Below, in pieces: positions 1 through 64,000 of a stretch of DNA of 64,000 nt. Below the pieces are notes generated by a model. That model was not told the DNA's origin. It saw only the letters and a program-made list of their open reading frames with translations, and did not search any database. The translations under genes and the position numbers were made by a program. Source of the stretch: an uncultured Nitrospiraceae bacterium (GTDB lineage: Bacteria; Nitrospirota; UBA9217); contig CAYUSP010000003.1 of assembly GCA_964447405.1 (NCBI GenBank), forward strand, positions 691,723 through 755,722. Reading direction: 5' to 3'. Positions within the stretch are counted from its first letter, which is position 1. Each line of letters begins with the position of its first letter.

Positions 1-251
1 TCCGGCGACGATCGTTTTCCGTAAAAGACCGCTTCCTTCATGGAAGGATTGTAATAGGCGTTCGTGATGTCGTCGGACAGCTTCGCAAGCAGTGATCTCG
101 CCAGGTCGGTCCGGTCCCTCTTCAGTTCCGCCTGCTCCACATTCCTGCCCGCAGTCGAGAAACTCGTATAGATCACTGTGACAATGATGGCGAGGATCGC
201 AGTCGCCAGCAGTACTTCGAGCAACGTAAATCCCTTGAAACCGAGAGGCAT
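1..251 (-). CDS. gspJ: Type II secretion minor pseudopilin GspJ-like; N-terminal part only, C-terminus beyond the window edge
   Basis: Minus-strand translation from the ATG at 251..249 gives MPLGFKGFTLLEVLLATAILAIIVTVIYTSF.... This is a prepilin leader with a G|FTLLE methylation motif and a hydrophobic helix. It is the last gene of the gspC-I operon order. Confidence 0.65.
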   Translation of the reverse strand, partial: MPLGFKGFTLLEVLLATAILAIIVTVIYTSFSTAGRNVEQAELKRDRTDLARSLLAKLSDDITNAYYNPSMKEAVFYGKRSSP

Positions 252-301
252 GAAGCGTAAGGGGAAATCAGAGCACCTACAGGATTGATTACTGTTCTCC
301 A

Positions 302-336
302 CCCCTGGCCCCTGGCCCCTGACCCCTGACCCTTTG
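302..336 (-). repeat. G-tract tandem repeat (revcomp GGGTCAGGGGTCAGGGGCCAGGGGCCAGGGG) about 50 nt upstream of the gspJ start codon; G-quadruplex potential on the coding strand
   Basis: Plus strand reads cacccctggcccctggcccctgacccctgaccc. That gives five runs of G3-4 on the minus (coding) strand. Confidence 0.6.
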
Positions 337-684
337 CTACTCATACCCCACCAGCTCTACCATTTCCTGCCGGTCCCCCTCTTTCCAGAGAACAGCAATG
401 CGCACCTCCATGATCTGGGTAAGGGGAGTGGGTGAAATCACCTTCTTCCATAGATACTCTTTGAACTCCACTTCGGGGAACTCCCCCTCATCCTCCGCAG
501 GAAGGCGCGGCCGCTTTACGATCGTGTCCGTCATCACCCGCTTCGCAAGAAGCGTGGCCGTGGTGATCCGCTCTGCTGCCAGGACGTTCTGCATGCTCCT
601 GTTTTTGAGCCCCAGCAGTGAGACCAGTACAAACGCCATGATCGAAACGGCCATCATCACTTCGAGAAGGGTGAAACCTTTCAT
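337..684 (-). CDS. gspI: Type II secretion pseudopilin GspI
   Basis: MKGFTLLEVMMAVSIMAFVLVSLLGL... is a prepilin N-terminus. The size of 115 aa and the position between gspH and gspJ fit. The ORF is open further upstream through the G-repeat, and the internal MKG start is preferred. Confidence 0.7.
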   Translation of the reverse strand: MKGFTLLEVMMAVSIMAFVLVSLLGLKNRSMQNVLAAERITTATLLAKRVMTDTIVKRPRLPAEDEGEFPEVEFKEYLWKKVISPTPLTQIMEVRIAVLWKEGDRQEMVELVGYE

Positions 685-727
685 TCCTTGAGGGAAGGAT
701 TGAAATCCGGCCCGGAGACTCGGTTCT

Positions 728-765
728 CCCCATGCCCCATGACCCCTGCCCCATGACCCTTGATC
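728..765 (-). repeat. G-tract tandem repeat (revcomp GGGTCATGGGGCAGGGGTCATGGGGCAT) about 50 nt upstream of the gspI start
   Basis: Plus strand reads atgccccatgacccctgccccatgaccc, giving four G3-4 runs on the coding strand. Confidence 0.6.
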
Positions 766-767
766 CA

Positions 768-1304
768 TCATCGCTCCTCTATCCGTCCTTCGCGGAGCTC
801 CGTATCCCCTGTCAGCGGCCTCACGATCAGGGTGAAAATCTTTTCATCCGCGTCCTTCAGGTAAATAAAGGTCTTCTCCACCCAGCCGTCCGGTGTGAAC
901 TGGATATAATGTTCATCGGAGTGGCTGCCCGCCCGCACATCGCTGAAAGCGGTCTGGCCGGAAAGGATTCCTTCGCTCCCCATCTCGGAGTGATATTTTC
1001 TGAACTCCACAGCCTGCTCTCCAGCCAGGCTGAGAACCTCGGCCCAATAGTGTCCGTTGGGAATATCGAACCTTAGGCGGAACACCGCTTTTTTTGCCTG
1101 TGCCTCGTCCCGCAGAAACCGTATGGTGCCAGTCAAGTGGCGCGCGCTCTGCTTGAGGTTTGCTTCTCCCATGTCCCCGAGGCGGGAGATCACGAGCGAA
1201 AGCATCACTCCCAATACGACAATAACAACCGCAAGTTCTACGAGTGTGAATCCGCGGGGGCTGTTCCGTAACCCGTGATCCCTGACCCCTGACCCTTGAC
1301 CCAT
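768..1304 (-). CDS. gspH: Type II secretion pseudopilin GspH
   Basis: It has a prepilin motif ...RGFTLVELAVVIVVLGVMLSL. It is 178 aa with ATG at 1304. The unusually long 18-aa leader (MGQGSGVRDHGLRNSPRG) is encoded by the G-repeat. Confidence 0.65.
   Translation of the reverse strand: MGQGSGVRDHGLRNSPRGFTLVELAVVIVVLGVMLSLVISRLGDMGEANLKQSARHLTGTIRFLRDEAQAKKAVFRLRFDIPNGHYWAEVLSLAGEQAVEFRKYHSEMGSEGILSGQTAFSDVRAGSHSDEHYIQFTPDGWVEKTFIYLKDADEKIFTLIVRPLTGDTELREGRIEER
1279..1303 (-). repeat. G-tract tandem repeat (revcomp GGGTCAAGGGTCAGGGGTCAGGG, a canonical G3N4G3N3G4N3G3 G4 motif) at the 5' end of gspH
   Basis: Plus strand reads ccctgacccctgacccttgaccc, immediately 3' of the ATG at 1304 on the coding strand. 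Confidence 0.6.
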
Positions 1305-1310
1305 GGCAAG

Positions 1311-1751
1311 CTACTCTATCTTCCAGCTCTGGATATCGGCATTCTTGCCCTCGCCGCCCGGCTCGTTGTCAGCGCCGTAGGAGATGATTTCATATTCTCT
1401 GCCTTCGCTTCCCGGCGATAGATACACGTAGTCCTTGTCCCACGGGTCCTTGGGAATGCGCGCCGGCTTCAGATAGCCGCCCTCGCGCCACTTCGGCGGG
1501 ACGCGGCCTGTTTCCGGCTTCCTGATCAGGGCGTCAAACCCCTGCTCCGTGGAAGGATACGATCCATTGTCGAGTTTGTAAGCATCCAACGCGCTTTCCA
1601 GCGACCGGATCTGCACTTTTGCCGTCCCGATCTTCGCCTTTTCCTCCTGCCCCAGAATGCGGGGAAGGACCAGTCCCGCAAGCAGACCGAGGATAATGAT
1701 CACCACCATGATCTCGATGAGGGTGAAACCCTTTTGATTTCTTGTCTTCAT
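1311..1751 (-). CDS. gspG: Type II secretion major pseudopilin GspG
   Basis: MKTRNQKGFTLIEIMVVIIILGLLAGLVLPRILGQEEKAKIGTAKVQIRSLESALDAYKLDNGSYP...DPWDKDYVY...YGADNEPGGEG is a highly conserved GspG signature. There is an RBS ggagac before the ATG at 1751. Confidence 0.9.
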   Translation of the reverse strand: MKTRNQKGFTLIEIMVVIIILGLLAGLVLPRILGQEEKAKIGTAKVQIRSLESALDAYKLDNGSYPSTEQGFDALIRKPETGRVPPKWREGGYLKPARIPKDPWDKDYVYLSPGSEGREYEIISYGADNEPGGEGKNADIQSWKIE

Positions 1752-1803
1752 ACCGAGTCTCCTTTTACCACCTGACAATATCCGGTTTTCCTTGCCCCCT
1801 GAC

Positions 1804-1832
1804 CCTTGCTCCTTGACCCTGATTTCCAAACC
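1804..1832 (-). repeat. G-tract repeat (revcomp CAGGGTCAAGGAGCAAGGGTCAGGGGGCAAG) in the gspF-gspG intergenic region, about 50-80 nt upstream of gspG
   Basis: Plus strand reads cttgccccctgacccttgctccttgaccctg. Confidence 0.55.
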
Positions 1833-1841
1833 CTGCCGTTA

Positions 1842-3062
1842 TCATCTCAGCCCCGAGCTCATCTCAAGCATAGGCAGCATGATGGCGATGACAATGAAAC
1901 CGATGATCAGGCCCATCACCAGGATGATCACCGGTTCCAGGAGCGCCAGAAACCCGGTGATGCGCGTCTCCACGGTGCGGTCGAACGAATCCGAGATCTT
2001 GAGTAGCATTTTTTCGAGTTCACCGCTCTTCTCGCCCACGGCAACCATCTGCACGACCACGGGCGGGAACAGGCCGCTCCTGCGCAGCGGGTCCGCGATG
2101 GGCTCGCCTTCACGTACGTTGTCGCGGGCCTTCTGGACCGCATTCGCCAGCACGGTATTCCCCACTACATTTCTGACAATATCAAGGGCAGTCAGCGTAG
2201 GAACTCCGCTCTGGAGCAGCGTGCCCAGTGTCCGCGTGAACCGGGATACCGTGATCATGCGGATAAGCCCGCCGAACACGGGAATACGCAGCAGCCAGGC
2301 GTCAACGGCCTCTCTTCCCGCTTGCGTGCCGATATATCTCCGGAAATAGAATATCCCCAGGCCAAGCGCCAGCAGGATCGCCCACCAGTAAGAGGAGAGC
2401 AGCCGCACGATCCCAAGCAGCATGAGCGTCACGAACGGAAGCTGCTGTTTCGTGTTCTCGAACATGCCCACGACGCGCGGCATTACAAAGCTGAACACGA
2501 AGAACAGCATGCCTGCGCCGATGATCGTCATGAACGCGGGATAGGCAAGGGCCGCTGTGATCCTGCCGCGGAACCGCACCTGCTCGTCCAGAAAATCCGC
2601 CAACCGGTCAAGGGTTATCTCAAGAGTCCCGCTCGCTTCACCAGCCGAGACCATGTTGACATAGAGCGGCGAAAAGACCTGCGGATTATCCTTGAGTGCA
2701 TCCGCAAGCGATGCGCCTTCGCGTACCCTGTCGCGCACCGCGGAGAGCGCGGCCTTCAGGGCCTCGGTCTCCTCCTGGTCCACCAGCACGGTCAGAGCAT
2801 CCATCAGGGGGAGCCCCGATGACAACAGTGTCGCAAGCTGCCGCGTGGAGGTGGCCAGGTCGCCGAGACGCACCTTTCGCCTGAACACGGTGGTTGATGC
2901 CCCCCTGCGGGCAGCCTGGGCAGCGTCCCCTTCGCGGATCTCAAGAACGATGATGCCGTCTTTCTTGAGCTTCGTCCGGACGGTCTTGAGGCTTTCCCCG
3001 TCCTGGGCACCGGATATCTTCTTTCCCTGGCTGGTAACGCCTTTGTATTCGTAGACCGGCAT
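1842..3062 (-). CDS. gspF: Type II secretion inner-membrane platform protein GspF
   Basis: 406 aa with two GspF repeats, multi-pass membrane topology, and the typical ...LGTLLQSGVPLL... motifs. Confidence 0.9.
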   Translation of the reverse strand: MPVYEYKGVTSQGKKISGAQDGESLKTVRTKLKKDGIIVLEIREGDAAQAARRGASTTVFRRKVRLGDLATSTRQLATLLSSGLPLMDALTVLVDQEETEALKAALSAVRDRVREGASLADALKDNPQVFSPLYVNMVSAGEASGTLEITLDRLADFLDEQVRFRGRITAALAYPAFMTIIGAGMLFFVFSFVMPRVVGMFENTKQQLPFVTLMLLGIVRLLSSYWWAILLALGLGIFYFRRYIGTQAGREAVDAWLLRIPVFGGLIRMITVSRFTRTLGTLLQSGVPTLTALDIVRNVVGNTVLANAVQKARDNVREGEPIADPLRRSGLFPPVVVQMVAVGEKSGELEKMLLKISDSFDRTVETRITGFLALLEPVIILVMGLIIGFIVIAIMLPMLEMSSGLR

Positions 3063-3162
3063 GGTTTTAATTCAGTTGGGGGTCGCGAGTTCGTAGTTCG
3101 GAGATAAAGACCGAAACTGCGATTCTCACTTCCATCTCCGAACTCCAAACTCCGAACTTACC

Positions 3163-4848
3163 TCACGTTTCCTTCTGCGTCACCCTCACTACTTCGTCAA
3201 CTGACGTGATGCCGGCGAGGATCTTTTCTGCGCCGTCCTGGCGGAGCGAACGCATGCCTTTTTCCATAGCCAGGGCCTTGATCATGGAAGCATCCGAGTT
3301 CTTCATAATCATCTGGCGCATCTCGTCATCCACCGTCAGGAGCTCATAGATCGCGCTCCTGCCAAAATAGCCGGTGTGGAAGCAGGCTTCGCACCCTTTT
3401 GCCCGATACACGGTGATGCCCGCGGCTCCTGTCCTGATCTCGAGTTCCGCGATCTCGCCGGCGGTCATCTGGTATGGCTCACGGCACTCTTTGCACAGCA
3501 CGCGCACGAGCCTCTGCGCAAGGATCCCCATAACCGACGAGGAAATAAGAAACGGTTCGATCTTCATATCAATCAACCGGGTCACCGCACCGGCGGAATC
3601 ATTCGTATGCAGCGTGGAGAACACCAGGTGTCCGGTGAGCGCGGCCTGGATCGCAATCTCAGCGGTCTCGGAGTCCCGGATCTCGCCCACAAGGATCACG
3701 TCCGGATCCTGACGCAAAACCGAACGGAGCCCCGCGGCAAAGGTGAGATGGATCTTGGCGTTCACCTGGATCTGCCCGATGCCCTTGAGCTGGTACTCGA
3801 CCGGGTCTTCGATGGTGATGATGTTCTTGTCCGGAGAGTTGATCTTCGAGAGCGCCGCGTACAGCGTGGTAGTCTTGCCGCTGCCAGTCGGGCCGGTAAC
3901 GAGAACAATGCCGTGGGGTCGCTCGATCATCGCATTGAACCTGGTAAGGGTATCCCCGGTGAATCCGATCTGATCGAGAGGCAGCAGGGCGCTTTCGCGG
4001 TACAGGAGGCGGAGCACGAGCCGCTCGCCGAACGCGGTGGGAACAATCGAGACACGGATGTCCACATCCTTGCCACCGATCTTGATGCGCATGCCGCCGT
4101 CCTGCGGCAGCCGCCGTTCTGCGATGTTCAGATCGGCCATGATCTTGACGCGCGAAGCGATGCTGGCCTGAAACCGCTTCTGGATCGTGAGAATGTTGTA
4201 CAGGATGCCGTCTATGCGGAACCGCGCGATCATCTCTTTTTCGAAGGGCTCGATGTGAATGTCGCTCGCGCGCTCGCGGATGGCCTGGGACAGGAGCGAA
4301 TTCACCAGCCTGATGATCGGAGCGTCGTCGGTGGCCTCCAGCAGGTCCGCGGGCTCATCGAGCTCCACCGCGAGAAAGGACAGGTCATCCTCCTCCATTT
4401 CCTGGACCGTATCCTCGGCGCGGTTCATGTCCTCGCTGTGAAGGCGGTTGATGGTGTCCAGGATCAGTTCGGACGGGGCAAGCACCAGCGATATATCGGC
4501 GTTGAAAAGGGCCCGGAGATCATCAAGCGTGGCGAGGACAAGCGGTTCGGATGTGGCGGCAACGACCGAGCCGTTCTCCCTGCGGAGCGGGACGGCGATC
4601 GCTTTTTTTGCGTAGGTGATGGGAACCTTGAGGGCCAGCTCGCGGTCGATTTCCCCGAGCTCGCCCTGGAACGGAAGGCGGAGCTGGGCGCCGAGCGCCT
4701 TCAGCACATCGGCCTCCGTCACAAAGTTTAACCGGACCAGCAGCGTACCGATCCGTCCGCCGCGCTTTTTCTGGAGTTCGAGCGCCTTTTTCAGCCGCTC
4801 CGGCGAAAGCCCGGACTCAACAAGTATCTCGCCGAGCAGGCGTCTCAC
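3163..4848 (-). CDS. gspE: Type II secretion ATPase GspE
   Basis: 561 aa with an N-terminal T2SSE_N/MshEN domain, Walker A GPTGSGKTTT, Asp/His boxes, and a tetracysteine CKEC...CEAC zinc motif. Confidence 0.9.
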   Translation of the reverse strand: MRRLLGEILVESGLSPERLKKALELQKKRGGRIGTLLVRLNFVTEADVLKALGAQLRLPFQGELGEIDRELALKVPITYAKKAIAVPLRRENGSVVAATSEPLVLATLDDLRALFNADISLVLAPSELILDTINRLHSEDMNRAEDTVQEMEEDDLSFLAVELDEPADLLEATDDAPIIRLVNSLLSQAIRERASDIHIEPFEKEMIARFRIDGILYNILTIQKRFQASIASRVKIMADLNIAERRLPQDGGMRIKIGGKDVDIRVSIVPTAFGERLVLRLLYRESALLPLDQIGFTGDTLTRFNAMIERPHGIVLVTGPTGSGKTTTLYAALSKINSPDKNIITIEDPVEYQLKGIGQIQVNAKIHLTFAAGLRSVLRQDPDVILVGEIRDSETAEIAIQAALTGHLVFSTLHTNDSAGAVTRLIDMKIEPFLISSSVMGILAQRLVRVLCKECREPYQMTAGEIAELEIRTGAAGITVYRAKGCEACFHTGYFGRSAIYELLTVDDEMRQMIMKNSDASMIKALAMEKGMRSLRQDGAEKILAGITSVDEVVRVTQKET

Positions 4849-6710
4849 CGGGCGCCCTCGGCGGGTCGGCTCGACTCAGGAGTGACCGTCGTCGCGGCGG
4901 GTGCTGACTGCTGTTGGCCAGCAGCCGGCTCCTGCCCAGCCCCTGACTGTTCGCCGGTTGTAGGTTTTTTCTCGTGCGCGCCCGGGAGGCCCCGGTCCTT
5001 TTTGTCAATACGGTATTCCTTGCGGAACTCATCCAGGGATTCGTTCTTGTGCCTCGTAAGTTCGCCGGCCTCGGCGTCTCCCTTGATCACGTAGGGCGTA
5101 ATGAAAATCATGAGGTTCGTCTTCTCGATCTTGGTCGTCTTGTATTTAAAGAACCATCCCAGGATCGGGATATCGCCCAGCAGCGGCACCTTCACGGTTG
5201 ACGCTGTCGCATTGTCCCTGATCAGCCCGCCGATCACCATGGTTTCCTTGTCTTTCACTACGACGGTGGTGCTTGCCGAACGCTTGCTCGTACTCGGGCC
5301 CACCAGGTTCGGATTCAATCCGGCAGTCGCGATCACGTTGGATATCTCAAGGTTCAGCTCGAGCTTGACGTTGTCCTCCGAGGTGATCTGCGGCGTCAGT
5401 TCCATGGTCAGGCCGACGTCCTTTCGATCGATGGCGGTCAGGATGGAGCCGGCCGTTGCCGGAGTCTGGGTTTGACTGCCGATGAACGGCACATTCTCGC
5501 CGACCATGATCTTGGCCTTTTGATTGTCCGTGGTAAGGATGTTCGGCGTGGACAGCACATTCACGTCGCCGTCAGTCTGCACCGCGCGAAGGAGCGCGCC
5601 GATGTTCATGTACTCCACACCTTTAAAAGAGAAGGTACCCTTGACCGCTCCCACGGCCAGGCCATTGAAGCCCGCGAATGCGGCAGGTCCGCTGACCGTC
5701 GCGTTGGCGATGCCGCCGAAGTTCGTCCCGCCCACGGCATTCGTGCTGCTGTCGCTCAGTTGATTGACAGCGCGGAACTCGAATCCGAGTTCCCGCTGCT
5801 TTGCCAGACCCATCTCGATGATCGCTGCTTCGACATAGACCTGGCGGCGGCGAATATCAAGTTTCTGGATCACGTCCTTCATGATCTCGAAATCGCCTGG
5901 CGATGCGACAATAATCAGCGAGTTCGTTGTCTTGTCCGCAGTGATGGTGACCGCGCCTTCGAGGATCGTGGACGGTCCCGCGGGCTGCGCCGCTCCTCCC
6001 GCCGGCGGCACCGGCAGCCTGGAGACAAGCGCCTGCATCAGTTTAGCGATGTCCTCGGCGTTTGCGTTCCTCAAATAGTAGACGTTAATCTTGCCTTTCC
6101 CTTCGGGCGCCGCCACGTCCATGGCATGGATCAGGCTTTCGATCTTCCTGATGTTATGCACGGAGTCGGTAATGATGACGGAGTTCGTGGTGGGATAGGC
6201 GATCAGCGTGCCGTCTTTGGTAACGAGGGGGGAAATCGTTCGCACGATCTCCTGCGGATTGACGAAACTCATGCGGATGAGCTTGGTTACGTACCCCTCC
6301 CCGTTCATGCTGCCATCCTGCATCACCTTGAGCCCGCTCTGCCTGGCCGAGGCCGCGGGAATGATGCGGATCACCGCTCCGTCCTCAATGGCTGTAAACC
6401 CCTTGATTTCGAGCGCCGAAAGGAACACCTGGTATGCCTCGTCGGGTGAGATCTTCGTCGGCGTCATGAGCGTGATCTTGCCCACCACGCGTTCATCCAG
6501 GATGAAGTTCCTGCGCGTAAGCTCGCTCATCACTTTGATGAGGGCGTTGATGTCGATGTTGGTGAAGTTCAGGGTGATGTAATCCTCGCCGGATCTTGCC
6601 TTCTGAAGATCGGCCTGATCGGGCGGGGCAACGGGCTTCTTCTCTTCAGCGTTAGCCGCGGATATGCCCATGAGCCCCATGAGAAGCAGCAGGGCCGCTG
6701 TTCTTTTCAC
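4845..6710 (-). CDS. gspD: Type II secretion secretin GspD
   Basis: 621 aa with a signal peptide, N0-N3 secretin N-domains, and a C-terminal secretin domain (...VPLLGDIPILGWFFK...). There is an ATGA overlap with gspE. Confidence 0.9.
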   Translation of the reverse strand: MKRTAALLLLMGLMGISAANAEEKKPVAPPDQADLQKARSGEDYITLNFTNIDINALIKVMSELTRRNFILDERVVGKITLMTPTKISPDEAYQVFLSALEIKGFTAIEDGAVIRIIPAASARQSGLKVMQDGSMNGEGYVTKLIRMSFVNPQEIVRTISPLVTKDGTLIAYPTTNSVIITDSVHNIRKIESLIHAMDVAAPEGKGKINVYYLRNANAEDIAKLMQALVSRLPVPPAGGAAQPAGPSTILEGAVTITADKTTNSLIIVASPGDFEIMKDVIQKLDIRRRQVYVEAAIIEMGLAKQRELGFEFRAVNQLSDSSTNAVGGTNFGGIANATVSGPAAFAGFNGLAVGAVKGTFSFKGVEYMNIGALLRAVQTDGDVNVLSTPNILTTDNQKAKIMVGENVPFIGSQTQTPATAGSILTAIDRKDVGLTMELTPQITSEDNVKLELNLEISNVIATAGLNPNLVGPSTSKRSASTTVVVKDKETMVIGGLIRDNATASTVKVPLLGDIPILGWFFKYKTTKIEKTNLMIFITPYVIKGDAEAGELTRHKNESLDEFRKEYRIDKKDRGLPGAHEKKPTTGEQSGAGQEPAAGQQQSAPAATTVTPESSRPAEGAR

Positions 6711-6835
6711 TCGTCGCCTCCGTGATTTGAATTGTACAGGAAAATACGAACCGGAGAATCGGGGAATGGGGGCCTCGGAAAGGTTCTCGGGCCAATATTC
6801 CGTAGCTCCCGTTCCCCGGTTCCCCGGTTTATGTG

Positions 6836-7660
6836 TTAGCGTATCTCGTAGTTCAGCGTCTGGCGCTGACCGCCGCGGATGAGGTCAATGGAGATGTACC
6901 GCTCGTTCCTGAGTCCCTGGTAAAGCTGGAAGAACTTGGAGGGATCGTCAACATCCTGCGAATTGACCCGCTGGATCACATCATTGTTCTGGATCCCGAT
7001 CTTCTCATAGATGCTGCCCGGCACGATCTCGCTGATCTTGAACCCCACGGTCTTTCCCTGCTCCATATGGGGCAGCGCACGCGCCTGCGTCAGTATCTGG
7101 CTCATGTTTTCCGTGCTCGCGATCATTTCTTTCTGGTCCACCATCCATTTGCCATCGGAGAGCTTTTTTACACCGTTTACGCCCGGCTTTGGGATGGAGA
7201 CGATCTTGGTGTCGTCGATGATCTGGATGTCGACGGTCCCGCCATCCGCTTTCTGGAGCGTGACCTTGTCGCGGATAACCTTTATGATCTGCGAACCATC
7301 AGGCAGCTTCTGGCGCGTCCGGTAAAAAGCCTGGCCCGTGCTGTCCTCAAGCACTGCGCCGGAAAAATTCGCGCCCTCCACCGTCCCGATGAGCTTGTAG
7401 GTGGTGGCTTCGATTGCTGTCGCTCCCCCGGAAGGCCCTTTTCCATCACCGAAGATCCCGCGTTCAAGGATGGAGGAATAATCGGAGAGCTCGCGCTTCG
7501 GCTCGATCGCTGGCCGTTCACGGTCCAAGGGAGCCGCGTACTTCGGAGCAGCATCAAGGCTCCTGCCGATCATCGCATCCACCGTATCAGCAAGAAAATA
7601 AGCTGAAAACGTGAGAAGAGCAATGAGAACAAGCGTATACAGTGTTTTTTCTTCTTTCAC
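6836..7660 (-). CDS. gspC: Type II secretion protein GspC (PDZ domain)
   Basis: 274 aa with an N-terminal TM anchor, an HR/pilotin-binding-like region, and a C-terminal PDZ domain (...GFKISEIVPGSIYEKIGIQNNDVIQRVNSQDV...). It is the first gene of the operon. Confidence 0.7.
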   Translation of the reverse strand: MKEEKTLYTLVLIALLTFSAYFLADTVDAMIGRSLDAAPKYAAPLDRERPAIEPKRELSDYSSILERGIFGDGKGPSGGATAIEATTYKLIGTVEGANFSGAVLEDSTGQAFYRTRQKLPDGSQIIKVIRDKVTLQKADGGTVDIQIIDDTKIVSIPKPGVNGVKKLSDGKWMVDQKEMIASTENMSQILTQARALPHMEQGKTVGFKISEIVPGSIYEKIGIQNNDVIQRVNSQDVDDPSKFFQLYQGLRNERYISIDLIRGGQRQTLNYEIR

Positions 7661-7702
7661 GACAGAAATGCCCCCCTAATGCTTCTTACCTCGTCATAAA
7701 AA

Positions 7703-7731
7703 ATTATACTCTCTGGCGGGTTTCTTGTCAA
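7703..7731 (-). promoter_or_regulatory. Perfect consensus sigma70 promoter for the gsp operon: -35 TTGACA (7731..7726), 17-bp spacer, -10 TATAAT (7708..7703), read on the minus strand
   Basis: Revcomp of 7703-7731 is TTGACAagaaacccgccagagagTATAAT. The gspC start codon is about 40 nt downstream, at 7660. Confidence 0.6.
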
Positions 7732-7743
7732 TTGTTAACAATT
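7730..7743. promoter_or_regulatory. Perfect 14-bp palindrome AATTGTTAACAATT abutting or overlapping the -35 hexamer of the gsp promoter; candidate operator
   Basis: aattgttaacaatt is exactly self-complementary. It lies on the upstream side of the -35 element. Confidence 0.4.
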
Positions 7744-7815
7744 TGAGAGTAAAAGGTTTTTCCCTGTCCTGGCCGCTTCTGCAATGCTTTCCGAACAGCC
7801 GTCCGGTTCAATCGA

Positions 7816-8499
7816 TCATGCAATGAAGAACCCCTGGTAAAACCGCTCTGCCCGCTCACGGTAGCCGGGAAATATCCGTTCCGAGTCAATGGCAACGTCG
7901 GAAACATCGATGCCCTTCTCGTTCTTCAGCCATTCCTGCACCATGGCAGGAGTGACCTCGATGTGGAATTGGAGCGCATACACCCTGTCACGAAACAGGA
8001 AAGCCTGGTTCTGATAGAGCTCCGAAGATGCGAGGCATACAGCTCCAGCAGGAAGATCGAACGTGTCGCCATGCCATTGGAAGACCTGGGCACGGTCCCG
8101 GCCTGGTATCGTGAGAGCGGACATACCGGGATCTTTCAATCCGTCGCGCGTCAGTTCAACTTCGGACCATCCAATCTCCTTGCGAGAGCCGGGATAGACA
8201 CGGCTGCCGAGCACATGTGCGATCATCTGCGCACCAAGGCAGATTCCGAGTACATGCTTGTCCATTTTTATGGCCCGATCAATCAGCAGTGCCTCGTGTA
8301 CGAGATGGGGATAGGTAAGCATTTCGTACACCGCCATGGGTCCGCCCATGACCAGAAAATGGGAAAATTGATCGGGATCGGGGACATCATCGCCCGCGCT
8401 GAGATCAACGACCGCAAAGGGTATCCCGCGCGCAAGCAAATGCTCCGCGATCGTACCCGGCCCTTCACTGAAGATGTTCTTGATGATGAGAACCCGCAT
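7816..8499 (-). CDS. Class I glutamine amidotransferase (GMP-synthase-like GATase1)
   Basis: 227 aa with a catalytic Cys motif GICLGAQMIAHVLG and a His/Glu dyad region ...ALQFHIE... Confidence 0.75.
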   Translation of the reverse strand: MRVLIIKNIFSEGPGTIAEHLLARGIPFAVVDLSAGDDVPDPDQFSHFLVMGGPMAVYEMLTYPHLVHEALLIDRAIKMDKHVLGICLGAQMIAHVLGSRVYPGSRKEIGWSEVELTRDGLKDPGMSALTIPGRDRAQVFQWHGDTFDLPAGAVCLASSELYQNQAFLFRDRVYALQFHIEVTPAMVQEWLKNEKGIDVSDVAIDSERIFPGYRERAERFYQGFFIA

Positions 8500-8508
8500 A
8501 AAGCGCGA

Positions 8509-8676
8509 TCATCCCTTCTTTGAAAAAAATATGAATGCCATAGTAGGCCGCTTGGAGGACACGGAGGTCACAAACTGGATGCTCTCGAACACGCATCCCT
8601 TCGCCGTCCATTCGTTCAGGGTCCGTTCGATCTCTTCATCGGTCACCGTGCTGATTTCAACGACTTTATAGGACAT
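8509..8676 (-). CDS. Small DUF4177-like protein, 55 aa; not in the ORF track because under 60 aa
   Basis: Hand translation of the minus strand gives MSYKVVEISTVTDEEIERTLNEWTAKGCVFESIQFVTSVSSKRPTMAFIFFSKKG. The YKVVEI start is typical of DUF4177. It sits directly upstream of the GATase gene. Confidence 0.45.
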   Translation of the reverse strand: MSYKVVEISTVTDEEIERTLNEWTAKGCVFESIQFVTSVSSKRPTMAFIFFSKKG

Positions 8677-8710
8677 GCCCGGATTATAGACAAGGCGGGA
8701 TTATTTTTCA

Positions 8711-9961
8711 ATGATTATCGAAAAAAGCGCTTACTTTCCTGTTGCTAATCAGCATGAGACTCACTATAATTCGCCCATGCTGGCCGACAAAAACGTTCTC
8801 TCTGGACTGGATCTCATTGACAAACAGTGGCCCCGGGACCTCAAAGGCGCGCGTGTCGGGCTCGTCGTGCATCCCGCTTCCGTGAACCGCAACCTGCAGC
8901 ACGCGGTCACAATATGCATGAGGTCGAAGCGCTTCGAGCTCACTACGCTCTTCGGCCCGCAACACGGGATCCTCGGGCAGACCCAGGACAATATGATCGA
9001 ATGGGAGGGTTTCAAAGACCAGTCCACCGGCCTCCCTGTTTACAGTTTATACGGTAAATTCCGCAAACCTCGCCCTGAGATGTTGGCGAACATTGATGTT
9101 CTGGTGGTCGACCTTCAGGATGTGGGGAGCAAATATTATACGTTCATCTGGACATTGGAACTCTGCATGCAAGCGTGCAGGAGCGCGGGCAAGGCCGTGA
9201 TTGTCCTGGACCGGCCCAATCCGATAAATGGGCAGAGCGTTGAAGGGCCGCTCCTGAATCCCGAATACGCGTCCTTTGTCGGGCTTCGTCCCCTTCCCAT
9301 CCGCCACGGCATGACCATCGGAGAGATCGGATCCTATCTCAGAAACACATTCCATGCCGGGCTGGACTACCGTGTCATCGCCATGCAGGGATGGAAGCGC
9401 GGCATGTGGTTTGAACAGACAAAACTGCCCTGGGTAATGCCCTCACCTAACATGCCGACACCCGATACGGCTCTGGTCTATCCCGGCATGTGCCTGTTCG
9501 AGGCCACGAACATCTCGGAAGGCAGGGGTACCACGCGGCCCTTCGAGATCTTCGGTGCACCGTTCATCATTGCCGAGGCTATTGTGGACGTTCTCAAAGA
9601 ATTCAAGCTGCCTGGCGTGATCTTCCGCCCCCTCTCGTTCCAGCCCACGTTCCAGAAACACGCGAACGCACTCTGCAACGGCGCTCAGATCCATGTAACG
9701 AACCGTGACAGGTTCAAACCATTCAAGACCGGAGTAGCGATCCTGAAAGCCATCCACAATACGTATCCCCGCGACTTCAAGTGGAACCAGCCTCCCTATG
9801 AATATGAAGAAGTGAACCTTCCTATCGACATCCTGGCGGGAAGCGATCGGCTGCGCAAGGACGTCGAATCATGGAAGGACATTGATGATATGGAAGCGTG
9901 GTGGAAGGAAGAAGCGAAGGCGTTTGAAAAAACAAGGAAGCAATTCTTGCTCTATAAATAG
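8711..9961 (+). CDS. DUF1343 family protein (NamZ-like exo-beta-N-acetylmuramidase)
   Basis: 416 aa with conserved DUF1343 blocks (...LFGPQHG..., VVDLQDVG, IVLDRPNP, ...EATNISEGRGTTRPFE...). Alternative start at M23 (8777). Confidence 0.8.
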   Translation: MIIEKSAYFPVANQHETHYNSPMLADKNVLSGLDLIDKQWPRDLKGARVGLVVHPASVNRNLQHAVTICMRSKRFELTTLFGPQHGILGQTQDNMIEWEGFKDQSTGLPVYSLYGKFRKPRPEMLANIDVLVVDLQDVGSKYYTFIWTLELCMQACRSAGKAVIVLDRPNPINGQSVEGPLLNPEYASFVGLRPLPIRHGMTIGEIGSYLRNTFHAGLDYRVIAMQGWKRGMWFEQTKLPWVMPSPNMPTPDTALVYPGMCLFEATNISEGRGTTRPFEIFGAPFIIAEAIVDVLKEFKLPGVIFRPLSFQPTFQKHANALCNGAQIHVTNRDRFKPFKTGVAILKAIHNTYPRDFKWNQPPYEYEEVNLPIDILAGSDRLRKDVESWKDIDDMEAWWKEEAKAFEKTRKQFLLYK

Positions 9962-9970
9962 AACCATTTC

Positions 9971-10103
9971 ACCGCAGAGGACGCAGAGGGGAAGCATGGC
10001 GAGGAAGGCAACGGCGGGCAAGGCATTAAGCTTTGTTTAAAAACCAGAAATAATTTTGAATTAAGATTTCCTTGGAGTTGATTTCCTCTGCTTCCTCTGC
10101 GGT
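9971..10103. repeat. Cargo-less inverted-repeat element: accgcagaggacgcagagg ... cctctgcttcctctgcggt, about 130 bp
   Basis: The left arm at 9971-9989 is identical to the left IR of the GxxExxY element at 12360-12381. The right arm at 10085-10103 is its imperfect reverse complement. The interior is AT-rich. Confidence 0.55.
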
Positions 10104-10114
10104 AACAATTATTT

Positions 10115-12091
10115 ATGCCTGAATTCAATCTCAACATTTTCCTCCCCGCAGCTGGCCTCGGTGAACGGCTCAGACCGATCACGAACCACATTCCCAAACC
10201 GCTCCTTCCGATACTCGGCAAGCCAATCATCGAAGGCATTCTCGATAAACTCACTCTTGTCTGCAACGGCAGCATAGGGATTAACCTCCACTACAAGCCG
10301 GATATGCTACGCGAATGGGCTGTACGATCTACCTGGGCTGACCGCATATCATTCTTTCCCGAGGACCCGATCCTCGGGACCGGCGGCGCGCTTAAGAACG
10401 CGGAGTCATTTCTCTCCAGCAGGAACTTCATCGTCCACAACTCAGACATCCTCCTTGATATCAACTTCACCCGCCTGATCGAAGAGCACCTCTCTTCAGG
10501 TAATATCGCCACACTTGTATGCCACCGTTTGCCGGAGCTTGCCAACGTCGTGATCGATACACACGGCCAGGTCCTGGATGTAGAAAACCCGGGAGCATCA
10601 AAACCGGACGCATCGACCACTGCGGACAAGGTCGCCTATACCGGCGTCGCAATCTACTCACCGGACATATTGCAGTTTCTGCCATCCGGCGTTTCACATG
10701 CCACGGTCGCGTGGATAGCCGCGTCCAAGGCTGGTTTTCGAGTGCGCGCCTGGGATGTCACCGGCTCGTACTGGAACGACGTGGGAAATCCAGTGACCTA
10801 TGCACGAGGTGTACTGGACGCCCTGCGTGAAAACGGGGAAATGGTGCATGTCTCCCCTGCGGCACGATGCGGGAACATCCTGAGCGACGGTTATCTGGTG
10901 CTCGAGTCAAACGGGGAAGTACAGGACAGCTCCCGGCTCAGGAATTGTATTGTGATGCCCGGGGCAAACGTTTCCGGCAGTCATGCGGACTGCATTCTCG
11001 GTCCGGACTACGCGGTCGCACTTACGGAATCCGACATGCAGCCGTCGGTCCATGCGGCGGAAAAGAAACGCGTATTGCTGAACGATCCGCTTTTCTCGTC
11101 GCACTTTGGGATTCACGCCATGAGCAACTGCACAGCTGCAACTCCCAACTCGCCATTCTGGTCCGACGCAATCCTGATAGGACTCGGCGGCTCGGATAGG
11201 CGCTATTTCCGCGTACGGAACAATGGTAAGACCGCGGTCCTCATGGAGTGCCGGCAGGATGATCCGGACTATGATCGCCATTTGATTTACACCAGGTTCT
11301 TTAAAGAACATACCGTGCCCGTGCCTGAGCTCATTGCATCAGACACTGAGGGCAAACGTGCCCTGTTCGAGGACCTCGGAGACACATCGTTGTACTCATA
11401 CCTGAAGCTTCCGCACGCGGCTTATGCAGTCGAGGAAGTCTATCGGAAGGTGCTCGACATCCTGGTGCAGCTCCACACCAGGGTCACGAATCATGTATAC
11501 GGGTGCCCGACACTCAGTGCGCGAGTATTCGACTATGATCATTTACGGTGGGAAACAGGTTATTTTATGGAGCGGCTCGTCACCGGACTGAAAGATATCG
11601 CGGCGTTTGATCGGGCGGCACTGGACAACGAATTCCACCGGCTTGCGGAGCGGACAGCTGCGTTGCCCAAAAGCGTGATCCACCGGGATTTTCAATGCCA
11701 GAATATCATGATCACGGATGGAGACATGCCGCGCGTAATCGATTTCCAGGGCGCACGCATGGCGCCGCCAGGTTATGATGTCGCATCCATGCTGTGGGAC
11801 CCGTACCACCGGCTGGATGAAGGCGTCCGGGAGCGCCTTATTGGTTATTATGTGGCGGAAATGAAGAAATGTTCGGAAAATTTCGATGAGCAGGCTTTTT
11901 TGAACAGCCTGATCCCCTGCCGGCTTCAGAGACATATGCAGGCTTTGGGTGCATTTGGATTTTTGTCTGTGGTCAAGGGGAAAAAATATTTCCGCAAGCA
12001 CATACCCGAGGCAATGCGACTGTTGAAAGAGGAGACTATCCTGGTCAAGGAAGAATTTCCGACGCTGGCATTGCTCGCGTCAACACTCTGA
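10115..12091 (+). CDS. Fusion protein: MurNAc-alpha-1-P uridylyltransferase (MurU-like NTP-transferase) + left-handed beta-helix linker + anomeric MurNAc/GlcNAc kinase (AmgK-like APH-fold kinase)
   Basis: 658 aa. The N-terminus ...LPAAGLGERLRPITNHIPKPLLPI... is a nucleotidyltransferase fold. The middle has hexapeptide-repeat-like stretches. The C-terminus has an APH/choline-kinase catalytic loop HRDFQCQNIMI and IDFQGA. It sits adjacent to the NamZ-like gene. Confidence 0.75.
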   Translation: MPEFNLNIFLPAAGLGERLRPITNHIPKPLLPILGKPIIEGILDKLTLVCNGSIGINLHYKPDMLREWAVRSTWADRISFFPEDPILGTGGALKNAESFLSSRNFIVHNSDILLDINFTRLIEEHLSSGNIATLVCHRLPELANVVIDTHGQVLDVENPGASKPDASTTADKVAYTGVAIYSPDILQFLPSGVSHATVAWIAASKAGFRVRAWDVTGSYWNDVGNPVTYARGVLDALRENGEMVHVSPAARCGNILSDGYLVLESNGEVQDSSRLRNCIVMPGANVSGSHADCILGPDYAVALTESDMQPSVHAAEKKRVLLNDPLFSSHFGIHAMSNCTAATPNSPFWSDAILIGLGGSDRRYFRVRNNGKTAVLMECRQDDPDYDRHLIYTRFFKEHTVPVPELIASDTEGKRALFEDLGDTSLYSYLKLPHAAYAVEEVYRKVLDILVQLHTRVTNHVYGCPTLSARVFDYDHLRWETGYFMERLVTGLKDIAAFDRAALDNEFHRLAERTAALPKSVIHRDFQCQNIMITDGDMPRVIDFQGARMAPPGYDVASMLWDPYHRLDEGVRERLIGYYVAEMKKCSENFDEQAFLNSLIPCRLQRHMQALGAFGFLSVVKGKKYFRKHIPEAMRLLKEETILVKEEFPTLALLASTL

Positions 12092-12334
12092 TACAATCGG
12101 CTGTGCGCCTCTATCCCTCATTGCTTTCTCCACTGCCGTGATTTGCTCGTTAAGCAACTTGCACTCTTCCTCGTATTCCGTGGTCAAATTCTGCGCTTTT
12201 TCGGCGCCGATGTGCACCGAGGTCTTCACGAAGGTGAATGAGTGCATGTCCTGCAGGTCGCACAGGTTATCCTTCAACCGCTTGAGCTCGGCTTTGAGTT
12301 CGTCGAAGGACATATCGTTATAATTCTTTGTCAT
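12080..12334 (-). CDS. Hypothetical small coiled-coil protein, 84 aa
   Basis: MTKNYNDMSFDELKAELKRLKDNLCDLQDMHSFTFVKTSVHIGAEKAQ... with an RBS gagg. It converges on the MurU-AmgK gene with a 12-nt 3' overlap. I recognise no family. Confidence 0.45.
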   Translation of the reverse strand: MTKNYNDMSFDELKAELKRLKDNLCDLQDMHSFTFVKTSVHIGAEKAQNLTTEYEEECKLLNEQITAVEKAMRDRGAQPIVSEC

Positions 12335-12359
12335 AACACAAACCTCAAAACCTTTTTTT

Positions 12360-12847
12360 ACCGCAGAGGACGCAGAGGAAGTCAAACCCGCTGGCCTATA
12401 ATCCGTTGGCGACTCTCTTAATGCCATCTTTCAAATGAACAACATTGAAGTTTATTAATAGCCCAAGCTTTTTATTGCTTAATTTCAGGTATGAAAGAAT
12501 TTGTGCTTCATGAATCGGCAATATTTTCTCAACTGCCTTCAATTCAACGATAACACAATTGTCAAGCATAAGGTCTATTCTATATCCGGCATCGATCTTC
12601 AAGCCATCATACAGGATCGGCAAGGCCATTTGAGAAAGCACGGTTAATCCGAGCTTTCGTAGTTCATGCAGCAAACATGCTTCATACGCGCTTTCCAGCA
12701 AACCAGGACCCAAAGCTGAATGAACTTTCATTGCAGCTTCAATAATCTTACCACTAACCCCATTTATATCCATTTATTCCAGACCTCCTGTCTATCCTGC
12801 CAGTTTTTGACCTCCTCGCCTCTCACCCTCTGCGTCCTCTGCGGTGA
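12360..12847. mobile_element. Inverted-repeat-bounded element carrying a GxxExxY gene
   Basis: The left IR accgcagaggacgcagaggaag (12360-12381) and right IR ccctctgcgtcctctgcggtg (12827-12847) are near-perfect reverse complements. They sit exactly between two housekeeping genes and abut the cca stop. Confidence 0.6.
12396..12773 (-). CDS. GxxExxY family protein (PD-(D/E)xK-like)
   Basis: 125 aa. ...GPGLLESAYEACLLHEL... contains the eponymous G-x-x-E-x-x-Y. The C-terminus ...IDLMLDNCVIVELKA... resembles a PD-(D/E)xK core. Confidence 0.8.
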   Translation of the reverse strand: MDINGVSGKIIEAAMKVHSALGPGLLESAYEACLLHELRKLGLTVLSQMALPILYDGLKIDAGYRIDLMLDNCVIVELKAVEKILPIHEAQILSYLKLSNKKLGLLINFNVVHLKDGIKRVANGL

Positions 12848-12851
12848 AAGA

Positions 12852-14270
12852 TTATCTGAATCTCTCCAGATACACCAGCGCCTCCTGCCTGGTCGCGATA
12901 ACTCCCTCTGCCTGCTTCTCCTTAATCTCCTCCAGAATCTCGCGAAACCGCGGACCCGGTGTAAGTCCAATCCCGATGAGGTCCTCACCCCTTATCAGTG
13001 GTTTCTCTTCGACCTTCAGGAATTTTGAAAAGTAGAATTCCAGGACCGCAGCCATGGTCTTCGAGGTGTCCGTAAACTTTTCCCTGGGCATGATCTCGAA
13101 TGTAGCGCGCGCGTCCGCCTGGGCAAGGAGCAGACTCTCCGGCACAGACTCTCCGAGATCGCGGCAGTAGCGGTACATGGCGTTTCTTCCCGGACCGCCT
13201 GGAGCGGAAAGATTAAACAGCCTCATGTGCTGTTTGATGACCCGGGTGACCGCTTTTTCCGTGTCTTTCGAGAGCTTCAATCGCCGGCAAATGCCCGCCG
13301 CCTTGTCCGCGCCCAGATTGTCGTGTCCATGGAACCGGACATGGCCGTCCGCATTCGTGAACGTCTCGGGCTTTGCATTATCATGGATAAGACAGGCGAA
13401 TCTGAGCGCTGCCTTTCTCGTGACCTGGTGTTCGAGCAGCTCATCGAGGTGCGCCAGTATAGCAGCTGCATGCTCTGGTGGAAGTGACTGCAGATCATCC
13501 AGTACCGCATCGATATACCCCGCTGTTTTTATGGAATGGGTCAGGACATCATGGACATGGTACCTGCCGGGAGCAAAGCCGCGGAGCGTTTCGAGTTCCG
13601 GCAGAAGCGGCGCGAGAAGACCAAGTGAATCCAGGAGCGTGAGATGCTGTTCAGCATTCCGTTCGGCAAGGATGATAAAGAGCTCATCCCGAACGCGTTC
13701 TGGAGCTGGCCGCGATATCAGGCTTGCGCGCTGCCGGATGTGCTCCGCAGTCGATGCCTCGATCGTACATCCCAACGCAGCAGCAAATCGCACTGCGCGC
13801 AAAAGACGAAGAGGGTCCTCATCCAGAACCTCCGGACTTGTCACGCGAATGACCCTGTTCTCCGCATCCTTTTTACCATGAAAGAGATCGATCAGTCCTG
13901 CAAGAGACTGATCACGCATGAACTCCCGCAGGTCAAGCGCCATGGCATTGATGGTGAAATCCCGACGGCCAAGATCGGCCTGCAGGTCAGGACCTTCGAA
14001 GTTCGTAAAATCGAACTGAAAGGAGCCATCGTTCTCATACTTCATGACGCGCGTTATCTTTCGATCTTCGTCCAGGAAAAAAAAACTGCCCTGAATCAGA
14101 TCAGCGAACGTGCGCGCCACAGCCTCCGAGCCTTCAGGCATGAGCAGGTCTATGTCCTTGAGGTCCTGTTTGCCTATCAGGAGGTCGCGGATAGCTCCGC
14201 CGACGAGATAGATGGGTTGGGGAGTTAATGAAAGCAGCTTGGCAAGATATTTCGAAGCGAGAGCATCCAT
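12852..14270 (-). CDS. cca: CCA-adding tRNA nucleotidyltransferase (PolyA_pol head + HD domain)
   Basis: 472 aa with ...VGGAIRDLLIG...DIDL... in a nucleotidyltransferase head, plus a C-terminal HD motif (...HDNAKP...). Confidence 0.85.
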   Translation of the reverse strand: MDALASKYLAKLLSLTPQPIYLVGGAIRDLLIGKQDLKDIDLLMPEGSEAVARTFADLIQGSFFFLDEDRKITRVMKYENDGSFQFDFTNFEGPDLQADLGRRDFTINAMALDLREFMRDQSLAGLIDLFHGKKDAENRVIRVTSPEVLDEDPLRLLRAVRFAAALGCTIEASTAEHIRQRASLISRPAPERVRDELFIILAERNAEQHLTLLDSLGLLAPLLPELETLRGFAPGRYHVHDVLTHSIKTAGYIDAVLDDLQSLPPEHAAAILAHLDELLEHQVTRKAALRFACLIHDNAKPETFTNADGHVRFHGHDNLGADKAAGICRRLKLSKDTEKAVTRVIKQHMRLFNLSAPGGPGRNAMYRYCRDLGESVPESLLLAQADARATFEIMPREKFTDTSKTMAAVLEFYFSKFLKVEEKPLIRGEDLIGIGLTPGPRFREILEEIKEKQAEGVIATRQEALVYLERFR

Positions 14271-14329
14271 GGCTGATACTTATGTATAGCAGAAAAACGC
14301 ATCACTTTCAGCGCAGCATTTCTGTCAGA

Positions 14330-15025
14330 TCATTCCCCGGTCGTTGCTTCCTGAGGTTCCTCACCCGTGATCTGCCTGATGTCCTTCAGCCGTTTTTTCC
14401 TGTCTTCCCGCACAACATACCAGTCATGAATGAGCGTCTCGATCAGGCCGATCAGGAGCTTTTCCTCGCCGGAGTCGGTGTCCTGAATTGCGGCCCCCTC
14501 ACTCTCCATCCGAGCTCCGATCATGCCGCTCCTGCGCACAGACTCGATGGCCTCCCAGGTGAGCGGGTCCACCGTGCCCTTGACCTGGCGGAATTCGTCA
14601 TTGAGACTGCCGGGTTGGACCTGCCAGAAATCACGAAGCATTGCGGAGAGGCAGCGCCGCGACAGGGCTGCAGCCACTTTGGGGCTGAACTCGGCGGCAA
14701 AACAAGCTTCCTGATAATCTTCGAGAATATTATGCGGAAGGGTTGTAGGAAAAGACCGGGCTCGTGAAGGCGGAATGAGCGGCCAGGTCTTGATGTGCTT
14801 ACCCGTGTAAGACCGGTGGTGGCCCGATGTCTCAAGGGTGTGCAGCGAAGCATTCAGGGAGAACCGGCGGCATTTCGGATTGGGGCAAACCACATACTTC
14901 ACCACCAGGCGGCGCGGTCCGTCTGCGTTTTCCCCGGTGAGATCAGCAAAGCTTACCTGACGGTCCGCATCGGACACGGTCTGGTCCGTGCCACAGAACG
15001 CGCAATTCCAGAAATATTCACCCAT
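14330..15025 (-). CDS. DUF4145 domain protein with an N-terminal zinc ribbon
   Basis: The start is taken at MGEYFWNCAFCG. The N-terminus has CAFCG...CPNPKC. The C-terminus ...LPHNILEDYQEACFAAEFSPKVAAALSRRCLSAMLRD... matches the DUF4145 pattern. It sits between cca and aroB. Confidence 0.55.
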   Translation of the reverse strand: MGEYFWNCAFCGTDQTVSDADRQVSFADLTGENADGPRRLVVKYVVCPNPKCRRFSLNASLHTLETSGHHRSYTGKHIKTWPLIPPSRARSFPTTLPHNILEDYQEACFAAEFSPKVAAALSRRCLSAMLRDFWQVQPGSLNDEFRQVKGTVDPLTWEAIESVRRSGMIGARMESEGAAIQDTDSGEEKLLIGLIETLIHDWYVVREDRKKRLKDIRQITGEEPQEATTGE

Positions 15026-15051
15026 GGCTTCCCTCCCTGATATGCATTCCC

Positions 15052-16134
15052 TTACTCCGCGAGCAGTGCCCGCAGATGCTGTTCCTCCCATTCCCTGGTG
15101 ACTACAACCTCGCCTATCTTAGTCGGCAGAACGAATTTAACTTTTCCCCCTTCTGCCTTTTTGTCGATCTGCATCGTTTCCATGAGTTCCGTCACGGACG
15201 GTTTTCGGCTGAGTGAAGACAGACTGGCCGGCAGTCCAAAGGAGGTGACGAGTTTTTCCACTCGCCCGGGGACCGACGAATCGCAGAAACCCGCTTTATG
15301 AGCAAGCCGCGACGCATAGACCATGCCGATGGCCGCAGCATGGCCATGGCGCATGGTGTAGTTCTCCGCAGTTTCAATCGCATGCCCCACGGTGTGGCCA
15401 AAGTTCAGGACCGCACGAAGCCCGCCCTCGCGCTCATCCCTGCTCACAACGTCTGCTTTGATCTCGCAGGACCGGCTGATGATATGGTTCAGTGCGTCAG
15501 CATCCAGCGAGAGGATCCTGTCGCGGTTTTGTTCGAGATATACGAAGAAGGCGCTGTCCCGGATCACTCCGTACTTGATCACTTCGGCCATTCCCGAGAG
15601 CAGCTCCTCGCGGGGAAGGGTCTTCAGCACTTCGAGGTCCATCAGCACTTTTTGTGGCTGATAAAATGCGCCGATCATGTTCTTGCCCATGCTATGGTTC
15701 ACGCCGGTTTTGCCGCCCACGCTGCTGTCCACCATGGCGAGGAGCGATGTGGGGACCTGAATAAATGGCACGCCGCGCATGAAGGTCGCGGCTGCGAAGC
15801 CGGTGAGATCGCCTATCACTCCGCCGCCCAAAGCTACGAGCGCGGAATTTCTGTCGAAGCTGTTGATCAGGAGCGCAGTGTAGATGGCATTCGCCCAATC
15901 AAGGTTCTTGTACTGCTCCCCGTCCGGCACCTCGATGGACATGACCGTGAATCCCGCGTTTTTAAGGCTGTCCGCGGCGCGTTTGCCGTACAGGCCCTTG
16001 ACCAGGGGATTCGTAACCAGGGCCATCTTTCTGCCGAGGCCCAGACCCTGCAGGCGGGCGCCGATATTGTCCAAGCTTGAACCGATCTCGATGTCATAGC
16101 TCCGGTCGCCGAGGTTGACACTAACAGTATGCAT
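15052..16134 (-). CDS. aroB: 3-dehydroquinate synthase
   Basis: 360 aa with a Gly-rich NAD site LGGGVIGDLTGFAAA and metal ligands ...NFGHTVGHAIE... Confidence 0.9.
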   Translation of the reverse strand: MHTVSVNLGDRSYDIEIGSSLDNIGARLQGLGLGRKMALVTNPLVKGLYGKRAADSLKNAGFTVMSIEVPDGEQYKNLDWANAIYTALLINSFDRNSALVALGGGVIGDLTGFAAATFMRGVPFIQVPTSLLAMVDSSVGGKTGVNHSMGKNMIGAFYQPQKVLMDLEVLKTLPREELLSGMAEVIKYGVIRDSAFFVYLEQNRDRILSLDADALNHIISRSCEIKADVVSRDEREGGLRAVLNFGHTVGHAIETAENYTMRHGHAAAIGMVYASRLAHKAGFCDSSVPGRVEKLVTSFGLPASLSSLSRKPSVTELMETMQIDKKAEGGKVKFVLPTKIGEVVVTREWEEQHLRALLAE

Positions 16135-16636
16135 ATTTAATTCTCTCTTTGATCTCTTGAATAACGTCCACCACGGACTTTTGGGACGTGTCGATGATCA
16201 CATCTGCCTGTGCGTAGAATTTTTCCCGGCTGTCGAGGAGTTCCTTGATGCGGGCCTTGGGATCAGGGGTCTGAAGCAGGGGGCGATGGGTTTCATGCTT
16301 GATCCGCTCGTAGATAACTTCGGGCCGGGCTGACAGGCAAACGACAAAGCCAGCCTTCCTGAATGCCTGCCGGTTCGTTTCCCGTATCACCGCGCCGCCG
16401 CCCGTGGACACTACCTGGCCTTCCTTCTCCATGACCTCATGAATGATCTTTTCTTCGATATCACGAAAATAGGGTTCACCGTGTGTTGAAAAAATCGAGC
16501 TAATGGTCATCCGCTGGTCTGCTTCAATGAGGAGGTCAGTGTCAACGAACTCATAACCCAGATCCTTTGCAAGCCGGGTGCCTACGCTGGTCTTGCCCAC
16601 GCCCATGAAACCAGTGAGAATGATATTATTGAACAT
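16121..16636 (-). CDS. aroK: Shikimate kinase
   Basis: 171 aa with a P-loop GFMGVGKTSVG. It overlaps the aroB start. Confidence 0.9.
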   Translation of the reverse strand: MFNNIILTGFMGVGKTSVGTRLAKDLGYEFVDTDLLIEADQRMTISSIFSTHGEPYFRDIEEKIIHEVMEKEGQVVSTGGGAVIRETNRQAFRKAGFVVCLSARPEVIYERIKHETHRPLLQTPDPKARIKELLDSREKFYAQADVIIDTSQKSVVDVIQEIKERIKYAYC

Positions 16637-16689
16637 ACTATTGATAAGAGGGAAACGTCGGTGAAGGATTCTATCTTACTTCTATCTTC

Positions 16690-17877
16690 TTACCTCTTCG
16701 CCTGCTCCTCTTCCCTCTCCATGCGAGCGTTCAGCTGTTTGTTGAACATATGATAGTTGCGTTTCATTTCCTCGATGCTGTCGCCGCCGAACTTGTCGAT
16801 CATGGCCGCTGCGATCTCGAAGGCAACCACTGCTTCCGCCACTACTCCTGCCGCGGGCACGGCGCAGACATCGGAGCGGTGCACGCTTGCCTTGAACGGC
16901 GTCTTGCTTACCAGATCAACGGAACGGAGCGGCTTCATCAGTGTGGGGATCGGCTTCATTGCCGCCCGAAGCGTTATGATCTCACCGTTGCTGATGCCGC
17001 CCTCGATCCCGCCCGCCAGATTGGTCTTGCGATAGAAACCGTCCTTCTTGTTCCACAATATCTCATCATGTACCTGGGATCCGGGCTTGTTGGCTGCACC
17101 GAATCCCGCACCGACCTCTACTCCCTTGATGGCCTGAATGCTCATGAGTGCGGCGGCAAGCCTGCTGTCGAGCTTCCGGTCCCAGTGCACGTGGCTGCCA
17201 AGTCCCATGGGCACACCGGTGATAAGCACCTCGAACACGCCACCCAGCGAGTCACCGGCCGCCCGTGCTTCATCGATCCGGCGCATCATGCGCTTCTCGG
17301 CCTCATGGTCAGCGCACCGCAGCTCCGATGCTTCCGCTTTTTTCCTGGTCTCTGCTGGTGCCATGGGTACCTTGGCATGGACATTCCCTATCGACAGCAC
17401 GTGGCTTATAACATCGATCCCAAATTCCTCAAGCAGCCTTTTTGCCACGGCACCTACAGCGACCCGCATGGCGGTCTCGCGTGCGCTCGACCTCTCCAGA
17501 ACGTTTCTTATGTCCGTGAATCCGTACTTCATGGCGCCGGCAAGGTCCGCATGGCCGGGACGGGGGCGGGTCACGGGGTCAGCAGAATTCAGGAACATGG
17601 GATCTGGTGACATCTTGTCGCGCCAGTTCTCCCAGTCCTTGTTGCGGACCATGAGGCCAAGAGGGCTGCCGAGCGTCTTTCCCCAGCGGACACCGGTGTA
17701 GATCTTGACCGTATCCTTTTCGATCTTCATCCGGTCACCGCGTCCGTATCCACCCTGCCTTCGGGCAAGATCACTATCTATATCCGTGACTCGTATCAGA
17801 AGGCCCGCTGGCAAGCCCTCAATAATGCCCATGAGCAGCTCGCCGTGCGATTCCCCAGCAGTCAGATAACGCAGCAT
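16690..17877 (-). CDS. aroC: Chorismate synthase
   Basis: 395 aa. [26 protein letters not shown]... is the canonical AroC N-terminus. Confidence 0.9.
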
Positions 17878-18105
17878 AAATTATCCCCCCTCCACAAATG
17901 GAACACTTACAGTTCAGCTTTGTTAAAGAAAAATAGCGAAAAAACCCGTAAAATCGCGCTCATCATAGCAAATTTGCAGTAGAAGTGCAATCAAAAGTAT
18001 GGTACTATTCAGCGTATTTTTTGGGTTTTTGGGGGTTTTTTCGCAATAAATTGACCTTCAAAAAATATATCCCATTACAACCGCACTCACGTTAGGATCA
18101 ATATC

Positions 18106-18549
18106 ATGGACTATAGACAGGGAACGTATGGAAGGGTTTTTATTCTCAAATTTGACGATAAAGACGATCTCCTTAAAGAAATCAAGCAATTAGCTGGTAA
18201 AGAAAAAATCCGGGCTGGTACGATAATGCTTCTGGGCGGCATGCGCTCATGCGGTGTCGTCTCCGGTCCCAGGGAACCGGTGATACCACCAGAACCAGTG
18301 TGGTTCAACTTCAATGATGGCAGAGAAGTTCTTGGCTTCGGCACGCTGTTCTGGCAGGAGAATGAGCCAATTATCCATCTGCACGGTGCAATAGGCCGCG
18401 GAAGCGAGACCGTGACCGGATGTATTCGCAAGGACTCACGCGTGTATCTGGTCGTGGAAGCAGTGATCACCGAGATCCTCGGCATAGAAGCCCGCAAAGC
18501 CACGGATGCAAATTCCGGTCTGGTAATGCTGCAATTGGGAAAATCATGA
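18106..18549 (+). CDS. PPC (DUF296) domain protein
   Basis: 147 aa. ...GRVFILKFDDKDDLLKEIKQ...IIHLHGAIG... is a typical PCC/PPC fold signature. Confidence 0.7.
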   Translation: MDYRQGTYGRVFILKFDDKDDLLKEIKQLAGKEKIRAGTIMLLGGMRSCGVVSGPREPVIPPEPVWFNFNDGREVLGFGTLFWQENEPIIHLHGAIGRGSETVTGCIRKDSRVYLVVEAVITEILGIEARKATDANSGLVMLQLGKS

Positions 18550-18583
18550 GTAGTCATCCGCATCGCTTCAAGGGGCGTCAGCC

Positions 18584-19309
18584 ATGATCGCCCTGCTCTG
18601 TTCAGTCAACGCTGAAGCGGATATTCTTCTGCCGCTCATAGATGTTTCCCGATCCTCCGCAATAGGTTCCAAAATGATCGTTGAGGGGACGGTGTCTGAC
18701 CAGCAGGTGCTGCTGTGCGTGGGAGGAATGGGCAAGGTTAATGCGGGACACGCGGCAACGCTGCTGCTCGACCGGTTCGATCCGGAGGTTATCATCAGTT
18801 TCGGGATCGGGGGTGCATACCCCTCGTCAGGCGCACGCATCGGGGATATCGCCCTCGCGCAGGAAGAGATCGCCGGCGATGAAGGGGTACTGACCCTGGA
18901 CGGATTCAAGGATACGGAGTATATCGGTATTCCGCTCCTGAAAACAGCATCTGCAGTCATCTATACAACGTATCCCGCGCCAACAGCCTTGCTGAAGCAG
19001 GCGCTTCACTCATTAGTTTCCCGTCCGCATGAGGGCAATATTCATGTGGGAAAATTCGTCACCTTATCCACCTGCACCGGCACTGCATCCCGGGCCCGGG
19101 AGCTTGAAGAGCGCCATCACGGGCTCTGCGAGAACATGGAGGGAGCGGCCGTGGCCCAGGTTGCGATGCTGCATAACCTGCCGTGGCTTGAGGTGCGGGG
19201 CATATCGAACATGGTCGAGGACCGAGATCCGAAGAAATGGGACATTTCACGCGCCACGGCGGCCGTACAGAACGCGGTCCTTACCATGCTCGCCGGATGG
19301 CGGTTATGA
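18584..19309 (+). CDS. mqnB: Futalosine hydrolase (MTA/SAH-nucleosidase family)
   Basis: 241 aa in the PNP_UDP_1 family, with ...VGGMGKVNAGHAATLLL... and ...ENMEGAAVAQV.... It is adjacent to and translationally coupled with mqnD. Confidence 0.8.
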   Translation: MIALLCSVNAEADILLPLIDVSRSSAIGSKMIVEGTVSDQQVLLCVGGMGKVNAGHAATLLLDRFDPEVIISFGIGGAYPSSGARIGDIALAQEEIAGDEGVLTLDGFKDTEYIGIPLLKTASAVIYTTYPAPTALLKQALHSLVSRPHEGNIHVGKFVTLSTCTGTASRARELEERHHGLCENMEGAAVAQVAMLHNLPWLEVRGISNMVEDRDPKKWDISRATAAVQNAVLTMLAGWRL

Positions 19310-20145
19310 CTGCCGTGCTCACGATAGGCTACTCGCCCTGTCCTAACGATACCTATATTTTCTACGCTCTCACCCACGGCAAAGTAAGGATTCCGAATAT
19401 CGCCTTCCGTGAACAACTTGATGACGTCGAGACGCTGAACCGCATGGCACTCGAGGGTACGCTCGACATCACCAAGATTTCCTACCACGCCCTCGGCCAT
19501 CTGCGCGAGCAATACGCCCTGCTCCGGTCCGGCAGCGCGCTTGGCCGGGGATGCGGCCCGCTCGTGGTTACAAAACCGGGAACAACGCTGGATTTGGTCA
19601 GGAAAGGTTTGATCGCCATTCCCGGCGAACTCACGACAGCCCATCTTCTCCTTCGTCTCTTCGATCCCCAGATCACGAATCTAAAGGTGATGGCCTTCGA
19701 CCGCATCATGGACGCGGTAGCGCACGGGGAAGTTTTGGCCGGGCTTATCATCCACGAGAGTCGATTCACCTATCCATTGTACAAACTCGAAAAACTTATC
19801 GACCTCGGTGAATGGTGGGAGCGGTTCTCCAACCTACCGATCCCCCTGGGCGGCATCCTGGGCAGGCGTGCGCTCGGCAAAGATGTTTTACTTCGGGTGG
19901 AAGCCGGCATCCGGGAAAGCCTGCATTATGCGAATTCACACCCCGATGAGGTGCTGTCCTATTGTAAACAGCACAGCCAGGAGATGGATGAATCCGTGAT
20001 GAAGGACCACATAGACCTGTATGTGAATGACTTCTCACTTGACCTGGGAAAGGATGGCATGGCTGCGGTGCGGAGGCTTTTTGATGAAGCCGAGGCGCGG
20101 GGAATCTTTCCCCGTTCGGACATGCCGTTGCTTGCTGGGGAGTGA
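19306..20145 (+). CDS. mqnD: 1,4-dihydroxy-6-naphthoate synthase
   Basis: 279 aa. MTAVLTIGYSPCPNDTYIFYAL... is the MqnD N-terminal signature. There is an ATGA overlap with mqnB. Confidence 0.8.
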   Translation: MTAVLTIGYSPCPNDTYIFYALTHGKVRIPNIAFREQLDDVETLNRMALEGTLDITKISYHALGHLREQYALLRSGSALGRGCGPLVVTKPGTTLDLVRKGLIAIPGELTTAHLLLRLFDPQITNLKVMAFDRIMDAVAHGEVLAGLIIHESRFTYPLYKLEKLIDLGEWWERFSNLPIPLGGILGRRALGKDVLLRVEAGIRESLHYANSHPDEVLSYCKQHSQEMDESVMKDHIDLYVNDFSLDLGKDGMAAVRRLFDEAEARGIFPRSDMPLLAGE

Positions 20146-20246
20146 ATTTATTATGCAGGGACGCTGATGAGTATGCTATACTTTTTTCACGTTGACAGAC
20201 CGCGGAATTGCGCGATCAAACACTAAGAAGATTCGAGGGAGGCGCT

Positions 20247-20807
20247 ATGGTTGGCTGGATACTGCTTGCTGTGCTTGGCCTGGTCATTATCTGGATCATC
20301 GTGATCTATAATGGGCTCGTATCGTTACGGAACGAGGTGCAGAATGCGTGGAAGCAGATCGATGTGCAGTTGAAACGCAGGCATGATCTGATCCCGAACC
20401 TGGTGGCAGCTGTGAAAGGCGCGCTGGAATTCGAACAGGACACCCTCGAAAAAGTGATTTCAGCCCGGGCAAAGGCCGTTTCCGCGGGATCTGCCGCATC
20501 CAAAGCCGACGCTGAGAACATGCTGACCCAGGCCATCGGAAAGCTCTTTGCCGTGATGGAGAACTACCCCGCGCTCAAAAGCAACGAAAACGTCCTGCGT
20601 CTCCAGGAGGAGTTGACCTCAACCGAGAACAGGATTTCCTTCGCGCGACAGTTGTATAATGACCTCGTTGCTAATTACCGGACCAGGCTCCAGGTCTTCC
20701 CGAACAATATCATTTCGTCAATGTTCAACTTTCAGACCGAGGAATATTTTTCAGCCGAGGAGCAGGCCAAGGCCACACCGGCTGTGAATCTGAGCATAAG
20801 GAAATAG
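20247..20807 (+). CDS. LemA family membrane protein
   Basis: 186 aa with one N-terminal TM helix plus the LemA core (...NAWKQIDVQLKRRHDLIPNLV...MENYPALKSNENV...). It ends with TAG. Confidence 0.8.
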   Translation: MVGWILLAVLGLVIIWIIVIYNGLVSLRNEVQNAWKQIDVQLKRRHDLIPNLVAAVKGALEFEQDTLEKVISARAKAVSAGSAASKADAENMLTQAIGKLFAVMENYPALKSNENVLRLQEELTSTENRISFARQLYNDLVANYRTRLQVFPNNIISSMFNFQTEEYFSAEEQAKATPAVNLSIRK

Positions 20808-20912
20808 AACGGACAGAAGTAAGAAGACAGACTGAACCAATATACCGCACGCTTGTATACCTTGTCTATTGTCTGACTTCTCTCTTCTGTCCTCTGTCTT
20901 CTGTCCTCTGTC
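20808..20912. repeat. Cargo-less CAGAAG/CAGAGG-type inverted-repeat element between LemA and the M48 protease
   Basis: The left arm is ggacagaagtaagaagacagac. The right arm is gtctgacttctctcttctgtcctctgtcttctgtcctctgtcttctgacc, with internal tandem tgtcctctgtcttc repeated twice. It is related to the arms flanking the four-helix-bundle gene at 29.3 kb. Confidence 0.5.
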
Positions 20913-20926
20913 TTCTGACCCTCACC

Positions 20927-22561
20927 ATGCCCCTTACCTTTATTGACATAGAACGGCAGAAGAGCTGGCGCATAGGAATCTTTTTCCTCGTTCTCCTCGC
21001 GTTGTACCTCGTGATAGCGGCTCTCTTTGTAACCGCCTTTTTCCCCATTCCCTGGCATGGCGCGCTGCAGTTCTGGTTGATTGTCGGACTGGCTGCGCTG
21101 TTCATTGCAGGGATTCACTTCTGGTTCTCCGCATATGACACGGTCAGGACGGTAATACAAGGCCTCGAAGGCCAGCCGCCCGATCCTCAGGACGACGTGC
21201 ATACGATGTTCCTGAACATCATACAGGAGATCCAGGTCGTGACCGGGAGCAAACGGAAGATTCAGTGCACCGTGATTCCCTCATTCTCCCTGAATGCGCT
21301 GGCGGTTGCGGATCTCAGGGGCGAGGCTGCGATAGGAATCACGGAAGGTCTGCTGTCGCGCCTTACCCGGCCCCAGCTCGAAGCGGTCATCGCGCATGAA
21401 GCGCACCACATCCTTTCAGGGGATTGCCTGGAAGCCACCGTAGCTGCAAGCCTGTTCGGCACGTATGTATCTGCCATTGAAAAAATGAGCGCGACGTCAC
21501 AGGGCCGGGCCTTTGCGTCGCCCACGCTCCTGCTGGCCTGGCTGCTGATGAAACTGAGCCAGCTCCTGAACATGTTCATTTCTCGCGAGCGCGAGTACCG
21601 GGCCGACGCCGCAGCTGTACGCATGACCAGAAACCCCATCGCGCTCGCAGAGACACTCTATATGCTGTCGCGAAGCTGGCGGGGCGCTGGTTTTATCGGC
21701 AGCGGATACGAAATGCTCTGTATCGTGAATCCCCGATCAGCGTTCATGGACGAAACCGAAGGATTCTGGGCCGACCTGCTGTCCACGCATCCTCCGCTCC
21801 GGAAAAGGATGGACATTCTGCTTTCCATGGCGCATGCGAACATCGCTGAATTGGATGCCCGTTCAGCGGGGGCAGCAGATCACAAGCCGACAAAGGTGGA
21901 ACTTCGATACTATGCCATGAATCCCCAGCAAAAGTGGCAGGGGCCGTTCACGCCGGCAGAACTCGGCGAACTGCTGTGGTTGTCGCCCCTTACCTGGGTC
22001 ACGCAGGGCAAGAATCATCCCGTGGACCGCGCTTCGAAAGAGCCTTCCCTCAACGCCATTTTCATGGCTAAACTTGCCTCGCAGGAGCGGCCTCTTTCGG
22101 ATTTTTCCTGCCCTGCCTGCAGCCAGCAGCTCGTTATAAGTTCTTATGAAGGCACTCAGATCTATCAATGCAGATTTTGTTCCGGCATTCTGGTGGATAT
22201 GATGAAAATACCCCGGATCATCGCTCGAACAAGCCGGGAGCGTCTGTGCTCGGAGAGGATCGTATCTCTTGCCAAGGCAGTCGCTTCGGCAAATCAAATG
22301 AAAGTTACGCTTCAGAAACACGCTGCGGGTGGGCATAAGGCGGTTGCGCTTCTGCCGTGCCCGAAATGCGGCAATCCCATGTTCAGGTGCTTTTACAGCC
22401 AGGCCCACCTGATTGAAATAGACCGCTGCAGTTTCTGCAGCCTCACATGGTTCGAGCAGGACGAGCTCGAAATGCTGCAATGCATGATAGAGCACAGGTT
22501 GATGCCGGATGTCACCGGGCAGGAACAGATTACTCTGCCAACTGCTGAAGCATGGATTTAA
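20927..22561 (+). CDS. M48 family zinc metalloprotease with a C-terminal GYF-like (DUF4339-like) segment and two zinc-ribbon modules
   Basis: 544 aa. There are 2 N-terminal TM helices, then HEAHH (HExxH) and a downstream Glu. ...WQGPFTPAELGELLW... is GYF/DUF4339-like. The Cys pairs are CPACSQ...CRFCSG and CPKCGN...CSFCS. Confidence 0.75.
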   Translation: MPLTFIDIERQKSWRIGIFFLVLLALYLVIAALFVTAFFPIPWHGALQFWLIVGLAALFIAGIHFWFSAYDTVRTVIQGLEGQPPDPQDDVHTMFLNIIQEIQVVTGSKRKIQCTVIPSFSLNALAVADLRGEAAIGITEGLLSRLTRPQLEAVIAHEAHHILSGDCLEATVAASLFGTYVSAIEKMSATSQGRAFASPTLLLAWLLMKLSQLLNMFISREREYRADAAAVRMTRNPIALAETLYMLSRSWRGAGFIGSGYEMLCIVNPRSAFMDETEGFWADLLSTHPPLRKRMDILLSMAHANIAELDARSAGAADHKPTKVELRYYAMNPQQKWQGPFTPAELGELLWLSPLTWVTQGKNHPVDRASKEPSLNAIFMAKLASQERPLSDFSCPACSQQLVISSYEGTQIYQCRFCSGILVDMMKIPRIIARTSRERLCSERIVSLAKAVASANQMKVTLQKHAAGGHKAVALLPCPKCGNPMFRCFYSQAHLIEIDRCSFCSLTWFEQDELEMLQCMIEHRLMPDVTGQEQITLPTAEAWI

Positions 22562-22576
22562 AGGACGCGAACATAC

Positions 22577-23251
22577 ATGATCACGATTAAGTTATTTGCG
22601 AATCTGAAGGACAAGGCAGGAAAGAGCGAGCTGCATATAGCTGCACAACAACTCACCCTATCAGACCTTATTGAGCGGATTGCCCGGGAGCATCCCGCCC
22701 TGTCCGAAATGCTATCCTGCGGCAGGATCATTGTATCTATCAATCAGGAGCTCGCGGGCAGGGATGCACTGATCAAGGATGGCGATGAAGTTGCGCTTAT
22801 GCCGCCGTTCTCGGGAGGTGGTCCGTCAGCGGGCGTAGTCCGAATACAGAAAGAGCCTTTTTCCATAGAAGAGGAAACAACTCGGCTGAAAACCTCATCA
22901 GCGTCCATCGGAGCGATTGTGGCATTCCTCGGGACTACCCGCGATATATCCAGGAATAAAAAGGTATCCCAGCTGGAGTTCGAACACTATCCCGGCATGG
23001 CGGAAAAAATGCTTCTCGAGTTGAGAGAGCGGGCGATCAGGGATTATAGGATACTCGATGCGACGATCATACACCGCACCGGCATCATACCCGCGGGCGA
23101 CGACATCGTCCTCGTCCTCGTCGCGGCCGGGCACCGCGACGAAGCATTTGCAGCATGCCGCTTCTGCATTGATGAACTAAAGAGAACTGCGCCTATCTGG
23201 AAAAAAGAGACCACGCCGGAAGGCGAGGTGTGGGTGGAGGAACATCCATGA
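22577..23251 (+). CDS. Molybdopterin synthase MoaD-MoaE fusion
   Basis: 224 aa. The N-terminal roughly 85 aa is a ThiS/MoaD fold ending in the Gly-Gly-like segment ...MPPFSGGGP. The C-terminus is MoaE (...FLGTTRD...EFEHYPGMAE...). Confidence 0.8.
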   Translation: MITIKLFANLKDKAGKSELHIAAQQLTLSDLIERIAREHPALSEMLSCGRIIVSINQELAGRDALIKDGDEVALMPPFSGGGPSAGVVRIQKEPFSIEEETTRLKTSSASIGAIVAFLGTTRDISRNKKVSQLEFEHYPGMAEKMLLELRERAIRDYRILDATIIHRTGIIPAGDDIVLVLVAAGHRDEAFAACRFCIDELKRTAPIWKKETTPEGEVWVEEHP

Positions 23252-23372
23252 GGCAGAGGTTAGAAGATTGATGACAGGCAAACCCAATAAAGCTCTTTGG
23301 TTCAGACTGCTATCTTTAATCTCTTGTTAGTCTGTCTTCTGACAGTCTGTTCTTATCGTCTTTTGTGCTCAA
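23252..23372. repeat. Probable degenerate member of the CAGAGG/CAGAAG inverted-repeat element family
   Basis: The sequence is gaggcagaggttagaagattgatgacag ... tagtctgtcttctgacagtctgttc, with inner cagactg/cagtctg. It is wedged between the moaDE stop and the MerR-like stop. Confidence 0.35.
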
Positions 23373-23768
23373 TTATTTCTTCGCTACTTTTTTCCCGTCC
23401 CGGAGGAAGACAACGCAGGTTGTGCAGTCCGCGTCCTGCCGGCATCGGGTGGTTTCCCAGCAGGGTTTGCTCTTGTTCGTGAATGCCGTGCAGATTACCC
23501 GACGATCGTCCGGGCAGTCCCGTATCTCCCAGCAAGGTGCGTAATCAAGTAGTTTCTTGATCCCTTCAATGCTGATTTTCTTCGCATGGATCAGTTCACG
23601 GATACATCGCAGCCACTTAATATCATTTTCCGTATAGAGCCGGTTCCTGCGCTCCCGTGTCGGAAGAATGAGGCCGTGCTTTTCATAGAGGCGCAGCGTC
23701 TGTGCCGTCGTCCCGACGAGTTTGGCTGCAATACCCATGGTATAGAGCGGAGCATCCTTGTCTTTCAT
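23373..23768 (-). CDS. MerR-family HTH regulator with a Cys-rich C-terminal domain
   Basis: The N-terminal HTH_MerR is ...YTMGIAAKLVGTTAQTLRLYEKHGLILP.... The C-terminal 45 aa contains 7 Cys (CWEIRDC...C...CWETTRC...C..C). It is co-directional and downstream of ccdA. Confidence 0.6.
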   Translation of the reverse strand: MKDKDAPLYTMGIAAKLVGTTAQTLRLYEKHGLILPTRERRNRLYTENDIKWLRCIRELIHAKKISIEGIKKLLDYAPCWEIRDCPDDRRVICTAFTNKSKPCWETTRCRQDADCTTCVVFLRDGKKVAKK

Positions 23769-23818
23769 TGCATCGAGGCTTTCTGGTGCCATATGTTTTT
23801 TCTGTTCCCTTCGGATTT

Positions 23819-24535
23819 TTACCGTGGAATAAGGATTGTCATTTTATCCAGAATCAGCAGCACGCCCATGATGATCAGGATGATGCCGCTGGTGATCTTG
23901 ACTGCCTTGAAATGTTTTTTTAACACATTGAATGACGAAAGGAAGGCGCTGATGGCGATGGCCGAAAGGATGAATGGTACGCCAAGACCGAGCGAATAAA
24001 ACATGAGCAGTGTCATCCCGCTTCCCAGCGTATCGCTCGTCACGGCAAGAGCAAGGACCGATCCCAGAAAAGGCCCGGTGCATGGCGTCCAACCTGCTCC
24101 GAAGATCATACCGACGACAACCGTACCCAAATAACCTGCGGGCCGCGATTTAAGACTGAGCTTTGCTTCCTGCTGCAAAAATGGGATGTTGACGACATCC
24201 ATCACAAATACACCCATGATAATAACCAGCACTCCTCCCACAATACGAATGACATCGAGGTGCTGCGAAAGTATGCTGCCCGCAAGGCTCGCCGTGGCGC
24301 CGAGGAGCACGAAAATGATCGAGAACCCCGCCACGAATGCCAGTGAATGGAGCAGGGTAATGCTCATGTTCTTCCGGCGCGTCTCCCTGCTGACCAACTC
24401 GTCGTAACTGATCCCGGTTATATAGGAAACGTAGGAGGGGATAAGCGGCAGAATGCAGGGAGAAGCAAAAGAAATAATCCCCATGACGAGTGAGTAAAGC
24501 AGGACATACGGCGTCAAACCATGCGAAAGGTCCAT
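23819..24535 (-). CDS. ccdA: Cytochrome c biogenesis thiol-disulfide transporter CcdA (DsbD-family core)
   Basis: 238 aa with 6 TM segments and a conserved Cys in TM1 (...FASPCILPLIP...) and TM4 (...GAGWTPCTGP...). Confidence 0.85.
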   Translation of the reverse strand: MDLSHGLTPYVLLYSLVMGIISFASPCILPLIPSYVSYITGISYDELVSRETRRKNMSITLLHSLAFVAGFSIIFVLLGATASLAGSILSQHLDVIRIVGGVLVIIMGVFVMDVVNIPFLQQEAKLSLKSRPAGYLGTVVVGMIFGAGWTPCTGPFLGSVLALAVTSDTLGSGMTLLMFYSLGLGVPFILSAIAISAFLSSFNVLKKHFKAVKITSGIILIIMGVLLILDKMTILIPR

Positions 24536-24729
24536 GCAGGATAATCTCCCTTTAAAAACAGCAATGCATAATACCAAAGCAGGTCAAATTTAGTCAAGCA
24601 ATACTTTTGTTATTCTCGGGTTGATGTGTTCTAAAGTTCAGACTATGCCGGGTTTTTCGCTTGATATTTCTCTGTTGCCGGCACACTCGTTCCGCACGCC
24701 ATTCCCACAGACACACGGCATTTTTTTTA

Positions 24730-24758
24730 TTGACAAAGAATGGCAAGTTCACTATTCT
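24730..24758 (+). promoter_or_regulatory. Predicted sigma70 promoter TTGACA-17-TATTCT for fchA-folD
   Basis: The sequence is ttgacaaagaatggcaagttcactattct, about 50 nt upstream of the fchA ATG, which is preceded by an RBS aggagg. Confidence 0.45.
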
Positions 24759-24806
24759 TCAGCTCGAATCAATCGCAGCAATTCTGTGCATAGGAGGATC
24801 AATTCG

Positions 24807-25433
24807 ATGTACATCGATCAACCGATACGACAGTTTATGGACAAACTGGCCAGCAAATCTCCCGAACCTGGAGGCGGCAGCGTAGCAGCGCTTACCGGAT
24901 CGCTCGGTGCGGCACTGGTAAGCATGGTCTCGAATCTCACCCTCGGTAAGGAAAAATACAAGGACGTTCAGCCTCAGATCGAACAGTTGCTCAAGGAATC
25001 GGAAAAACTGCGAACAGAAATGCAGGACCTCATCCAGAAGGACACCGAAGTATATGGCGCTCTTTCCGAAGTTTACAAGATGCCAAAGAATACTGATGCG
25101 GAAAAAGCTGCGCGCACTGCAAAGATGCAGGTGGCGTTGAAAAATGCCTGCCAGGTTCCCTTTGACATCGGGATGAAATCACTGGAAGTGGCGAAACTCG
25201 CCCGTCGCGCTGCCGATATCGGGAATGTTGGCGCGGTCAGCGACGCGGGCGTGGCCGTGCTGCTCGCCCAGGCCTGTGCGCAGAGTGCCGCGCTCAATGT
25301 CAAGATCAACGTGAACAGCATCAAGGATGATGCATACAACCAAGACACCTGGACACGCATGCAGGATGTGCTCGGCCAGGTTGCGGCTCTGGAAAAATCA
25401 GTGATGGAAACGACGTATAAGAAAATGGGCTAA
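24807..25433 (+). CDS. fchA: Methenyltetrahydrofolate cyclohydrolase / cyclodeaminase family (FTCD_C)
   Basis: 208 aa. ...LASKSPEPGGGSVAALTGSLGAALVSMVSNLT... is the cyclodeaminase/cyclohydrolase signature. It is adjacent to folD. Confidence 0.75.
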   Translation: MYIDQPIRQFMDKLASKSPEPGGGSVAALTGSLGAALVSMVSNLTLGKEKYKDVQPQIEQLLKESEKLRTEMQDLIQKDTEVYGALSEVYKMPKNTDAEKAARTAKMQVALKNACQVPFDIGMKSLEVAKLARRAADIGNVGAVSDAGVAVLLAQACAQSAALNVKINVNSIKDDAYNQDTWTRMQDVLGQVAALEKSVMETTYKKMG

Positions 25434-25570
25434 AATATTGGGTCATGTAGCATGGGTCAAGCAGCAAGGATCCAAGAGCGGGCGGTAACGATCTTGTTTG
25501 ATGGTTCTCCCCATGCTACTTGCTACAGTGCTTTTGCTACTTGACCCTCTTCGACGAAGGAGAAGAACAC

Positions 25571-26422
25571 ATGTCAGCTAAACTATTAACCGGCAAAGAA
25601 GTTGCTCAGAAGATGGACCAGGATATCCAGAAGGATGTCCAGGAGCTCAAGACGAAGGGTTGCAATCCAGCGCTCAGGATCATGATCGTGGGCGATGCGG
25701 AAGATTCGATCTTTTACGCGAACAGCGCAAAAAAGATGGCGGAAAAGAACGGCATTGCCTGTGAAATAGAGCAGGTTGCCGGAACTACAAGTCAGGCAGA
25801 CTTTGTCAGCACGCTTAAACAGCGGAACGCGGACAAGAACATTCACGGTATCATCGTCATGCGGCCGTTCCCAAAACAGATCAGCGAAGATGTTGTAAAA
25901 CACATTCTCGCTCCGGAAAAAGATATTGACTGCTTCAATCCAGTGAACGCCGGCAAGATCATGGCCGGCGATATGACCGGCTTCCCGCCGGCAACCCCCC
26001 AGGCAGTCATGGAAATCCTGAAATTCTATCAGATCCCCATGAGCGGCAAGGAAGCGGTGGTCATCGGCCGCTCCATGGTTGTGGGCAAGCCTATGTCCAT
26101 GCTGCTGTTGGGTGAGAACGCGACAGTCACCGTATGCCACTCAAAAACGCAGGACCTTCCTGGCGTTTGCCGCAGAGCAGACATTCTTGTTGCAGCAATC
26201 GGCAAGGCAAAGATGATCACAAAGGACTATATCAAGCAGGGCGCCACGGTCATGGATGTGGGAATTAATCCGGAAGGTGATAAGTTCGTGGGTGATGTGG
26301 ACACCGAACCGGCAAAGGATGTTGCCGGAGCTATAACTCCGGTCCCCGGTGGTGTGGGCACGGTCACGACGCGTGTGCTGCTCAAGCATGTCGTTAAAGC
26401 AGCGAAACTGCAGAACCCATAA
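25571..26422 (+). CDS. folD: Bifunctional methylene-THF dehydrogenase / methenyl-THF cyclohydrolase
   Basis: 283 aa with ...IVGRSMVVGKPMSMLL... and ...TPVPGGVGTVT.... Confidence 0.9.
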   Translation: MSAKLLTGKEVAQKMDQDIQKDVQELKTKGCNPALRIMIVGDAEDSIFYANSAKKMAEKNGIACEIEQVAGTTSQADFVSTLKQRNADKNIHGIIVMRPFPKQISEDVVKHILAPEKDIDCFNPVNAGKIMAGDMTGFPPATPQAVMEILKFYQIPMSGKEAVVIGRSMVVGKPMSMLLLGENATVTVCHSKTQDLPGVCRRADILVAAIGKAKMITKDYIKQGATVMDVGINPEGDKFVGDVDTEPAKDVAGAITPVPGGVGTVTTRVLLKHVVKAAKLQNP

Positions 26423-26576
26423 CGAGAGATCAATGGTTTTGGCAAGAACCAAGGACAAAATAGCAGAGCAAAGCAGAAATTCAGGTTTGAAAGCTGCATA
26501 GTACGTCGAACTTATACCTGTTACCGCCATTCCGGTGAAGAGCGGAATCCGGATTCACCGTTACATCGCATAACAT

Positions 26577-26618
26577 AAAAAACCCCCGGGAGATTGCTCC
26601 CCCGGGGGTTTGTTTTTG
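26577..26618. terminator. Rho-independent, bidirectional-looking terminator between folD and the convergent porin gene
   Basis: The sequence is aaaaaacccccgggagattgctcccccgggggtttgtttttg. A GC stem is flanked by an A-run and a T-run. A second hairpin ccggtgaa...ttcaccgg lies at 26532-26561. Confidence 0.7.
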
Positions 26619-26653
26619 CTTCCGTATCAGCACAATTACTGTGCGAACACGAT

Positions 26654-27952
26654 TTAGAACGCCATGGTAAGCACGCCCTGGATGTTGGTTGAAGCATCCT
26701 TGCCCAGACCTGCGCCCGGGATAAGATGGCCGACAACCCAGTTCCAGGTCACGCCATCAGCAAGCTTCCAGTTCGCCTTGAGGTCGATTTCGTTTCCGAG
26801 CTCGGAAGTATCTGCACCACCAACTTCCTTCTTGTTCGCGACCTTTTCCGTGGCCTGCAGAATCCAGATATCGCCGCCAATGCTCAGGTTCTTTGTAGCT
26901 GCGAACATGGCGCCTGCATTAAGCGCTGTGGTACCGCAGAAGCCCTGGTTCTTCGCGCCGCATGCACCAGCGACCAAGAATTCATAGACCAGCGTGTAGT
27001 GAACATCCTTGTCAAGGAAGGTGACCATTTGATTGAAGTCAGGTGAGGTCGAATTGCGCTTGACGCCGGAACCGCGGGCTACGGTAAAGTTCACCGTGAG
27101 AGCATCCATCGGCACTTTGCCTTCGATTACGATCTGGTTGCCCTTGAGTTTTGCCGAGGTGGTAGCACCCTTTGCTGTGCCAGACTGCATGTCAAGTTCA
27201 GCCTTGAGATCGATCGGGCCGACTTTGCCGCCAAAATGCAAGCCGACGTTCGTGGCTTTCGTGTCATAACCGGCTGTATTGAATCCAAAGCCATTTCGAC
27301 GGTCATTCGCCTGTAAGATGTTGATACCGGCTGTGGCATCACCAAACTTGTTGGTGGCAACGAGCACATAGGCATCAATGTCATCGCTGGCATTGATCGC
27401 TCCCTCGGAGATCTTCACATCCACTACGCCAAGATGGAGTCCGCCGAAATCAGCATAGGCTACTAAGGCATCGGAACCATACTTGTTGGAACGAATGAAC
27501 CAAGCATTGCTGAGCTGAAGGAACATATGACCAGCCTTGAAAAAGACTGGCGTTCCCGGGATCGGGGTCAGGAGCCATGCTTCGCGAAGCTTGATGCGGC
27601 TTGCGGGACCAGTGGTGGCAACGTAATTGCCAGCTGTATTCGTGCCACCGGTCACTACCGTCGTGGTTCCCTGCTCTGCTTCATATCTGCCGAATGTGTC
27701 CCAGTCGTTCTCGATCGTCACTTTAGCCTTGGCATCGCCTGCCTTGGCATTAATGTCAATGCGAACTCTCTCCTGCGTGCTAACGTCTCTTGTGGCGCTC
27801 GTGTCAGCTGTTGCATCACTAAAATCCAGGTTGTTGAAATTCTTGCTTCTCAAAAATACCTGCCCGCCTATGGTAACATCCGCGGCCAGGGCCACCGTAC
27901 TGATCATAACCATCGCCAGTGCCAACAGTACTACGAAATACTTCTTCATCAT
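26654..27952 (-). CDS. Outer-membrane beta-barrel protein (porin-like)
   Basis: 432 aa with signal peptide MMKKYFVVLLALAMVMISTVALA. The body is Gly/Thr/Asn-rich with alternating strands and a C-terminal ...LTMAF ending in Phe. The upstream leader is long and AT-rich. Confidence 0.7.
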   Translation of the reverse strand: MMKKYFVVLLALAMVMISTVALAADVTIGGQVFLRSKNFNNLDFSDATADTSATRDVSTQERVRIDINAKAGDAKAKVTIENDWDTFGRYEAEQGTTTVVTGGTNTAGNYVATTGPASRIKLREAWLLTPIPGTPVFFKAGHMFLQLSNAWFIRSNKYGSDALVAYADFGGLHLGVVDVKISEGAINASDDIDAYVLVATNKFGDATAGINILQANDRRNGFGFNTAGYDTKATNVGLHFGGKVGPIDLKAELDMQSGTAKGATTSAKLKGNQIVIEGKVPMDALTVNFTVARGSGVKRNSTSPDFNQMVTFLDKDVHYTLVYEFLVAGACGAKNQGFCGTTALNAGAMFAATKNLSIGGDIWILQATEKVANKKEVGGADTSELGNEIDLKANWKLADGVTWNWVVGHLIPGAGLGKDASTNIQGVLTMAF

Positions 27953-28665
27953 TCATCCTCCCTTAACATTGATTTTGCCCCGAATTGCTCCGGAACACAA
28001 GGTAACCTCTTTTTTATCTACAACTCAAAATGATGCCGATGCATTATTGCGGTTTATTGGGACAGCACCCCCCCTTTCATCTTTGTATCAAAATTTTGAA
28101 CAAACGAAGGATAGAGACTCAAGTCCACATAGTGAGCTGATGTGCATTTCAAATTTTACTGCATTTCTTGTATTTTTTTTGCGGAATCCCTTGCTGCTGC
28201 TTTTGGGACAACTGATGTATTGCTCAACGCGAACACGTTGGCAATGGTGATATGTAGGTCTGTCAGTGGTTATCATTGATTGATAATTTCATACGAATCT
28301 GCCACTAGCACAAACAACTACAAACAACGAAATGTGAAAACCGGGGAAGACAAAACACGTGATGCAAGCATTCAATGAGCATTTGGAAGCAATTGAAGTA
28401 GGGCAAATATAACAAAGTCGCATAGTCAAGTCAAGACTTTTCTACCTCATTGAAATGGGAATAAAACATGATCAGTTGCAGATTACCGAAACTATAAACT
28501 CGCTGACTTGCTGACGTAGAAAAGATTGCCCGCGCATATAACACCATTCATTCATGAAACAGGTCCCAAAAAGTCTGACGTACCTCAGCTGCGATTTGAT
28601 CAATCAGTCGGACCTGTGGCTAACCAGTCGCCGCCAATTCCCGGGATCATCATTTCAGTTTCCCC

Positions 28666-29313
28666 TTGCCATCACAAATAACTCATGCTATAACGCTCGT
28701 CATGTCAACCTCTCCCTCCTTAGAAGAACAGATAACGATGGCGGGCCTCACATACGGACGCCGCCACGACATCGCATACCGCTCCGGCATGGTGCTCCAG
28801 GTATGCGGTGCTGCCTTGCTCGCTGTGCTGTATCCGCTCGACAGCCCGTTCTATACCATAGGCATCATGCTGTTCGAAGCCGGCGTACTGCTTTCTGCAA
28901 TCTATCTTCTCGTTTGGATGCGCCCGGTCAAGAAGATAATAGTCGGGTCGGTGATCGCAGGGCTCGTTCTTCAAGTAGTCGGTGCCTTCGCGGCCCCGGA
29001 ACAATATGCGGGTCTGGTTCTGCTCTCAGGAATCGGGCTCGTCTGCGCTGGAGCGGCTGGGATGGTCGGCAATGAGGCGTTTTGCTTTGGATACCGTGAA
29101 GGCTGGGTGCTTATGCTGGCTGGATTTCCCGTGATGGTCCTGGCAAATCTGCTGCTCAGAGAGAACCGCATTTTCAATTCGCTGGGTTTCTCCGTTATTT
29201 TTTTACTGCTGCTTTCACTTACAGGCAAGAAGCTAAGGCAGAAATTGCTTTCTTTACCCTCTACAAGCGTTTGCGGGGTGTCGGAGAGGACAGAAGTAAG
29301 AAGTAAGAAGTAA
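28666..29313 (+). CDS. Hypothetical polytopic membrane protein
   Basis: 4-5 predicted TM helices. The start is uncertain (alternatives 28702 or 28738). No family is confidently recognised. Confidence 0.45.
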   Translation: MPSQITHAITLVMSTSPSLEEQITMAGLTYGRRHDIAYRSGMVLQVCGAALLAVLYPLDSPFYTIGIMLFEAGVLLSAIYLLVWMRPVKKIIVGSVIAGLVLQVVGAFAAPEQYAGLVLLSGIGLVCAGAAGMVGNEAFCFGYREGWVLMLAGFPVMVLANLLLRENRIFNSLGFSVIFLLLLSLTGKKLRQKLLSLPSTSVCGVSERTEVRSKK

Positions 29314-29736
29314 GAGAACTACCAAATATAATTCGTCCAACATGAAAAAACATAACTTCAGAAATCTAAAAATCTACCAACGAGCCATAGCATTCGCTGT
29401 GGATATTTACCAGATCAGCAGGAGTTTTCCGCAGGATGAAATTTATGGGCTGACAAGTCAGATACGACGGGCCGCAACTTCAATCCCCCTTAATATTGCC
29501 GAAGGCAGTGGCAGCACATCAGGAAAAGAGTTTAGGCGATTTCTTGAAATTGCTTTACGTTCTGATTATGAGGTATTGGCCTGTCTGGAAATATCATTAC
29601 GATTGAATTACTGCAATCATGCGGTTTTTGAAAAACTGACTCAGGAAGCAAACGAAATAGCATCCATGATAGCTGGATTCTCAAAAAGCCTATAATCTTA
29701 CTTCTTACGTCTTATCTCCTTTTTCTTTCTTCTGTC
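29286..29736. mobile_element. Inverted-repeat-bounded element carrying a four-helix-bundle gene
   Basis: The left arm is gaggacagaagtaagaagtaagaagtaagag (29286-29316). The right arm is cttacttcttacgtcttatctcctttttctttcttctgtc (29697-29736), which ends at the stop codon of the sigma54 response-regulator gene. gtaagaagtaag/cttacttcttac is an exact reverse complement. Confidence 0.6.
29342..29695 (+). CDS. Four-helix-bundle protein (the so-called 23S rRNA intervening-sequence protein family)
   Basis: 117 aa. MKKHNFRNLKIYQRAIAFAVDIYQISRSFPQDEIYGLTSQIRRAATSIPLNIAEGSG... is the hallmark of this family. Confidence 0.85.
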   Translation: MKKHNFRNLKIYQRAIAFAVDIYQISRSFPQDEIYGLTSQIRRAATSIPLNIAEGSGSTSGKEFRRFLEIALRSDYEVLACLEISLRLNYCNHAVFEKLTQEANEIASMIAGFSKSL

Positions 29737-31141
29737 ACTTAAAATCTTCCTTTTTCAAACCATACCGCGCCATCTTTTCATGGAAGTTCTTGATATTGAT
29801 CCCCGCATGACCAGCCGCTTTGGTCATGTTTCCGGCATACATTTTGAGAAGCTGGGTAAAATATTCTGTTTCAAACTGCGCAACGACCTCAGTTTTGATC
29901 ATCCGAAAAGGCGGGATATCGCCTCCTCCGGGGAATGACGCGGTGAACTTTCCTGTTCCTCCCGGACGTTTCAAGTCAAGACGGCTGAGGGTGTCGCCCT
30001 TTTCCATGATCACTGCGCGTTCGATAAGATTCTCCAGTTCGCGCACGTTTCCGGGATAGGAATACCGCAGCAACGCAGTGAGCGCATCCGGTGATATAGA
30101 AGTAATCGTTTTCTGGTTTTTTTCGCAATATTTCCTGAGAAAAAATGAGGCTAAAAGCGGGACATCGTCCATCCGGTCCCGCAATGCGGGCAATTTGATC
30201 GGAACAACATTCAGCCGGTAAAAAAGGTCCTCGCGAAACAACCGTTCACCCATAGCGCGATGAAGATCCTTGTGCGTGGCGGCAATGACCCGTACATCGA
30301 CTTTTACGGGATGATTACCTCCCACGCGTTCGAACTCACGCTCCTGCAGTACGCGCAGGAGCTTCATCTGGACCGGCATGGACATTTCCCCGATCTCGTC
30401 GAGGAACAGCGTACCACCATCCGCCATCTCGAATCTACCGATGCGCTGCCGGATCGCACCGGTAAACGATCCCTTCTCGTGTCCAAACAGTTCACTTTCC
30501 AGGAGGGTCTCGGGAAGGGCTGAACAGCTCACAACGACGAATGGGCGGTCCTTTCTTCTGCTGTTATAGTGGATCGACCGGGCTATGAGCTCTTTGCCTG
30601 TGCCGCTCTCTCCGTGGATCAGCACAGTTGCATCGGTCTCGGCCACTGTACGGATGAGCTGAAATATCCCCTGCATGTGCGGATTTCTTCCCAAAAGATT
30701 GCCAAACTGATAACGCTCCTCCACCTCATGCCTGAGATTTTCCACCTCCCGGAAAAGCCTCCTGCGTTCAACAGCATTTTTTACCTGTTGGCTCAGATCC
30801 TCATATTGTATCGGTTTGGTTAAAAAGCTGTAGGCGCCCTCCTTCATTGCCTTGACAGCCATCTCTATCGTCCCGTAAGCGGTCACGACGATCACCGGAA
30901 TGTCAGTCCTGCCCGGCCCCGGGAAGGCTCCCTTGCGAAGCTTCTCGAGCAGGTCCATACCCGTGATCATCGGCATCTGCTGGTCCACGATAATGACATC
31001 GAAATCGCGGCTCTCAAGGCATCTCAATGCCGAAACGCCGTCTTCCGCCGTCTCTACTTCATAGCCTTCCCTTCTGAGGTTGGCAGACATGACCAGAAGG
31101 ATGTCGGGCTCATCGTCGACTATTAAGAGGGAGCCTTTCAT
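29735..31141 (-). CDS. Sigma54-dependent response regulator (REC + AAA+ sigma54-activator + Fis HTH)
   Basis: 468 aa with a phospho-acceptor Asp in ...DFDVIIVDQQMP..., a GAFTGA-like ...GSFTGA..., an ESELFGHEKG Walker B region, and a C-terminal HTH. Confidence 0.9.
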   Translation of the reverse strand: MKGSLLIVDDEPDILLVMSANLRREGYEVETAEDGVSALRCLESRDFDVIIVDQQMPMITGMDLLEKLRKGAFPGPGRTDIPVIVVTAYGTIEMAVKAMKEGAYSFLTKPIQYEDLSQQVKNAVERRRLFREVENLRHEVEERYQFGNLLGRNPHMQGIFQLIRTVAETDATVLIHGESGTGKELIARSIHYNSRRKDRPFVVVSCSALPETLLESELFGHEKGSFTGAIRQRIGRFEMADGGTLFLDEIGEMSMPVQMKLLRVLQEREFERVGGNHPVKVDVRVIAATHKDLHRAMGERLFREDLFYRLNVVPIKLPALRDRMDDVPLLASFFLRKYCEKNQKTITSISPDALTALLRYSYPGNVRELENLIERAVIMEKGDTLSRLDLKRPGGTGKFTASFPGGGDIPPFRMIKTEVVAQFETEYFTQLLKMYAGNMTKAAGHAGINIKNFHEKMARYGLKKEDFK

Positions 31142-32850
31142 AGGGGGGGGGTCTGATTGAGGACCGTGGAATATGGCTTGTCCGAATGTACTGCTTCTCC
31201 ATGTGCTCCGGGTGCACTGCTCTGCATGCCGGAACAGCAGCGTATAGGAAGCCTCACCAGGATCCGGGTGCCGCCGGACGAGGGTTGATCGATGACGATC
31301 TCACCCTCATGGCTCTTCAAGACCCTCTGGACGATGGTCAGGCCAAGCCCCGTACCTCTGACTTTGGTCGTATAAAAGGACTGGAAGACGCGCTCCCGAT
31401 CCTGCTCGGGAATTCCCGGGCCCGAATCCTGGATGCGAATTTCGACTGCCGGCCGATCCATTGCCTGCGCCGTGGAAACCCGCAGCGTCCCACCCCCGGG
31501 CATTGCTTCCGCGGCATTGCGCAGCAGATTGTGCAGCGCCTGTTCTATCTGCAGCTCATCCGCCTGCAAATGCGGAAGCCCCGGATCAAGGTCGCGCACC
31601 AGCTCGATCTTCTGGGTGCGGAGCTGCTCACCAAGAGCATCAAGCGCCTGATCAAGCACGGTATTGACCTGAAGCGTCGTGAGATTCATGCGGATCGGTT
31701 TGGAAACATAGAGGAGGTCGGAGGCCACCTGGTTAACGCGGACAGCCTGCCGTTTGATCAAGCTCGTGAACTTTTGCAGTGTTTCATCGTTTGCATATTC
31801 CGTGGACAGAAAATGCGCCGCTCCAGTGATCGCGTTCAACGGATTTCTCACTTCGTGGGCCACACGGGCGGCCATCTCTCCCAGCTCTGCGAGGCGGCGC
31901 GACTGTTCGAGCCGCTCTGCGAGCCGGACCTTTTCGGTCACGTCCTTGATGTATTCGACCACCTGAACGACCCGGTTGCCCCGGTCCAGCAGAGGAAACG
32001 AGCTGATCTCGACGACCCGGTCCTCGGCCACGCCGGCGTTTCGGGGGAGTCTCTTCGTGGTCGATGCCGGCAATCCCGTGCGAAACGTCTCCTCGGCAGG
32101 GCAGTCATTGCAGACCGTGGTCCCGAAGGAGCAGGCTTCATGGCACCGCTCGCCGGGTGTGATGCTCCGGGCGAGCAGCGACGTCATTGACTTATTCGCG
32201 GCGGTTATCCTGAAATCACTGTTAATGACCTGGATGCCGTCCGTGATGCCGTCGAACATGGCCACCAGTCTCTTGCGAGCATCGGAGATCTGGTCCTCCA
32301 TCTCCTTTTTTCGCGTAATATCCTCAAGCATGATCACCACGCCGTTTCCGACGGACCAGGCCATTTTGCCGAGGGGATAAACGCTGTAGCTCATGGTCTT
32401 TCGGGGGCCGTGCTTCGACAGCAGATCATATTCGAGGTCAATGGCGGCACCTGCGGCCCAGACCGCATCGGACAAACGCTCCCATAGTGCTCGGAGCGCA
32501 TGGTCATCGAATCCCATGATCTTGCCTATTTCCGCCATATGCTTGCCAACCACCATCACGCGCGGCAAGCCGAATAATTTTTCCGCCGCGGCATTAAAGA
32601 TCCTGATGCCGCCTTCTCCGTCAAGCGAGATGATGCCGGTGGTCACACTGTCGAGCAGGCCTCCCATGTGCAGAAGGAGTTCGTTGTTCCAGCCGGGTGC
32701 AGCCGGGATCGCGGCTCCGGAACGCGCGGGTTGACCGGCCCCACCTCCGAAAGGATCGTTGCCAAGAGGTGTCTTTTTTTCGGTTCGCATGAATGGAAAT
32801 CGCGATTTACTGGTGGGAAGTTTCCTTGTCATGTTTATCCGTCTTGTCAC
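31138..32850 (-). CDS. Cytoplasmic PAS-PAS sensor histidine kinase
   Basis: HisKA H-box ...AARVAHEVRNPLNAI... and HATPase G-boxes are present. The N-terminal start is uncertain because the ORF overlaps the upstream HD-GYP gene. Its stop overlaps the response-regulator start (ATGA). Confidence 0.8.
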   Translation of the reverse strand: MTRRINMTRKLPTSKSRFPFMRTEKKTPLGNDPFGGGAGQPARSGAAIPAAPGWNNELLLHMGGLLDSVTTGIISLDGEGGIRIFNAAAEKLFGLPRVMVVGKHMAEIGKIMGFDDHALRALWERLSDAVWAAGAAIDLEYDLLSKHGPRKTMSYSVYPLGKMAWSVGNGVVIMLEDITRKKEMEDQISDARKRLVAMFDGITDGIQVINSDFRITAANKSMTSLLARSITPGERCHEACSFGTTVCNDCPAEETFRTGLPASTTKRLPRNAGVAEDRVVEISSFPLLDRGNRVVQVVEYIKDVTEKVRLAERLEQSRRLAELGEMAARVAHEVRNPLNAITGAAHFLSTEYANDETLQKFTSLIKRQAVRVNQVASDLLYVSKPIRMNLTTLQVNTVLDQALDALGEQLRTQKIELVRDLDPGLPHLQADELQIEQALHNLLRNAAEAMPGGGTLRVSTAQAMDRPAVEIRIQDSGPGIPEQDRERVFQSFYTTKVRGTGLGLTIVQRVLKSHEGEIVIDQPSSGGTRILVRLPIRCCSGMQSSAPGAHGEAVHSDKPYSTVLNQTPPL

Positions 32851-34339
32851 TGCCCGTCGAGTACTGATGGTAGGAATGCATGCCCAGCTTCAGCAGCCCC
32901 TTCTCGATCAGTTTCCTCGCGGAGTCGGCAACAACAGGATCGAACTGGCCGCCCGACTCCCGCTTGAGTTCAACGAACACTTCCTGGCTCGAAATAGTGC
33001 CGCGATAAGGCCGTTCGGAGATCATGGCATCGATCGTATCGGCAACATTGAGGATCCTCGCAGCGAGGGCGATCGCCTCCCCGGCAAGGCCGCGCGGGTA
33101 CCCCTTCCCGTCATACCGCTCATGATGCTGATAGATCGCATTGATGATAAACGCTGAGAAGCCTATCGGCTCAAGGATCCTGATCCCGTGTGCCGGGTGA
33201 TCCTTCATGATGTCGAATTCTTCCCTGCTGAGCCGTTCCGGTTTGCTGATGATCAATTCGCTGATCCCGATCTTGCCCACATCATGCAGGATGGCGGCGA
33301 TATGGACCTCTTCCAGCTGCGAGGGGCTCATGCCGATGTCCCGCGCGATGGCCACTGCGTATTTCGCAACATTAGTGGAGTGCCACCGCGTGTAGGGATC
33401 CTTCGCTTCCACAGCAGCCACAAGCGCCTGCACGGTGCGGAAATAATTCTCCCGCAGGTTCTCATAAAGAGCGGCGTTTTCCATGGCGGTCACCACCTGG
33501 CTGGACAGGATGAGGACGATCTGGAGGTCGCTCTCCGTGAACGATGGCCCGGAGAGCTTGCTGACGTTCAGTACGCCGAACAGTTTGTTCTTTCCCATGA
33601 GCGGGACCGACATGGAGGAGGCCGGCATGTTCTCCCGGTTAAGGGCGCTCATGACGTCCGCGTCAGGATGCTTGCCGGCCGAGATGATCAGCGGCTTCCG
33701 GTGCTTGAGTACCAGGCCGGACACTCCCTCTCCTTCATGGCGCCTGGCCTTGAGCGCGAGGTCCGTGGAAAGACCGTGGGATGCCCGGATCAGCAGCGTG
33801 CCGCTCGCCTCATCGATCAGCATGAGCGAAACACGGTCCACATGGAATTCCTGCACCAGCACCTCGGTGATGATCTTGAAGAGATGGGCGAGATCGATCT
33901 CGGTGACCAGAAGCTTGCTGATCTCGAACAGGGGAATGAGCGCCTTCAGCCTGATGTTCTCCTTTTGAAGCCGGCTGCGCTTGACTGCGCGGTCGACCGC
34001 TCCCAGCAATTCTTCCTGGGTGAATGGCTTGAGCACGAAACCATCCACGCCGCGCATCAGGGACTCGATCGCCGTGTCAAGGGTGCCATGGCCGGTGATG
34101 AAGATGGTCACGATGTCCAGCTTCATGACCTTGACCCGCTCGAACAGCTCGAGTCCGTCAATGCCCGGCATTCTGATGTCGGTAATCAGCAGGTCCGTAG
34201 CCGCATTCGCAAGCTCATCCAGCGCCGCAGCACCGTTCGATACCGTGGAAACCTGGTACCCCTCGGCCTCAAGGATCAGTTTACAAAGATCTCTGATTGC
34301 ATCTTCATCGTCAACGACAAGGATTTTCTCTCCTGCCAT
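32807..34339 (-). CDS. Response regulator with REC + GAF + HD-GYP (c-di-GMP phosphodiesterase) domains
   Basis: The start is taken at MAGEKILVVDDE. ...HHERYDGKGYPRG... is the HD-GYP signature. The REC Asp is in ...LLITDIRMPG.... Confidence 0.85.
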   Translation of the reverse strand: MAGEKILVVDDEDAIRDLCKLILEAEGYQVSTVSNGAAALDELANAATDLLITDIRMPGIDGLELFERVKVMKLDIVTIFITGHGTLDTAIESLMRGVDGFVLKPFTQEELLGAVDRAVKRSRLQKENIRLKALIPLFEISKLLVTEIDLAHLFKIITEVLVQEFHVDRVSLMLIDEASGTLLIRASHGLSTDLALKARRHEGEGVSGLVLKHRKPLIISAGKHPDADVMSALNRENMPASSMSVPLMGKNKLFGVLNVSKLSGPSFTESDLQIVLILSSQVVTAMENAALYENLRENYFRTVQALVAAVEAKDPYTRWHSTNVAKYAVAIARDIGMSPSQLEEVHIAAILHDVGKIGISELIISKPERLSREEFDIMKDHPAHGIRILEPIGFSAFIINAIYQHHERYDGKGYPRGLAGEAIALAARILNVADTIDAMISERPYRGTISSQEVFVELKRESGGQFDPVVADSARKLIEKGLLKLGMHSYHQYSTGSDKTDKHDKETSHQ

Positions 34340-34502
34340 GCAATAACTCCTGTCCAATAATCCATTGAGTCTATCGAGTCGGGCGGGTCCATGAAGTCAC
34401 TGACACCCTTGACGTCTTAATTGCATGGCATCATGCCCTGCGCTCCTGCCTCGGACTCCCGGGTATTGCCGCTCTCTTACACAACGATCTCGAGGAACTC
34501 TC

Positions 34503-35942
34503 CTACACCGGCAGAATCACCCGAAAAGTGGAACCCTCGCCAACCTTGCTTTCAACTTCAAGCCTGCCGCCGTGATTCTGAACGATCATATAGCTGATGG
34601 AGAGCCCGAGACCGGTCCCGTCTCCATCGGCACGCGTCATGAAAAAAGGATCGAAAATCCTGTCAAGCTGCTCTTCGGGGATGCCGGTGCCTGTATCGAT
34701 GAACTCCACGGTGATATGCTCCTTCCCGGTAAAGTCCGCTGACAGCCGGCTCGTAATCAGCAGGGACCCTCCCTGCGGCATGGCGACAAATGCGTTGCTG
34801 ATGAGATTCACAAATACCTGTTTCATTTCGTCGCTGTCCATCGCCACAAGCGGCAGCCCGGCGGGACAGCTGGTGGTGATCTCTACGTTGCTGATCCGAG
34901 CCTGACCCTTGATCAGCGAAATGGTGTCCTGCACGACGCCGCAGAGGTCGGTTTTGACAAGCTGCGGAGGTTTCCGCCGGGAGAAGTCAAGCAGGCTCTT
35001 CAGAATCTCCCGGGCGCGCAGTGTTTCACGTTCTATGGTCTTTAAGTACGCTTTTTTATCTTCGGGTATGTCGTCCGCCTTCAGCAGCAGCCCGGTATAG
35101 CCCAGCACGCCGGTCAGGGGATTGTTGACTTCATAGGCGATATTAGTAGCCATCTCGCCAATCGCAGCCAGTTTTGCGCTTTGCACCAGCTGCCGCTGTG
35201 AGCGGTGAAGGTTTTGGGTCATCGCATTGAAGGCTTCGCCAAGTTCCTTGAATTCGCTTCCCTGGTCATCGCTGATCTCCACGCGCTGCTGCAAGTCGCC
35301 CCGTGCTATGAGTCGGATCGCAACGAGCAGTTTGCTGAGGCGACGTTCCAGACTATCCGCAAGGTACCATGCAATGATCACCGCAAGAAAGAATCCGAGC
35401 AAGAGGGTGAAATACAGGACGGTCCTGATCTCACGGATGGTGGTAAGGGTATCCTGGGTCTTTTGCTGCAGCCGCACATTTGCGGTAAAGGCCATACCCT
35501 GCGTCATGGTAATGAGTTCCTGCCCCAGTTCATGGGCACGTCGCTCGAACGAGGCGATTCGGGCGGGATTCGCGGACGCCGTTACCAGCCGGCTGATGGC
35601 TGCCTTGTAATCGCCGGCCATATCATGCATGCCCAGCAGACCCTGGGCAAGCTCTGGAGCATGATGACAGCCGAGACAGGAGTCCATAACGTTGTCAAGT
35701 TCCTGGACCTGTGCGATCAGCACGTCCACATCGCCGCCCCTCCGGGTCCTGTTCATATAGATATGGGATTGTACCTGCTGCAGATGGATGATAAGGCTTT
35801 CCCGCAGAATCTCGACCTGATGCAGCTGGATCAGTTTGTCCATGCGCTGCGTCGTCTTGGTGATATAGATCGCGGCGATCACGCTCCCGGTCAGGAAGAT
35901 CGCGATCAGCATGCCAAAGCCAATAAGGATTCTTTTTTTCAT
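34503..35942 (-). CDS. Sensor histidine kinase with a periplasmic domain carrying a c-type heme-binding CXXCH motif, plus HAMP, HisKA and HATPase
   Basis: TM1 is at residues 5-27 and TM2 at about 175-195. CLGCHH sits at residues about 89-94 in the periplasmic segment. H-box ...MATNIAYEVNNPLTGV.... Confidence 0.85.
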   Translation of the reverse strand: MKKRILIGFGMLIAIFLTGSVIAAIYITKTTQRMDKLIQLHQVEILRESLIIHLQQVQSHIYMNRTRRGGDVDVLIAQVQELDNVMDSCLGCHHAPELAQGLLGMHDMAGDYKAAISRLVTASANPARIASFERRAHELGQELITMTQGMAFTANVRLQQKTQDTLTTIREIRTVLYFTLLLGFFLAVIIAWYLADSLERRLSKLLVAIRLIARGDLQQRVEISDDQGSEFKELGEAFNAMTQNLHRSQRQLVQSAKLAAIGEMATNIAYEVNNPLTGVLGYTGLLLKADDIPEDKKAYLKTIERETLRAREILKSLLDFSRRKPPQLVKTDLCGVVQDTISLIKGQARISNVEITTSCPAGLPLVAMDSDEMKQVFVNLISNAFVAMPQGGSLLITSRLSADFTGKEHITVEFIDTGTGIPEEQLDRIFDPFFMTRADGDGTGLGLSISYMIVQNHGGRLEVESKVGEGSTFRVILPV

Positions 35943-35955
35943 GGTATCATGCCGC

Positions 35956-36861
35956 TCATTCGTTCCGATAGTGATATGTTTTCAGATTGATGCCGACTTG
36001 CGATGTGATCTTGTAGAGATATTCAAAGTCCTTGTCGCTCGTCTCGATGAATCCGCGGGCACCGAATCGGCGAAGCGCGTCCCGCCCTTCTTCGTTCTTC
36101 TCCATCTCGACAAGCACCTTGACGAGCGCCTTTTTAATATCAGGATCGAGGTCACTGCGGACCGCCAAACAGTTCTGGGGTACAACGCCCGAGGCCCCAA
36201 TGATCATGAGCTCCTTCTCGATCCGGGGATTCTCCGACATCAACTGGTCGTAGATGGTATTCTTCGCGGCTCCTATGTCCGCTTCCTTGTTCAGCACCGC
36301 CAAAATCGCGGCATCATGGCTGCCGGCGAAAAAGGTCTCCCCCAGATAGGAATGAGGGTCAACAATGCCTTTCTCCCGGAAATACGCGAGCGGAAAGATA
36401 TATCCGGCGGTTGTGGCTCGCTCCACGAAAACAAAACGCTTCCCCTTCATGGAGGACTCACTGCGAATACCGCTGTCCTTGCGGACAAAGATGTACCCGT
36501 GATAAGTGGAAGTCCCGTCCATATTGACCGGCCGCGCGAGCGGTTCCACACCCAGCTGGCTGTGAGCCAGGCCATAGGTGAAACTGCCAAAAAACGCGCC
36601 GTCCATTTTTTCCGCAACAAACCGCTCAATAATGTTTCCGTAGCGGCTCAGACTGGTGAAGTTGACCGTCATGCCTATCCGGTCGGACAGATATTTTCGC
36701 AGGACCATGTAGCGTTCCCGCTGCCGAAATACATTCTGCTCGGGAATCAGCCCGATGAGAAGCTCCTGCTGCCCCAGCGTTTTCTTCTGTTCCGGGGGCG
36801 CTTTTTTATTCTCGCATGCCCCGAACGCGAGGGACACCGCTACCAGGAGGATTGTTGTCAT
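35956..36861 (-). CDS. PhnD/SsuA-like periplasmic substrate-binding lipoprotein
   Basis: The start is taken at MTTILLVAVSLAFGAC, which contains a lipobox. It has an ABC phosphonate-binding-like fold and is sandwiched between two sensor-kinase genes. Confidence 0.65.
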   Translation of the reverse strand: MTTILLVAVSLAFGACENKKAPPEQKKTLGQQELLIGLIPEQNVFRQRERYMVLRKYLSDRIGMTVNFTSLSRYGNIIERFVAEKMDGAFFGSFTYGLAHSQLGVEPLARPVNMDGTSTYHGYIFVRKDSGIRSESSMKGKRFVFVERATTAGYIFPLAYFREKGIVDPHSYLGETFFAGSHDAAILAVLNKEADIGAAKNTIYDQLMSENPRIEKELMIIGASGVVPQNCLAVRSDLDPDIKKALVKVLVEMEKNEEGRDALRRFGARGFIETSDKDFEYLYKITSQVGINLKTYHYRNE

Positions 36862-36898
36862 GCGTTTATACGGTGCCATAAGTCTCCCCTCGCCGGCC

Positions 36899-38995
36899 TT
36901 ATACCGCCGCCAGCTTATACAGAGGAAGGACCACCCGGAACGTGGTTCCCTGCCCCTGCTCGCTCTGAACCTCGATGCTGCCGCCATGATTTTGCACGAT
37001 GCGATAGCTGATAGAGAGCCCCAGCCCTGTACCGTCTCCTTTCTCCTTGGTGGAGAAGAACGGCTCAAATATTTTATTCTTGTGCTCTGCCGCAATTCCC
37101 ACACCGGAGTCCCGGATAACAACGAAACATTCCTGCTCGGACGCGATATCGACGTTGATCGCGATAACTCCTCCGTGCGGCATGGCCTGGAGCGCATTGT
37201 TCAGGATATTAATGAACACCTGCTTCATTTCATTATGATCCATGTTGACGATCACCGGCGATTCAGGATAGTCCTCCTGAATCCTGACGGACGCCTGCTC
37301 GGCAATACCCTGCAGCAGCGCCACGGTCTCCCGGAGCGGCTGGGTCAGATCCCCCGGCTGCATCCATGACGGCCGCTGACGCGCGAAGTCGAGCAGATTG
37401 CGGATGATCTTGCGCACCCTGAGCGTCTCCTGCTCCATCAGCCCGAGAATCCGCTTCGGCTCATCCGGCAGGTCAAGTGTCTTGATCAAGTGGGTCGTAT
37501 ACCCAAGCACGCTCGTCAGCGGATTGTTGATCTCGTGAGCAACATTCGCCGAGAGCTCGCCGATGGCCACCATCCTCGTGGAATGGAGGAGCTGTTCCTG
37601 AGTGGCATGGAGCTCGCTCATTTTCCCCTTCAGGTCGGAATAGAGAGAGGCATTCTGCAGAGCTGCGGCAGCAAGGCTCGAAAACACGGTGAATAGCCTG
37701 AGATCATGTTTGTCGAAGTTCGTTCCGCCCTTTTTGTTGACTGCGGTGATCAACCCCGTCATAGTATTCGCTGACCACAGCGGGATGGTCATGATGCTCC
37801 TGAAGCCGAGCGATTTCATGGAGGTACTGTCGAGTCTGAAGTCAGCCAGGGCATCGGGAATCAGGAGCGGCGTGCCATAGCTTACCAGCCAGTTGTATAT
37901 GCCCCCCGCCTCGACCGGCATCTCCAGCCCCCGGATAACATGCGATCGGGAGCCGTATACTCCCAGATATTTGAGCATGCGGTCGGACCGGTCAACCACG
38001 GAAATGGCGATCGTATCGGCCCTTACGAGGTCCTCCGCTCTTGCAGCGATCTTGACCAGCAGCGCCTCCTGGTCAAGGCTTTCCATAAGGTCAAGGCCGG
38101 CGGTATGCAGCAGAAAGAGGTCCCGGTTCCCGCGAGATAGACTGGTATCGCGGGTCCGGAGCGTCAGCGCCATCTGGTTGAACGTGTGGCCGAGTTTGCT
38201 GATCTCATCAGATCCCTTGACAGGGAAAGGAGTATCCCAATCCTGCTGGCTCAACCGGTCGGCTGCCTTGCTGAGCTGAAGGATGGGCCGCGTAATGCTG
38301 ATCGCGATGATCTGGCTGAATGCCAAGCCGACCAGCAGGATCCCGATCAGCGCAACCGCGGATTTTGTTATAAATCCCGAGAATTTCTGCTCAAACCGTT
38401 GACTGGAGATGCCCGCCCGGACATACCCCACTCGGTCGGCTCCCGACATGACCGGAAGCGTAAGATCATACACGCCGTCTGCCTTGATGCGGAACACGGG
38501 TTCCGTGATGCCGCCGTCGGAATCGCAGTGAAGCGTGGTATCCTCGCGGTCCTGCAGGTTGCTGCCGGGCCTTGTATAAAAGGAGGCGCCGCTACTTAAA
38601 TATACCTCCGCGGCCGTACTGGCGATGAGCATTTTACATGCATGATTGTACACCATCAGATACCGCAGGGAATTGCCGGAATGGGACTCATCATCGGCCG
38701 CAAAAGGGGGGGCTATCTTCCGATAAATCTCGAGCAGGTTCCCTGTGGTAATATCATCAGCGGTAAGCGCCGCTATTTCTCGGGCCACATACAAAGCCCT
38801 GTCCCTGATCTCGGCATCCAGGGTCCTTTTCGCCTCCCGAAAATAGAACGCACCCACCAGCGAGGCAACCAGGATAAGAGCTACTGTCATAAAAAAAGAC
38901 ACTCTGCATCCGATGCTGCCCCACCACCAGAAGAGAGCCCTGCGCAATCTATCCGATATAACTGAGTTTTCCCCGATTGAATGCGTCTTGGCCAT
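36899..38995 (-). CDS. Sensor histidine kinase (periplasmic sensor + HAMP + GAF + HisKA + HATPase)
   Basis: 698 aa with 2 TM segments, H-box ...SANVAHEINNPLTSV..., and G-boxes ...GDGTGLGLSISY.... Confidence 0.85.
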   Translation of the reverse strand: MAKTHSIGENSVISDRLRRALFWWWGSIGCRVSFFMTVALILVASLVGAFYFREAKRTLDAEIRDRALYVAREIAALTADDITTGNLLEIYRKIAPPFAADDESHSGNSLRYLMVYNHACKMLIASTAAEVYLSSGASFYTRPGSNLQDREDTTLHCDSDGGITEPVFRIKADGVYDLTLPVMSGADRVGYVRAGISSQRFEQKFSGFITKSAVALIGILLVGLAFSQIIAISITRPILQLSKAADRLSQQDWDTPFPVKGSDEISKLGHTFNQMALTLRTRDTSLSRGNRDLFLLHTAGLDLMESLDQEALLVKIAARAEDLVRADTIAISVVDRSDRMLKYLGVYGSRSHVIRGLEMPVEAGGIYNWLVSYGTPLLIPDALADFRLDSTSMKSLGFRSIMTIPLWSANTMTGLITAVNKKGGTNFDKHDLRLFTVFSSLAAAALQNASLYSDLKGKMSELHATQEQLLHSTRMVAIGELSANVAHEINNPLTSVLGYTTHLIKTLDLPDEPKRILGLMEQETLRVRKIIRNLLDFARQRPSWMQPGDLTQPLRETVALLQGIAEQASVRIQEDYPESPVIVNMDHNEMKQVFINILNNALQAMPHGGVIAINVDIASEQECFVVIRDSGVGIAAEHKNKIFEPFFSTKEKGDGTGLGLSISYRIVQNHGGSIEVQSEQGQGTTFRVVLPLYKLAAV

Positions 38996-39222
38996 AGGAA
39001 GCAGGAGAGTACAACTGGGTCATAGTAACATAAAAGCACAGAGGTGTAAATCCATTTAAAGACAACCGGACGACTACGAACAACAGCTTTTGTAAAGGCG
39101 GGCGTCAACGGATACTCCTGCAGTTCCTTGAGCAGAACTTCAGAAATAGCCTTGCGGACAATGGATATTCTGCGTTGCGGACGAAATACTTATGCCCCCG
39201 CAGGACGGGAAACAGCCGCGTA

Positions 39223-40029
39223 TCACTTCACCAACTCCCCATACTCTCCGGGTCGGCGCTTTTTCAAAAAGCCCCAGGTCTGCACAGCTGCTTCCCGTTC
39301 AGCAAGATCGATATCAGCCAGTACGATCGCTTCCTTGCCTCCGGCAAGATCGGAAACCGTCTCCCCCCAGGGGTCCGCGCAGAAACTCCGCCCGTAAAAG
39401 GACAGCTCCCCCTCTTTCCCCACGCGATTCACCCGGAACACGAATATGTTGTTGGTGAACGCGTTCGAGGAGACCGCACGTTCCCAAAGGGTATGGGTAT
39501 TGATCGATGCCGCGGTGGGCGCAAACACAATTTCCGCGCCCCTGAGCGCAAGGACGCGGCTGGCCTCGGGGAACAGGTTGTCCCAGCAGATCTGGACGCC
39601 GATCCTGCCCTGCGATGTCTCGTATACGGGCAGGCCTGCGTCGCCGGGCGAGAAATAGAATTGTTCACGGTATTGAGGCAGATCGGGGATGTGCAGTTTT
39701 CGGTAGGTCCCGAGATGTTTTCCGCAATCGAAGACTGCGGCGCTGTTGTAATATTTCCCGCTGGCTGATTCGAAGAATGGGACGATGATCACGGTCCCGG
39801 TCTTTTGCGAAGTATGCTGGAACCGGCCCAATGTCTCACCCAGGGGATTGATCGCCCAGGAGAAGAGGGTCTTGTCCTCCTGTTTCGGGAACCAGCGAGT
39901 GAGGAAAAGTTCGGGATAGCAGATAATCCTCGCTCCTCTCTCGGCAGCCACTTCCGCCATCTCAAGAGCGCGCTGGATGTTCCGTTCGGTTTCCGGACCG
40001 GCGCTTATCTGTATGCCCGCGATTCGCAT
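39223..40029 (-). CDS. Carbon-nitrogen hydrolase family protein (nitrilase superfamily)
   Basis: 268 aa with an E-K-C catalytic triad context (...ICYPELF..., ...RKLHIP..., ...QICWDNLFPE...). Confidence 0.8.
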   Translation of the reverse strand: MRIAGIQISAGPETERNIQRALEMAEVAAERGARIICYPELFLTRWFPKQEDKTLFSWAINPLGETLGRFQHTSQKTGTVIIVPFFESASGKYYNSAAVFDCGKHLGTYRKLHIPDLPQYREQFYFSPGDAGLPVYETSQGRIGVQICWDNLFPEASRVLALRGAEIVFAPTAASINTHTLWERAVSSNAFTNNIFVFRVNRVGKEGELSFYGRSFCADPWGETVSDLAGGKEAIVLADIDLAEREAAVQTWGFLKKRRPGEYGELVK

Positions 40030-40149
40030 GGTGTGCAGTCAACAACGAAGGATGCGTATGATCGCGGTTATTATTCCACCTGCCCCGTATTCACGGTTCC
40101 ACTGATAGGCTCCGGGTACAGGCTCCGCGATCCTTAATCCGCACTCAAA

Positions 40150-42786
40150 TTACTTCCCATGGCACTTTTTGTACTTCTTCCCGCTTCCGCAGGGGCAGGG
40201 ATCGTTCCGTCCCACTTTGGCTCCCGCGTGCACCGGCTGGGGGACCGAGGCTGCCGCTTCGCCGGCCCCGACGAACGTGAGATTGGCGATCTGGCGCTTC
40301 TGCTTCCGTTCGATCTCCTCGCCCTGGTCTTTGGCTGCGGCCTTGATCCGGAAGAGGTTCTCGACGGTGGTCTCGACGATGCGGAGCTTCATTTCCTCGA
40401 ACATTTCGAAGCCTTCTTTTTTATATTCGATGAGCGGGTCCTTCTGTCCGTATCCCCGGAGTCCGATGCCTTCCTTGAGGTGGTCCATGGCAAGCAGGTG
40501 GTCCTTCCACTGGTAGTCCACGGCCTGCAGCATGAAGACCTTTTCGAGGTGGCGCATGAGTTCTGGACCGGCCTGCTGCTCCTTCTCGTCATAGCTTTGC
40601 TTCAGGGCCTGCCACAATTTTTCGCGGAACTCATCGCGGGACAGGTTCTGCGGATCGATGGTGCCCATGCGGTAGGAAAACTTCGCGGCCAGCACATCGG
40701 TGAGGCCGGTGATATCCCAGGCTTCGGAATAGGCGTCTTCGGGGCAGTAGAACCCGAGCATGCCGTCGAGCATTTCCTCGGCAAGGCCGAGCATCTCATC
40801 TTTCAGATCCGTGCCGGAAAGGATCTGGCGGCGCTGTTCGTAGATCACCTTCCTCTGCTGGTTCATGACATCGTCGTACTCGAGGATGTGCTTCCGCATC
40901 TCAAAGTTGTGCGCTTCGACCTTCTTTTGCGCATTCTCAATGGCGCGCGACACCATGCGGTGTTCGATCGGCATATCCTCTTCCATGCCCAGTTTGCCCA
41001 TGAGCCCCGAGATGCGGTCCGATCCGAATATCCTGAGCAGGTCATCCTCAAGCGAAAGATAAAACCGCGACGAACCGGGGTCGCCCTGCCGGCCCGAACG
41101 GCCGCGAAGCTGGTTGTCGATCCGCCGCGCCTCATGCCGTTCCGTGCCGAGGATATGGAGCCCGCCTGCGGCGATCACTTTTTCCTTTTCAACGGCGCAA
41201 AGCTCCCTGAACTGGGCCAGCGTCTTGTCCCATTCCTCAGAGGTATATTCCTTGCCTTTGAGCGCCTGGCGCGTGAGCCCTTCGGGATTGCCTCCCAGCA
41301 CGATGTCCGTGCCGCGGCCTGCCATGTTCGTGGCGATCGTAACAGCTGCATGCCGGCCTGCCTGGGCCACGATCTCGGCCTCCATCTCGTGGTACTTGGC
41401 ATTCAGCACCGAGTGCCGGATGCCCTTCTTTTTTAGCAAGGCAGCCAGGGTCTCGGATTTGACGATGGATATGGTGCCCACGAGGACCGGCTGGCCGTTC
41501 TTGTGCAGTTCCTCGATTTCCCTGATGGCAGCCAGGAACTTGCCCTGCTCGGTCTTGTAAATGTAGTCGGCGCTGTCCTTGCGCACCATGGGGCGGTGCG
41601 TGGGAATGACCAGCACATCAAGATTGTAAATCTTCCCGAACTCCGCGGCCTCGGTCTCCGCTGTTCCGGTCATGCCCGCGAGCTTGGCATAGAGGCGGAA
41701 GTAATTCTGGAACGTGATCGAGGCAAGCGTCTGGTTCTCGTTCTCGATCTTGACGCCTTCCTTTGCCTCGATGGCCTGGTGCAGGCCGTCGCTCCAGCGC
41801 CTGCCGGGCATGAGCCTGCCGGTGAACTCGTCCACGATCATAACCTGATCGTCCTTGACCACGTAGTCCACATCGCGGCTGAACAACGCATGGGCCTTGA
41901 GCGCCTGATGCACATGATGCACGAGGTCCACGTTGGCGGGGTCGTACAGGTTCCCGGCGCCGAGCATTTTTTCGACCTTGATGTTTCCATCTTCGGTCAG
42001 GGCCGCAGTCTTGGTCTTTTCCTCGATCGTATAGTCCGTGTTCTTCTGCAGGCTCGGGATGATCCGGTTTATCTTGTAGTATTTGTCCGTGGAATCTTCC
42101 GTGGGTCCGGAGATGATCAGCGGGGTCCTGGCCTCATCGATCAGGATCGAGTCCACCTCGTCGACAATGGCGAAATTGAGCTCGCGCTGGACGTAATCAG
42201 CAAGATCGAACTTCATGTTGTCGCGAAGGTAATCGAATCCGAACTCGTTGTTTGTGCCGTAGGTCACGTCCGCGGCGTAAGCCTGCTGCCGCTGCTCGTC
42301 GGTAAGGCCGTGCACGATCACGCCGACCGTGAGACCCAGGAACGAATACACGGGCCCCATCCACTGAGCATCGCGGCGGGCGAGATAGTCGTTCACGGTC
42401 ACCACGTGAACGCCCTTTCCTGAGAGGCTGTTCAGGTACACGGGAAGCGTCGCAACCAGGGTCTTGCCTTCACCGGTCTTCATCTCAGAGATCTTGCCCT
42501 GGTGCAGGACGATGCCGCCGATGAGCTGCACATCAAAGTGGCGCATGCCCAGGGTCCGCTTGGACGCCTCGCGCACGACCGCGAACGCCTCGGGAAGCAT
42601 GTCGTCCAGCGTCTCACCGTCTTCGAGCCGCTTCCTGAACTCATCAGTTTTGGCCCGCAGCTCGGCGTCGGAAAGCCGGGCAATTCCGTCCTCCTGCGCA
42701 TTAGTCGCGTCCACCAGATGCTGAATGCGCTTTAATTCCCGCTCATTCGCGGTGCCGAACATTTTTTTCAGGATCGATCCGATCAT
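40150..42786 (-). CDS. secA: Preprotein translocase ATPase SecA
   Basis: 878 aa with DEAD motor motifs and the C-terminal zinc finger [14 protein letters not shown]. Confidence 0.95.
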
Positions 42787-43124
42787 CTAACAGTTCTCCA
42801 GCACAGCATGGTCATATGACAGCGGCTCATATTATCATTTTTCGCACGGATTTCAAGTAAATAATCCGTTTGACCGCGTTGTTTGGCCCTTGTCTCTCGC
42901 CGCTTGATGTCGAATGTCAGACCGTACCAAGCAGTACACCGAAGGGACTCCACCTGCACCATCGGGATCAAGGGAGCAGAATCCCGTCCGTTCACTCCAT
43001 GAAGGTACCGCTCACTGCGGGTTATGCCAGTGTCAATACCATTATAGACATTGCAGGACCCGTCTTGACATCGTGCGCTTCATGAGATATGGTTAGCTAT
43101 ATTTCGGATCCATTCCAGATATGA

Positions 43125-45518
<2,394 letters not shown>

Positions 45519-45601
45519 TAGAGTCAGAGCGAAGGCCTGTCACGGATTACCTGCGGTGTGATCAAGTAATACCGGCATAAGTTGTTTTCGATGCATGATC
45601 A

Positions 45602-45638
45602 GGTCCTATCATCGAGCGGATGATGGGACCTTTTTATT
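45602..45638 (+). terminator. Probable rho-independent terminator after katG
   Basis: The sequence is ggtcctatcatcgagcggatgatgggacctttttatt, a stem with one mismatch followed by a T-run. It ends 14 nt before the cfa start. Confidence 0.5.
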
Positions 45639-45652
45639 CTGGAGATCTAACC

Positions 45653-46702
45653 ATGAGCATGATCATCGAACTTGCAGAGAACGGCCGCCTGCCGGATGCG
45701 CTAATCCGCGCCGGTATCCGGACGCTCAATCGGCAGCGACTTCGTGAAGAGCAGCGCGGCGGCATCGAGGCGCTCCGCGAGCACCAGCGCCAGTTCATCG
45801 CAATGCTGCGCTAGAGCCCCATCGCAGTCCTGACCGAGGCTGCGAACGAACAGCACTACGAGGTCCCGCCGGAGTTCTTCCTCCTCGCACTGGGGAAGAA
45901 CCGCAAGTACAGCTGCTGCTATTATCCGACTGGGATGGAGAGCCTGAACGAGGCAGAGGAGAGGATGCTCGCGCTCACCTGCGAGCGAGCGCAGCTCTCC
46001 GATGGCATGGACATCCTGGAGCTCGGCTGCGGATGGGGTTCCCTCACGCTCTGGATGGCGGAGCAGTATCCAAAGAGTCGGATCACGGCCGTGTCGAACT
46101 CCAATCCCCAACGGGAGTTCATCACAGCACTCTGCCGTGACAGGGGCATCGGGAACGTCCTGGTGGTCACGGCGGACATGAACAATTTCTGCACTGAGAA
46201 TCGCTTCGACAACGTCGTGTCGGTCGAGATGTTCGAGCACATGCGGAACTATGAACTGCTGCTCCGAAAGGTCGCTTCCTGGATGCGGCCCGGCGCAAAG
46301 CTCTTCGTCCACATCTTCTGCCACAAGGAATATGCCTACCTGTTCGAGGACGAGGGCGAGGACAACTGGATGGGGAGGCATTTTTTCAGTGGCGGCATCA
46401 TGCCATCCGACGACCTGCTGCTCTATTTCCAGGATGATGTCGCCATTGAGAACCACTGGCGCGTGGACGGGACCCACTATGAGAGGACCGCGAACCACTG
46501 GCTGCAGAACATGGACGCGCGGAAGGAAGCAGTCATGCCGGTCCTGGAGCGGACCTACGGGATGCAGGACGCCGCCCTATGGTTCCAGCGATGGAGGCTC
46601 TTCTTCATGGCCTGCGCCGAGCTGTGGGGGTTCCGCGATGGCCAGGAATGGTGGGTGGCGCACTATTTATTCAGAAAACGATCGGTCAGACAACCATCCT
46701 AA
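45653..46702 (+). pseudogene. cfa: Cyclopropane-fatty-acyl-phospholipid synthase gene interrupted by an in-frame TAG at 45812-45814
   Basis: One continuous frame reads MSMIIELAENGRLPDALIRAGIRTLNRQRLREEQ...[44 protein letters not shown]...[13 protein letters not shown].... Both sides of the stop align to the Cfa family. The 3' ORF alone (45935..46702) would lack the N-terminal segment. Confidence 0.6.
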
Positions 46703-46782
46703 CAAAGGAGTCTTCCAGGTCCAGAAGGCTTCGGTGATCGATGGTTTCGTCCGCCAAGAGCGGAGGGACCAAGGCGAAGGGG

Positions 46783-47631
46783 CTATTGCAAAGTCCGCAG
46801 ATAGGAGATCACCGCCGCCAGATCAGCGGGTGTCAGCTTGCTGGTGGCATTTGTGACGACCTCTTCCATGGCCTTGTTGGCCACGTCGCCGTCCGGCAGT
46901 ATTCCGGTCTTCAAATACTTCGCCAGATCCTGATCGCTCCATTTTTTCAGCCGTGATGACGTCAGGTCAGGAACCTTCTTGCCGTCCGGGCCAATACCGC
47001 CTTTGAGATAGCTCTTCTTCTTGGGAGCACCAGCCAGGTTGCGAGGCGTATGACATTCGCCGCAATGCCCCACCGCCTGGACCAGATAGGCCCCGCGGTC
47101 GACAGATCCCGAACGCACGTGATCCGGAACGAACGGCCCGGGCGTGAAGAACAGCCACTGCCAGCCCCGGAGAGGGAAACGCATCCCGAAGAGCGGCCCG
47201 AGGTCATGCGGCCGGCTTGCGAGCTTGTCCGGTTTGAGTGAGCGCAGATAGGACCACAGGTCCTTCAGGTCGCTGTCACTGATCCCCGTGAATGAAGGAT
47301 ACGGGAATGCCGGGAAGTAGATCGCTCCATCGGGACGGACGCCATGGCGCATGGAACGGATGAAGTCGGATTCGCTCCAGCGACCGATTCCCCTATCGTT
47401 GTCCGGAGTGATATTCGGTCCGAAGAACGTGCCAAAGGGGGTCTTGAGCGCGCGTCCGCCTGCATAGGGTATAGCGCCTTCCCGGTCCTCGGTGTGGCAT
47501 CCCGCGCAATTGGCAATGCTTGCCAGATAGGCGCCCCGCTTCACATCCTCAACCGTTCCCGCCAGGCCATTCGATCCGGTCAGCAGCAGAACGAACAATC
47601 CGATAGCGACTGTCTGTTTCCTGTTTCCCAT
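46783..47631 (-). CDS. Diheme c-type cytochrome (two CXXCH)
   Basis: The start is taken at MGNRKQTV. It has a signal peptide and the heme motifs CAGCH and CGECH. Confidence 0.75.
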   Translation of the reverse strand: MGNRKQTVAIGLFVLLLTGSNGLAGTVEDVKRGAYLASIANCAGCHTEDREGAIPYAGGRALKTPFGTFFGPNITPDNDRGIGRWSESDFIRSMRHGVRPDGAIYFPAFPYPSFTGISDSDLKDLWSYLRSLKPDKLASRPHDLGPLFGMRFPLRGWQWLFFTPGPFVPDHVRSGSVDRGAYLVQAVGHCGECHTPRNLAGAPKKKSYLKGGIGPDGKKVPDLTSSRLKKWSDQDLAKYLKTGILPDGDVANKAMEEVVTNATSKLTPADLAAVISYLRTLQ

Positions 47632-47700
47632 ATCCACTCCATCCTGTGACAAAGAAGACCCCGCCCATCAGGGCGGGGCCGTACCAAGCCATCAATGTCC

Positions 47701-48162
47701 CTACTGTTTCTTTTCACGGAAATTGTCGTGGCACCCGCCGCAGGTCTTGCCGAGTGCGCCGATAGCACCCTTTGTGGCGGCCTCGTCCTTACCTTTGGAT
47801 GCGGCGACCAGCTTGGCCACGGCTGCCTGCGTCTCATCCGTTGCCGCCTTAAACTTCGCCGTGTCGGAAAAGACCGCGGGGAGCGAGGCGGATTTTTCCT
47901 TTGCCGTGGCGGCATCAAAGCCGTCCCAGGGCATCTTGGCAAGCACTTCCAGGTACCCGGCATTGCGCGCGACGGTCTCCGCGTTGAAGGGGGCTTCGCC
48001 TTTCGCCATTGCGACAAGCGGGCCAAAATACTTCCCCTGCAGCGTCATGGCTGCCTGACGCTGCTTGACAAGCACCTCGGGTTTCATCTGTGAGAACGCC
48101 GTGACCGCAAGACCAGCAAACACCGCCATTGTTACGACCGAAACGAGCACCATCTTCTTCAT
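47701..48162 (-). CDS. Cytochrome c' (class II c-type cytochrome)
   Basis: 153 aa with a signal peptide, a four-helix-bundle-like sequence, and a single C-terminal heme site ...GKTCGGCHDNFR. Confidence 0.8.
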   Translation of the reverse strand: MKKMVLVSVVTMAVFAGLAVTAFSQMKPEVLVKQRQAAMTLQGKYFGPLVAMAKGEAPFNAETVARNAGYLEVLAKMPWDGFDAATAKEKSASLPAVFSDTAKFKAATDETQAAVAKLVAASKGKDEAATKGAIGALGKTCGGCHDNFREKKQ

Positions 48163-48413
48163 TACACACCTCCGTTGTTGGAATTACCCTGTCAGAACCG
48201 TAGCCAGGGTGTTTGATTAGATATCAAAATATACCATATTTCGAACCAGTCGGCATCCGCTTGATCGGCTCCGGATGGTCGCAAGAACTCTCCGGCTGAC
48301 AAGAGAAGATGCCAGGTTGAGCAGGAATGGTGTGCGGTGCACTACCTCTTTACGCAATGCTGACGGTTCTCTCTGATTCGTGCCATACAGTGCAGCATAT
48401 AGGTTTTTTTCTT

Positions 48414-48809
48414 CTAGAAACCGCCCATCCTCGACGCCAGCAGCGGGCAGAGCGCCATGATGGCCATGCCCAGCCCCAGCAGGTTCCCCTTCCTGATGTC
48501 AAAGTCATCCAGGATGGTCTCCCAGCGCATCTTCAGGATGAACCGGCCCACCACGACATCGAACAGCCCCATGAAGAGGGACAATGATATCCCGAGGACC
48601 AGCAACCCCCCGTCGGCCCTGATGTGCAAGAACGGCACATAGTAGTAGCAGATGAGCAGACAAAGGGCCAGCGCAGGCAGCAGCGATATCCGCTTCGCAT
48701 TCATCACTCCGACCCGCTTGTTCAGAAAGATCGTTCTGGCGATCCCGTTCAGCATTTCCGAGGCGGCGACAAGAATGAATAAACCGATTACGTGCAGGAT
48801 GAAGGTCAT
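48414..48809 (-). CDS. Hypothetical small membrane protein
   Basis: About 130 aa with 3-4 TM helices. I recognise no family. Confidence 0.35.
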   Translation of the reverse strand: MTFILHVIGLFILVAASEMLNGIARTIFLNKRVGVMNAKRISLLPALALCLLICYYYVPFLHIRADGGLLVLGISLSLFMGLFDVVVGRFILKMRWETILDDFDIRKGNLLGLGMAIMALCPLLASRMGGF

Positions 48810-48854
48810 GCGATCATTTCCTTCCGAAATAATCGAGCCAGAGGGCATCAAAGG

Positions 48855-49466
48855 TCAGGATGTTCGTGGCTTGTAACCAAGAATGGCCCAGAGCACCCAG
48901 AGCGACAGGTTCATGCCAAGGCCCAGATAGCCGTTATAGAGCGCGACGATCGTGGATGCGGCGTACACCACCATGCCGTACCGGTAGGCAATCGAGATCT
49001 TCCGCACATGGGCCGCCGAGATGCCGTGCTGCAGCAGGTCTCCGCGTACCATGCACTGCCAAATGAGATTGTAGCCGATGCTGATGAAGATGAAGGTCCC
49101 GCAATAGAATGCGGCGGCCGCGTTCAGCGCCCTGCCGTCGAGGTATTCGGCGAGCAGCGATGTGGGAAAGGGTACGAAACTGATCAGGAGCAGCAGGAAA
49201 CCGTTTGCATACAAGAAACCTGGATTGGTCCGCCGAACCATGTTGAACAAGCCATGGTGGTTGATCCACATGATCAGGATGGCAAAGAAGCTGAGCAGAA
49301 AGGCAAGGAACGACGGCCAGAGGCCGATGAGCGCCCCGGCAAGTTCCGCCGGTGAACTGTCGTGCGACATTTTTGGCACCTTGATCTCGAGGATCAAAAG
49401 CGTGATAGCGATGGCGAACACGCCGTCGCTGAAAGCTTCGACCCTGCCTGTTTCCTTTTCTTGCAT
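48855..49466 (-). CDS. DUF1211 / TMEM175-like potassium channel family protein
   Basis: ...RVEAFSDGVFAIAITLLILE... is the family-defining motif. There are 6 TM helices. Confidence 0.75.
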   Translation of the reverse strand: MQEKETGRVEAFSDGVFAIAITLLILEIKVPKMSHDSSPAELAGALIGLWPSFLAFLLSFFAILIMWINHHGLFNMVRRTNPGFLYANGFLLLLISFVPFPTSLLAEYLDGRALNAAAAFYCGTFIFISIGYNLIWQCMVRGDLLQHGISAAHVRKISIAYRYGMVVYAASTIVALYNGYLGLGMNLSLWVLWAILGYKPRTS

Positions 49467-49546
49467 GGGATCCTCTCTTGTGATTAGCATCGTCCGTCGG
49501 TTCGTGACCCTATAAGTTCGGCAGCGACGGCCCGCCCCCGCAGGCG

Positions 49547-50038
49547 TCATTTCACGGGGACGAGGACGATATCGAACGTCCCTTTCCGGCTCCCCTCTTC
49601 GCGATACTGCTGCGTCATCAGGATATCGAATCCCGGGGCCGAGACCCGGAGATGAATGTGCGGCGGCCTGCCCGAGTACGGCGGCGGGACATGGCTCTCA
49701 AACCGGTATGCGCCTTTCCCGTCGGCAATGACCGTTGCGCGATAGGCGTCGCCATATCCGCCGTCCGGCCCGGCAAGCCACAGTTCGATGACCGCACCTT
49801 TGATCGGAGCGCAGTCCTTCGCCGAGCGGACCATGCCCTCGAGGACATACCCTTTCCCCACGCTTGCGCGCACCGGCGAGCCAGGCTCGTAATACGGACC
49901 GAGAGCATCGGGTTCCGTCGGCCTACAGGAGCCCGCATTCGCATCGAGCTGCAAGAGCAGCAGGAGTACGGCCGACAGAAAGGGCCGTAAGCCACGTCTT
50001 CTCATGGCATCCTCGGCATTGCCCGGTGTTGTCTTCAT
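49547..50038 (-). CDS. Intradiol ring-cleavage dioxygenase-like protein, secreted
   Basis: It has a signal peptide (probable start at MRRRG, 50005). ...GPYYEPG... and ...PPHIHLRV... are metal-site motifs of the dioxygenase family. Confidence 0.6.
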   Translation of the reverse strand: MKTTPGNAEDAMRRRGLRPFLSAVLLLLLQLDANAGSCRPTEPDALGPYYEPGSPVRASVGKGYVLEGMVRSAKDCAPIKGAVIELWLAGPDGGYGDAYRATVIADGKGAYRFESHVPPPYSGRPPHIHLRVSAPGFDILMTQQYREEGSRKGTFDIVLVPVK

Positions 50039-50056
50039 GCTCGATCCTGTGACGAA

Positions 50057-50524
50057 TCATTTCTTTCCGAACTTCTCTTTCCAGATGACATCCGCCTTCT
50101 TGATGTGGCCGGGAATGTCCCTGCTCCATTTCCCATATGCCTCCTGGCTGCAGTTCAGGTACAGCTTCCCGTCCACGATCTTCCAGACCTCCGGGTCCGT
50201 TATCGCCAGCCGGGACTCGGTCATAGCCCAGGCACAATACCCGTCATACTGAGGGGCGTACTTCTCCGGACTTGCCGCGAACAGGTCCCGGTTCTCCTTG
50301 GTCGAGAAATGCCAGGTCATATCATGCCAGGGGAATGTGAATGACCCGCTGCCTTTCATTGCCTTGCCGGCTTTGAAATAAGCCACGGCGTCATATCCCT
50401 TGATCGCAACCTCATTCTGCGGCGACGCCGAAGCAGGAGAGCCTCCCAATCGGATAAGCAGCAGGAAGAGACCAGCGATGAACATCAAATACCCATAAGT
50501 CGTTCTTCTTGATCTCATATGCAT
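50057..50524 (-). CDS. YHS-domain protein
   Basis: ...GYDAVAYF...W.FSTKENRDLF...PEKYAPQYDGYCAWA... with an N-terminal signal anchor. Confidence 0.6.
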   Translation of the reverse strand: MHMRSRRTTYGYLMFIAGLFLLLIRLGGSPASASPQNEVAIKGYDAVAYFKAGKAMKGSGSFTFPWHDMTWHFSTKENRDLFAASPEKYAPQYDGYCAWAMTESRLAITDPEVWKIVDGKLYLNCSQEAYGKWSRDIPGHIKKADVIWKEKFGKK

Positions 50525-50581
50525 GCACCTCCCTCATATTATTATCGATGAGCCACCCCTCTTCTCATTTTATCATTTTTT

Positions 50582-50803
50582 TCACTGGGCCCCGTGCCTG
50601 GCTACCGCAGCCTTCACCCGGCGCAGGAGCCTGCGGGCCCAGATGAACTCCGTCCCAAGGACAGCGAGACCGATTGGTATCACCACGACCGCAGGCCCGG
50701 GGAGAACGATCATCGCCACTCCGGCCAGAAGGATCGTCGCACCTACTACGAGAACGATCAGCCTCCGGGCATGCCTCACCGCTCTGTTCAGGACATCATT
50801 CAT
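50582..50803 (-). CDS. PGPGW-motif small transmembrane protein
   Basis: The start is taken at MNDVLNRAV. It contains ...VLPGPAVVVIPIGLAVLG.... Confidence 0.45.
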   Translation of the reverse strand: MNDVLNRAVRHARRLIVLVVGATILLAGVAMIVLPGPAVVVIPIGLAVLGTEFIWARRLLRRVKAAVARHGAQ

Positions 50804-50894
50804 GGCATCGCCGCCATATCCCCGTCCAGAGCATGCCCTGCACAAGAACAGCTCGCAGTTTGCCCGGACCATTGGATGCGACTGCTGGAAACAC

Positions 50895-51293
50895 TTACTT
50901 CTCTCTCCGGTAACAGTATCTTGCAGCCGCAAGCGCCAGGATGATGGCCGCAATGCCCACCAGCGTCATGCCCGCGAGCTCCTTCACATCCAGGGTAATG
51001 ACCTTGCGCGCGATGGCGATCATGGCCACGGTCAGGACCACCTCGAAGTGCACTACATTATCCTTGAGATAGGCCTTGATCGTCTCGAGCAGCTCCACGC
51101 CGATCAACACCAGCAAAAACAGCCCGAAGATGTCCAGCAGCTCATCGATCTCGAGCAGGAGGACCGGCGGAGTGATGATGTCCTTGATGATGATCCATCC
51201 CAGCTCGATGGTCGCCAGCAGAACGACGACGGCCATCAATATGACCAGCGTGGCCGTTACCGCCTTTTCGAACTTCTTCAGCAGATCAAGCAT
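50895..51293 (-). CDS. PsiE-family (phosphate-starvation-inducible E-like) membrane protein
   Basis: The start is taken at MLDLLKKF. There are 4 TM helices and a PsiE-like sequence. Confidence 0.65.
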   Translation of the reverse strand: MLDLLKKFEKAVTATLVILMAVVVLLATIELGWIIIKDIITPPVLLLEIDELLDIFGLFLLVLIGVELLETIKAYLKDNVVHFEVVLTVAMIAIARKVITLDVKELAGMTLVGIAAIILALAAARYCYRREK

Positions 51294-53979
51294 GTTCCCT
51301 CCTTCGGCGCAGCCATTTGTCGATCTCGACGACAAAAACGACGGTAAGTGAAAGCAGACATACCCGGCCCCACTCCTGAACCGTGAGCGGCTCGGTCTTG
51401 AAGACCCACTGCAGCGCCGGCACGTAGATGAACGCGAGCTGCGCCAGGACAGACGCTGCGATGGCGAAGAGCAGCAGCGGATTGCTCAGCAGGCCGATCC
51501 GGAACACCGACAGCGTCTCGGACCGGCTGTTCCAGGTCTGGAAGAACTGGAAGAAAACCATGGTGGTCACGGCGATGGTCCGCGCCTGCTCGAGGTGCTC
51601 GCCGATGGCGAGGGCGTGGTGGAAGCTGTACACGACGCCGGCGGCGATGAGCGCTCCGACCAGCACGGTGCGCTGCACCAGCACGGCAGACATCACTCCC
51701 TCCTTCGGGTCACGCGGCGGCCGCAGGACGACGCCCGGCTCACCCGGCTCGAAGGTGAGCGCCAGCACCTGGAGCCCGTTCGTCACGAGGTTGATCCAGA
51801 GCAGCTGCGACGGCGTGTACGGCATGGGAAGCCCCAGCGCGATCGTGCCGATGATCGACAGGATCGCGGCGACGCCCGTAGGGATCAGGAAGAAGACGAC
51901 CTTCCGTATGTTGTCGAACACGATCCGGCCTTCCTCGACCGCCGCGAAGATCGTGGCGAAGTTGTCGTCAATGATTACCATGTCCGACGCCTCCTTGGCA
52001 ACATCCGTTCCGGTACGGCCCATGGCGATCCCGATATGCGCGGCCTTGAGCGCCGGCGCGTCGTTCACGCCGTCTCCCGTCATGGCCACGATCTCGCCGT
52101 GCCGGATGAGCTGCCGGGCGATGCGCAGCTTGTGGTGCGGCGCCACGCGGGCAAAGATCGACACGGTCCTGACCTTCTCGAACAGCTCGTCGTCGCCCAT
52201 CTCCTCGAGCTCCCTGCCCGTGAGCGCTGCACCGGTGCCGTCCCCGATGCCGATCATCCTCCCGATGGCGCCGGCGGTGGTGGCGTGGTCGCCGGTGATC
52301 ATGACAACGCGGATGCCCGCCTTCCGGCAGCCCTTCACCGCGTCCATAGCCTCGGGCCGCGGTGGATCGATCATGCCCTGGAGACCCGTAAGCGTGAGAT
52401 CACCCTCCACGTGCCCGTGCGTGAGCTCTTCGAGGTCCGGCGGCGCCTCCTTGTAGGCCATGGCCAGGACACGCATGCCCTCGGACGCGAACCGATGCGC
52501 TGCGTTGAGGAGCTCCTTCGCCCGGAGCGCACCGGTCAGGTGGCAGGACGTGCAGAGGTCGATGACACGCTCGGGGCCGCCCTTGACGAAGATGTACTTC
52601 CTGCCGTCGTGTCGGTGCAGCGTCGCCATGTAGCCCCGGTCGGACTCGAAAGGCACCATCGAGACGAGCGGCCAGTCCCGCTTCTCGTCCTCGGGGCGGA
52701 GGCCCGCCTTCATGGCAGAGACGATGAGCGCCCCCTCGGTCGGGTCGCCGTCGACGCGGTACGTGCCGTCCTCCTCGTAGACCTCTGATTCGTTGCAGAG
52801 CAGGCCGATCCGCAGGTTCAGGAACAGGTCCTTTCGTTCCTGCTCCGTGATGGGAAGCCACCCGTGCAGGACCTCGCCGCCAGGGTCATACCCGGTCCCG
52901 GTCACTTCGAAGACGTGCTGGCCGTCGTGGACCACCTTGACGGTCATCTCGTTCTTCGTGAGCGTGCCGGTCTTGTCGGTGCAGATGACGGTCGTGCTGC
53001 CAAGGGTCTCGACAGCCGGCAGCTTCCGGACGATGGCGTTCCGGCGCGCCATGTTCCGGACGCCCAGGGCGAGCGCGATGGTCAGCACCGCCGGAAGGCC
53101 CTCGGGGATGGTGGCGACGGCCGCGGCCACGGCAGTCATGAACATGTCCTTGACCGTTTCGCCGACCAGCAACCCGATGCCGAAGAGAAGGCACGATGCC
53201 GACAGTACCACGTACCCGATCATGGCCGAGAAGCGGTGGAACTTCTGCTGCAGCGGCGCCGGTGCTGTTTCCGCTTCCCGAATCTCGCGGGCGATGCTGC
53301 CGAGGACGGAGCGCGCGCCCGTGGCGACCACGACGCCGCGGCCGCGGCCGTTCACGACGACCGTGCCCAGGAAGGCCATGTTCCGCTGGTCCCCGGGCGG
53401 CAGGTTCGGTTCGGCAATGGCTGACACGGTCTTCTGCGCGGGCAGCGACTCGCCGGTCAGCATGGACTCGTCGGTCTTGAGCTCCAGCGCCTTCACGAGC
53501 CGGATGTCCGCCGGCACCTTGACGCCCGAGGCGAGCAGGACGATGTCGCCTGGCACCAGTTCCGCACTGTCGATCTCGTGCTCCCTGCCGTCCCTGACCA
53601 CCCGCGCCTTCGGCACCACCAGCTTCTTGAGTGCCCGGACGCTCTCCTCGGCCCGGTATTCCTGGAAGAAGCCGATCGCCGCGTTCAGGACCACGACCGT
53701 CAGAATGACGCCCGAGTCCACGACCTCCTCGAGCAGGGCGGTCACCACAGCGGCGATGAGAAGGATGTAGATCAAGGGGCTCGTGAACTGACCCGCAAGG
53801 ATCCGGAGCTTGCTGATCCGGTCCTCCTCACCGAGGCGGTTCAGGCCGTGCTCGATCAGCCGTTCGTGGACCTTTGACGACGACAGTCCCTGGTCCGACG
53901 TCGCGAGAGCATGCAGCACATCACTGCTTTCCTGCTGATAAGGCCGAAGATCGGATCGTTCAGGTGTCGTTGGTGACAT
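51286..53979 (-). CDS. P-type cation-transporting ATPase (type II, Ca2+/Mg2+-like)
   Basis: It has the DKTGTLT phosphorylation motif, TGDHATTA/MTGDGVNDAPAL, and 10 TM helices. The start is at MSPTTPE. Confidence 0.9.
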   Translation of the reverse strand: MSPTTPERSDLRPYQQESSDVLHALATSDQGLSSSKVHERLIEHGLNRLGEEDRISKLRILAGQFTSPLIYILLIAAVVTALLEEVVDSGVILTVVVLNAAIGFFQEYRAEESVRALKKLVVPKARVVRDGREHEIDSAELVPGDIVLLASGVKVPADIRLVKALELKTDESMLTGESLPAQKTVSAIAEPNLPPGDQRNMAFLGTVVVNGRGRGVVVATGARSVLGSIAREIREAETAPAPLQQKFHRFSAMIGYVVLSASCLLFGIGLLVGETVKDMFMTAVAAAVATIPEGLPAVLTIALALGVRNMARRNAIVRKLPAVETLGSTTVICTDKTGTLTKNEMTVKVVHDGQHVFEVTGTGYDPGGEVLHGWLPITEQERKDLFLNLRIGLLCNESEVYEEDGTYRVDGDPTEGALIVSAMKAGLRPEDEKRDWPLVSMVPFESDRGYMATLHRHDGRKYIFVKGGPERVIDLCTSCHLTGALRAKELLNAAHRFASEGMRVLAMAYKEAPPDLEELTHGHVEGDLTLTGLQGMIDPPRPEAMDAVKGCRKAGIRVVMITGDHATTAGAIGRMIGIGDGTGAALTGRELEEMGDDELFEKVRTVSIFARVAPHHKLRIARQLIRHGEIVAMTGDGVNDAPALKAAHIGIAMGRTGTDVAKEASDMVIIDDNFATIFAAVEEGRIVFDNIRKVVFFLIPTGVAAILSIIGTIALGLPMPYTPSQLLWINLVTNGLQVLALTFEPGEPGVVLRPPRDPKEGVMSAVLVQRTVLVGALIAAGVVYSFHHALAIGEHLEQARTIAVTTMVFFQFFQTWNSRSETLSVFRIGLLSNPLLLFAIAASVLAQLAFIYVPALQWVFKTEPLTVQEWGRVCLLSLTVVFVVEIDKWLRRRREHA

Positions 53980-54032
53980 GGCGTCTCCCGTGGTGCAGCT
54001 GCGGAGCAAAGCACATACGTTAGCAAGTAGCG

Positions 54033-54782
54033 TTAAAAGCGTATCTCCATACCTGCCACTGCATAGTGAAACAGCGAGAATGTATATACTTCGCTATTGT
54101 CGGCACCGCCTTCCAGCACGCGGTAGCCGGCAAAGAATCTGGTCGAGCCGCTGACGTCATACATCATCGCGAAAAATACGTCCTCGGCCCTGCCTTGTGT
54201 CGAGCCGAGCGCGTCGCCGGCAACGCGGAACGTCCAGGGCTTCGTGAACCGCCAGTCAATAAGGAAATTGATCAGCGGTACGAAGCCGGTGTTCTTTTTC
54301 TCGGCCCGCAGGCCGCCCCCCTCGACCGTGATCGCCGCATCACGGACCTTGGCAGTCAATCCCACCCAGGTGTCGAGATCATCGCGAGTGACGAGATTCC
54401 TGCGCCAGGTAAAGCGATAGGAGTCGAAGCGGAATGTGGCGTCAAGGTCCGTTCCTGCCGGGAAGGTCTTTCCGGCAAAGCGGATATCCCGGTCCAAACG
54501 GCCGTGGGAACTCAAGCTGAGCGGAGAAACGACGACACCGAAGTAATCGCGCATATCACGAATGTACCCGGCTTCCAGCCGCCCGGTGAATTTGGTGTCG
54601 GTCTTAAGGTCGTCAGAGAACGAAAACCGCGTCCCGGTATCTCCCGGGATGCGGACATCATTCTTACTCGTAAATACTTCCGCAGCCTGCAGATTGAATA
54701 CATATTCCGCAGCCACCGGATCCGGCAGGCAGAGGAACCCGGTCAGAGTGATTAACAGACCTGCAATCCGTGCATTGATCAT
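54033..54782 (-). CDS. Outer-membrane beta-barrel protein (hypothetical)
   Basis: The start is MINARIAGLL, with a signal peptide and an RBS ggag. The body has alternating beta-strands and a C-terminal ...GMEIRF ending in Phe. Confidence 0.55.
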   Translation of the reverse strand: MINARIAGLLITLTGFLCLPDPVAAEYVFNLQAAEVFTSKNDVRIPGDTGTRFSFSDDLKTDTKFTGRLEAGYIRDMRDYFGVVVSPLSLSSHGRLDRDIRFAGKTFPAGTDLDATFRFDSYRFTWRRNLVTRDDLDTWVGLTAKVRDAAITVEGGGLRAEKKNTGFVPLINFLIDWRFTKPWTFRVAGDALGSTQGRAEDVFFAMMYDVSGSTRFFAGYRVLEGGADNSEVYTFSLFHYAVAGMEIRF

Positions 54783-55069
54783 GGCGGACTCCTTTTTTTC
54801 TTCTCGATAAATGCTCGGTCCCAACACAGAGGAACCGAACAATATGTTTCTCAAACGCGCCAAGCGCCCGCTGCAATTACTGCACACGAAGACCTGGCAA
54901 CGCGTTCTTTTAATTGATCGACTGGCGGCCTTTGCGGACGCGCCCGGGAACCGCTTAGCTTGCTACGGTCGCAAGGCGAGACACGTCCCCCGTTTTCGCA
55001 CTGCTGTTTACTTAATTATATATGAGAATGGCGTTTCGGGAGAATGAAACCGCATATCCCGCTGCCCGT

Positions 55070-56236
55070 CTATGAGGCTCTAAGCGCCTCGACGATTTTC
55101 ATGCGGCTGGCGCGGAAGGCCGGCAGCACACCGCCCACCAAGCCCATGATCAGCGAGAAGATGAGCGACTGCACGACGATTTCCGGGGTGAGGCTGAAGG
55201 AGAATGCCAGCTCCGAAAAGGTCTGCCAGTTCACGGTCGAGATGGTGAAGAGCTGCAGAAACGACGAAATGAAAATCCCCGCAAGCCCGCCGACGAGGCC
55301 CAGCAGAAGGGACTCCACGAGGAACACGACCATGATGCTCCTCCTTCGAAACCCGAGTGCACGGAGCGTGCCGATCTCGGCGGTGCGGTTGGCCACGGCC
55401 GCGTACATGGTGATCATGGCGCCGATGACTGCGCCGAGGGAGAAGATGATCGTAAGCGTCATTCCCATGATGCTCAGAAAGGTTGCCATCATCTCGGACT
55501 GGTCGCTGTAGAATTGCTTTTCGCGTTTCGCTTCCAGAGTAAGACGCGGGTCCGTTTCGATCCGTTCCTTCAATGTTGGAAAGGCCGAGGCATCCCTCAA
55601 CCGGAAGAGCACTGATGAGTACACCGGTCTGCGAAATGCCTGCATAAGCTGGTCCGAGTCCCCCCAGATCTCGGAGCTGAAGCCCGTGGTGCCCGCGTCA
55701 AAGGTCCCGACCACGGTCCAGTCGCGCATGCCGAACCGAAGCGTCTCGCCGATACCGCCGCCCTTGAAACGCTTTGCCACGCTCTGGCCCGCGATCACCT
55801 CCAAGGATCCCGGCCTGGGCATATGCCCGTCAACCAGTTTCACCTGCGGCCGCAGCGCGAGCGATGCATCGGTGATGCCGCGGATAACCACATTCGACGG
55901 CTTGTCCGTGCCCCGCTTGGGCAGGGAAATGAGCACCACGATCTCCTTGGCCAGGAGCTGCCTGCCGTCAATGCCAACGGCGATCTCGGGCTGGGACTCG
56001 ACCACAGCGGCCTGGCTGCGGTCCACGCCGCTCTGGACCTCGGTCTGCGAAGCCTTGCGGATCACGACCACATTGTCCAACGATCCGGTCTGGACCAGCG
56101 TCTGCCTGAGCCCGGTCGCCAGCATCAAGGTTGCGGCAAACACGAAGACCACAAGCGCCATGCCCGAAGCGGTCAGCACCGTGGTGAGACGGCGGGTCCA
56201 GAGGTTCCGGAAGCTGTAGGAGAAAGGAATGGCCAT
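55070..56236 (-). CDS. ABC transporter permease (FtsX/MacB-LolE type)
   Basis: 388 aa with 4 TM helices, a large periplasmic loop, and a C-terminal FtsX domain. Confidence 0.85.
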   Translation of the reverse strand: MAIPFSYSFRNLWTRRLTTVLTASGMALVVFVFAATLMLATGLRQTLVQTGSLDNVVVIRKASQTEVQSGVDRSQAAVVESQPEIAVGIDGRQLLAKEIVVLISLPKRGTDKPSNVVIRGITDASLALRPQVKLVDGHMPRPGSLEVIAGQSVAKRFKGGGIGETLRFGMRDWTVVGTFDAGTTGFSSEIWGDSDQLMQAFRRPVYSSVLFRLRDASAFPTLKERIETDPRLTLEAKREKQFYSDQSEMMATFLSIMGMTLTIIFSLGAVIGAMITMYAAVANRTAEIGTLRALGFRRRSIMVVFLVESLLLGLVGGLAGIFISSFLQLFTISTVNWQTFSELAFSFSLTPEIVVQSLIFSLIMGLVGGVLPAFRASRMKIVEALRAS

Positions 56237-56249
56237 AGTTAGCGTATGA

Positions 56250-56470
56250 GACTAAAGATTAAAAAATCTTTGACACGGAAGGAGCGGATGAAAAGCGGAT
56301 ATTGGCAGATAACGCCTAAATAGGTCCGTATCCCTCAGTGTTAAGCACGTCATTCTTTTAATGTTAACAGCTTCGTTCTAGAAGCGAGGATGAACCTCGG
56401 ATTGCGATTGTTAAAATCCGCCCTTATCCGGATTTCTGATCCGCCGTGATCCGTGTCAAAGATTCGACCG
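56250..56470. repeat. Structured AT-rich insert with nested inverted repeats between the two permease genes (MITE-like or intercistronic RNA element)
   Basis: The outer 12-bp inverted repeat is tctttgacacgg (56263-56274) / ccgtgtcaaaga (56448-56459). The inner repeat is gcggat (x2) / atccgc (x2). There is a palindrome aaagatt-aaaaa-aatcttt. GC content is well below the flanks. Confidence 0.45.
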
Positions 56471-56474
56471 TGTC

Positions 56475-57632
56475 TTACACTATTCTCCTCAATCCGTCAG
56501 CGATCCTGATCGTTGCGCCGCGCCAGGTCGGGAAGACTCCTGCCACAGCACCGACGATAAATGCTGCAAGGAAATCAAGATAGATGGTCTCCGGTGTGAG
56601 ACGGAACACAGGGAAGAACGCGCCCAGTTTTTGGCCGATCCACTCTGCCGCCGGGAAACTGAGCGCCACGCCCACTACCCCGCCGGCCATGGCAATAACC
56701 AGCGACTCGCCGAAGACCACGCCTGCAACATGCCAGCCGCCGAAGCCCAGGGTCTTCAGGGTGGCGTATTCGGCAATGCGTTCCCGGGCTGTCATGGCCA
56801 TGGTGTTCGCCGCGACGACCATGATGATCACGATGACCACATAGGAGACCAGCCGGATAGCGACCACGATGGCCTCGGTCATGGACACAAAGCTCATCTG
56901 GAACGACCGTTCCGTCTCGGTTAGCGTCTCGGCAAGTGAGTTCTTGAACATGCCATCTACATAAAGCGATACTTCAGCAGCCAGGTCCGGGCTGGTTAGC
57001 CCCAGAACATAGAATCCGACCTGGTCCGCCCGCTGCGGCGCGGTTTTCCGAACCGACTCGTTTAGATAGTCCCAGTGAAAGAAGAATTGCGAGGTGTCGG
57101 TGATGCGTTCCGCACCCCGGTAAATGCCGCGCACCACGAACTCCCACTGGCCGGGAAAGATGGTGCCGCGCAGGGTCACGATGTCCCCGCCCTTCCAGCC
57201 GAAGCGCTCTGCCGTGCTCTTGCCCACGACGCAGCCTTTTCGGTCTACAAGGAAGGCCTTCCTTTCCTCGGCAGTGAGCACGTATTCCGGGTAAAGATCC
57301 AGGTAGGTCTTCGGCTCCACCGCAAAATTAGGGAAGAAGTTCTTCTCGTCGATATAGACCCCGCCGAACCAATTCCCCGAGGAAACCGTAGTAACGCCGG
57401 GAACCTGGCGGATCTTTTCCAGATATGAGGCAGGCAGGAGGAAAATCAGGGAGATGGCGTTCCTCGTCACGAGACGGGAGGCGGAGGAGGATTCCACGCC
57501 AAGGTACCACGCGGCAACAAGGGTTCGCAGGAGCCCGAAGGCCAGCACGGCAATGGCGACGCCGACAATGGTAAGCGTTGACCTGAGCTTGTGGCGGAAG
57601 GCGTTCCGGATGATGAGCTTAAGCACGAACAT
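56475..57632 (-). CDS. ABC transporter permease (FtsX/MacB-LolE type), second copy
   Basis: 385 aa with the same architecture as 55070..56236. Confidence 0.85.
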
Positions 57633-58314
57633 CGTTCATCACGCCCTTCTCAAGGTGCCGGACCAGATGGGCCTTTTCCGCGGCCCGGGGATCATGGGTC
57701 ACCATGATGATTGTTTTGTTGAACTCCTTGTTGAGGCGAGTCATGAGTCCGAGCACATCCTCTGCCGAGACGCGATCCAGGTCTCCCGTGGGTTCGTCGG
57801 CAACAAGGATCGTCGGGTCCGTGACCACGGCGCGGGCGATCGCCACTCGCTGCTGCTGTCCGCCCGAGAGCTGGGAGGGGTAATGGTCCATGCGGTCCTG
57901 GAGGTTCACGACTGCAAGAGCCATCTCCACATGTTCGCGCCGCTCCTTCCGGGTAAGCCGGGTCAGCAGAAGCGGCAGTTCCACGTTCTCATAGGCGGTG
58001 AGCACCGGCATGAGGTTGTAGAACTGGAAGATGAAGCCGACATTGATGGCGCGCCACCCGGCAAGGTCTGTTTCGGAAAGGGTCGAAATGTCCACGCCGC
58101 CGATGATGACCGAACCGCTGTCCGCCTTGTCGATGCCCGCAAGGATGTTCAGGAGAGTGCTCTTGCCGGATCCGGATGGCCCCATGAGCGCCAGGAATTC
58201 ACCGTCGCAGATCTCGAACGTGATGTTCTCGAGCACGGGTACCGTCTGGGACCCACGCTGGTAGGATTTATTGAGGTCCTTGACAGTGACGATGTTTTGG
58301 GGGCAGCGGTCCAC
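57619..58314 (-). CDS. ABC transporter ATP-binding protein (MacB/LolD-like)
   Basis: It has Walker [10 protein letters not shown], the signature [14 protein letters not shown], and Walker [13 protein letters not shown]. Confidence 0.9.
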
Positions 58315-59483
58315 TATTTTTCTTTCCGCGTGACAGTCGAACCGTTCTTGAGCTTTTTCGGGGGATTCAGCACGACCTTGTCGCCCGGCATCAGGCCGCT
58401 GGCAACTTCGATTCCGTCGCCAATCTTTCCGCCGAGCGTTACCGTCGTCTCTTTGGCCTTGTCATCCTTTACCACGAACACAAGCTGCCGCCCGTTCCGG
58501 GAAACGAGGGCTGCCGGGTTCACCGCGGTCTTGGGCGCCTCCTCATTGCCAATAACAGCGCGTTCGAGGAAGGCTACGCGGGCGCTCATCTCGGGTAGGA
58601 CGCGCGGATCGACCTCCAGGAAGCGCACCTTGACCATAATCGATGCCTTGCTCCGATCGGCGGTCGGAACGATCATATGCACAACGCCGCGGAAGCGGTT
58701 GTCCGGCAGGGCATCGAGCTGGATCTCGCAAGGCTGGTCTTTCTTCACCTTGGAAAGGTTCGATTCTGAAACATCCACCTCGACCTGGAGCGAGGTCATA
58801 TCCGCGATGGTCACGACCGAAGCCTTGGCATTTGCCGCGGCTCCCAGGGGCGTAACGATGTCGCCCACATCGGCGTTCTTTGTCAGCACAACAGCGTCAA
58901 ATGGCGCCCGGATCAAGGTATACTCAACGGCGACCTGCGCCGACCGGAGAGCCGCCTCCGCGCCAGCCACCGCGGCCTGAGACCGTTTCAGGCGCGTATC
59001 AGCAACTTCAAGCTCGGACTGCGCCACATATCCCTTTTCCCGCAGTTCCTTCATGCGGCCGAAGTGCTGCTGCGCGTCGGCCAATTCGGCTTTTGCGCTG
59101 CTCACGCCCGCAACAGCCTGATCGCTTGCTGCCAGCACATCCTTGTTCTCCAGCCGGGCAATGACCGCTCCTGCACGGACCTTGCTCCCCTCCTCCACGC
59201 CGAGCCATTCCATGCGGCCAGTAGTCTTGGATGCCACGGCAGCCTTACGCTGGGCTACGATATATCCACTTGCGTTCAGAAGGGTGAAAGATTGGGAAGG
59301 GAAGACGCGGGAAACAACCGAGGTCTCAACTTCAAGAGTCGGGTTGCCTGCGATCACTACAACAGCGGACACGGCAACGGCGGCACCCAGAGCGATCAGG
59401 CCCCACCGCGGGATCTTCTGTTTTCGCTGGAAGTTCGCACCGGATTTATCAAGCTTGAGTTTTGACAAGTCGGTGTTCGTCAC
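58314..59483 (-). CDS. HlyD/MacA-family periplasmic adaptor (membrane fusion protein)
   Basis: 389 aa with an N-terminal TM anchor, a coiled-coil hairpin, and lipoyl/beta-barrel domains. Confidence 0.85.
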   Translation of the reverse strand: MTNTDLSKLKLDKSGANFQRKQKIPRWGLIALGAAVAVSAVVVIAGNPTLEVETSVVSRVFPSQSFTLLNASGYIVAQRKAAVASKTTGRMEWLGVEEGSKVRAGAVIARLENKDVLAASDQAVAGVSSAKAELADAQQHFGRMKELREKGYVAQSELEVADTRLKRSQAAVAGAEAALRSAQVAVEYTLIRAPFDAVVLTKNADVGDIVTPLGAAANAKASVVTIADMTSLQVEVDVSESNLSKVKKDQPCEIQLDALPDNRFRGVVHMIVPTADRSKASIMVKVRFLEVDPRVLPEMSARVAFLERAVIGNEEAPKTAVNPAALVSRNGRQLVFVVKDDKAKETTVTLGGKIGDGIEVASGLMPGDKVVLNPPKKLKNGSTVTRKEK

Positions 59484-59608
59484 GCGTGCTCCCTCGCTGT
59501 GCGATCGACTATCATATGCCCCTCATGCCCGTACGCGCGGATGTTTTCCTGCTTGCAGTACAGGCGATCCCACTTGCGGACTGAGGAATGCGATCACAGG
59601 ATATGCTG

Positions 59609-59812
59609 CTAGCCGCGGACCCGCTTGATCGTACCGTTATTGAGGAGCTGGTGAAACTGGGAAAGCAGTGCTTCTTCTTCCTTGTCGATGTGGCCGTCTT
59701 TATTCGCGTGCTCCATGATCTGGTTATATTCGTCAGGAGTGATCTCGAGATCACTGATGGCATGATTAATAAGCTCCTTCAGCCCGGTCGCGGATTTGCT
59801 CGGTTTTTCCAT
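59609..59812 (-). CDS. Hypothetical small acidic protein, 67 aa
   Basis: It has an RBS gggaga. I recognise no family. Confidence 0.3.
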   Translation of the reverse strand: MEKPSKSATGLKELINHAISDLEITPDEYNQIMEHANKDGHIDKEEEALLSQFHQLLNNGTIKRVRG

Positions 59813-59971
59813 GGTTGTTCTCCCTTTTGCATGTGGATTTGTTGTTGAGTTGTCGTAGTATACCGATGAGCCCCGTTCCTGTCAACATCACGCTAACGTT
59901 CGGGAAATTGCTGCAGTTGCTTGACATGGTCTGATTCATTTGCCACGGAAATGATACACGAATTTAATTCG

Positions 59972-60742
59972 TTATCGATTTTCCGTTCCTTTGCCGGTAT
60001 ACGCAGCATAATGCAGGTCGGTCGTGTTCTTATAGCCGCGATAGAACTTTTTTGCTATGACATTCAAGAGCGGGTCGGTCAGGCCGTTTAAAAAAGCGTA
60101 ATCAACATTGTCGGCGATGTGGTGTCGCGCGTGGTGTCGTTTGGACAGAAAAACGCCGCTCCTGTTTATCACCCGAGTAATCCCTGAATCCGGAACGTGG
60201 CAGCAGTAATGAGTAACCTCCGCAAAAGAGGATACTATCCCTATATACGCCAGGGTCCAGGAAAGAAAAGGAGGGAGAATTGCGCTCTCGATCAATAAGG
60301 CTGCTGCCAGGAGATATCCCACAAGCCAGATCTTTGATCCTGATTCATTGAAGTAAACTACCGGAAGGGTTTTTTCTTTATACAGCGGGGTTCTATGGTG
60401 CAAATGGAAGGCGGCGATCAACGGCCCAACCGGAGAATCGTAGTTGCCATTATTGTCCATGTACATATGGACCAGGCCGTTGAGGAAGTCAGCTGCCAGA
60501 TAGGCCGTGAAAAACGAGAGAACCTGCAATGGCGCTCCCAGGGAAAGAGGAAGAACCAGATACAGAACTAAAAGCTGCAACGAGACAACGAGGATGGACA
60601 CTACTTTGCCGATCCCGGTATAAATGCTTTTTTGTTCATATAATTCCATGGCAGCATTAAACTGTTGCTGTTTAAGGGTCAGTACCTGGTCGTCTATCAT
60701 GGCAAGCCCTTTCATGATCGCATCACGTGATACTCGTGTCAA
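59972..60742 (-). CDS. Histidine-box membrane lipid desaturase-like protein (TMEM189/CarF/FAD4-type)
   Basis: 256 aa, polytopic. The His clusters are HMYMD, FHLHHR, HYCCH and KRHHARHH. Confidence 0.5.
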   Translation of the reverse strand: MTRVSRDAIMKGLAMIDDQVLTLKQQQFNAAMELYEQKSIYTGIGKVVSILVVSLQLLVLYLVLPLSLGAPLQVLSFFTAYLAADFLNGLVHMYMDNNGNYDSPVGPLIAAFHLHHRTPLYKEKTLPVVYFNESGSKIWLVGYLLAAALLIESAILPPFLSWTLAYIGIVSSFAEVTHYCCHVPDSGITRVINRSGVFLSKRHHARHHIADNVDYAFLNGLTDPLLNVIAKKFYRGYKNTTDLHYAAYTGKGTENR

Positions 60743-60753
60743 TGCATGTTACC

Positions 60754-61728
60754 CTAGTCCATCGGGTATTGCTGAAAGAATTGCCATATGATCTGCGTTG
60801 CATCAAAGCCTTTCAGCGGATGATCTTCCGGAAGCGCTTTCATAAAGGGCCCTCCGGGCCACTCGTGTCCCCAGTTGAACACGCGGACGGTCCGCACCTC
60901 GTTCCCGTTGTTGGCATCTTTCCATGATTCTTCTACAACCATCCCGTTAAACGCGTCCTTCCAAACCGGGCCTGCAGCAGACTTGTTGGAAGCGATCCAG
61001 AAATCCTTTGCATGGGAAACCGGCCGATACTCCCGAGCGCTTTTGCGGTCGAGGGGTTTCCCCCCTTCATAGGGGACCGTCTTGTCCGCATCCCCATGCA
61101 TGATCAGGAACGGGACCGGACGCTCCGGTGCCGGCAGAGGCCACTCCAATGCGTCCTGCGACACCCTGCTGTTGATGGCGCCGGCAACCGAGGCTGCAGC
61201 TGCCAGCAAGGATGATCGTTCCGCTGCAAACCGGTAGGTCATCATGCCCCCATTCGAAAAACCCATCATGTAGATACGGCGCTTGTCGATAGCGTACTGT
61301 TTGCCAATCCCCTTGATGGCAGCCTCTATGAAGGCCACATCGTTCCAATTATCTTCAACAGCTTTGCCGCAGCAATGCCCTGCGTTCCAGTGCTGCAAAA
61401 ATCCCAGGATGCCTATGCCCTCGGGGTACATCACGATGAAGCCATCGCGATCAGCGAGCTGACTCCATCCCGACCATTTCTCCATTTCCCGTGCAGTGCT
61501 GAACGCGCCGTGCAGAACCACGACGAGAGGATAGGAACGGGAACTAGTGTACCCCGGGGGAATATGCAGCAAATAGCGACGATCATTGTTACCTGTCCGC
61601 AGAGAGAGATCATCCCCGAATGTACCGGGATCCATAGTTACGCTCCTGGTTCCTGGATAAGCGCAACCAATAAGCACGCAGATAAGCAAAATCCAGATCT
61701 GCTGGTAATGACTGAACAGAGAGGTCAT
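60754..61728 (-). CDS. Alpha/beta hydrolase of the PHB-depolymerase/LpqC esterase family
   Basis: It has a signal peptide, ...YPLVVVLHG..., and the nucleophile elbow GFSNGG. Confidence 0.7.
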   Translation of the reverse strand: MTSLFSHYQQIWILLICVLIGCAYPGTRSVTMDPGTFGDDLSLRTGNNDRRYLLHIPPGYTSSRSYPLVVVLHGAFSTAREMEKWSGWSQLADRDGFIVMYPEGIGILGFLQHWNAGHCCGKAVEDNWNDVAFIEAAIKGIGKQYAIDKRRIYMMGFSNGGMMTYRFAAERSSLLAAAASVAGAINSRVSQDALEWPLPAPERPVPFLIMHGDADKTVPYEGGKPLDRKSAREYRPVSHAKDFWIASNKSAAGPVWKDAFNGMVVEESWKDANNGNEVRTVRVFNWGHEWPGGPFMKALPEDHPLKGFDATQIIWQFFQQYPMD

Positions 61729-62243
61729 GGTTTGACTTGCTTTACAAATCTCCCCTTATACGTGGCGCGGCCGTCGCATTTTTCGAAGATGAACTGGCAG
61801 ATCCTGGTGCCGGGATACAGAGCCAGCGGCGCATAGCCCAGGTTCACGATCTCCAGGACCTGATGGTTGGAGATGCCGGGATGCATGAAACCGGCGGTCA
61901 CGTGGACTGCAAGGCCGAAGCGCGCGAACCTGCTCCGGCCTTCGAGCCGGCCGGAGATGGTATCAGCAAGAGTGATCTTTTCCTTCGTGATGCCCAGGAC
62001 CATCTCACCGGGCTTGATCACGATGAAACTGCCATCCTTGACATGGACCGCCTTGGTGATGTCCTGAAAATCAGAATCGTTCTTAACGTGATACACTTTT
62101 GATTTTTTCTTGAAGATCCTGAAATCATTTCCGAGCGTAAGGTCGATGGAACCCGGCCCGATCTGCGTTTTGTCGAGCGGCTCGATCTTGATCAATTCAC
62201 TTTTTAATGCTTTCGCGATTTCCTTGCCGATCAGCACACTCAT
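61725..62243 (-). CDS. dcd: dCTP deaminase
   Basis: 172 aa with the dUTPase-like fold ...GPGSIDLTLG...RLEGRSRFARFGL.... Confidence 0.85.
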   Translation of the reverse strand: MSVLIGKEIAKALKSELIKIEPLDKTQIGPGSIDLTLGNDFRIFKKKSKVYHVKNDSDFQDITKAVHVKDGSFIVIKPGEMVLGITKEKITLADTISGRLEGRSRFARFGLAVHVTAGFMHPGISNHQVLEIVNLGYAPLALYPGTRICQFIFEKCDGRATYKGRFVKQVKP

Positions 62244-62270
62244 GATATCCCAGCCTTTCCACTATTTATT

Positions 62271-63023
62271 TTATACTGATATCGGTCGGATATCATGCAC
62301 ATCTATCTTCACCAGCACCGGTCCCGGTATGGGCGTGTTGCCCACGAGCAGCGGGAGTGCCCGACGCCGTGTCGGGGCTTTGATCCTGCCGAAGGTCCGA
62401 TAGTCTTCGCACAGATGCGCGGCGTGCGCCCATCCGCCAACGACTTCGGCAGTATAATCCAGCCTGCGAAGAAGGAGCTGATCATCAAAATAGAATATCT
62501 GCTTTGTGGAATGCACGGGGACGTCATCGGGGAAAGTGGCCTGGATCCGCGAAAGCCCTGACAATGCGCCCGGCAAGGGATCGAGAATTTCCGTTACGAC
62601 CCCTTTACGTGCCAGCAGGAATGGAATGGCAAGGTAACCCCAGGTGGCATAGCCTGCAAAGTAGATGAAGTCCAGGTCGTCCCAGTAAAATAGCCTGCGG
62701 AGCCCCTTGAACGCGTCTCGTGGGTTCTCCCTTCGCGAGAGTACCACGCCGTTGCTGTCAACGATCCGGACCTCTTTGATTCCGATGAGTTCGGCAGTCT
62801 GCCCCGGCTTCGGATAATCCAGAAAAGAAAACCTCGGCTCACGGATCGATGCCCTCATGAGAACCCGCTTCAGAACAGGCCGCTGCTTCGCGGTAAACAG
62901 GAAACCGCTTGCTGATATTTCCGCTTCCAGCGCTTCAAGACTGTTCCAGTACTCCAATCCGCCGTGCACTTCTATAATCTCTTTCACGATCTGTTTCGGG
63001 TCCTTCTCGATCATCGCGAGCAT
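62271..63023 (-). CDS. Hypothetical protein
   Basis: 250 aa. I recognise no family. Confidence 0.45.
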   Translation of the reverse strand: MLAMIEKDPKQIVKEIIEVHGGLEYWNSLEALEAEISASGFLFTAKQRPVLKRVLMRASIREPRFSFLDYPKPGQTAELIGIKEVRIVDSNGVVLSRRENPRDAFKGLRRLFYWDDLDFIYFAGYATWGYLAIPFLLARKGVVTEILDPLPGALSGLSRIQATFPDDVPVHSTKQIFYFDDQLLLRRLDYTAEVVGGWAHAAHLCEDYRTFGRIKAPTRRRALPLLVGNTPIPGPVLVKIDVHDIRPISV

Positions 63024-63043
63024 CCCTTCTCTGTACTTCTCGA

Positions 63044-63232
63044 CTACTCATCAATATCAGTGCTCTTTTGGAAAACCTGTGTATTCACGTTGCCGGACGC
63101 CGGCCCCCCGCATTCGGGGATGTAACAGGTAACATCCACATATTCGCACTTTTCCTTGCACGAGGGGCAGATTTCCGGAGGCCTGTCATCGGTTAGTGTA
63201 TAACCGCACTTGTTGCATTTCCATGTCGTCAT
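63044..63232 (-). CDS. Rubredoxin-like zinc-ribbon protein, 62 aa
   Basis: MTTWKCNKCGYTLT...CPSCKEKCEY... has two CxxC knuckles. There is a strong RBS aaggag. Confidence 0.6.
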   Translation of the reverse strand: MTTWKCNKCGYTLTDDRPPEICPSCKEKCEYVDVTCYIPECGGPASGNVNTQVFQKSTDIDE

Positions 63233-63306
63233 GTCAATCTCCTTTTTACAGGCAAACACACTGGTTTCGCACACGCTGTTCGCAGTCAATCCCGCTGACC
63301 GAAATG

Positions 63307-63786
63307 TCAGACGGCCTTTCGCGAAGATCGCGTTTTGGCTTTGGAAATCCCGGAAGGCCGGAGTTTTTTCCGCTGTGTTGTCTTCGGCGCATGCCAATTG
63401 TACGGGATGGGCTGAAGCATGCTCACGCGGTTGCCCTCAGAATCAATGAATGAGACATACGGTCCTACGCCGGGTATCTCCATGGGCTCGCCCAGTACTT
63501 TACCCCCCGCCTTAATCACTTTCTTTATTGATTTCCTGATATCGTCAACAGCAATAACGATAGAGGGATACTGCGCGGGCCAATCCGGTTTATTCTGGTA
63601 AAAGCCCCCGTTGATCGCGCCAGGCTTTTTGGGGCCGCTCTCGCCGGTTTCCGTGGTAGTTGCAACAACGTAATTGCCCATCTCCTTGCCAAGCATCTTT
63701 GTTTGCCAACCGAATGTTGATTTATAAAACTTCGCCATGCGCGTTCGATTGTCGTAGGGCATCTCAAAATGAACGACAGGGTCCAT
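63307..63786 (-). CDS. VOC (glyoxalase/bleomycin-resistance) family protein with a basic C-terminal tail
   Basis: MDPVVHFEMPY... and ...GPYVSFIDSEGNRVSMLQ... are VOC-fold motifs. Confidence 0.65.
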   Translation of the reverse strand: MDPVVHFEMPYDNRTRMAKFYKSTFGWQTKMLGKEMGNYVVATTTETGESGPKKPGAINGGFYQNKPDWPAQYPSIVIAVDDIRKSIKKVIKAGGKVLGEPMEIPGVGPYVSFIDSEGNRVSMLQPIPYNWHAPKTTQRKKLRPSGISKAKTRSSRKAV

Positions 63787-64000
63787 ATCATATCCTCCTT
63801 AAGCACGAGTTGAGTGCAGCTACTATGCAGCATTATTGTTCCGATGTTCCGGTGATTGTCCCCTTATGCAAAAAGGCAGGATCCATCGCGGACCCTGCCT
63901 TTGGTGAATCATTCCCTTTGGTATCAGTCGCACGAAGTCAGCGTCGTTGGATTGATCACATACCAGACATCTTTCACGCCCTGTCCATTCGTATCGCCAG

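Follow-up and report, generated by a model that had tools for sequence, protein, structure and literature searches.

The hairpins of REP/BIME elements are repetitive palindromes that lie between the genes of enterobacterial operons and can alter the relative expression of the cistrons. REPs are not translated, and RAYT transposases bind their conserved palindromic consensus. Among short tandem repeats, Rehm et al. (2015) described G-rich heptameric SSRs with the units GGGAATC in Xanthomonas and GGGGA(C/T)T in Nostoc (PMC4692102). The leader of a prepilin is cytoplasmic and is cleaved off, and typical class III leaders are 6–26 aa long (PMC4471445). The heptamer repeat class itself is already known; what is new here is evidence that the arrays are translated.

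Analysis of the minus strand of the 64-kb window (the whole stretch of DNA that was analysed) revealed four period-7 tandem arrays of the unit GGGGTCA, each of approximately 4.6 head-to-tail 7-nt units with a G3–4 tract (302–332, 728–759, 1272–1302 and 1790–1820; Table 1). TRF reported the first three with period 7 and 4.6 units (301–332, 92% match; 728–759, 80% match; 1271–1302, 84% match) and the fourth with period 14 and 2.2 units (1790–1820). These patches, which had been pointed out in an earlier note on this DNA, are real and non-random: with up to one mismatch, GGGTCAGGGG matched the window 18 times compared to 5.1 expected, a number reached by none of 100 shuffles, and 12 of the 18 near-matches fell within 302–1805 on the minus strand. 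The arrays start 4–21 nt past the stop codons of gspF, gspG, gspH and gspI. As the note had described, they are located where gspH, gspI and gspJ begin and ahead of gspG, and they share the frame of the first three genes and that of gspG when it is extended to a TTG. In gspH, gspI and gspJ the arrays lie 2–18 nt past the start codon. The gspJ array makes up codons 5–14 of its ORF (start ATG 344–342), the gspI array is within an ORF starting at ATG 771–769 or 768–766, and the first base of the gspH array is the G of the gspH ATG, the array encoding MGQGSGVRDHG.

Table 1. Repeat arrays, start codons and predicted leader cleavage sites (slash) of the T2SS operon in the window
Feature	Position	Strand	Details	Method
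gspJ array	302..332	-	GGGTCA GGGGTCA GGGGCCA GGGGCCA GGGG; 4.6 units, 5 G-tracts	TRF, G4 search, G4Hunter
gspI array	728..759	-	GGGTCAT GGGGCAG GGGTCAT GGGGCAT GGGG; 4.6 units, 5 G-tracts	TRF, G4Hunter
gspH array	1272..1302	-	GGGTCAA GGGTCAG GGGTCAG GGATCAC GGG	TRF, G4 search
Degenerate array	1790..1820	-	AGGGTCA AGGAGCA AGGGTCA GGGGGCA AGG; gspF-gspG spacer, truly intergenic	TRF (period 14)
gspE-gspF element	3086..3158	-	AGTTCGG x3.3 (3134–3158) and inverted partner ATCTCCGAACTACGAACTCG (3086–3105)	TRF
gspC-gspD junction	6747..6831	-	inverted octamer arrays CGGGGAAC and CCCCGATT	
gspJ start codon	342..344	-	overlaps gspI stop (ATGAGTAG)	
gspI tandem starts	766..771	-	ATGATG, overlapping gspH stop TGA (770–768)	
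gspH start codon	1302..1304	-	6 nt past gspG stop TAG (1313–1311)	
GspJ Gly(-1) codon	231..233	-	KG/FTLLEVLLA	
GspI Gly(-1) codon	676..678	-	KG/FTLLEVMMA	PF07963
GspH Gly(-1) codon	1251..1253	-	RG/FTLVELAVV	PF07963
GspG Gly(-1) codon	1728..1730	-	MKTRNQKG/FTLIEIMVV	

The starts of gspH, gspI and gspJ lie on or next to the stop codon of the preceding gene, a geometry of translational coupling which places the arrays inside the ORFs. The gspJ start is at offset -7 from the end of the gspI stop, and this offset was kept in 53 of 59 relatives. An SD, GAGGAG (779–774), precedes the gspI starts and lies inside the 3′-end of gspH. The gspH ATG (1304–1302) is the sole in-frame ATG, GTG or TTG upstream of the G/FTLVE site. 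For gspG there is a separate SD (AAAGGAG) and a separate ATG (1751–1749), and its array is not in its coding start; at the gspF-gspG junctions the gspG frame was stopped between the gspF stop and the G/F site in 8/8 checked. The class III signature, a Gly(-1) followed by F-T-L-x-E5 and a hydrophobic helix, is present at four sites (233, 678, 1253 and 1730). The leaders are 8 aa in GspG and 18 aa in GspH, both inside the typical class III range, and, measured from the coupled starts, 31–32 aa in GspI and 38 aa in GspJ. From the proximal ATGs, which are retained in the window, the last two would be 3 aa (MKG) and 7 aa (MPLGFKG), and as these ATGs are also kept, the long GspI and GspJ leaders may not be the sole products. 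The array-derived stretches of the predicted leader peptides would include GQGSGVR, SWGRGHGAWGEPSLR and GSGVRGQGPGVENSNQSCR.

The earlier note had attributed the GQGSG-rich leaders to extension of GspH and GspI by the ORF tracker. Comparison of 181 distinct orthologous gspG-gspH, gspH-gspI and gspI-gspJ junctions pointed to real translated leaders: 169 were stop-free in the pseudopilin frame, compared to 89 and 77 (43–49%) in the other two frames (Fisher p 1e-30; locus L010, with many split genes that suggest a frameshift-rich assembly, was excluded from these frame counts). The conserved start overlapping the upstream stop stayed in frame over junction lengths of 16–218 nt, and the coupled ATG was in frame in 40/42 gspI and 46/53 gspJ junctions, across 20–25 distinct lengths. 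GspH leaders in 117 homologues spanned 5–61 aa, most commonly 17–18 or 32–33 aa, and were longer than 26 aa (up to 61 aa) in 41 of them; their sequences can be read as translated heptamer arrays. At the level of sequence, this shows that selection keeps the array frames open at gspH, gspI and gspJ. From the conservation of frame we infer that the arrays are translated into the GspH, GspI and GspJ leaders, and hypervariable leaders of 17–60 aa, removed by prepilin peptidase, appear to be the result. A literature search turned up nothing specific on pseudopilin leaders of unusual length.

A repeat in the 5′ coding region with a unit length that is not a multiple of 3 could be a contingency locus, in which slippage by one unit would shift the frame and toggle GspH, GspI or GspJ, in the manner of the heptanucleotide repeat of neuO, an example of known heptanucleotide phase variation. 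We regard this as highly improbable here. At 4.6 units and 80–92% match, the arrays are both short and imperfect, with no long near-perfect tract, the junctions are in frame in the proportion given above, leader lengths have sharp modes and an identical GspH was found on four contigs. Slippage had been raised in the earlier note; no out-of-frame allele was found among the junctions or the GspH homologues. Three homologues with short calls were considered as frameshifted OFF alleles and rejected, as the calls reflected a GTG chosen by the gene caller (P0008), a scaffold N-gap (P0041) and a missed upstream ATG (P0079).

A search of the minus strand of the 64 kb for canonical G-quadruplexes (G4; G3+N1-7, four tracts) found only the gspJ, gspI and gspH arrays (302–332, 728–759 and 1272–1302). 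These three have four or more G-tracts, enough for an intramolecular G4. G4Hunter (window 25) gave its top two values in the 64 kb at the gspH-gspI (2.44) and gspI-gspJ (2.2) arrays, and scored the gspG-gspH and gspF-gspG arrays at 1.6, no higher than approximately a dozen other sites in the window. A G4 was present in the RNAfold MFE structure of the gspI-gspJ array. The gspF-gspG array contains three close G3+ tracts only and no canonical G4, and RNAfold with G-quadruplexes permitted used none there. The claim that all four patches are G4-capable was therefore borne out in silico for the gspH, gspI and gspJ arrays and not for that of gspG. Folding of the four G-rich arrays without G4 gave z-scores of approximately 0 to +2.3, and the window junctions attained -50 kcal/mol only with G4 permitted, the ViennaRNA G4 energies being rough. 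No REP/MITE-like inverted partner was present at the four G-rich arrays, and no array matched an Rfam 15 covariance model; the chance miRNA-model matches below threshold at the gspC-gspD junction reflect the hairpin there. CsrA/RsmA binding at GGA motifs was rejected on inspection of the sequence, as AAGGA cores occur only in the gspG-proximal array and the others read GGG.

Within the window, the evidence could be taken as the earlier note had taken it, that is, the GGGTCAGGGG arrays would be a dedicated pseudopilin leader motif with a DNA or RNA G4 as the functional feature. The sole canonical minus-strand G4s are in three of these four arrays, two of which have the highest G4Hunter values, approximately 4.6 units gives 4–5 G-tracts, and two thirds of the near-matches (12/18) cluster in the pseudopilin region. 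Within the window the GGGGTCA unit was found only in the T2SS operon; one array with a related sequence, TGGGTCA-AGCAGCA, lies at 25439. Across other genomes the tie to this gene class disappeared. A search for GGGGTCA arrays as a 23-nt pattern gave at least 120 stretches. They come from a dozen phyla, including Chloroflexota, Planctomycetota, Acidobacteriota, Cyanobacteria and Actinomycetota. Among the matches listed, none of 139 arrays had a prepilin motif within 240 nt downstream. The arrays among those matches began a median of 2.5–5.5 nt past a co-oriented stop codon, and one, in a Nitrospirota MAG, is located at the junction of an ftsQ-like gene with ftsA. Across these genomes the motif is not confined to one gene class. 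Its scattering through the rest of the genome, with no enrichment at pseudopilin genes, was what the note had named as evidence against its own reading, and in spirit this is what the other genomes contain; a dedicated G4 motif is largely refuted by that standard and we consider it very unlikely.

The orthologous junctions also spoke against a dedicated G4. A heptamer array was present in 106/181 junctions (59%), the other 41% being without a detectable period-7 array. By period, 139 junction arrays were period-7, 31 were period-14 and approximately 21 had any other period. Only 25 of the 139 period-7 junction arrays had G-rich units, and a canonical G4 was found in just 31/181 junctions (17%), so that G4 as a conserved functional feature is not supported where most heptamers are not G-rich. 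Related T2SS loci carried period-7 arrays of other units at the matching junctions, and most junctions had ATTGCGG-type units with an inverted partner forming a hairpin. The copy-number mode was 4–4.9 for G-rich and mixed units alike, and the preferred size of 4–4.7 units was also found in non-G-rich arrays; a size of approximately 4.5 units is thus not peculiar to G-rich units, and this weakens G4 as the explanation of the four-unit preference. The gspG array, moreover, is not a canonical G4.

Other heptamer arrays were found in the window. TRF detected eight period-7 arrays, all at gene junctions, compared to 0.15 expected from TRF on Markov shuffles of the window, and the T2SS operon, with 12% of the window sequence, held five of the eight. 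Arrays of other units also lie at unrelated genes, and three of the array sites outside the T2SS operon are inverted pairs. Inside the operon, two inverted hairpin-capable arms are present at the gspE-gspF and gspC-gspD junctions; the gspE-gspF element belongs to the repeat class of the four patches, with a different unit, AGTTCGG, which recurs before gspK in locus L001. The statement that no such patch precedes gspC, gspD, gspE or gspF holds for the GGGGTCA unit; it does not extend to the AGTTCGG array before gspF and the inverted octamers before gspD.

The junction arrays had a sharp upper size near 4.7 units whatever the unit sequence, and units were within one mismatch of each other more often inside an operon (51%) than between loci (34%). 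Both properties would suit a binding-site array, in which a protein that binds RNA or DNA (S1, Csp or one like CsrA) would recognise the heptad periodicity as a multivalent site, approximately 4.5 units being its footprint. Multivalent binding has been proposed for TAACTGA repeats adjoining start codons (MacGregor 2015; PMC4679880). Many different units coexist within one genome, however, which would need many specificities or none, and no candidate protein was found. The ceiling in leaders can also reflect constraints on frame and length, as non-coding arrays in these loci reach 5.4–6.6 units. A binding-site array is improbable on this evidence.

We consider it probable, if by no means certain, that the four patches are the local version of a widespread heptameric SSR class inside cleaved minor-pseudopilin leaders, and not a pseudopilin-specific G4 switch. 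The anatomy of the arrays, their occurrence across phyla and the turnover of units at orthologous sites were observed directly. The arrays, here of GGGGTCA, about 32 nt long and with 4–5 G-tracts, would belong to a class that accumulates just 3′ of stop codons between co-oriented genes; in this lineage, probably Nitrospirota to judge from the names of homologues at 62% identity and from locus L003, they would fill most T2SS junctions (gspE-gspF, gspF-gspG, gspG-gspH, gspH-gspI, gspI-gspJ and gspJ-gspK), with a unit sequence that varies from genome to genome. The leader would stay cytoplasmic and be cut after the conserved Gly by prepilin peptidase, and the arrays are presumably tolerated in leaders because the leader is cleaved off. 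Ordinary intergenic spacers elsewhere are mostly empty and the operon is array-enriched, an observation that speaks against tolerance alone.

The usual inverted copy beside an array means that the RNA can form a long hairpin. As the arrays in this genome are G-rich and solitary, the alternative fold would be a G-quadruplex. In relatives, the folds of hairpin-type junctions were much more stable than those of shuffles (z -3 to -4.4), and the energy per nt was about -0.44 to -0.49 kcal/mol for G4-type junctions compared to -0.27 to -0.46 kcal/mol for hairpin-type junctions. The persistence of arrays despite unit turnover, together with this similar energy density, hints at selection for structure. 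Any effect on expression would probably come from a stable RNA structure just past the coupled start (G4 here, a hairpin in relatives), with the minor pseudopilins then translated less than GspG. The tuning of pseudopilin stoichiometry suggested in the earlier note, if it occurs, would thus act through any stable RNA structure and not through G4 in particular.

A stronger form of this argument is a selected structure module, in which a stable fold past the coupled start throttles re-initiation and keeps GspH, GspI and GspJ scarce relative to GspG; the fold may also shield the upstream gspG message from 3′ decay, and the leader would be the place where encoding it is allowed. The position of the arrays 2–18 nt past the gspH, gspI and gspJ starts agrees with this, as do the folding of the relatives' hairpin junctions, the similar energy per nt in the window once G4 is permitted, and the keeping of an array in 59% of the junctions though units turn over. 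The abundant subunit is encoded by gspG, whose coding start is array-free and which has an SD of its own. Work cited in PMC4692102 reports that a G4 close to a ribosome-binding site represses translation in E. coli. Against this, a period-7 array was undetected in 41% of junctions, and several relatives (L002, L011 and L009 I/J) had unstructured junctions (z near 0), which makes the element dispensable. Such arrays also occur at unrelated genes and inside enzymes (one Desulfatirhabdium enzyme gene contains three in-frame hairpin-type repeat copies), and the ViennaRNA G4 energies are approximate. A selected module is a possible but rather doubtful alternative. It is also possible, though a little more speculative still, that the cleavable leader of the minor pseudopilins in a Nitrospirota clade is a coding "landing pad" for interchangeable RNA modules (G4 or hairpin) past the coupled starts, which set the GspG:GspH/I/J ratio. 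Were this true, the SSR would be at once translated, structural in the mRNA and replaceable by another fold of equal effect.

The reading of the arrays as SSRs in cleaved leaders has consequences for annotation, as GspH, GspI and GspJ of this lineage appear to carry repeat-encoded leaders of 17–60 aa that gene callers treat inconsistently, giving the same genes internal starts or truncating them. The four-unit preference, much cited as a G4 requirement, was just as sharp here in units unable to form G4 and would be a property of how arrays are made or constrained. The 181 junctions, with differing arrays at one position, are a natural test bed for the effects of G4s and hairpins on subunit stoichiometry. 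If the arrays have no function, they are a clear case of repeat DNA that persists within genes because the peptide segment it specifies is thrown away.

Compared to the SSRs of Rehm et al., the unit here is GGGGTCA and is confined to one operon in the 64-kb window instead of being genome-wide. The G-rich strand of those SSRs is under-represented in coding sequence; here three of the four arrays are, as read from the sequence, within translated sequence, and a predominantly non-coding distribution with the G-rich strand avoided in coding was not found for the gspH, gspI and gspJ arrays, which lie in open frames. The STRRs of the cyanobacterium Calothrix PCC7601, which Rehm et al. cite, and the TAACTGA repeats are similar in having several heptamer units per genome, short intergenic arrays near starts or stops and a patchy phylogeny. 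They differ in phylum and units and in being described as non-coding. The TAACTGA unit includes stop codons, whereas the units here are stop-free and read through. Like Rickettsia palindromic elements (RPEs; PMC10969869) and other in-frame MITEs, which are short palindromic repeats in frame inside ORFs and translated at tolerant positions, the hairpin-type leader arrays of relatives and the in-frame Desulfatirhabdium copies are carried in coding sequence; RPEs are about 150 bp with conserved peptides, whereas the arms here are heptamer repeats of approximately 32 nt and the window arrays are without an inverted partner. No transposase, target-site duplication or mobility was seen for these arrays. 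Unlike REPs, the window arrays are non-palindromic, and no RAYT enzyme or REP consensus was seen here. The leaders themselves resemble class III signal peptides (PMC4471445) in ending in Gly followed by F-T-L-x-E and a hydrophobic helix, with PF07963 matching GspH and GspI. They differ from typical class III leaders in being repeat-derived and hypervariable and, in 41/117 GspH homologues, in exceeding the typical length; GspI (31–32 aa) and GspJ (38 aa) would exceed it too if their coupled starts are used.

The type II secretion (gsp) operon occupied the minus strand of the window between 1 and 7660, with only the 5′ part of gspJ included. A metagenome contig carrying the same locus (L001) was 100% identical over 3824 nt and continued into gspK, gspL, a PDDEXK_3 gene and gspM; homologues at ~62% identity carried a Nitrospirota label. 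The PDDEXK_3 (PF13366) gene was found between gspL and gspM in three of eight related operons (L001, 6350–6822; L007, 10122–10598; L008, 10004–10655), with inverted sequences ACCACGGATGAACACGG and CCGTGTTCATCCGTGGT on its flanks in L001 and period-10 repeats either side in L008.

Coordinates of the gsp genes and repeat arrays in the window
Feature	Position	Strand	Detail
gspC	7660–6836	−	
gspD	6710–4845	−	
gspE	4848–3163	−	
gspF	3062–1842	−	
gspG	1751–1311	−	
gspH	1304–768	−	
gspI	771–337	−	
gspJ	from 344	−	5′ part only
Period-7 array	301–332		4.6 units (TRF)
Period-7 array	728–759		4.6 units (TRF)
Period-7 array	1271–1302		4.6 units (TRF)
Period-14 array	1790–1820		before gspG (TRF)
Inverted octamer arrays	6747–6831		gspC/gspD spacer; CGGGGAAC / CCCCGATT
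Inverted heptamer pair	20810–20917		spacer ~40 nt; between LemA and M48 peptidase gene
Inverted heptamer pair	25439–25548		spacer ~40 nt; TGGGTCA/AGCAGCA unit; between FTCD_C and folD
Inverted pair around 23S_rRNA_IVP gene	29292–29733		AGAAGTA x3.4 upstream, TCTTACT x5.4 downstream
23S_rRNA_IVP gene	29342–29695		PF05635, E 1e-37; 117 aa

The G-rich tandem patches described in the earlier note at the 5′ ends of the pseudopilin genes were confirmed by TRF and by the 10-mer GGGTCAGGGG, which with at most one mismatch occurred 18 times in the window against 5.1 expected; 12 of the 18 were on the minus strand within 302–1805. Their proposed G4 capacity held for the gspG/gspH, gspH/gspI and gspI/gspJ junctions, which gave the window's only three minus-strand matches to the canonical G4 pattern and whose RNAs contained a G4 in the minimum-energy fold when RNAfold was allowed to form them, whereas the gspF/gspG junction showed neither. 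G4Hunter, which the earlier note had proposed as a check, ranked only gspH/gspI (2.44) and gspI/gspJ (2.2) as the two highest scores in the 64 kb, with gspG/gspH and gspF/gspG both unremarkable at 1.6. No Rfam family matched the arrays.

The G-rich arrays are one case of a broader repeat phenomenon in this genome. Arrays of at least three units were nearly all of period 7 (eight in the window; 40 second-order Markov shuffles gave an expectation of 0.15), other periods being at the background level of the shuffles, and the remaining arrays likewise lay at gene junctions. The gspE/gspF junction held an AGTTCGG array with its inverted partner, a unit seen again upstream of gspK in L001, and the octamer arrays of the gspC/gspD spacer were hairpin-forming. 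The stated absence of the motif before gspC, D, E and F was therefore correct for the G-rich unit but not for repeats generally. Sub-threshold hits to two miRNA precursor models on both strands of the gspC/gspD spacer were dismissed as chance matches to the hairpin. The unit between FTCD_C and folD resembled that upstream of gspG, and the 23S_rRNA_IVP gene with its arrays resembles a small cassette whose inverted ends are built from repeats.

Eight related T2SS loci found through GspH homologues and 80 from metagenomes provided 181 distinct gspG/gspH, gspH/gspI and gspI/gspJ junctions, of which 106 contained at least one period-7 array. There were 139 period-7 and 31 period-14 arrays, and ~21 of all other periods together. 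The frequent units were ATTGCGG, AATGCGG, ATTTCGG and their complements, and an array and its inverted partner often flanked a short spacer. Only 25 of the 139 period-7 arrays had G-rich units and only 31 of the 181 junctions a canonical G4 motif. Unit pairs were at most one mismatch apart in 51% of comparisons within an operon versus 34% between genomes. Whatever the unit sequence, the pseudopilin-junction arrays (L002–L214) had a sharp size mode at 4.0–4.7 units, ~32 nt; non-coding arrays in those loci and in the window reached 5.4–6.6 units. Rehm et al. tie a four-unit preference to G4 formation (PMC4692102); in the 181 junctions G4 does not explain it, because 4.0–4.9 units was the mode for both G-rich (15/25) and mixed units (68/106, none of the 106 reaching 5).

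Judging from the conservation of the reading frame, the arrays are most likely translated in gspH, gspI and gspJ, and the GQGSG-rich extensions of these proteins real; a reading of the extensions as an ORF-tracker artefact was not borne out. Between the upstream stop codon and Gly(-1) of the prepilin cleavage site, 169 of the 181 junctions lacked a stop in the pseudopilin frame, compared with 89 and 77 in the other frames (Fisher p 1e-30). Where the overlapping ATG was conserved, it shared the frame of the cleavage site at 40/42 gspI and 46/53 gspJ junctions (p about 1e-15 to 1e-17), even across 20–25 distinct junction lengths of 16 to 218 nt, and the minimum possible leader exceeded 12 aa in 123/181. 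None of eight gspF/gspG junctions checked was open in the gspG frame, and gspG of the window was preceded by a Shine-Dalgarno sequence of its own and had a canonical, short leader.

In the window, the sole in-frame ATG/GTG/TTG of gspH before the G/FTLVE site was 6 nt past the gspG stop, and the array began at the G of this ATG. The gspI ATGATG, preceded by GAGGAG, overlapped the gspH stop, and the gspJ ATG overlapped the gspI stop as ATGAGTAG; both genes also kept proximal ATGs giving the alternative leaders MKG and MPLGFKG. Type IV pilin-like leaders are usually 6–26 aa, cytoplasmic and cut off after a conserved Gly (PMC4471445). Those of 117 GspH homologues measured 5–61 aa, peaking at 17–18 and 32–33 aa, and their sequences were the arrays directly translated: GVRGQGS from GGGGTCA, FGVRSSE from AGTTCGG, and TPHSALR or IRNPQSA from inverted partners. 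Different repeats inside the gspI or gspH leader of two loci (L008, 6534–6699; L010, 5829–6115), translating as PSPQPSPRGGEG or SPLPRGERIKVRG, suggest that the leader is also used as an insertion site by other repeat families. The gspH and gspI starts were called inconsistently (L005 6728, L008 6720, L132–L134), at an internal Met past the cleavage site or a GTG within the leader, and database entries for these minor pseudopilins are therefore often N-terminally truncated.

A search for GGGTCARGGGTCAGGGGYCAGGG in one genome per species returned at least 120 stretches with at least 139 arrays. The listed matches came from Chloroflexota, Planctomycetota, Acidobacteriota, Verrucomicrobiota, Gemmatimonadota, Latescibacterota, Desulfobacterota, Cyanobacteria, Xanthomonas, Micromonospora, Streptomyces and one Nitrospirota MAG. 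Of these listed arrays, 0/139 were followed by a prepilin cleavage motif within 240 nt, and in the Nitrospirota MAG (MFD01872.bin.2.231; L102, ~2540–2650) GGGGTCA x4.3 with the inverted partner CCATGCCATGCCCCATGACCC, the complement of a GGGTCATGGGGCATGG variant upstream of gspI in the window, occupied the junction of an ftsQ-like gene with ftsA; the motif is thus not specific to the pseudopilin gene class as had been claimed. Where the upstream ORF was co-oriented with the G-rich strand, the listed arrays started a median of 2.5–5.5 nt past its stop codon, the same geometry as in the window. On the minus strand of a Desulfatirhabdium butyrativorans MAG (L074, 300–2400), three arrays of the GGGGTCA type, each with an inverted, C-rich partner after it (e.g. 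CCCCGAA x4), lay in frame within one continuous ORF of >750 aa, glycogen-debranching enzyme-like, and contributed segments such as GFGVRGQGSGVSRPEPRTPNPEP.

The arrays most likely fall into a class already described, heptameric simple-sequence repeats found 3′ of the stop codon where neighbouring genes are co-oriented. Such repeats would gather just past the stop codon and, because the next gene in this operon starts at the upstream stop codon itself, would fall within its reading frame; no unit here had a sense-strand stop codon. Prepilin peptidase would then cut off and discard the encoded segment, and this would account for arrays being tolerated there. Junction RNAs of relatives with inverted pairs were predicted to fold far more stably than shuffles (z −3 to −4.4). 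The window junctions lacked a hairpin of this kind (z about 0 to +2.3) and, with G4s allowed, reached about −50 kcal/mol, an energy per nucleotide similar to that of the hairpin-type relatives. A stable fold right after the coupled start codon could lower minor-pseudopilin synthesis relative to GspG; the stoichiometry tuning suggested in the earlier note may thus still hold, as a property of any stable structure and not of G4. A required function is argued against by the 41% of the 181 junctions with no detectable array, the unstructured junctions of several relatives, and the arrays at unrelated genes such as ftsQ-like/ftsA and inside the Desulfatirhabdium enzyme gene. Replication slippage, also raised in the earlier note, and phase variation arising from it found no support: the arrays were short and imperfect, nearly all junctions were in frame, and the four contigs bearing this GspH were identical (4/4). 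Three apparently truncated homologues, considered as frameshift alleles, traced back to where the gene caller placed the start or to an assembly gap.

Support for a pseudopilin-specific G4 leader motif is thus only partial, and the value of these arrays is in probably translated, hypervariable, repeat-derived prepilin leaders and their bearing on the four-unit rule rather than in G4 regulation. The closest described repeats are the G-rich heptamers of Xanthomonas (GGGAATC) and Nostoc (GGGGA(C/T)T), which share with the window arrays the unit length, G-tract, four-unit preference, location past stop codons and variation between relatives. The window arrays differ in their unit, in being concentrated locally in one operon and, chiefly, in lying inside probably translated sequence, which the repeats of Rehm et al. 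avoid (PMC4692102). Cyanobacterial STRR arrays and the TAACTGA repeats (PMC4679880) are further relatives in kind, and the in-frame array pairs of the Desulfatirhabdium enzyme gene resemble Rickettsia palindromic elements (PMC10969869).

Follow-up and report, generated by a model that had tools for sequence, protein, structure and literature searches.

A NamZ-like gene and a fused nucleotidyltransferase/kinase gene form a putative two-gene module for amino-sugar salvage in Nitrospirota and other phyla

In this study, we analyzed a 64-kb stretch of DNA (the window) and found two ORFs on the same strand, located at 8711-9961 (+, 416 aa) and 10115-12091 (+, 658 aa). The first encodes a NamZ-like protein of the GH171/DUF1343 family, the second a single polypeptide with a MurU-like sugar-1-phosphate nucleotidyltransferase domain followed by an AmgK-like kinase domain. 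We interpret the pair as a two-gene module for cytoplasmic salvage of amino sugars, which would most likely convert MurNAc to UDP-MurNAc, and assign this reading a probability of about 55%.

Fused architecture and distribution

Both ORFs were confirmed at the positions given in the original prediction, and its claim that one 658-aa polypeptide combines a sugar-1-phosphate nucleotidyltransferase with an APH-fold kinase was borne out by Pfam, with NTP_transferase at aa 12-231 (1.8e-17) and APH at aa 354-581 (2.3e-26). Together with the NCBIfam models for MurU and AmgK, these matches delimit the MurU-like domain (aa 1-240; 10115-10834, +) and the AmgK-like domain with APH fold (aa 346-658; 11150-12091, +). 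The part in between consists of a degenerate segment resembling a left-handed beta-helix (LbH) with approximately three turns, recognized by its hexad periodicity (aa 241-303; 10835-11023, +), and a low-confidence linker (aa 304-345; 11024-11149, +).

Fusions of this architecture abound in public data and are not peculiar to the source genome. More than 1,400 close homologs were found, represented by 669 sequences at 50% identity, in Nitrospirota, Methylomirabilota, Lentisphaerota, Hydrogenedentota and others, where they bear generic names only. Given this number, and given that the best 120 homologs all have 650-690 aa and align over the full length (66-73% identity), neither a frameshift nor an assembly error accounts for the fusion.

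Linkage of the NamZ-like gene and the fusion gene

The NamZ-family neighbor noted in the original prediction also held up and proved to be a widespread partner. In 52 of 71 species genomes, a namZ-like gene is located directly upstream of the fusion gene on the same strand, with a gap of at most 20 nt in 29 of these 52 and often an overlap of 4-14 nt; the fusion occurs without adjacent NamZ in 13 of the 71. In the reverse direction, 50 of 66 metagenomic NamZ homologs have the fusion directly downstream. The pairing persists in other lineages with fusions of only 40%, 30% and 30% identity, and a split version of the fusion is paired with NamZ as well. Since the two genes stay adjacent across phyla, whichever of them is taken as the starting point, they are functionally coupled at the operon level. 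No conserved neighbors beyond NamZ were detected in 80 genome loci. A triple fusion with a GNAT domain among the relatives and a locus holding Ddl-like and peptidase genes are hints that point to amino-sugar or peptidoglycan metabolism. Apart from this GNAT triple fusion, a Rosetta-stone fusion of NamZ with the kinase/transferase protein was sought among the relatives and not found; the candidate of 901 aa had no recognizable extra domain.

In contrast to the many relatives with overlapping genes, the two genes of the window are separated by a spacer, which is filled by a MITE-like palindromic element of 137 nt (9967-10103). Its terminal inverted repeats of 19-24 nt, detected as inverted-repeat pairs, are identical to those flanking a PDDEXK_3 gene at 12356-12849, and the repeat 18-mer occurs in four copies where 0.02 were expected. 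As RNA, the palindrome forms a hairpin of -56.8 kcal/mol (z -5.6). A search of 8.4-12.9 kb against Rfam gave no family and only a chance match of a miRNA model to the palindrome. A promoter/terminator scan revealed no terminator between the NamZ-like gene and the fusion gene, with counts at background level.

Nucleotidyltransferase half, middle segment and kinase half

Identification of the two halves as MurU and AmgK stood in part: these are the best curated matches, but neither score comes anywhere near its equivalog cut-off. For the transferase half, the NCBIfam models NF045761 and NF045697 gave 83.6 bits (cut-off 250) and 64.2 bits (cut-off 370). The best MurU E-value among 63 diverse relatives, 4.7e-39, is likewise below the cut-off and is surpassed across the family by the best ManC E-value (1.5e-46). 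By sequence profiles and structure matches, ManC, GMPP and HddC are about as close to the transferase half as MurU. The nucleotidyltransferase signature is intact, with GxGxR (G14, G16, R18), the PKP lysine K28 and the two Mg-binding residues D111 and D222 invariant or nearly so across the family. N57 aligns with Asn52 of PpMurU (4y7t; 'VVINHAW' vs 'IGINLHY') and is retained by 90% or more of the wide family. In PpMurU this Asn is the residue reported to hold UTP, whereas HddC has Ser and most nucleotidyltransferases are reported to have Val (PMC6981941). In the alignment, the MurU-type His25 signature is present and the 'GER' and 'TxHxPKPL' motifs resemble PpMurU and PaMurU, not HddC or GMPP, while the LGTGGA motif is of the HddC/GMPP type. 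Formation of UDP-MurNAc from MurNAc-alpha-1-P and UTP is a predicted function of this half.

The hexapeptide-repeat segment originally thought to join the two domains appears to be present in degenerate form only. Aliphatic residues show a partial 6-residue periodicity at approximately aa 244-303, but the window protein was not matched by any Pfam LbH or Hexapep model, even when the segment alone was searched at E<=10. The structure model has short strands every ~6 residues (pLDDT 28-54), alignments to GMPP/ManC extend to aa 266-289, and those produced by Foldseek with GMPP are 346-369 columns long. In a set of 63 family members, some others did match, with 11 hits to LbH_EIF2B, 5 to Hexapep_GlmU and 4 to Hexapep, counts that possibly overlap, and one member (P0181) has a weak GMPPB_C match. 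In the window protein, the segment appears to be a degenerate remnant of about three turns, which by analogy to GMPP and FKP probably serves oligomerization or as a scaffold. The subsequent linker is poorly conserved; in the model it has a single short strand and a single helix (pLDDT 28-54).

For the kinase half, the AmgK models NF045759 and NF045698 gave 90.3 bits (cut-off 550) and 56.4 bits (cut-off 500); the next kinase family, APH(3'), reached 23 bits. All 63 family members matched the AmgK model. The closest solved structure, 3csv (5e-18; TM 0.75 to the kinase half), itself belongs to the AmgK family (239 bits on the AmgK model) and shares the motifs SxRRYxR, HRDFQxQN and IDFQxA. The catalytic loop HxDxxxxN is intact, with H523, R524, D525 and N530 as well as the metal-binding D543 being invariant. 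From this family assignment, phosphorylation of MurNAc or GlcNAc at C1 would be expected.

The strongest competing explanation retains the logic of a glycosidase, an anomeric kinase and an NDP-sugar pyrophosphorylase with another sugar and/or nucleotide. The sugar could be GlcNAc, GalNAc or another hexosamine, or the product a GDP-activated sugar, destined for LPS, EPS or another glycan. We consider this rather unlikely, although several of the above results are in line with it, namely the sub-threshold scores of both halves, the equal closeness of the transferase half to ManC, HddC and GMPP, and the LbH tail typical of GMPP. Also, Glu83 lies within the ExxP(I)LGTGGA motif at the site of the guanine-binding Glu80 of HddC, fusions without NamZ occur in several phyla, and the proposed active site of the NamZ subfamily has diverged. 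On the other hand, PpMurU carries an equivalent Glu which has no role in UTP binding (PMC6981941), and the fusion has the MurU-type Asn57, GER and His25. AmgK is by far the nearest kinase family, and the only GH171/NamZ activity characterized so far is that on MurNAc-terminated glycans.

NamZ-like protein

The NamZ-like ORF contains NamZ_N (1.4e-82; 276.5 bits, Pfam gathering score 26.9) and NamZ_C (1.2e-57; 195.4 bits, gathering score 25) and matches PDB 4k05 at 6.6e-73. While the longest ORF begins at 8711, the true start is most likely Met23 at nt 8777, because 120 close homologs measure 393-395 aa; the gene would thus span 8777-9961 (+) and encode 394 aa. Homolog lengths and N-termini gave no Sec signal peptide for this protein and its close homologs, which have hydrophilic N-termini and a conserved domain beginning within about 10 residues. 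The protein is accordingly predicted to be cytoplasmic.

The partner had been proposed as a DUF1343/NamZ-type exo-muramidase; its family was confirmed, but in addition to the predicted location it is atypical in having Gln84 (ORF numbering), within a PQHG motif, at the position of the proposed catalytic Glu. PQHG is present in 56 of 58 operon-linked NamZ homologs and in 119 of the 120 close homologs, a profile-search set that holds close Gln-type relatives only. Glu (PEHG) is found at this position in BF0371, BF0379 and one Lentisphaerae homolog; Glu92 of NamZ was placed on the PEHG motif from the description in the NamZ paper. Arg272 in GRGTT, equivalent to NamZ Arg279, which points into the active-site cleft, was present in 59 of 60 sequences. 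Given Gln84, the hydrolase activity is putative.

It is conceivable, though improbable, that the Gln-type NamZ lacks hydrolase function. One option would be a glycoside phosphorylase delivering MurNAc-alpha-1-P directly to the transferase, with the kinase acting on released GlcNAc or free MurNAc; another would be a non-catalytic binding subunit. Loss of a carboxylate and gain of basic residues is a known pattern in transitions from hydrolases to phosphorylases. The exchange of Glu for Gln fixed in the subfamily would fit this pattern together with the new Arg276, which is conserved along with Glu270 in the motif SEGRGTTRPF; the two solved Bacteroides homologs have Ile/Leu here. However, a PEHG-type Lentisphaerae NamZ, with the canonical Glu, has a fusion of this kind as its partner, the catalytic residues of the kinase stay invariant, and phosphate binding is hypothetical. 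Also, Glu92 of NamZ was assigned its catalytic role from a homology model only (PMC8054146).

A LicCA-like fusion of kinase and cytidylyltransferase, activating choline, ethanolamine or another small alcohol and unrelated to NamZ, would match spirochaete LicC-LicA fusions, which have the same two folds in the same order, as well as the weak Choline_kinase matches in 15 of 63 family members (best 9.5e-5) and the LicC structure 1jyk (9e-4), but we rejected it as highly improbable because the window protein gave no Choline_kinase (PF01633) match at E<=0.01, AmgK and APH scores are far higher, and linkage to NamZ is tight, bidirectional and phylum-spanning, with overlapping stop and start codons.

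Proposed pathway

For the preferred reading, salvage of MurNAc to UDP-MurNAc, three steps can be formulated. [quoted passage not shown] Second, judged by its family, the AmgK-like domain would use ATP to phosphorylate the anomeric hydroxyl, thereby yielding MurNAc-alpha-1-P; GlcNAc may be accepted, too. Third, the MurU-like domain, again by family, would condense MurNAc-alpha-1-P with UTP to UDP-MurNAc, which would join peptidoglycan synthesis downstream of the MurA and MurB steps. All substrates of this scheme, including the sugar and nucleotide specificities and hence MurNAc and UTP, are predictions. As concerns MurNAc, it is the exact product of the characterized NamZ enzymes, with MurNAc-GlcNAc as natural substrate (PMC8054146). 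Because free MurNAc would arise directly, the steps that AnmK and MupP carry out in the Pseudomonas route would be dispensable.

As a point against this reading, a Pfam scan of the window, covering ORFs of at least 180 aa that were taken as real genes but not long ORFs antisense to or inside these, revealed no mupP, anmK, ampG, nagZ, ampD or murQ; neither the module nor the 64-kb window contains a transporter gene.

A wider claim is put forward tentatively. The module may represent a third, previously undescribed route of MurNAc recycling in Nitrospirota, Lentisphaerota and further phyla that have received little study. In this route, a cytoplasmic GH171 enzyme would act on imported glycan fragments and one bifunctional enzyme would form UDP-MurNAc, independent of AnmK, MupP and MurQ. 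The active site of the GH171 enzyme would be re-arranged (Glu to Gln, new Glu/Arg pair), and the enzyme would either hydrolyze its substrate by means of a catalytic acid at a new position or act as a phosphorylase. Literature searches on AmgK-MurU fusions, NamZ with AmgK, AmgK in Nitrospira, and DUF1343 with nucleotidyltransferase gave no description of the module.

Comparison with known systems

The nearest known system is the pair of AmgK and MurU from Pseudomonas putida/aeruginosa and Caulobacter, reportedly introduced as the 'MurU shunt' by Gisin et al. in 2013. It likewise comprises an anomeric kinase with APH fold and a small sugar-1-phosphate nucleotidyltransferase, which act one after the other. 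The fusion differs in being one polypeptide with the transferase at the N-terminus, degenerate LbH and linker between the domains, and a cytoplasmic NamZ as partner in place of AnmK and MupP; the minimal single-domain architecture of MurU is replaced by a transferase followed by LbH-like segment, linker and kinase. As a yardstick, even the proven AmgK/MurU orthologs from Caulobacter share no more than 30-37% identity with their Pseudomonas counterparts.

Regarding GH171 (B. subtilis YbbC, T. forsythia NamZ1/2, B. fragilis BF0371/BF0379), the NamZ-like protein shows 35% identity to BF0371 over the full length. It differs from the characterized members, all secreted or periplasmic, by the missing signal peptide, Gln in place of Glu92, the new conserved Glu270 and Arg276, and an operon shared with a kinase/transferase fusion. 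GMPP/ManC and HddC resemble the transferase half in sequence and fold to an extent comparable to MurU, and GMPP models the LbH tail, but these enzymes have no kinase domain. The L-fucokinase/GDP-fucose pyrophosphorylase FKP of Bacteroides fragilis (949 aa, specific for GTP and fucose) has a GHMP-fold kinase instead of an APH-fold kinase (PMC11982464), and the searches run detected no sequence relationship to the fusion. A functional analog of the NamZ step is the cytoplasmic 6-phospho-N-acetylmuramidase MupG of S. aureus, which frees MurNAc(6P) from the non-reducing end of an imported disaccharide. MupG differs in belonging to an unrelated family, requiring the PTS-derived 6-phosphate and feeding MurQ catabolism, not UDP-MurNAc.

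Biological meaning

If the proposed chemistry is true, a compact two-gene shunt recycles a peptidoglycan sugar in several environmentally important phyla, including nitrite-oxidizing Nitrospira. Current pathway surveys would overlook this module, as neither protein reaches the homology thresholds set for AmgK/MurU. The reported tendency of NamZ and the anabolic AmgK/MurU route to exclude each other in most cases (PMC8054146) counts against the proposed chemistry; should the latter hold, that generalization would need qualifying. The relevance to fosfomycin tolerance suggested in the original prediction is plausible, though purely inferential. The NamZ-like proteins would be the first cytoplasmic GH171 enzymes, and their natural Glu-to-Gln variant would bear on the unsolved mechanism of GH171. 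A single-chain enzyme converting MurNAc to UDP-MurNAc could also aid metabolic labeling of cell walls, for which AmgK and MurU are now co-expressed.

Genes and their surroundings

Two open reading frames (ORFs) on the same strand, at 8711–9961 (416 aa) and 10115–12091 (658 aa), were found where the original prediction had placed them. The proposed NamZ (DUF1343) identity of the first was borne out over its full length (Pfam NamZ_N 1.4e-82, NamZ_C 1.2e-57), and Pfam also located a transferase and a kinase on the single chain encoded by the second (NTP_transferase, aa 12–231, 1.8e-17; APH, aa 354–581, 2.3e-26). Upstream of this module, the opposite strand carries a GATase gene together with a divergent type II secretion or pilus-type cluster (1842–7660, minus strand; GspF-like protein, GspE ATPase, GspD secretin and a PDZ-containing protein). 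Downstream come a small ORF, the gene for a PDDEXK_3 protein and that for the CCA-adding enzyme, again on the opposite strand. Since the module is flanked by divergent and convergent neighbors, the NamZ partner and the fusion form a self-contained unit.

The spacer between the two genes is occupied by a 137-nt palindromic element (9967–10103), which folds as a hairpin (−56.8 kcal/mol) inside the presumed operon transcript. Its terminal inverted repeats of 19–24 nt (ACCGCAGAGGACGCAGAGG) also bound a 494-nt unit (12356–12849), whose minus strand encodes the PDDEXK_3 protein (GxxExxY-type), and the 137-nt copy looks like a MITE-like derivative. In a relative (locus L004), a single arm of the palindrome is present at the same intergenic site.

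Three ORFs noted in the window had no Pfam match. The small ORF (84 aa; 12080–12334, minus strand) has a coiled-coil appearance, is convergent on the fusion gene, shares its last 12 nt and is likewise called as a gene in a Logan contig (L001). The second (253 aa; 14330–15091, minus strand) has a Cys-rich N-terminus and separates the CCA-adding enzyme gene from the shikimate-pathway genes aroB, aroK and aroC. The third (432 aa; 26654–27952, minus strand) adjoins the stretch of lowest GC content in the window (28000–30000; 0.457 versus about 0.55 elsewhere).

Domains and catalytic residues of the fusion

An AlphaFold model with 28 homologues as input was confident for the transferase (aa 1–240) and the kinase (aa 348–658) and poor for aa 240–345 (pLDDT 28–54). 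In an alignment of 63 members, each 25–51% identical to the window fusion, the transferase catalytic residues G14, R18, K28 and D111 are invariant and D222 is nearly so; H523-R-D525, N530 and D543 of the kinase are invariant as well. The top NCBIfam matches were AmgK (NF045759, 90.3 bits) and MurU (NF045761, 83.6 bits), both below the curated equivalog cut-offs of 550 and 250 bits, respectively. The overall reading as a fused MurU–AmgK enzyme next to NamZ is thus supported in part: the fused transferase and kinase stand beside NamZ, but curated membership failed for both families.

A hexapeptide-repeat segment had been proposed to join the halves. Pfam models of the left-handed beta-helix (LbH) gave no match to the window fusion, even with the isolated segment at E ≤ 10; weaker signs of an LbH-like segment are a partial hexad periodicity, modeled strands of 2–4 residues, about one per six residues, alignments of ManC and GMPP to the fusion that extend through to aa 266–289, and matches of LbH_EIF2B, Hexapep_GlmU, Hexapep or GMPPB_C in some other family members. 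We interpret the linker as the remnant of an LbH, with roughly three turns like those in GMPP and FKP.

The NamZ partner

The longest NamZ ORF begins 22 codons (8711–8776) before the start implied by 120 close homologues, which are 393–395 aa long with hydrophilic N-termini. From this comparison the true start is probably Met23 (ATG at nt 8777), and the resulting length excludes a signal peptide. The characterized NamZ proteins (B. subtilis; T. forsythia NamZ1–3) are all secreted or periplasmic, and the window protein departs from them in lacking a signal peptide. It also departs at the residue proposed as catalytic in NamZ, Glu92, which is located where strand 2 ends and corresponds to the PEHG motif of solved Bacteroides homologues. 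Here Gln84 (8960–8962; PQHG) takes its place, a replacement shared by 56 of 58 operon-linked, 119 of 120 close database and 78 of 80 metagenome homologues. A further motif, SEGRGTTRPF, is fixed in the subfamily; its Arg272 matches NamZ Arg279, and Glu270 and Arg276 (9518–9538) stand where the Bacteroides proteins have Ile/Leu. Judged from the alignments, Gln84 together with the gained Glu270 and Arg276 may reflect a relocated catalytic residue or an altered mechanism.

Linkage and spread of the module

Among 71 species-genome loci with sufficient upstream sequence, NamZ is directly upstream of the fusion on the same strand in 52, with a gap of ≤20 nt in 29 of these (usually a 4–14 nt overlap), and 0.5–4 kb upstream in six. 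It is absent in 13, mostly from Methylomirabilota, Binatia, Hydrogenedentota and Caldimicrobium. No other conserved neighbors were found around the fusion loci. In the reverse direction, 50 of 66 metagenome NamZ loci have the fusion directly downstream and five more within 2.3 kb. The pairing is kept with fusions as low as 40% and 30% identical, among them one at a Lentisphaerae locus, where a NamZ with canonical PEHG and no signal peptide overlaps it by 4 nt. At locus L089 the pair is followed by genes for a peptidase (Peptidase_Mx) and a D-Ala-D-Ala-ligase (Ddl)-like ATP-grasp protein. Variants include NamZ, transferase and kinase as separate genes, and a distant transferase–kinase–GNAT acetyltransferase triple fusion with the GNAT domain C-terminal (L090, protein P0184). 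The two-gene module is real, ancient and widespread.

The fusion itself, which lacks a functional name, is very common: more than 1,413 homologues share words with it, and their source names are generic ('phosphotransferase', 'sugar phosphate nucleotidyltransferase'). A 50%-identity library held 669 representatives below 1e-30, most of them 540–720 aa long and matching both halves, and one-genome-per-species data held at least 597 loci, including Nitrospirota (Nitrospiria, Thermodesulfovibrionia), Methylomirabilota, Binatia, Hydrogenedentota and Caldimicrobium; the best genome match of the window there was a Nitrospiria MAG (72% identity). Lentisphaerae and Victivallales are among the distant representatives. 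Two size classes occur, of about 550–590 aa without and about 620–670 aa with LbH.

Proposed function

The combination of a glycosidase-family protein, an anomeric sugar kinase and a sugar-1-phosphate nucleotidyltransferase supports a salvage line leading to an NDP-sugar. We infer MurNAc as the sugar: the kinase would convert it to MurNAc-1-P and the nucleotidyltransferase would then form UDP-MurNAc, a route whose substrates are all putative and to which we give a probability of about 55%. It is the most economical reading because the known GH171 substrates are MurNAc-terminated glycans only, AmgK is the nearest kinase family and the transferase carries MurU-type signatures. The kinase half has a clear AmgK margin over the next non-AmgK family, APH(3') at 23 bits. 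Its nearest solved structure is 3csv (5e-18; Foldseek TM 0.75), and on its own the 278-aa fragment of 3csv reaches 239 bits against the AmgK model. The MurU-type signatures of the transferase are Asn57, aligned with Asn52 of P. putida MurU, a GER motif and His25 in TxHxPKPL. Asn52 is described as the residue holding UTP, with Ser in HddC and Val in most transferases at this position (PMC6981941). If free MurNAc arose in the cytoplasm, AnmK and MupP would be superfluous.

The main rival, possible but less likely, keeps the same logic with another sugar or nucleotide. Unlike the three signatures, the LGTGGA motif of the transferase is HddC/GMPP-like; in NCBIfam, MurU is only narrowly ahead of ManC (73.7 bits), archaeal GlmU and HddC, and sequence and fold searches of this half did not separate MurU from HddC or GMPP. 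That the Gln-type NamZ acts as a phosphorylase or other non-hydrolase is speculative and improbable. A LicCA-like reading of the two joined domains is very unlikely.

Comparison with known systems

With MurNAc as substrate, the module would work like the AmgK/MurU shunt, with NamZ added as a front end. The domain plan of the fusion is similar to that of FKP, which consists of a pyrophosphorylase, a three-turn LbH, a linker and a kinase (PMC11982464). According to the NamZ paper (PMC8054146), carriers of the anabolic route mostly lack NamZ; its survey was run with P. putida AmgK and MurU as queries and would have missed these divergent fusions. A literature search found no description of the fusion or of its pairing with NamZ. 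NCBIfam gives one of its MurU models the type 'equivalog_domain', so curators were perhaps aware of MurU in larger proteins and the fusion as such may have precedent. The value of the finding lies less in the fusion itself than in the cross-phylum coupling to NamZ and in the GH171 subfamily, which is unusual in being cytoplasmic and of the Gln type.

Follow-up and report, generated by a model that had tools for sequence, protein, structure and literature searches.

Two families of palindromic cassettes, each with its own arm type and small cargo gene, in a Nitrospirota-like genome and across bacterial phyla

Inverted-repeat elements of the window

The window (the whole stretch of 64,000 nucleotides, from an uncultured Nitrospiraceae bacterium) contained inverted-repeat elements between its genes. 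Five had been described in an earlier note made from the sequence; four were clear by their arms, folds and motif counts, and the fifth (23252-23372) was a weak, degenerate member. The features were as follows.

3083-3160, no strand assigned: further hairpin of like build, outside the finding; RNA fold -29.5 kcal/mol, z -3.1
9971-10103, no strand assigned: type A element, empty; arms ACCGCAGAGGACGCAGAGG (9971-9989) and CCTCTGCTTCCTCTGCGGT (10085-10103), 95 nt apart
12356-12849, minus strand: type A element with gene; arms 12356-12378 and 12827-12849
12396-12773, minus strand: GxxExxY protein, PD-(D/E)xK fold, 125 aa; cargo of the 12356-12849 element
20808-20912, no strand assigned: type B element, empty; left arm GGACAGAAGTAAGAAGACAGAC (20811-20832), right arm 20871-20912
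23252-23372, no strand assigned: degenerate type B-like element; GGCAGAGGTTAGAAG on the left, GTCTGTCTTCTGAC on the right
29286-29736, plus strand: type B element with gene; left arm 29286-29315, right arm 29696-29736
29342-29695, plus strand: four-helix-bundle protein, 117 aa; cargo of the 29286-29736 element

The repeat scan showed that the arms were 95% complementary over 19 nt in the 9971 element (9971-9989 / 10085-10103), 96% over 23 nt in the 12356 element (12356-12378 / 12827-12849), 86% over 22 nt in the 20808 element (20811-20832 / 20871-20892) and 95% over 19 nt in the 29286 element (29297-29315 / 29696-29714). The right arm of the 20808 element extended to 20912 as five 7-nt units (CTTCTGT/CCTCTGT). 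The left arm of the 29286 element consisted of GACAGAA followed by three GTAAGAA/GTAAGAG units (29286-29315) and the right arm of TCTTACTTCTTACGTCTTA...CTTCTGTC (29696-29736), the outer GACAGAAG / CTTCTGTC parts carrying the element out to 29286 and 29736. The 3083-3160 hairpin lay between same-strand type II secretion F and E genes and was built of a different 7-nt unit (GAGTTCG TAGTTCG GAGAT / ATCTC CGAACTC CAAACTC CGAACTT).

The elements abutted the ends of the flanking genes, as the earlier note had said, or overlapped them. The 9971 element was flanked by the NamZ stop (9961) and the MurU/AmgK start (10115), and the 20808 element by the LemA stop (20807) and an HtpX-like start (20927). 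The 12356 element lay between the CCA-adding enzyme stop (12852-12854) and the start of a conserved 84-aa gene (12334), with both genes and the GxxExxY cargo on the minus strand. The 23252 element was flanked by convergent MoaD/MoaE (stop 23251) and MerR/HspR-like (stop 23373) genes. Two stops were found inside the arms of the 29286 element, that of a DUF2301-like ORF in the left arm (29311-29313) and that of a sigma-54 regulator in the right arm (29735-29737). No transposase family was found among the window genes tested, in agreement with the earlier note, and Rfam showed no rRNA in the window.

The 18-mer CCGCAGAGGACGCAGAGG had 4 matches at up to three mismatches against 0.11 expected, a count reached in 0 of 100 shuffles. 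It was exact in the left arms at 9972 and 12361, and therefore the 19-nt identity of the left arms at 9971 and 12360 reported earlier holds. The 15-mer GACAGAAGTAAGAAG was exact at 20812 and 29289, thus common to both type B elements, and had 10 matches at up to three mismatches against 0.99 expected. Regular-expression scans of the 64 kb for both motif families gave matches at these five loci only. Folding of the elements as RNA gave stable stems at four elements: positions 9965-10110 (-56.8 kcal/mol, z -5.6), 20805-20920 (-33.4 kcal/mol, z -3.5), 12350-12855 on the minus strand (z -4.1) and 29275-29745 (z -3.7), the last two each closed by a terminal stem. Positions 23248-23376 folded only weakly (z -1.4; 19 of 200 shuffles did equally well); membership of the 23252 element is plausible by motif and purine-then-pyrimidine polarity only, not by energy.

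Cargo proteins

Both cargo assignments of the earlier note were borne out by family models. The 12396-12773(-) product matched TIGR04256 with 149.7 bits (cut-off 35) and PF13366 (PDDEXK_3) with an E value of 1.3e-42. Residues G23, E26, Y29, D66, E76 and K78 were invariant among homologues, the fold was Cas4/RecB-like and the D...ExK nuclease motif was intact. The family seems to be very widespread and multi-copy, with at least 8000 matches at E <= 1e-10. The 29342-29695(+) product matched TIGR02436 with 123.7 bits (cut-off 24) and PF05635 (E 1.2e-37), the 23S rRNA intervening-sequence protein (23S_rRNA_IVP) family, which includes Avd-like proteins. It also matched the solved structures 2gsc (XCC0516, E 1.6e-14) and 2rld, and had 7396 homologues at E <= 1e-8.

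Strong purifying selection acts on both cargo proteins. The GxxExxY protein was 80% identical between the window and locus L123, and the housekeeping neighbours were 67-71% identical; this higher conservation of the cargo suggests a maintained cellular role, and the earlier description of the cargo as selfish orphan genes is too simple.

Arms and cargo genes across genomes

The five elements of the window belong to two related cassette families, not to the single CAGAGG/CAGAAG family proposed earlier. Their unit lengths differ, each has its own cargo gene, and both occur across bacterial phyla. The proposal of a hairpin-forming family was upheld, in that the arms were not unique to these loci and those of type A recurred in many phyla.

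Type A arms (ACCGCAGAGG-ACGCAGAGG-...) consisted of 9-10-nt units, paired with GxxExxY, and had a consensus of about three units (ACCRCNRAGG-ACRCRRAGG-NNCRCRRAGG). Among 80 metagenomic GxxExxY loci, motif density within 200 nt of the gene was about 30 times that at greater distances (3.6-3.75 per kb, against mostly 0-0.3 per kb at more than 400 nt). Purine arms were more often upstream than downstream of the gene (57 vs 30), and pyrimidine arms more often downstream than upstream (54 vs 24). A strong bracketing type A inverted repeat (score at least 30, compared with about 15 in shuffled controls) was present in 46 of the 74 testable loci. The type A core had 131 genome-wide matches, 77% preceded by C and 24% by ACC, and about 45 of them lay in long-arm hairpins from many phyla; the arm recurred with the same ACC/AAC 5' extension and with inverted partners. 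Most hairpins were empty, gene-less copies greatly outnumbering filled ones. Viral contigs, too, carried empty hairpins and may be a route between hosts.

Type A arms were 89-100% identical to one consensus (17-19 of 19 positions), alongside four-fold codon sites of the enclosed genes that were only 35-42% identical, i.e. saturated. Neutral drift would have left the arm sequence far less conserved than it is. In the window genome the four type A arms were identical at 18-19 of 19 positions, and the orthologous copies in L123 were decayed. Other genes were also found between type A arms, namely a HicB antitoxin-family gene in L116 and larger genes in L079 and L107. In some Acidobacteria-type loci the gene lay between two complete hairpins, not inside one. 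Hairpin ends often ran on into non-conserved complementary sequence, and therefore there are no fixed termini.

Type B arms consisted of 7-nt units such as GACAGAG, GACAGAA and GTAAGAA (generalised NNCAGAR, GTAAGAA). Heptamer arms flanked the four-helix-bundle gene in all 8 contexts examined: the window, DUF2130|cas10, cas1|cas2, tRNA|UDP-glucose dehydrogenase, selA|selB, the DUF2301 orthologue, L249 and L254. The left arm was identical at 29 of 32 positions between the window and the DUF2301-locus orthologue, with four-fold codon sites 40% identical. No four-helix-bundle gene was found in 1.1 Mb of loci fetched via type A arms or GxxExxY genes. In L249 both cargo genes stood in one helicase/methyltransferase operon, each keeping its own arm type; BrxC/PglY-like genes lay about 7 kb downstream. 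Across phyla, each arm type goes with its own gene family. The recurrence of both cargo families in hairpin-bounded elements, asserted earlier, was seen in other organisms. The arm-cargo pairing opens a way to test what two highly abundant, uncharacterised proteins do.

Orthologous sites and transcriptional context

Positional orthologues were present at all three sites tested (12356, 9971 and 29286), in relatives whose flanking proteins were 67-82% identical. The filled 12356 element had syntenic orthologues in L123 and, by flanking sequence, in L122. The NamZ|MurU/AmgK junction held a decayed orthologue of the 9971 element in L123 and hairpins built of other units in L216 and L217. A cassette orthologous to the 29286 element followed the same DUF2301-like gene in L224-L226. 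Because syntenic copies exist in a relative, the window cassettes are, on this comparative sequence evidence, old residents at their loci. The presence/absence polymorphism looked for at the tested sites was not seen, as no clean filled/empty difference was found among the relatives compared.

The inner stem of the 9971 element (GGCGAGGAAGGCAA / TTGATTTCCTC) was common to GxxExxY-bearing elements. The empty element thus resembles filled ones past the arms too and therefore looks like a deletion derivative. This is what a non-autonomous derivative, as suggested in the earlier note, would show; against the mobility suggested there speak the positional orthologues, the missing insertion polymorphism and the absence of any target-site duplication in 36 type A hairpins.

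The cassettes occupied the short intergenic gap in the same orientation as their neighbours; GxxExxY was co-oriented with the upstream neighbour in 38 vs 4 cases and with the downstream neighbour in 33 vs 9. No sigma-70-like promoter was found inside the 12356 or 29286 elements, no promoter-like or terminator-like site in the 29286 element, and no T-run terminator signature at the elements examined. Stem mismatches on the sense strand showed no excess of G.U-type over A.C-type (40 vs 37, p 0.82), and therefore RNA pairing is not visibly the selected property.

Discussion

The explanation judged best, with a probability of roughly 0.55, is that these are palindromic cassettes akin to 23S rRNA intervening sequences, placed between protein genes and bounded by factor-recognised arms; no published description of such cassettes was found. 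A cassette would consist of a purine-rich direct-repeat arm, in some copies a small gene that has a ribosome-binding site of its own but no promoter, and a complementary pyrimidine-rich arm. Read-through from the host unit would transcribe it, and the arms would pair as a stem of at least 19-30 bp, bringing the two host flanks together. By analogy with 23S rRNA intervening sequences of like build, for which such cutting is demonstrated, RNase III probably cuts the stem, so that insertion inside operons would be tolerable. The arms are putative recognition sites for a sequence-specific factor, for which the protein encoded between them would be the most economical candidate; through it the arms would be maintained, homogenised or spread, as REPINs are by their RAYT. 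Empty hairpins would be deletion derivatives persisting as REP-like or STRR-like intergenic hairpins.

Spread at the DNA level is possible, if on the unlikely side. The GxxExxY nuclease would cut at or near the arms and spread the cassette by homing-like gene conversion or transposition, with empty hairpins as non-autonomous, REPIN/RAYT-like partners and the arms as transposon-like ends with several binding sites. A nuclease gene bracketed by a conserved motif (about three units) in inverted orientation, the catalytic D...ExK being intact and the fold Cas4/RecB-like, agrees with this, as do the excess of empty copies, their occurrence on viral contigs, the homogeneous arms of the window genome (18-19/19) beside decayed L123 orthologues, stems free of an RNA-wobble signature and multiple transfers between divisions in the PDDEXK_3 phylogeny (PMC3424549). 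However, no target-site duplication was found in the 36 type A hairpins, outer ends were variable, the window elements stood at orthologous sites in relatives with no insertion polymorphism, and the cargo was more conserved than its housekeeping flanks. Type B would also be left unexplained, its cargo not being a nuclease.

Host regulatory hairpins of the REP/BIME or STRR kind, with the small genes as secondary passengers in the loops, are considered unlikely. They would stabilise upstream mRNA, separate cistrons or bring stop and start codons together for translational coupling. A purely structural role needs neither conservation of the arm sequence nor its cross-phylum spread, and the arms were concentrated about 30-fold by GxxExxY genes instead of being spread over intergenic gaps; each cargo family had its own arm type even within one operon, and neither a G.U bias in the stems nor a T-run terminator signature was seen. 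Such a role would nevertheless suit elements that lie exactly in gaps between same-strand genes and are empty in the majority, purine arms bearing repeated AGGA/GAGG Shine-Dalgarno-like cores, and the NamZ|MurU-AmgK hairpin, kept in at least three further relatives despite differing units. It also has a precedent in STRR hairpins inside cyanobacterial operons (PMC2670836). Quite improbable is a function of the cargo as host-beneficial defence or nucleic-acid surveillance modules with the arms as operator-like autoregulation sites. CRISPR-cas loci do contain four-helix-bundle genes, next to cas10 and in the cas1-cas2 gap, published work likewise places them in cas loci (PMC3936711), and the L249 operon with its BrxC/PglY-like genes, the HicB gene in one type A cassette and the purifying selection on both proteins point the same way. 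The window neighbours, however, are housekeeping genes (NamZ, MurU/AmgK, CCA-adding enzyme, DUF2301-like membrane protein), other contexts are selA|selB and a tRNA gene, and many arm pairs enclose no gene.

Comparison with known systems

Integron cassettes with attC sites resemble the present cassettes in their small promoterless ORFs (toxin-antitoxin genes included), oriented with their neighbours and near hairpin-forming sites, and in the gene between two complete hairpins at some loci here. They differ in having one attC site after the gene, whereas the arms here mostly pair across it in long, near-perfect stems of tandem units, and in being arrayed beside an integrase gene, not scattered among housekeeping genes. 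MITEs likewise include copies without a gene in which the terminal inverted repeats, and part of the subterminal sequence, of a gene-bearing relative survive; filled copies here have no transposase, no target-site duplication was found and the outer ends are not fixed.

Cyanobacterial STRR hairpins (e.g. in the hupS-hupL gap) are likewise 7-nt tandem-unit hairpins between operon genes. The host here is Nitrospirota-like, and the STRR units CCCCAGT, TTGGTCA and CAACAGT differ from those found here. A role of STRRs in transcript stability or translational coupling has been proposed (PMC2670836), and direct repeats of heptamers have been reported with an unusual distribution over phyla (PMC4679880). 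No link of STRRs to a four-helix-bundle gene between arms was found in the searchable papers.

REP/REPIN elements with RAYT share with the cassettes the short palindromic intergenic form abutting gene ends, many gene-less copies beside a nuclease-type gene flanked by inverted repeats, repeats homogeneous within a genome and differing between lineages, and vertical inheritance of the gene. The fold here is PD-(D/E)xK and Cas4/RecB-like, whereas RAYT is a tyrosine (HUH) transposase of the IS200/IS605 type; the arms are built of 9-10-nt units in tandem, where a REP is one imperfect palindrome; one arm consensus spans phyla; and the GxxExxY family seems to be very widespread and multi-copy.

The 23S rRNA intervening sequences with an S23p ORF (Leptospira, Coxiella burnetii) differ in lying in helix 9, 25 or 45 of the rRNA, whereas the window cassette lies between protein genes with arms of 7-nt tandem repeats conserved across unrelated hosts. 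Purifying selection acts on the ORF here, whereas decay has been reported for that of Coxiella. The gene family (PF05635) is the same, the ORF sits in the loop of a stem formed by terminal inverted repeats, and the cassette, like the intervening sequence, probably lies inside a host transcript without a promoter of its own. The Coxiella intervening sequence is 428-444 nt long, with a 28-bp terminal stem, the S23p ORF in its loop and an RNase III cut (PMC4990558), and the cassette of 451 nt described here is of similar size.

Inverted-repeat elements in the window

The inverted repeats were at the positions given in the earlier note, the element at 23252-23372 being weak. Two elements were of type A, with arms of 9-10-nt units, and two (probably three) were of type B, with arms of 7-nt units.

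Arms of the four clear elements as found by the repeat scan
9971-9989 / 10085-10103: type A, empty; 19 nt, 95% complementary
12356-12378 / 12827-12849: type A, GxxExxY-bearing; 23 nt, 96% complementary
20811-20832 / 20871-20892: type B, empty; 22 nt, 86% complementary; right arm continued to 20912 by five CTTCTGT/CCTCTGT units
29297-29315 / 29696-29714: type B, four-helix-bundle-bearing; 19 nt, 95% complementary; outer parts GACAGAAG / CTTCTGTC

The full arms of the last element were 29286-29315 and 29696-29736. A 7-nt period was present in the type B arms at 20871-20912 and 29289-29315, and GACAGAAGTAAGAAG occurred in exact copies at 20812 and 29289. The arms of the 9971 and 12356 elements were identical, and their left arms, which the earlier note had called identical, were both exact copies of CCGCAGAGGACGCAGAGG; this 18-mer gave 4 matches in the window at 3 mismatches or fewer (0.11 expected). 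Motif scans for both families matched only the five loci in 64 kb. Shuffles ruled out a chance or low-complexity origin of the arms, as did the 5' ACC context, which was conserved elsewhere.

The window elements had stems of 19-30 bp and loops of 38-448 nt. The predicted RNA folds of four elements were far more stable than shuffles (z -3.5 to -5.6), and both gene-bearing elements were closed by a terminal stem in the predicted fold (29286-29736, z -3.7). The fold of 23252-23372 was weak (z -1.4), and this element can be called a degenerate member on motif and polarity only. The gaps between flanking genes were filled by the elements to within 0-15 nt, and at 29286-29736 the stop codons of both neighbour genes fell inside the arms. 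The flanking genes were ordinary: NamZ, a MurU/AmgK fusion, CCA-adding enzyme, LemA, HtpX-like protease, MoaD/MoaE, a MerR/HspR-like regulator, a DUF2301-like membrane protein and a sigma-54 response regulator. The purine arm 29286-29315 also encoded the C-terminal end of the DUF2301-like ORF (28666-29313), ...SERTEVRSKK*, and its GTAAGAA heptamers place a TAA stop codon in each of the three frames; the orthologue of this ORF in L225 (L numbers denote loci fetched from other genomes, metagenomes or viral contigs) ended similarly, in ...NQEVRGRK*.

No intrinsic terminator (short G+C-rich hairpin with a T run) coincided with the elements scanned (9971, 12356 and 29286), and no sigma-70-like promoter was found inside the elements. 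Rfam 15 gave 0 matches over the whole window at gathering thresholds, hence no rRNA, and over 9900-13000, around the 9971 and 12356 elements, the matches with E up to 5 were no better than chance.

Other repeats were also observed. A hairpin at 3083-3160, in the gap between type II secretion genes F and E, was alike in build with another 7-nt unit (GAGTTCG TAGTTCG GAGAT / ATCTC CGAACTC CAAACTC CGAACTT), had a fold z of -3.1 and was without cargo. At 16665-16700, where the shikimate kinase gene adjoins that for chorismate synthase, a pyrimidine-rich tract repeated every 7 nt (CTTACTT CTATCTT CTTACCT); it was without a convincing purine partner and may be a solo arm remnant, and the hairpin candidate at 16630-16700 was rejected, as it folded no better than shuffles (z +0.4). 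At 25429-25537, a weak intergenic inverted repeat, GTAGCATGGG / CCCATGCTAC, carried TGCTACT TGCTACA on the right (fold z -1.5). No copy of any motif family was found at 30000-64000, all six hairpin elements lying in the first 30 kb.

Cargo proteins

Genes between the arms
12396-12773, - strand: GxxExxY/PDDEXK_3 gene; TIGR04256, 149.7 bits (cut-off 35)
29342-29695, + strand: four-helix-bundle/23S_rRNA_IVP gene; TIGR02436, 123.7 bits (cut-off 24)

The earlier cargo calls (GxxExxY and 23S IVS protein) were borne out by family-model scores above the curated cut-offs. The GxxExxY protein also matched PF13366 over nearly the full profile length (145.3 bits, cut-off 22), and the four-helix-bundle protein matched PF05635 (128.7 bits, cut-off 33.8) and the solved structures 2gsc (XCC0516, E 1.6e-14) and 2rld. 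The four-helix-bundle family takes in Avd of diversity-generating retroelements. The GxxExxY protein showed the alpha/beta core and D...(D/E)xK motif of the PD-(D/E)xK superfamily. Residues G23, E26, Y29, D66, E76 and K78 were invariant among homologues, and the predicted model (pLDDT 90.8) was most like Cas4 and the nuclease domains of Dna2 and restriction enzymes. A sequence search of the PDB with this protein returned no solved relative, and an exact-protein look-up returned its own locus only. Both families had thousands of close homologues in environmental bacteria. Neither has a known function, and PMC3424549 lists PDDEXK_3 as a family of unknown function that has often been transferred between divisions.

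Directly downstream of the GxxExxY cassette, a conserved 84-aa protein without a Pfam or NCBIfam match was encoded at 12080-12334 (- strand). It was 68% identical to the product of L123 3433-3678 (L123 being the syntenic locus of a relative), and the stop end of its gene overlapped the convergent MurU/AmgK end by 12 nt.

Type A arms in other genomes

A scan of one genome per species with GCAGAGGAMGCAGAGG gave at least 120 loci, a raw count of little meaning, since several hundred chance matches were estimated in 596 Gb; the context of the matches is what counts. Among the 131 matches listed, C preceded 77% and ACC 24%, and about 45 belonged to hairpins, mostly empty, whose arms were long and in many cases co-varied perfectly and whose spacers measured 9-250 nt. 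The record titles of the matches listed covered Acidobacteriota, Planctomycetota, Chloroflexota, many Cyanobacteria, Verrucomicrobia, Proteobacteria, Nitrospirota and others, and with this recurrence across phyla the arms were not unique to the window loci. A GxxExxY gene lay between the arms in L117 and near the motif in L048 and L021. In L116 (6322-7095), type A arms AACGCAGAGGACGCAGAG / CTCCGCGTCCTCTGCGTT enclosed a HicB-family antitoxin gene (PF05534, E 1.8e-9), so other small modules can sit in type A arms. An 84-aa ORF upstream of the HicB gene, also within the arms, may be a HicA partner. Arm-like inverted repeats surrounded whole larger genes in L107 (2013-3507; 406 aa, decarboxylase-like by eye) and L079 (4353-6751; 716 aa), and each may be two adjoining half-elements instead of one cassette.

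The reverse sample consisted of 80 metagenomic loci fetched through the GxxExxY protein (58-84% identical). A strong gene-bracketing inverted repeat was present in 46 of the 74 testable loci (score at least 30, against about 15 in shuffled controls), and most of the remaining loci had a weaker version of the same arms. With some variation, the arms followed a single pattern of about three units, ACCRCNRAGG-ACRCRRAGG-NNCRCRRAGG, with units such as CGCAGAGG, CACAGAGG, CACGAAGG and CACAAAGG; the purine arm was mainly upstream and the pyrimidine arm mainly downstream. Motif density was 3.6-3.75 per kb within 200 nt of the GxxExxY gene and mostly 0-0.3 per kb beyond 400 nt, which indicates that the arms belong with the gene and are not general to every intergenic gap.

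The exact 18-nt type A arm occurred 22 times on viral contigs (IMG/VR, L227-L248), about half of the matches being empty hairpins, whose arms reached about 50 nt. Neither GxxExxY nor four-helix-bundle genes were present on these contigs, and single-protein and profile searches found no four-helix-bundle relatives on viral contigs.

Type B arms and the division into two families

All eight four-helix-bundle contexts fetched (8/8) had a purine-rich 7-nt array upstream of the gene and a complementary array downstream, with the units GACAGAG, GGCAGAG, GACAGAA, CAGACAA, GTCAGGA and GTAAGAA. The contexts were the window, DUF2130|cas10, cas1|cas2, tRNA|UDP-glucose dehydrogenase, selA|selB, the orthologue of the window's DUF2301 locus, L249 and L254. 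Three of the cassettes split gene pairs that are normally tightly linked:

Four-helix-bundle cassettes within gene pairs
L212 2353-2923: cas1|cas2
L202 2381-3028: DUF2130|cas10
L223 2971-3393: selA|selB

L209 and L202 shared the same four-helix-bundle and downstream gene, with the upstream context switching inside the heptamer array (about 2330-2500); the switch reflects either recombination there or sequences joined at a repeat during assembly.

The pairing was clearest in L249, where both cargo types were found in one operon (3145-13605), in the order SNF2 helicase, four-helix-bundle gene, DUF559-N6/N4 methyltransferase, GxxExxY gene and ResIII helicase. The four-helix-bundle gene had heptamer arms, and the GxxExxY gene had TTTAACCGCAGAGGACGCAGAG... 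/ ...CTCTGCGTCCTCAGCGGTAAG. No four-helix-bundle gene was found in the 1.1 Mb of sequence retrieved by way of type A arms or GxxExxY genes. The proposal that all five window elements form one family was ruled out by this absence and by the L249 arms; the cargo-specific arms divide them into type A (9971, 12356) and type B (20808, 29286 and probably 23252). The L249 operon resembled a restriction or defence operon, and BrxC/PglY-like genes lay about 7 kb downstream.

Age, orthologues and empty derivatives

The host was Nitrospirota-like, and its closest relatives on record had MurU/AmgK orthologues 73% identical. Gene order in L123 matched that of the window throughout (CCA enzyme, GxxExxY element, small gene, MurU/AmgK, hairpin, NamZ), with protein identities of 71% for CCA enzyme, 80% for GxxExxY, 68% for the small gene and 67% for MurU/AmgK, the GxxExxY cargo being the best-conserved gene of the block. 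L123 also contained a decayed orthologue of the empty 9971 element, with one unit lost per arm. At the same NamZ|MurU/AmgK junction, L217 had a hairpin with a different unit, CACGAATNG, L216 a degenerate ACCAG.../CACGAAGG-type hairpin, and L218 no hairpin. The filled type B element had an orthologue behind the same DUF2301-like gene in a relative. These positional orthologues indicate that the window copies are old and vertically inherited. The four window type A arms were identical or nearly so and the L123 copies have drifted; the homogeneity in the window lineage fits either continued constraint or homogenisation.

The empty 9971 element had inner-stem segments (GGCGAGGAAGGCAA / TTGAYTTCCTC) in common with filled elements from several sources, which is what internal deletion of the gene would leave. 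No clean filled/empty polymorphism was found in the loci compared, and none of 36 type A hairpins was flanked by a direct repeat of at least 3 nt, as a target-site duplication would be. In L216 (11986-12060) and L217 (11983-12080), the MurU/AmgK orthologues were followed closely on their downstream side by a pyrimidine-rich tract with a period of about 7 nt (CCCCTGC CCCTGGA CCC...), which recalls the cyanobacterial STRR unit CCCCAGT.

Sequence constraint and expression

Between the window GxxExxY gene and five homologues, four-fold degenerate sites were 35-42% identical, near saturation, and the arms of all six matched ACCGCAGAGGACGCAGAGG at 17-19 of 19 positions. For a four-helix-bundle orthologue pair, the four-fold sites were 40% identical and the left arm matched at 29 of 32 positions; multiple alignments of type B arms were too low in complexity to inform. 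In distant lineages, the unit changed in both arms together. An RNA-wobble signature was absent from 32 bracketing stems, which had 40 G.U-type against 37 A.C-type mismatches on the sense strand. Because both arms are kept to one consensus, their complementarity is largely a by-product, and the pattern can be read as selection on arm sequence, for example on a putative binding site, over RNA pairing as such.

Of 42 loci, the GxxExxY gene was co-oriented with the gene upstream of it in 38 and with the gene downstream in 33, and four-helix-bundle genes were on the same strand as adjacent genes in the contexts fetched. With neither promoter nor terminator found, this co-orientation suggests that the cassettes lack promoters of their own and are transcribed by read-through from the host unit. 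The arms of such a transcript would necessarily pair into a duplex of at least 19-30 bp.

Interpretation

We are confident that the elements make up two palindromic cassette families with cargo-specific, sequence-conserved arms, which recur in other bacteria (type A in many phyla), lie inside host transcription units and leave empty derivatives. The observation of the earlier note was therefore confirmed, while its interpretation, a non-autonomous mobile or hairpin-forming family, was supported in part: recurrent hairpins and empty derivatives speak for it, but neither a clean insertion polymorphism nor a target-site duplication was seen in the loci compared. By analogy, the transcript stem is probably processed as in rRNA intervening sequences, and the protein encoded in each cassette probably recognises the arms, as RAYT recognises REPINs.

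A further reading is put forward tentatively, with a probability of roughly 0.3. GxxExxY and the four-helix-bundle protein would each form a two-part system with a self-recognised arm, colonising operon gaps across phyla, made harmless by transcript pairing and processing like that of 23S intervening sequences, and giving rise to empty hairpins, STRR-like ones included. The main reading, of cassettes processed in the transcript and recognised by their own protein, has three main rivals. The arms could be host regulatory hairpins with passenger genes, for which the many empty hairpins speak, and against which the clustering of the motif at GxxExxY genes speaks. The nuclease could drive a mobile or homing element at the level of DNA; the Cas4-like model speaks for this, and the lack of duplications and polymorphism in the loci compared speaks against it. 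Defence-related modules with operator-like arms would suit the gene content of L249, and the ordinary flanking genes of the window speak against them.

If the two-part reading is true, the cassettes are a new and very widespread element class, comparable to RAYT/REPIN and built on a PD-(D/E)xK nuclease and an Avd-like protein, and empty repeat hairpins so far unexplained, STRR-like ones among them, gain an origin. The pairing of each gene family with its own arms would also explain genes wedged into unrelated operons (cas1|cas2, selA|selB, restriction-modification-like). GxxExxY and four-helix-bundle proteins are among the most abundant small uncharacterised bacterial protein families, and the family-specific arms provide a concrete candidate nucleic-acid ligand for each. 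In annotation, caution is advised, as these genes are probably cassette cargo and not functional partners of their neighbours. The pattern links rRNA intervening sequences, REP-like intergenic hairpins and heptamer STRR-type repeats, which have so far been treated apart.

Comparison with known systems

The cassettes were not described in the open-access full text searched by arm strings and by family names or accessions, where absence is no proof of novelty. Published accounts touch on parts of the pattern: 23S_rRNA_IVP genes were seen inside cas loci, with repeats unmentioned (PMC3936711), and, without a mechanism, heptamer STRR hairpins were described inside cyanobacterial operons (PMC2670836) and heptamer direct repeats across phyla (PMC4679880).

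Integron attC sites have an R''/L''-L'/R' box structure with RYYYAAC...GTTRRRY ends and lie beside an integron integrase or in a cassette array; the ends of the window elements, judged by eye, read ACC...GGT, and no integrase gene was found among the neighbouring genes tested. Unlike MITEs and cut-and-paste transposons, the 36 type A hairpins compared were without target-site duplication, and stems often extended into non-conserved sequence. Type B resembles cyanobacterial STRR in form only, as tandem intergenic 7-nt units that can form hairpins, whereas its units have other sequences and its host falls outside the cyanobacteria. With REP/REPIN-RAYT systems the elements share many gene-less intergenic palindromes and the same repeats inverted around a cargo gene, but the window arms hold PDDEXK_3 or 23S_rRNA_IVP and not RAYT, an IS200/IS605-type tyrosine HUH transposase; no gene between the arms matched a transposase, as the earlier note had also stated. 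Of known elements, the nearest parallel is the 23S rRNA intervening sequence, which in Coxiella is 428-444 nt long, with a 28-bp terminal stem and the S23p ORF in the loop, and is cut by RNase III (PMC4990558). In the predicted fold of 29286-29736, the terminal inverted repeats likewise pair into a long stem whose loop holds the ORF, although this element lies between the DUF2301-like and sigma-54 response regulator genes and not in a 23S helix. Overall, the pattern resembles known intervening-sequence-like, REP-like and STRR-like elements.
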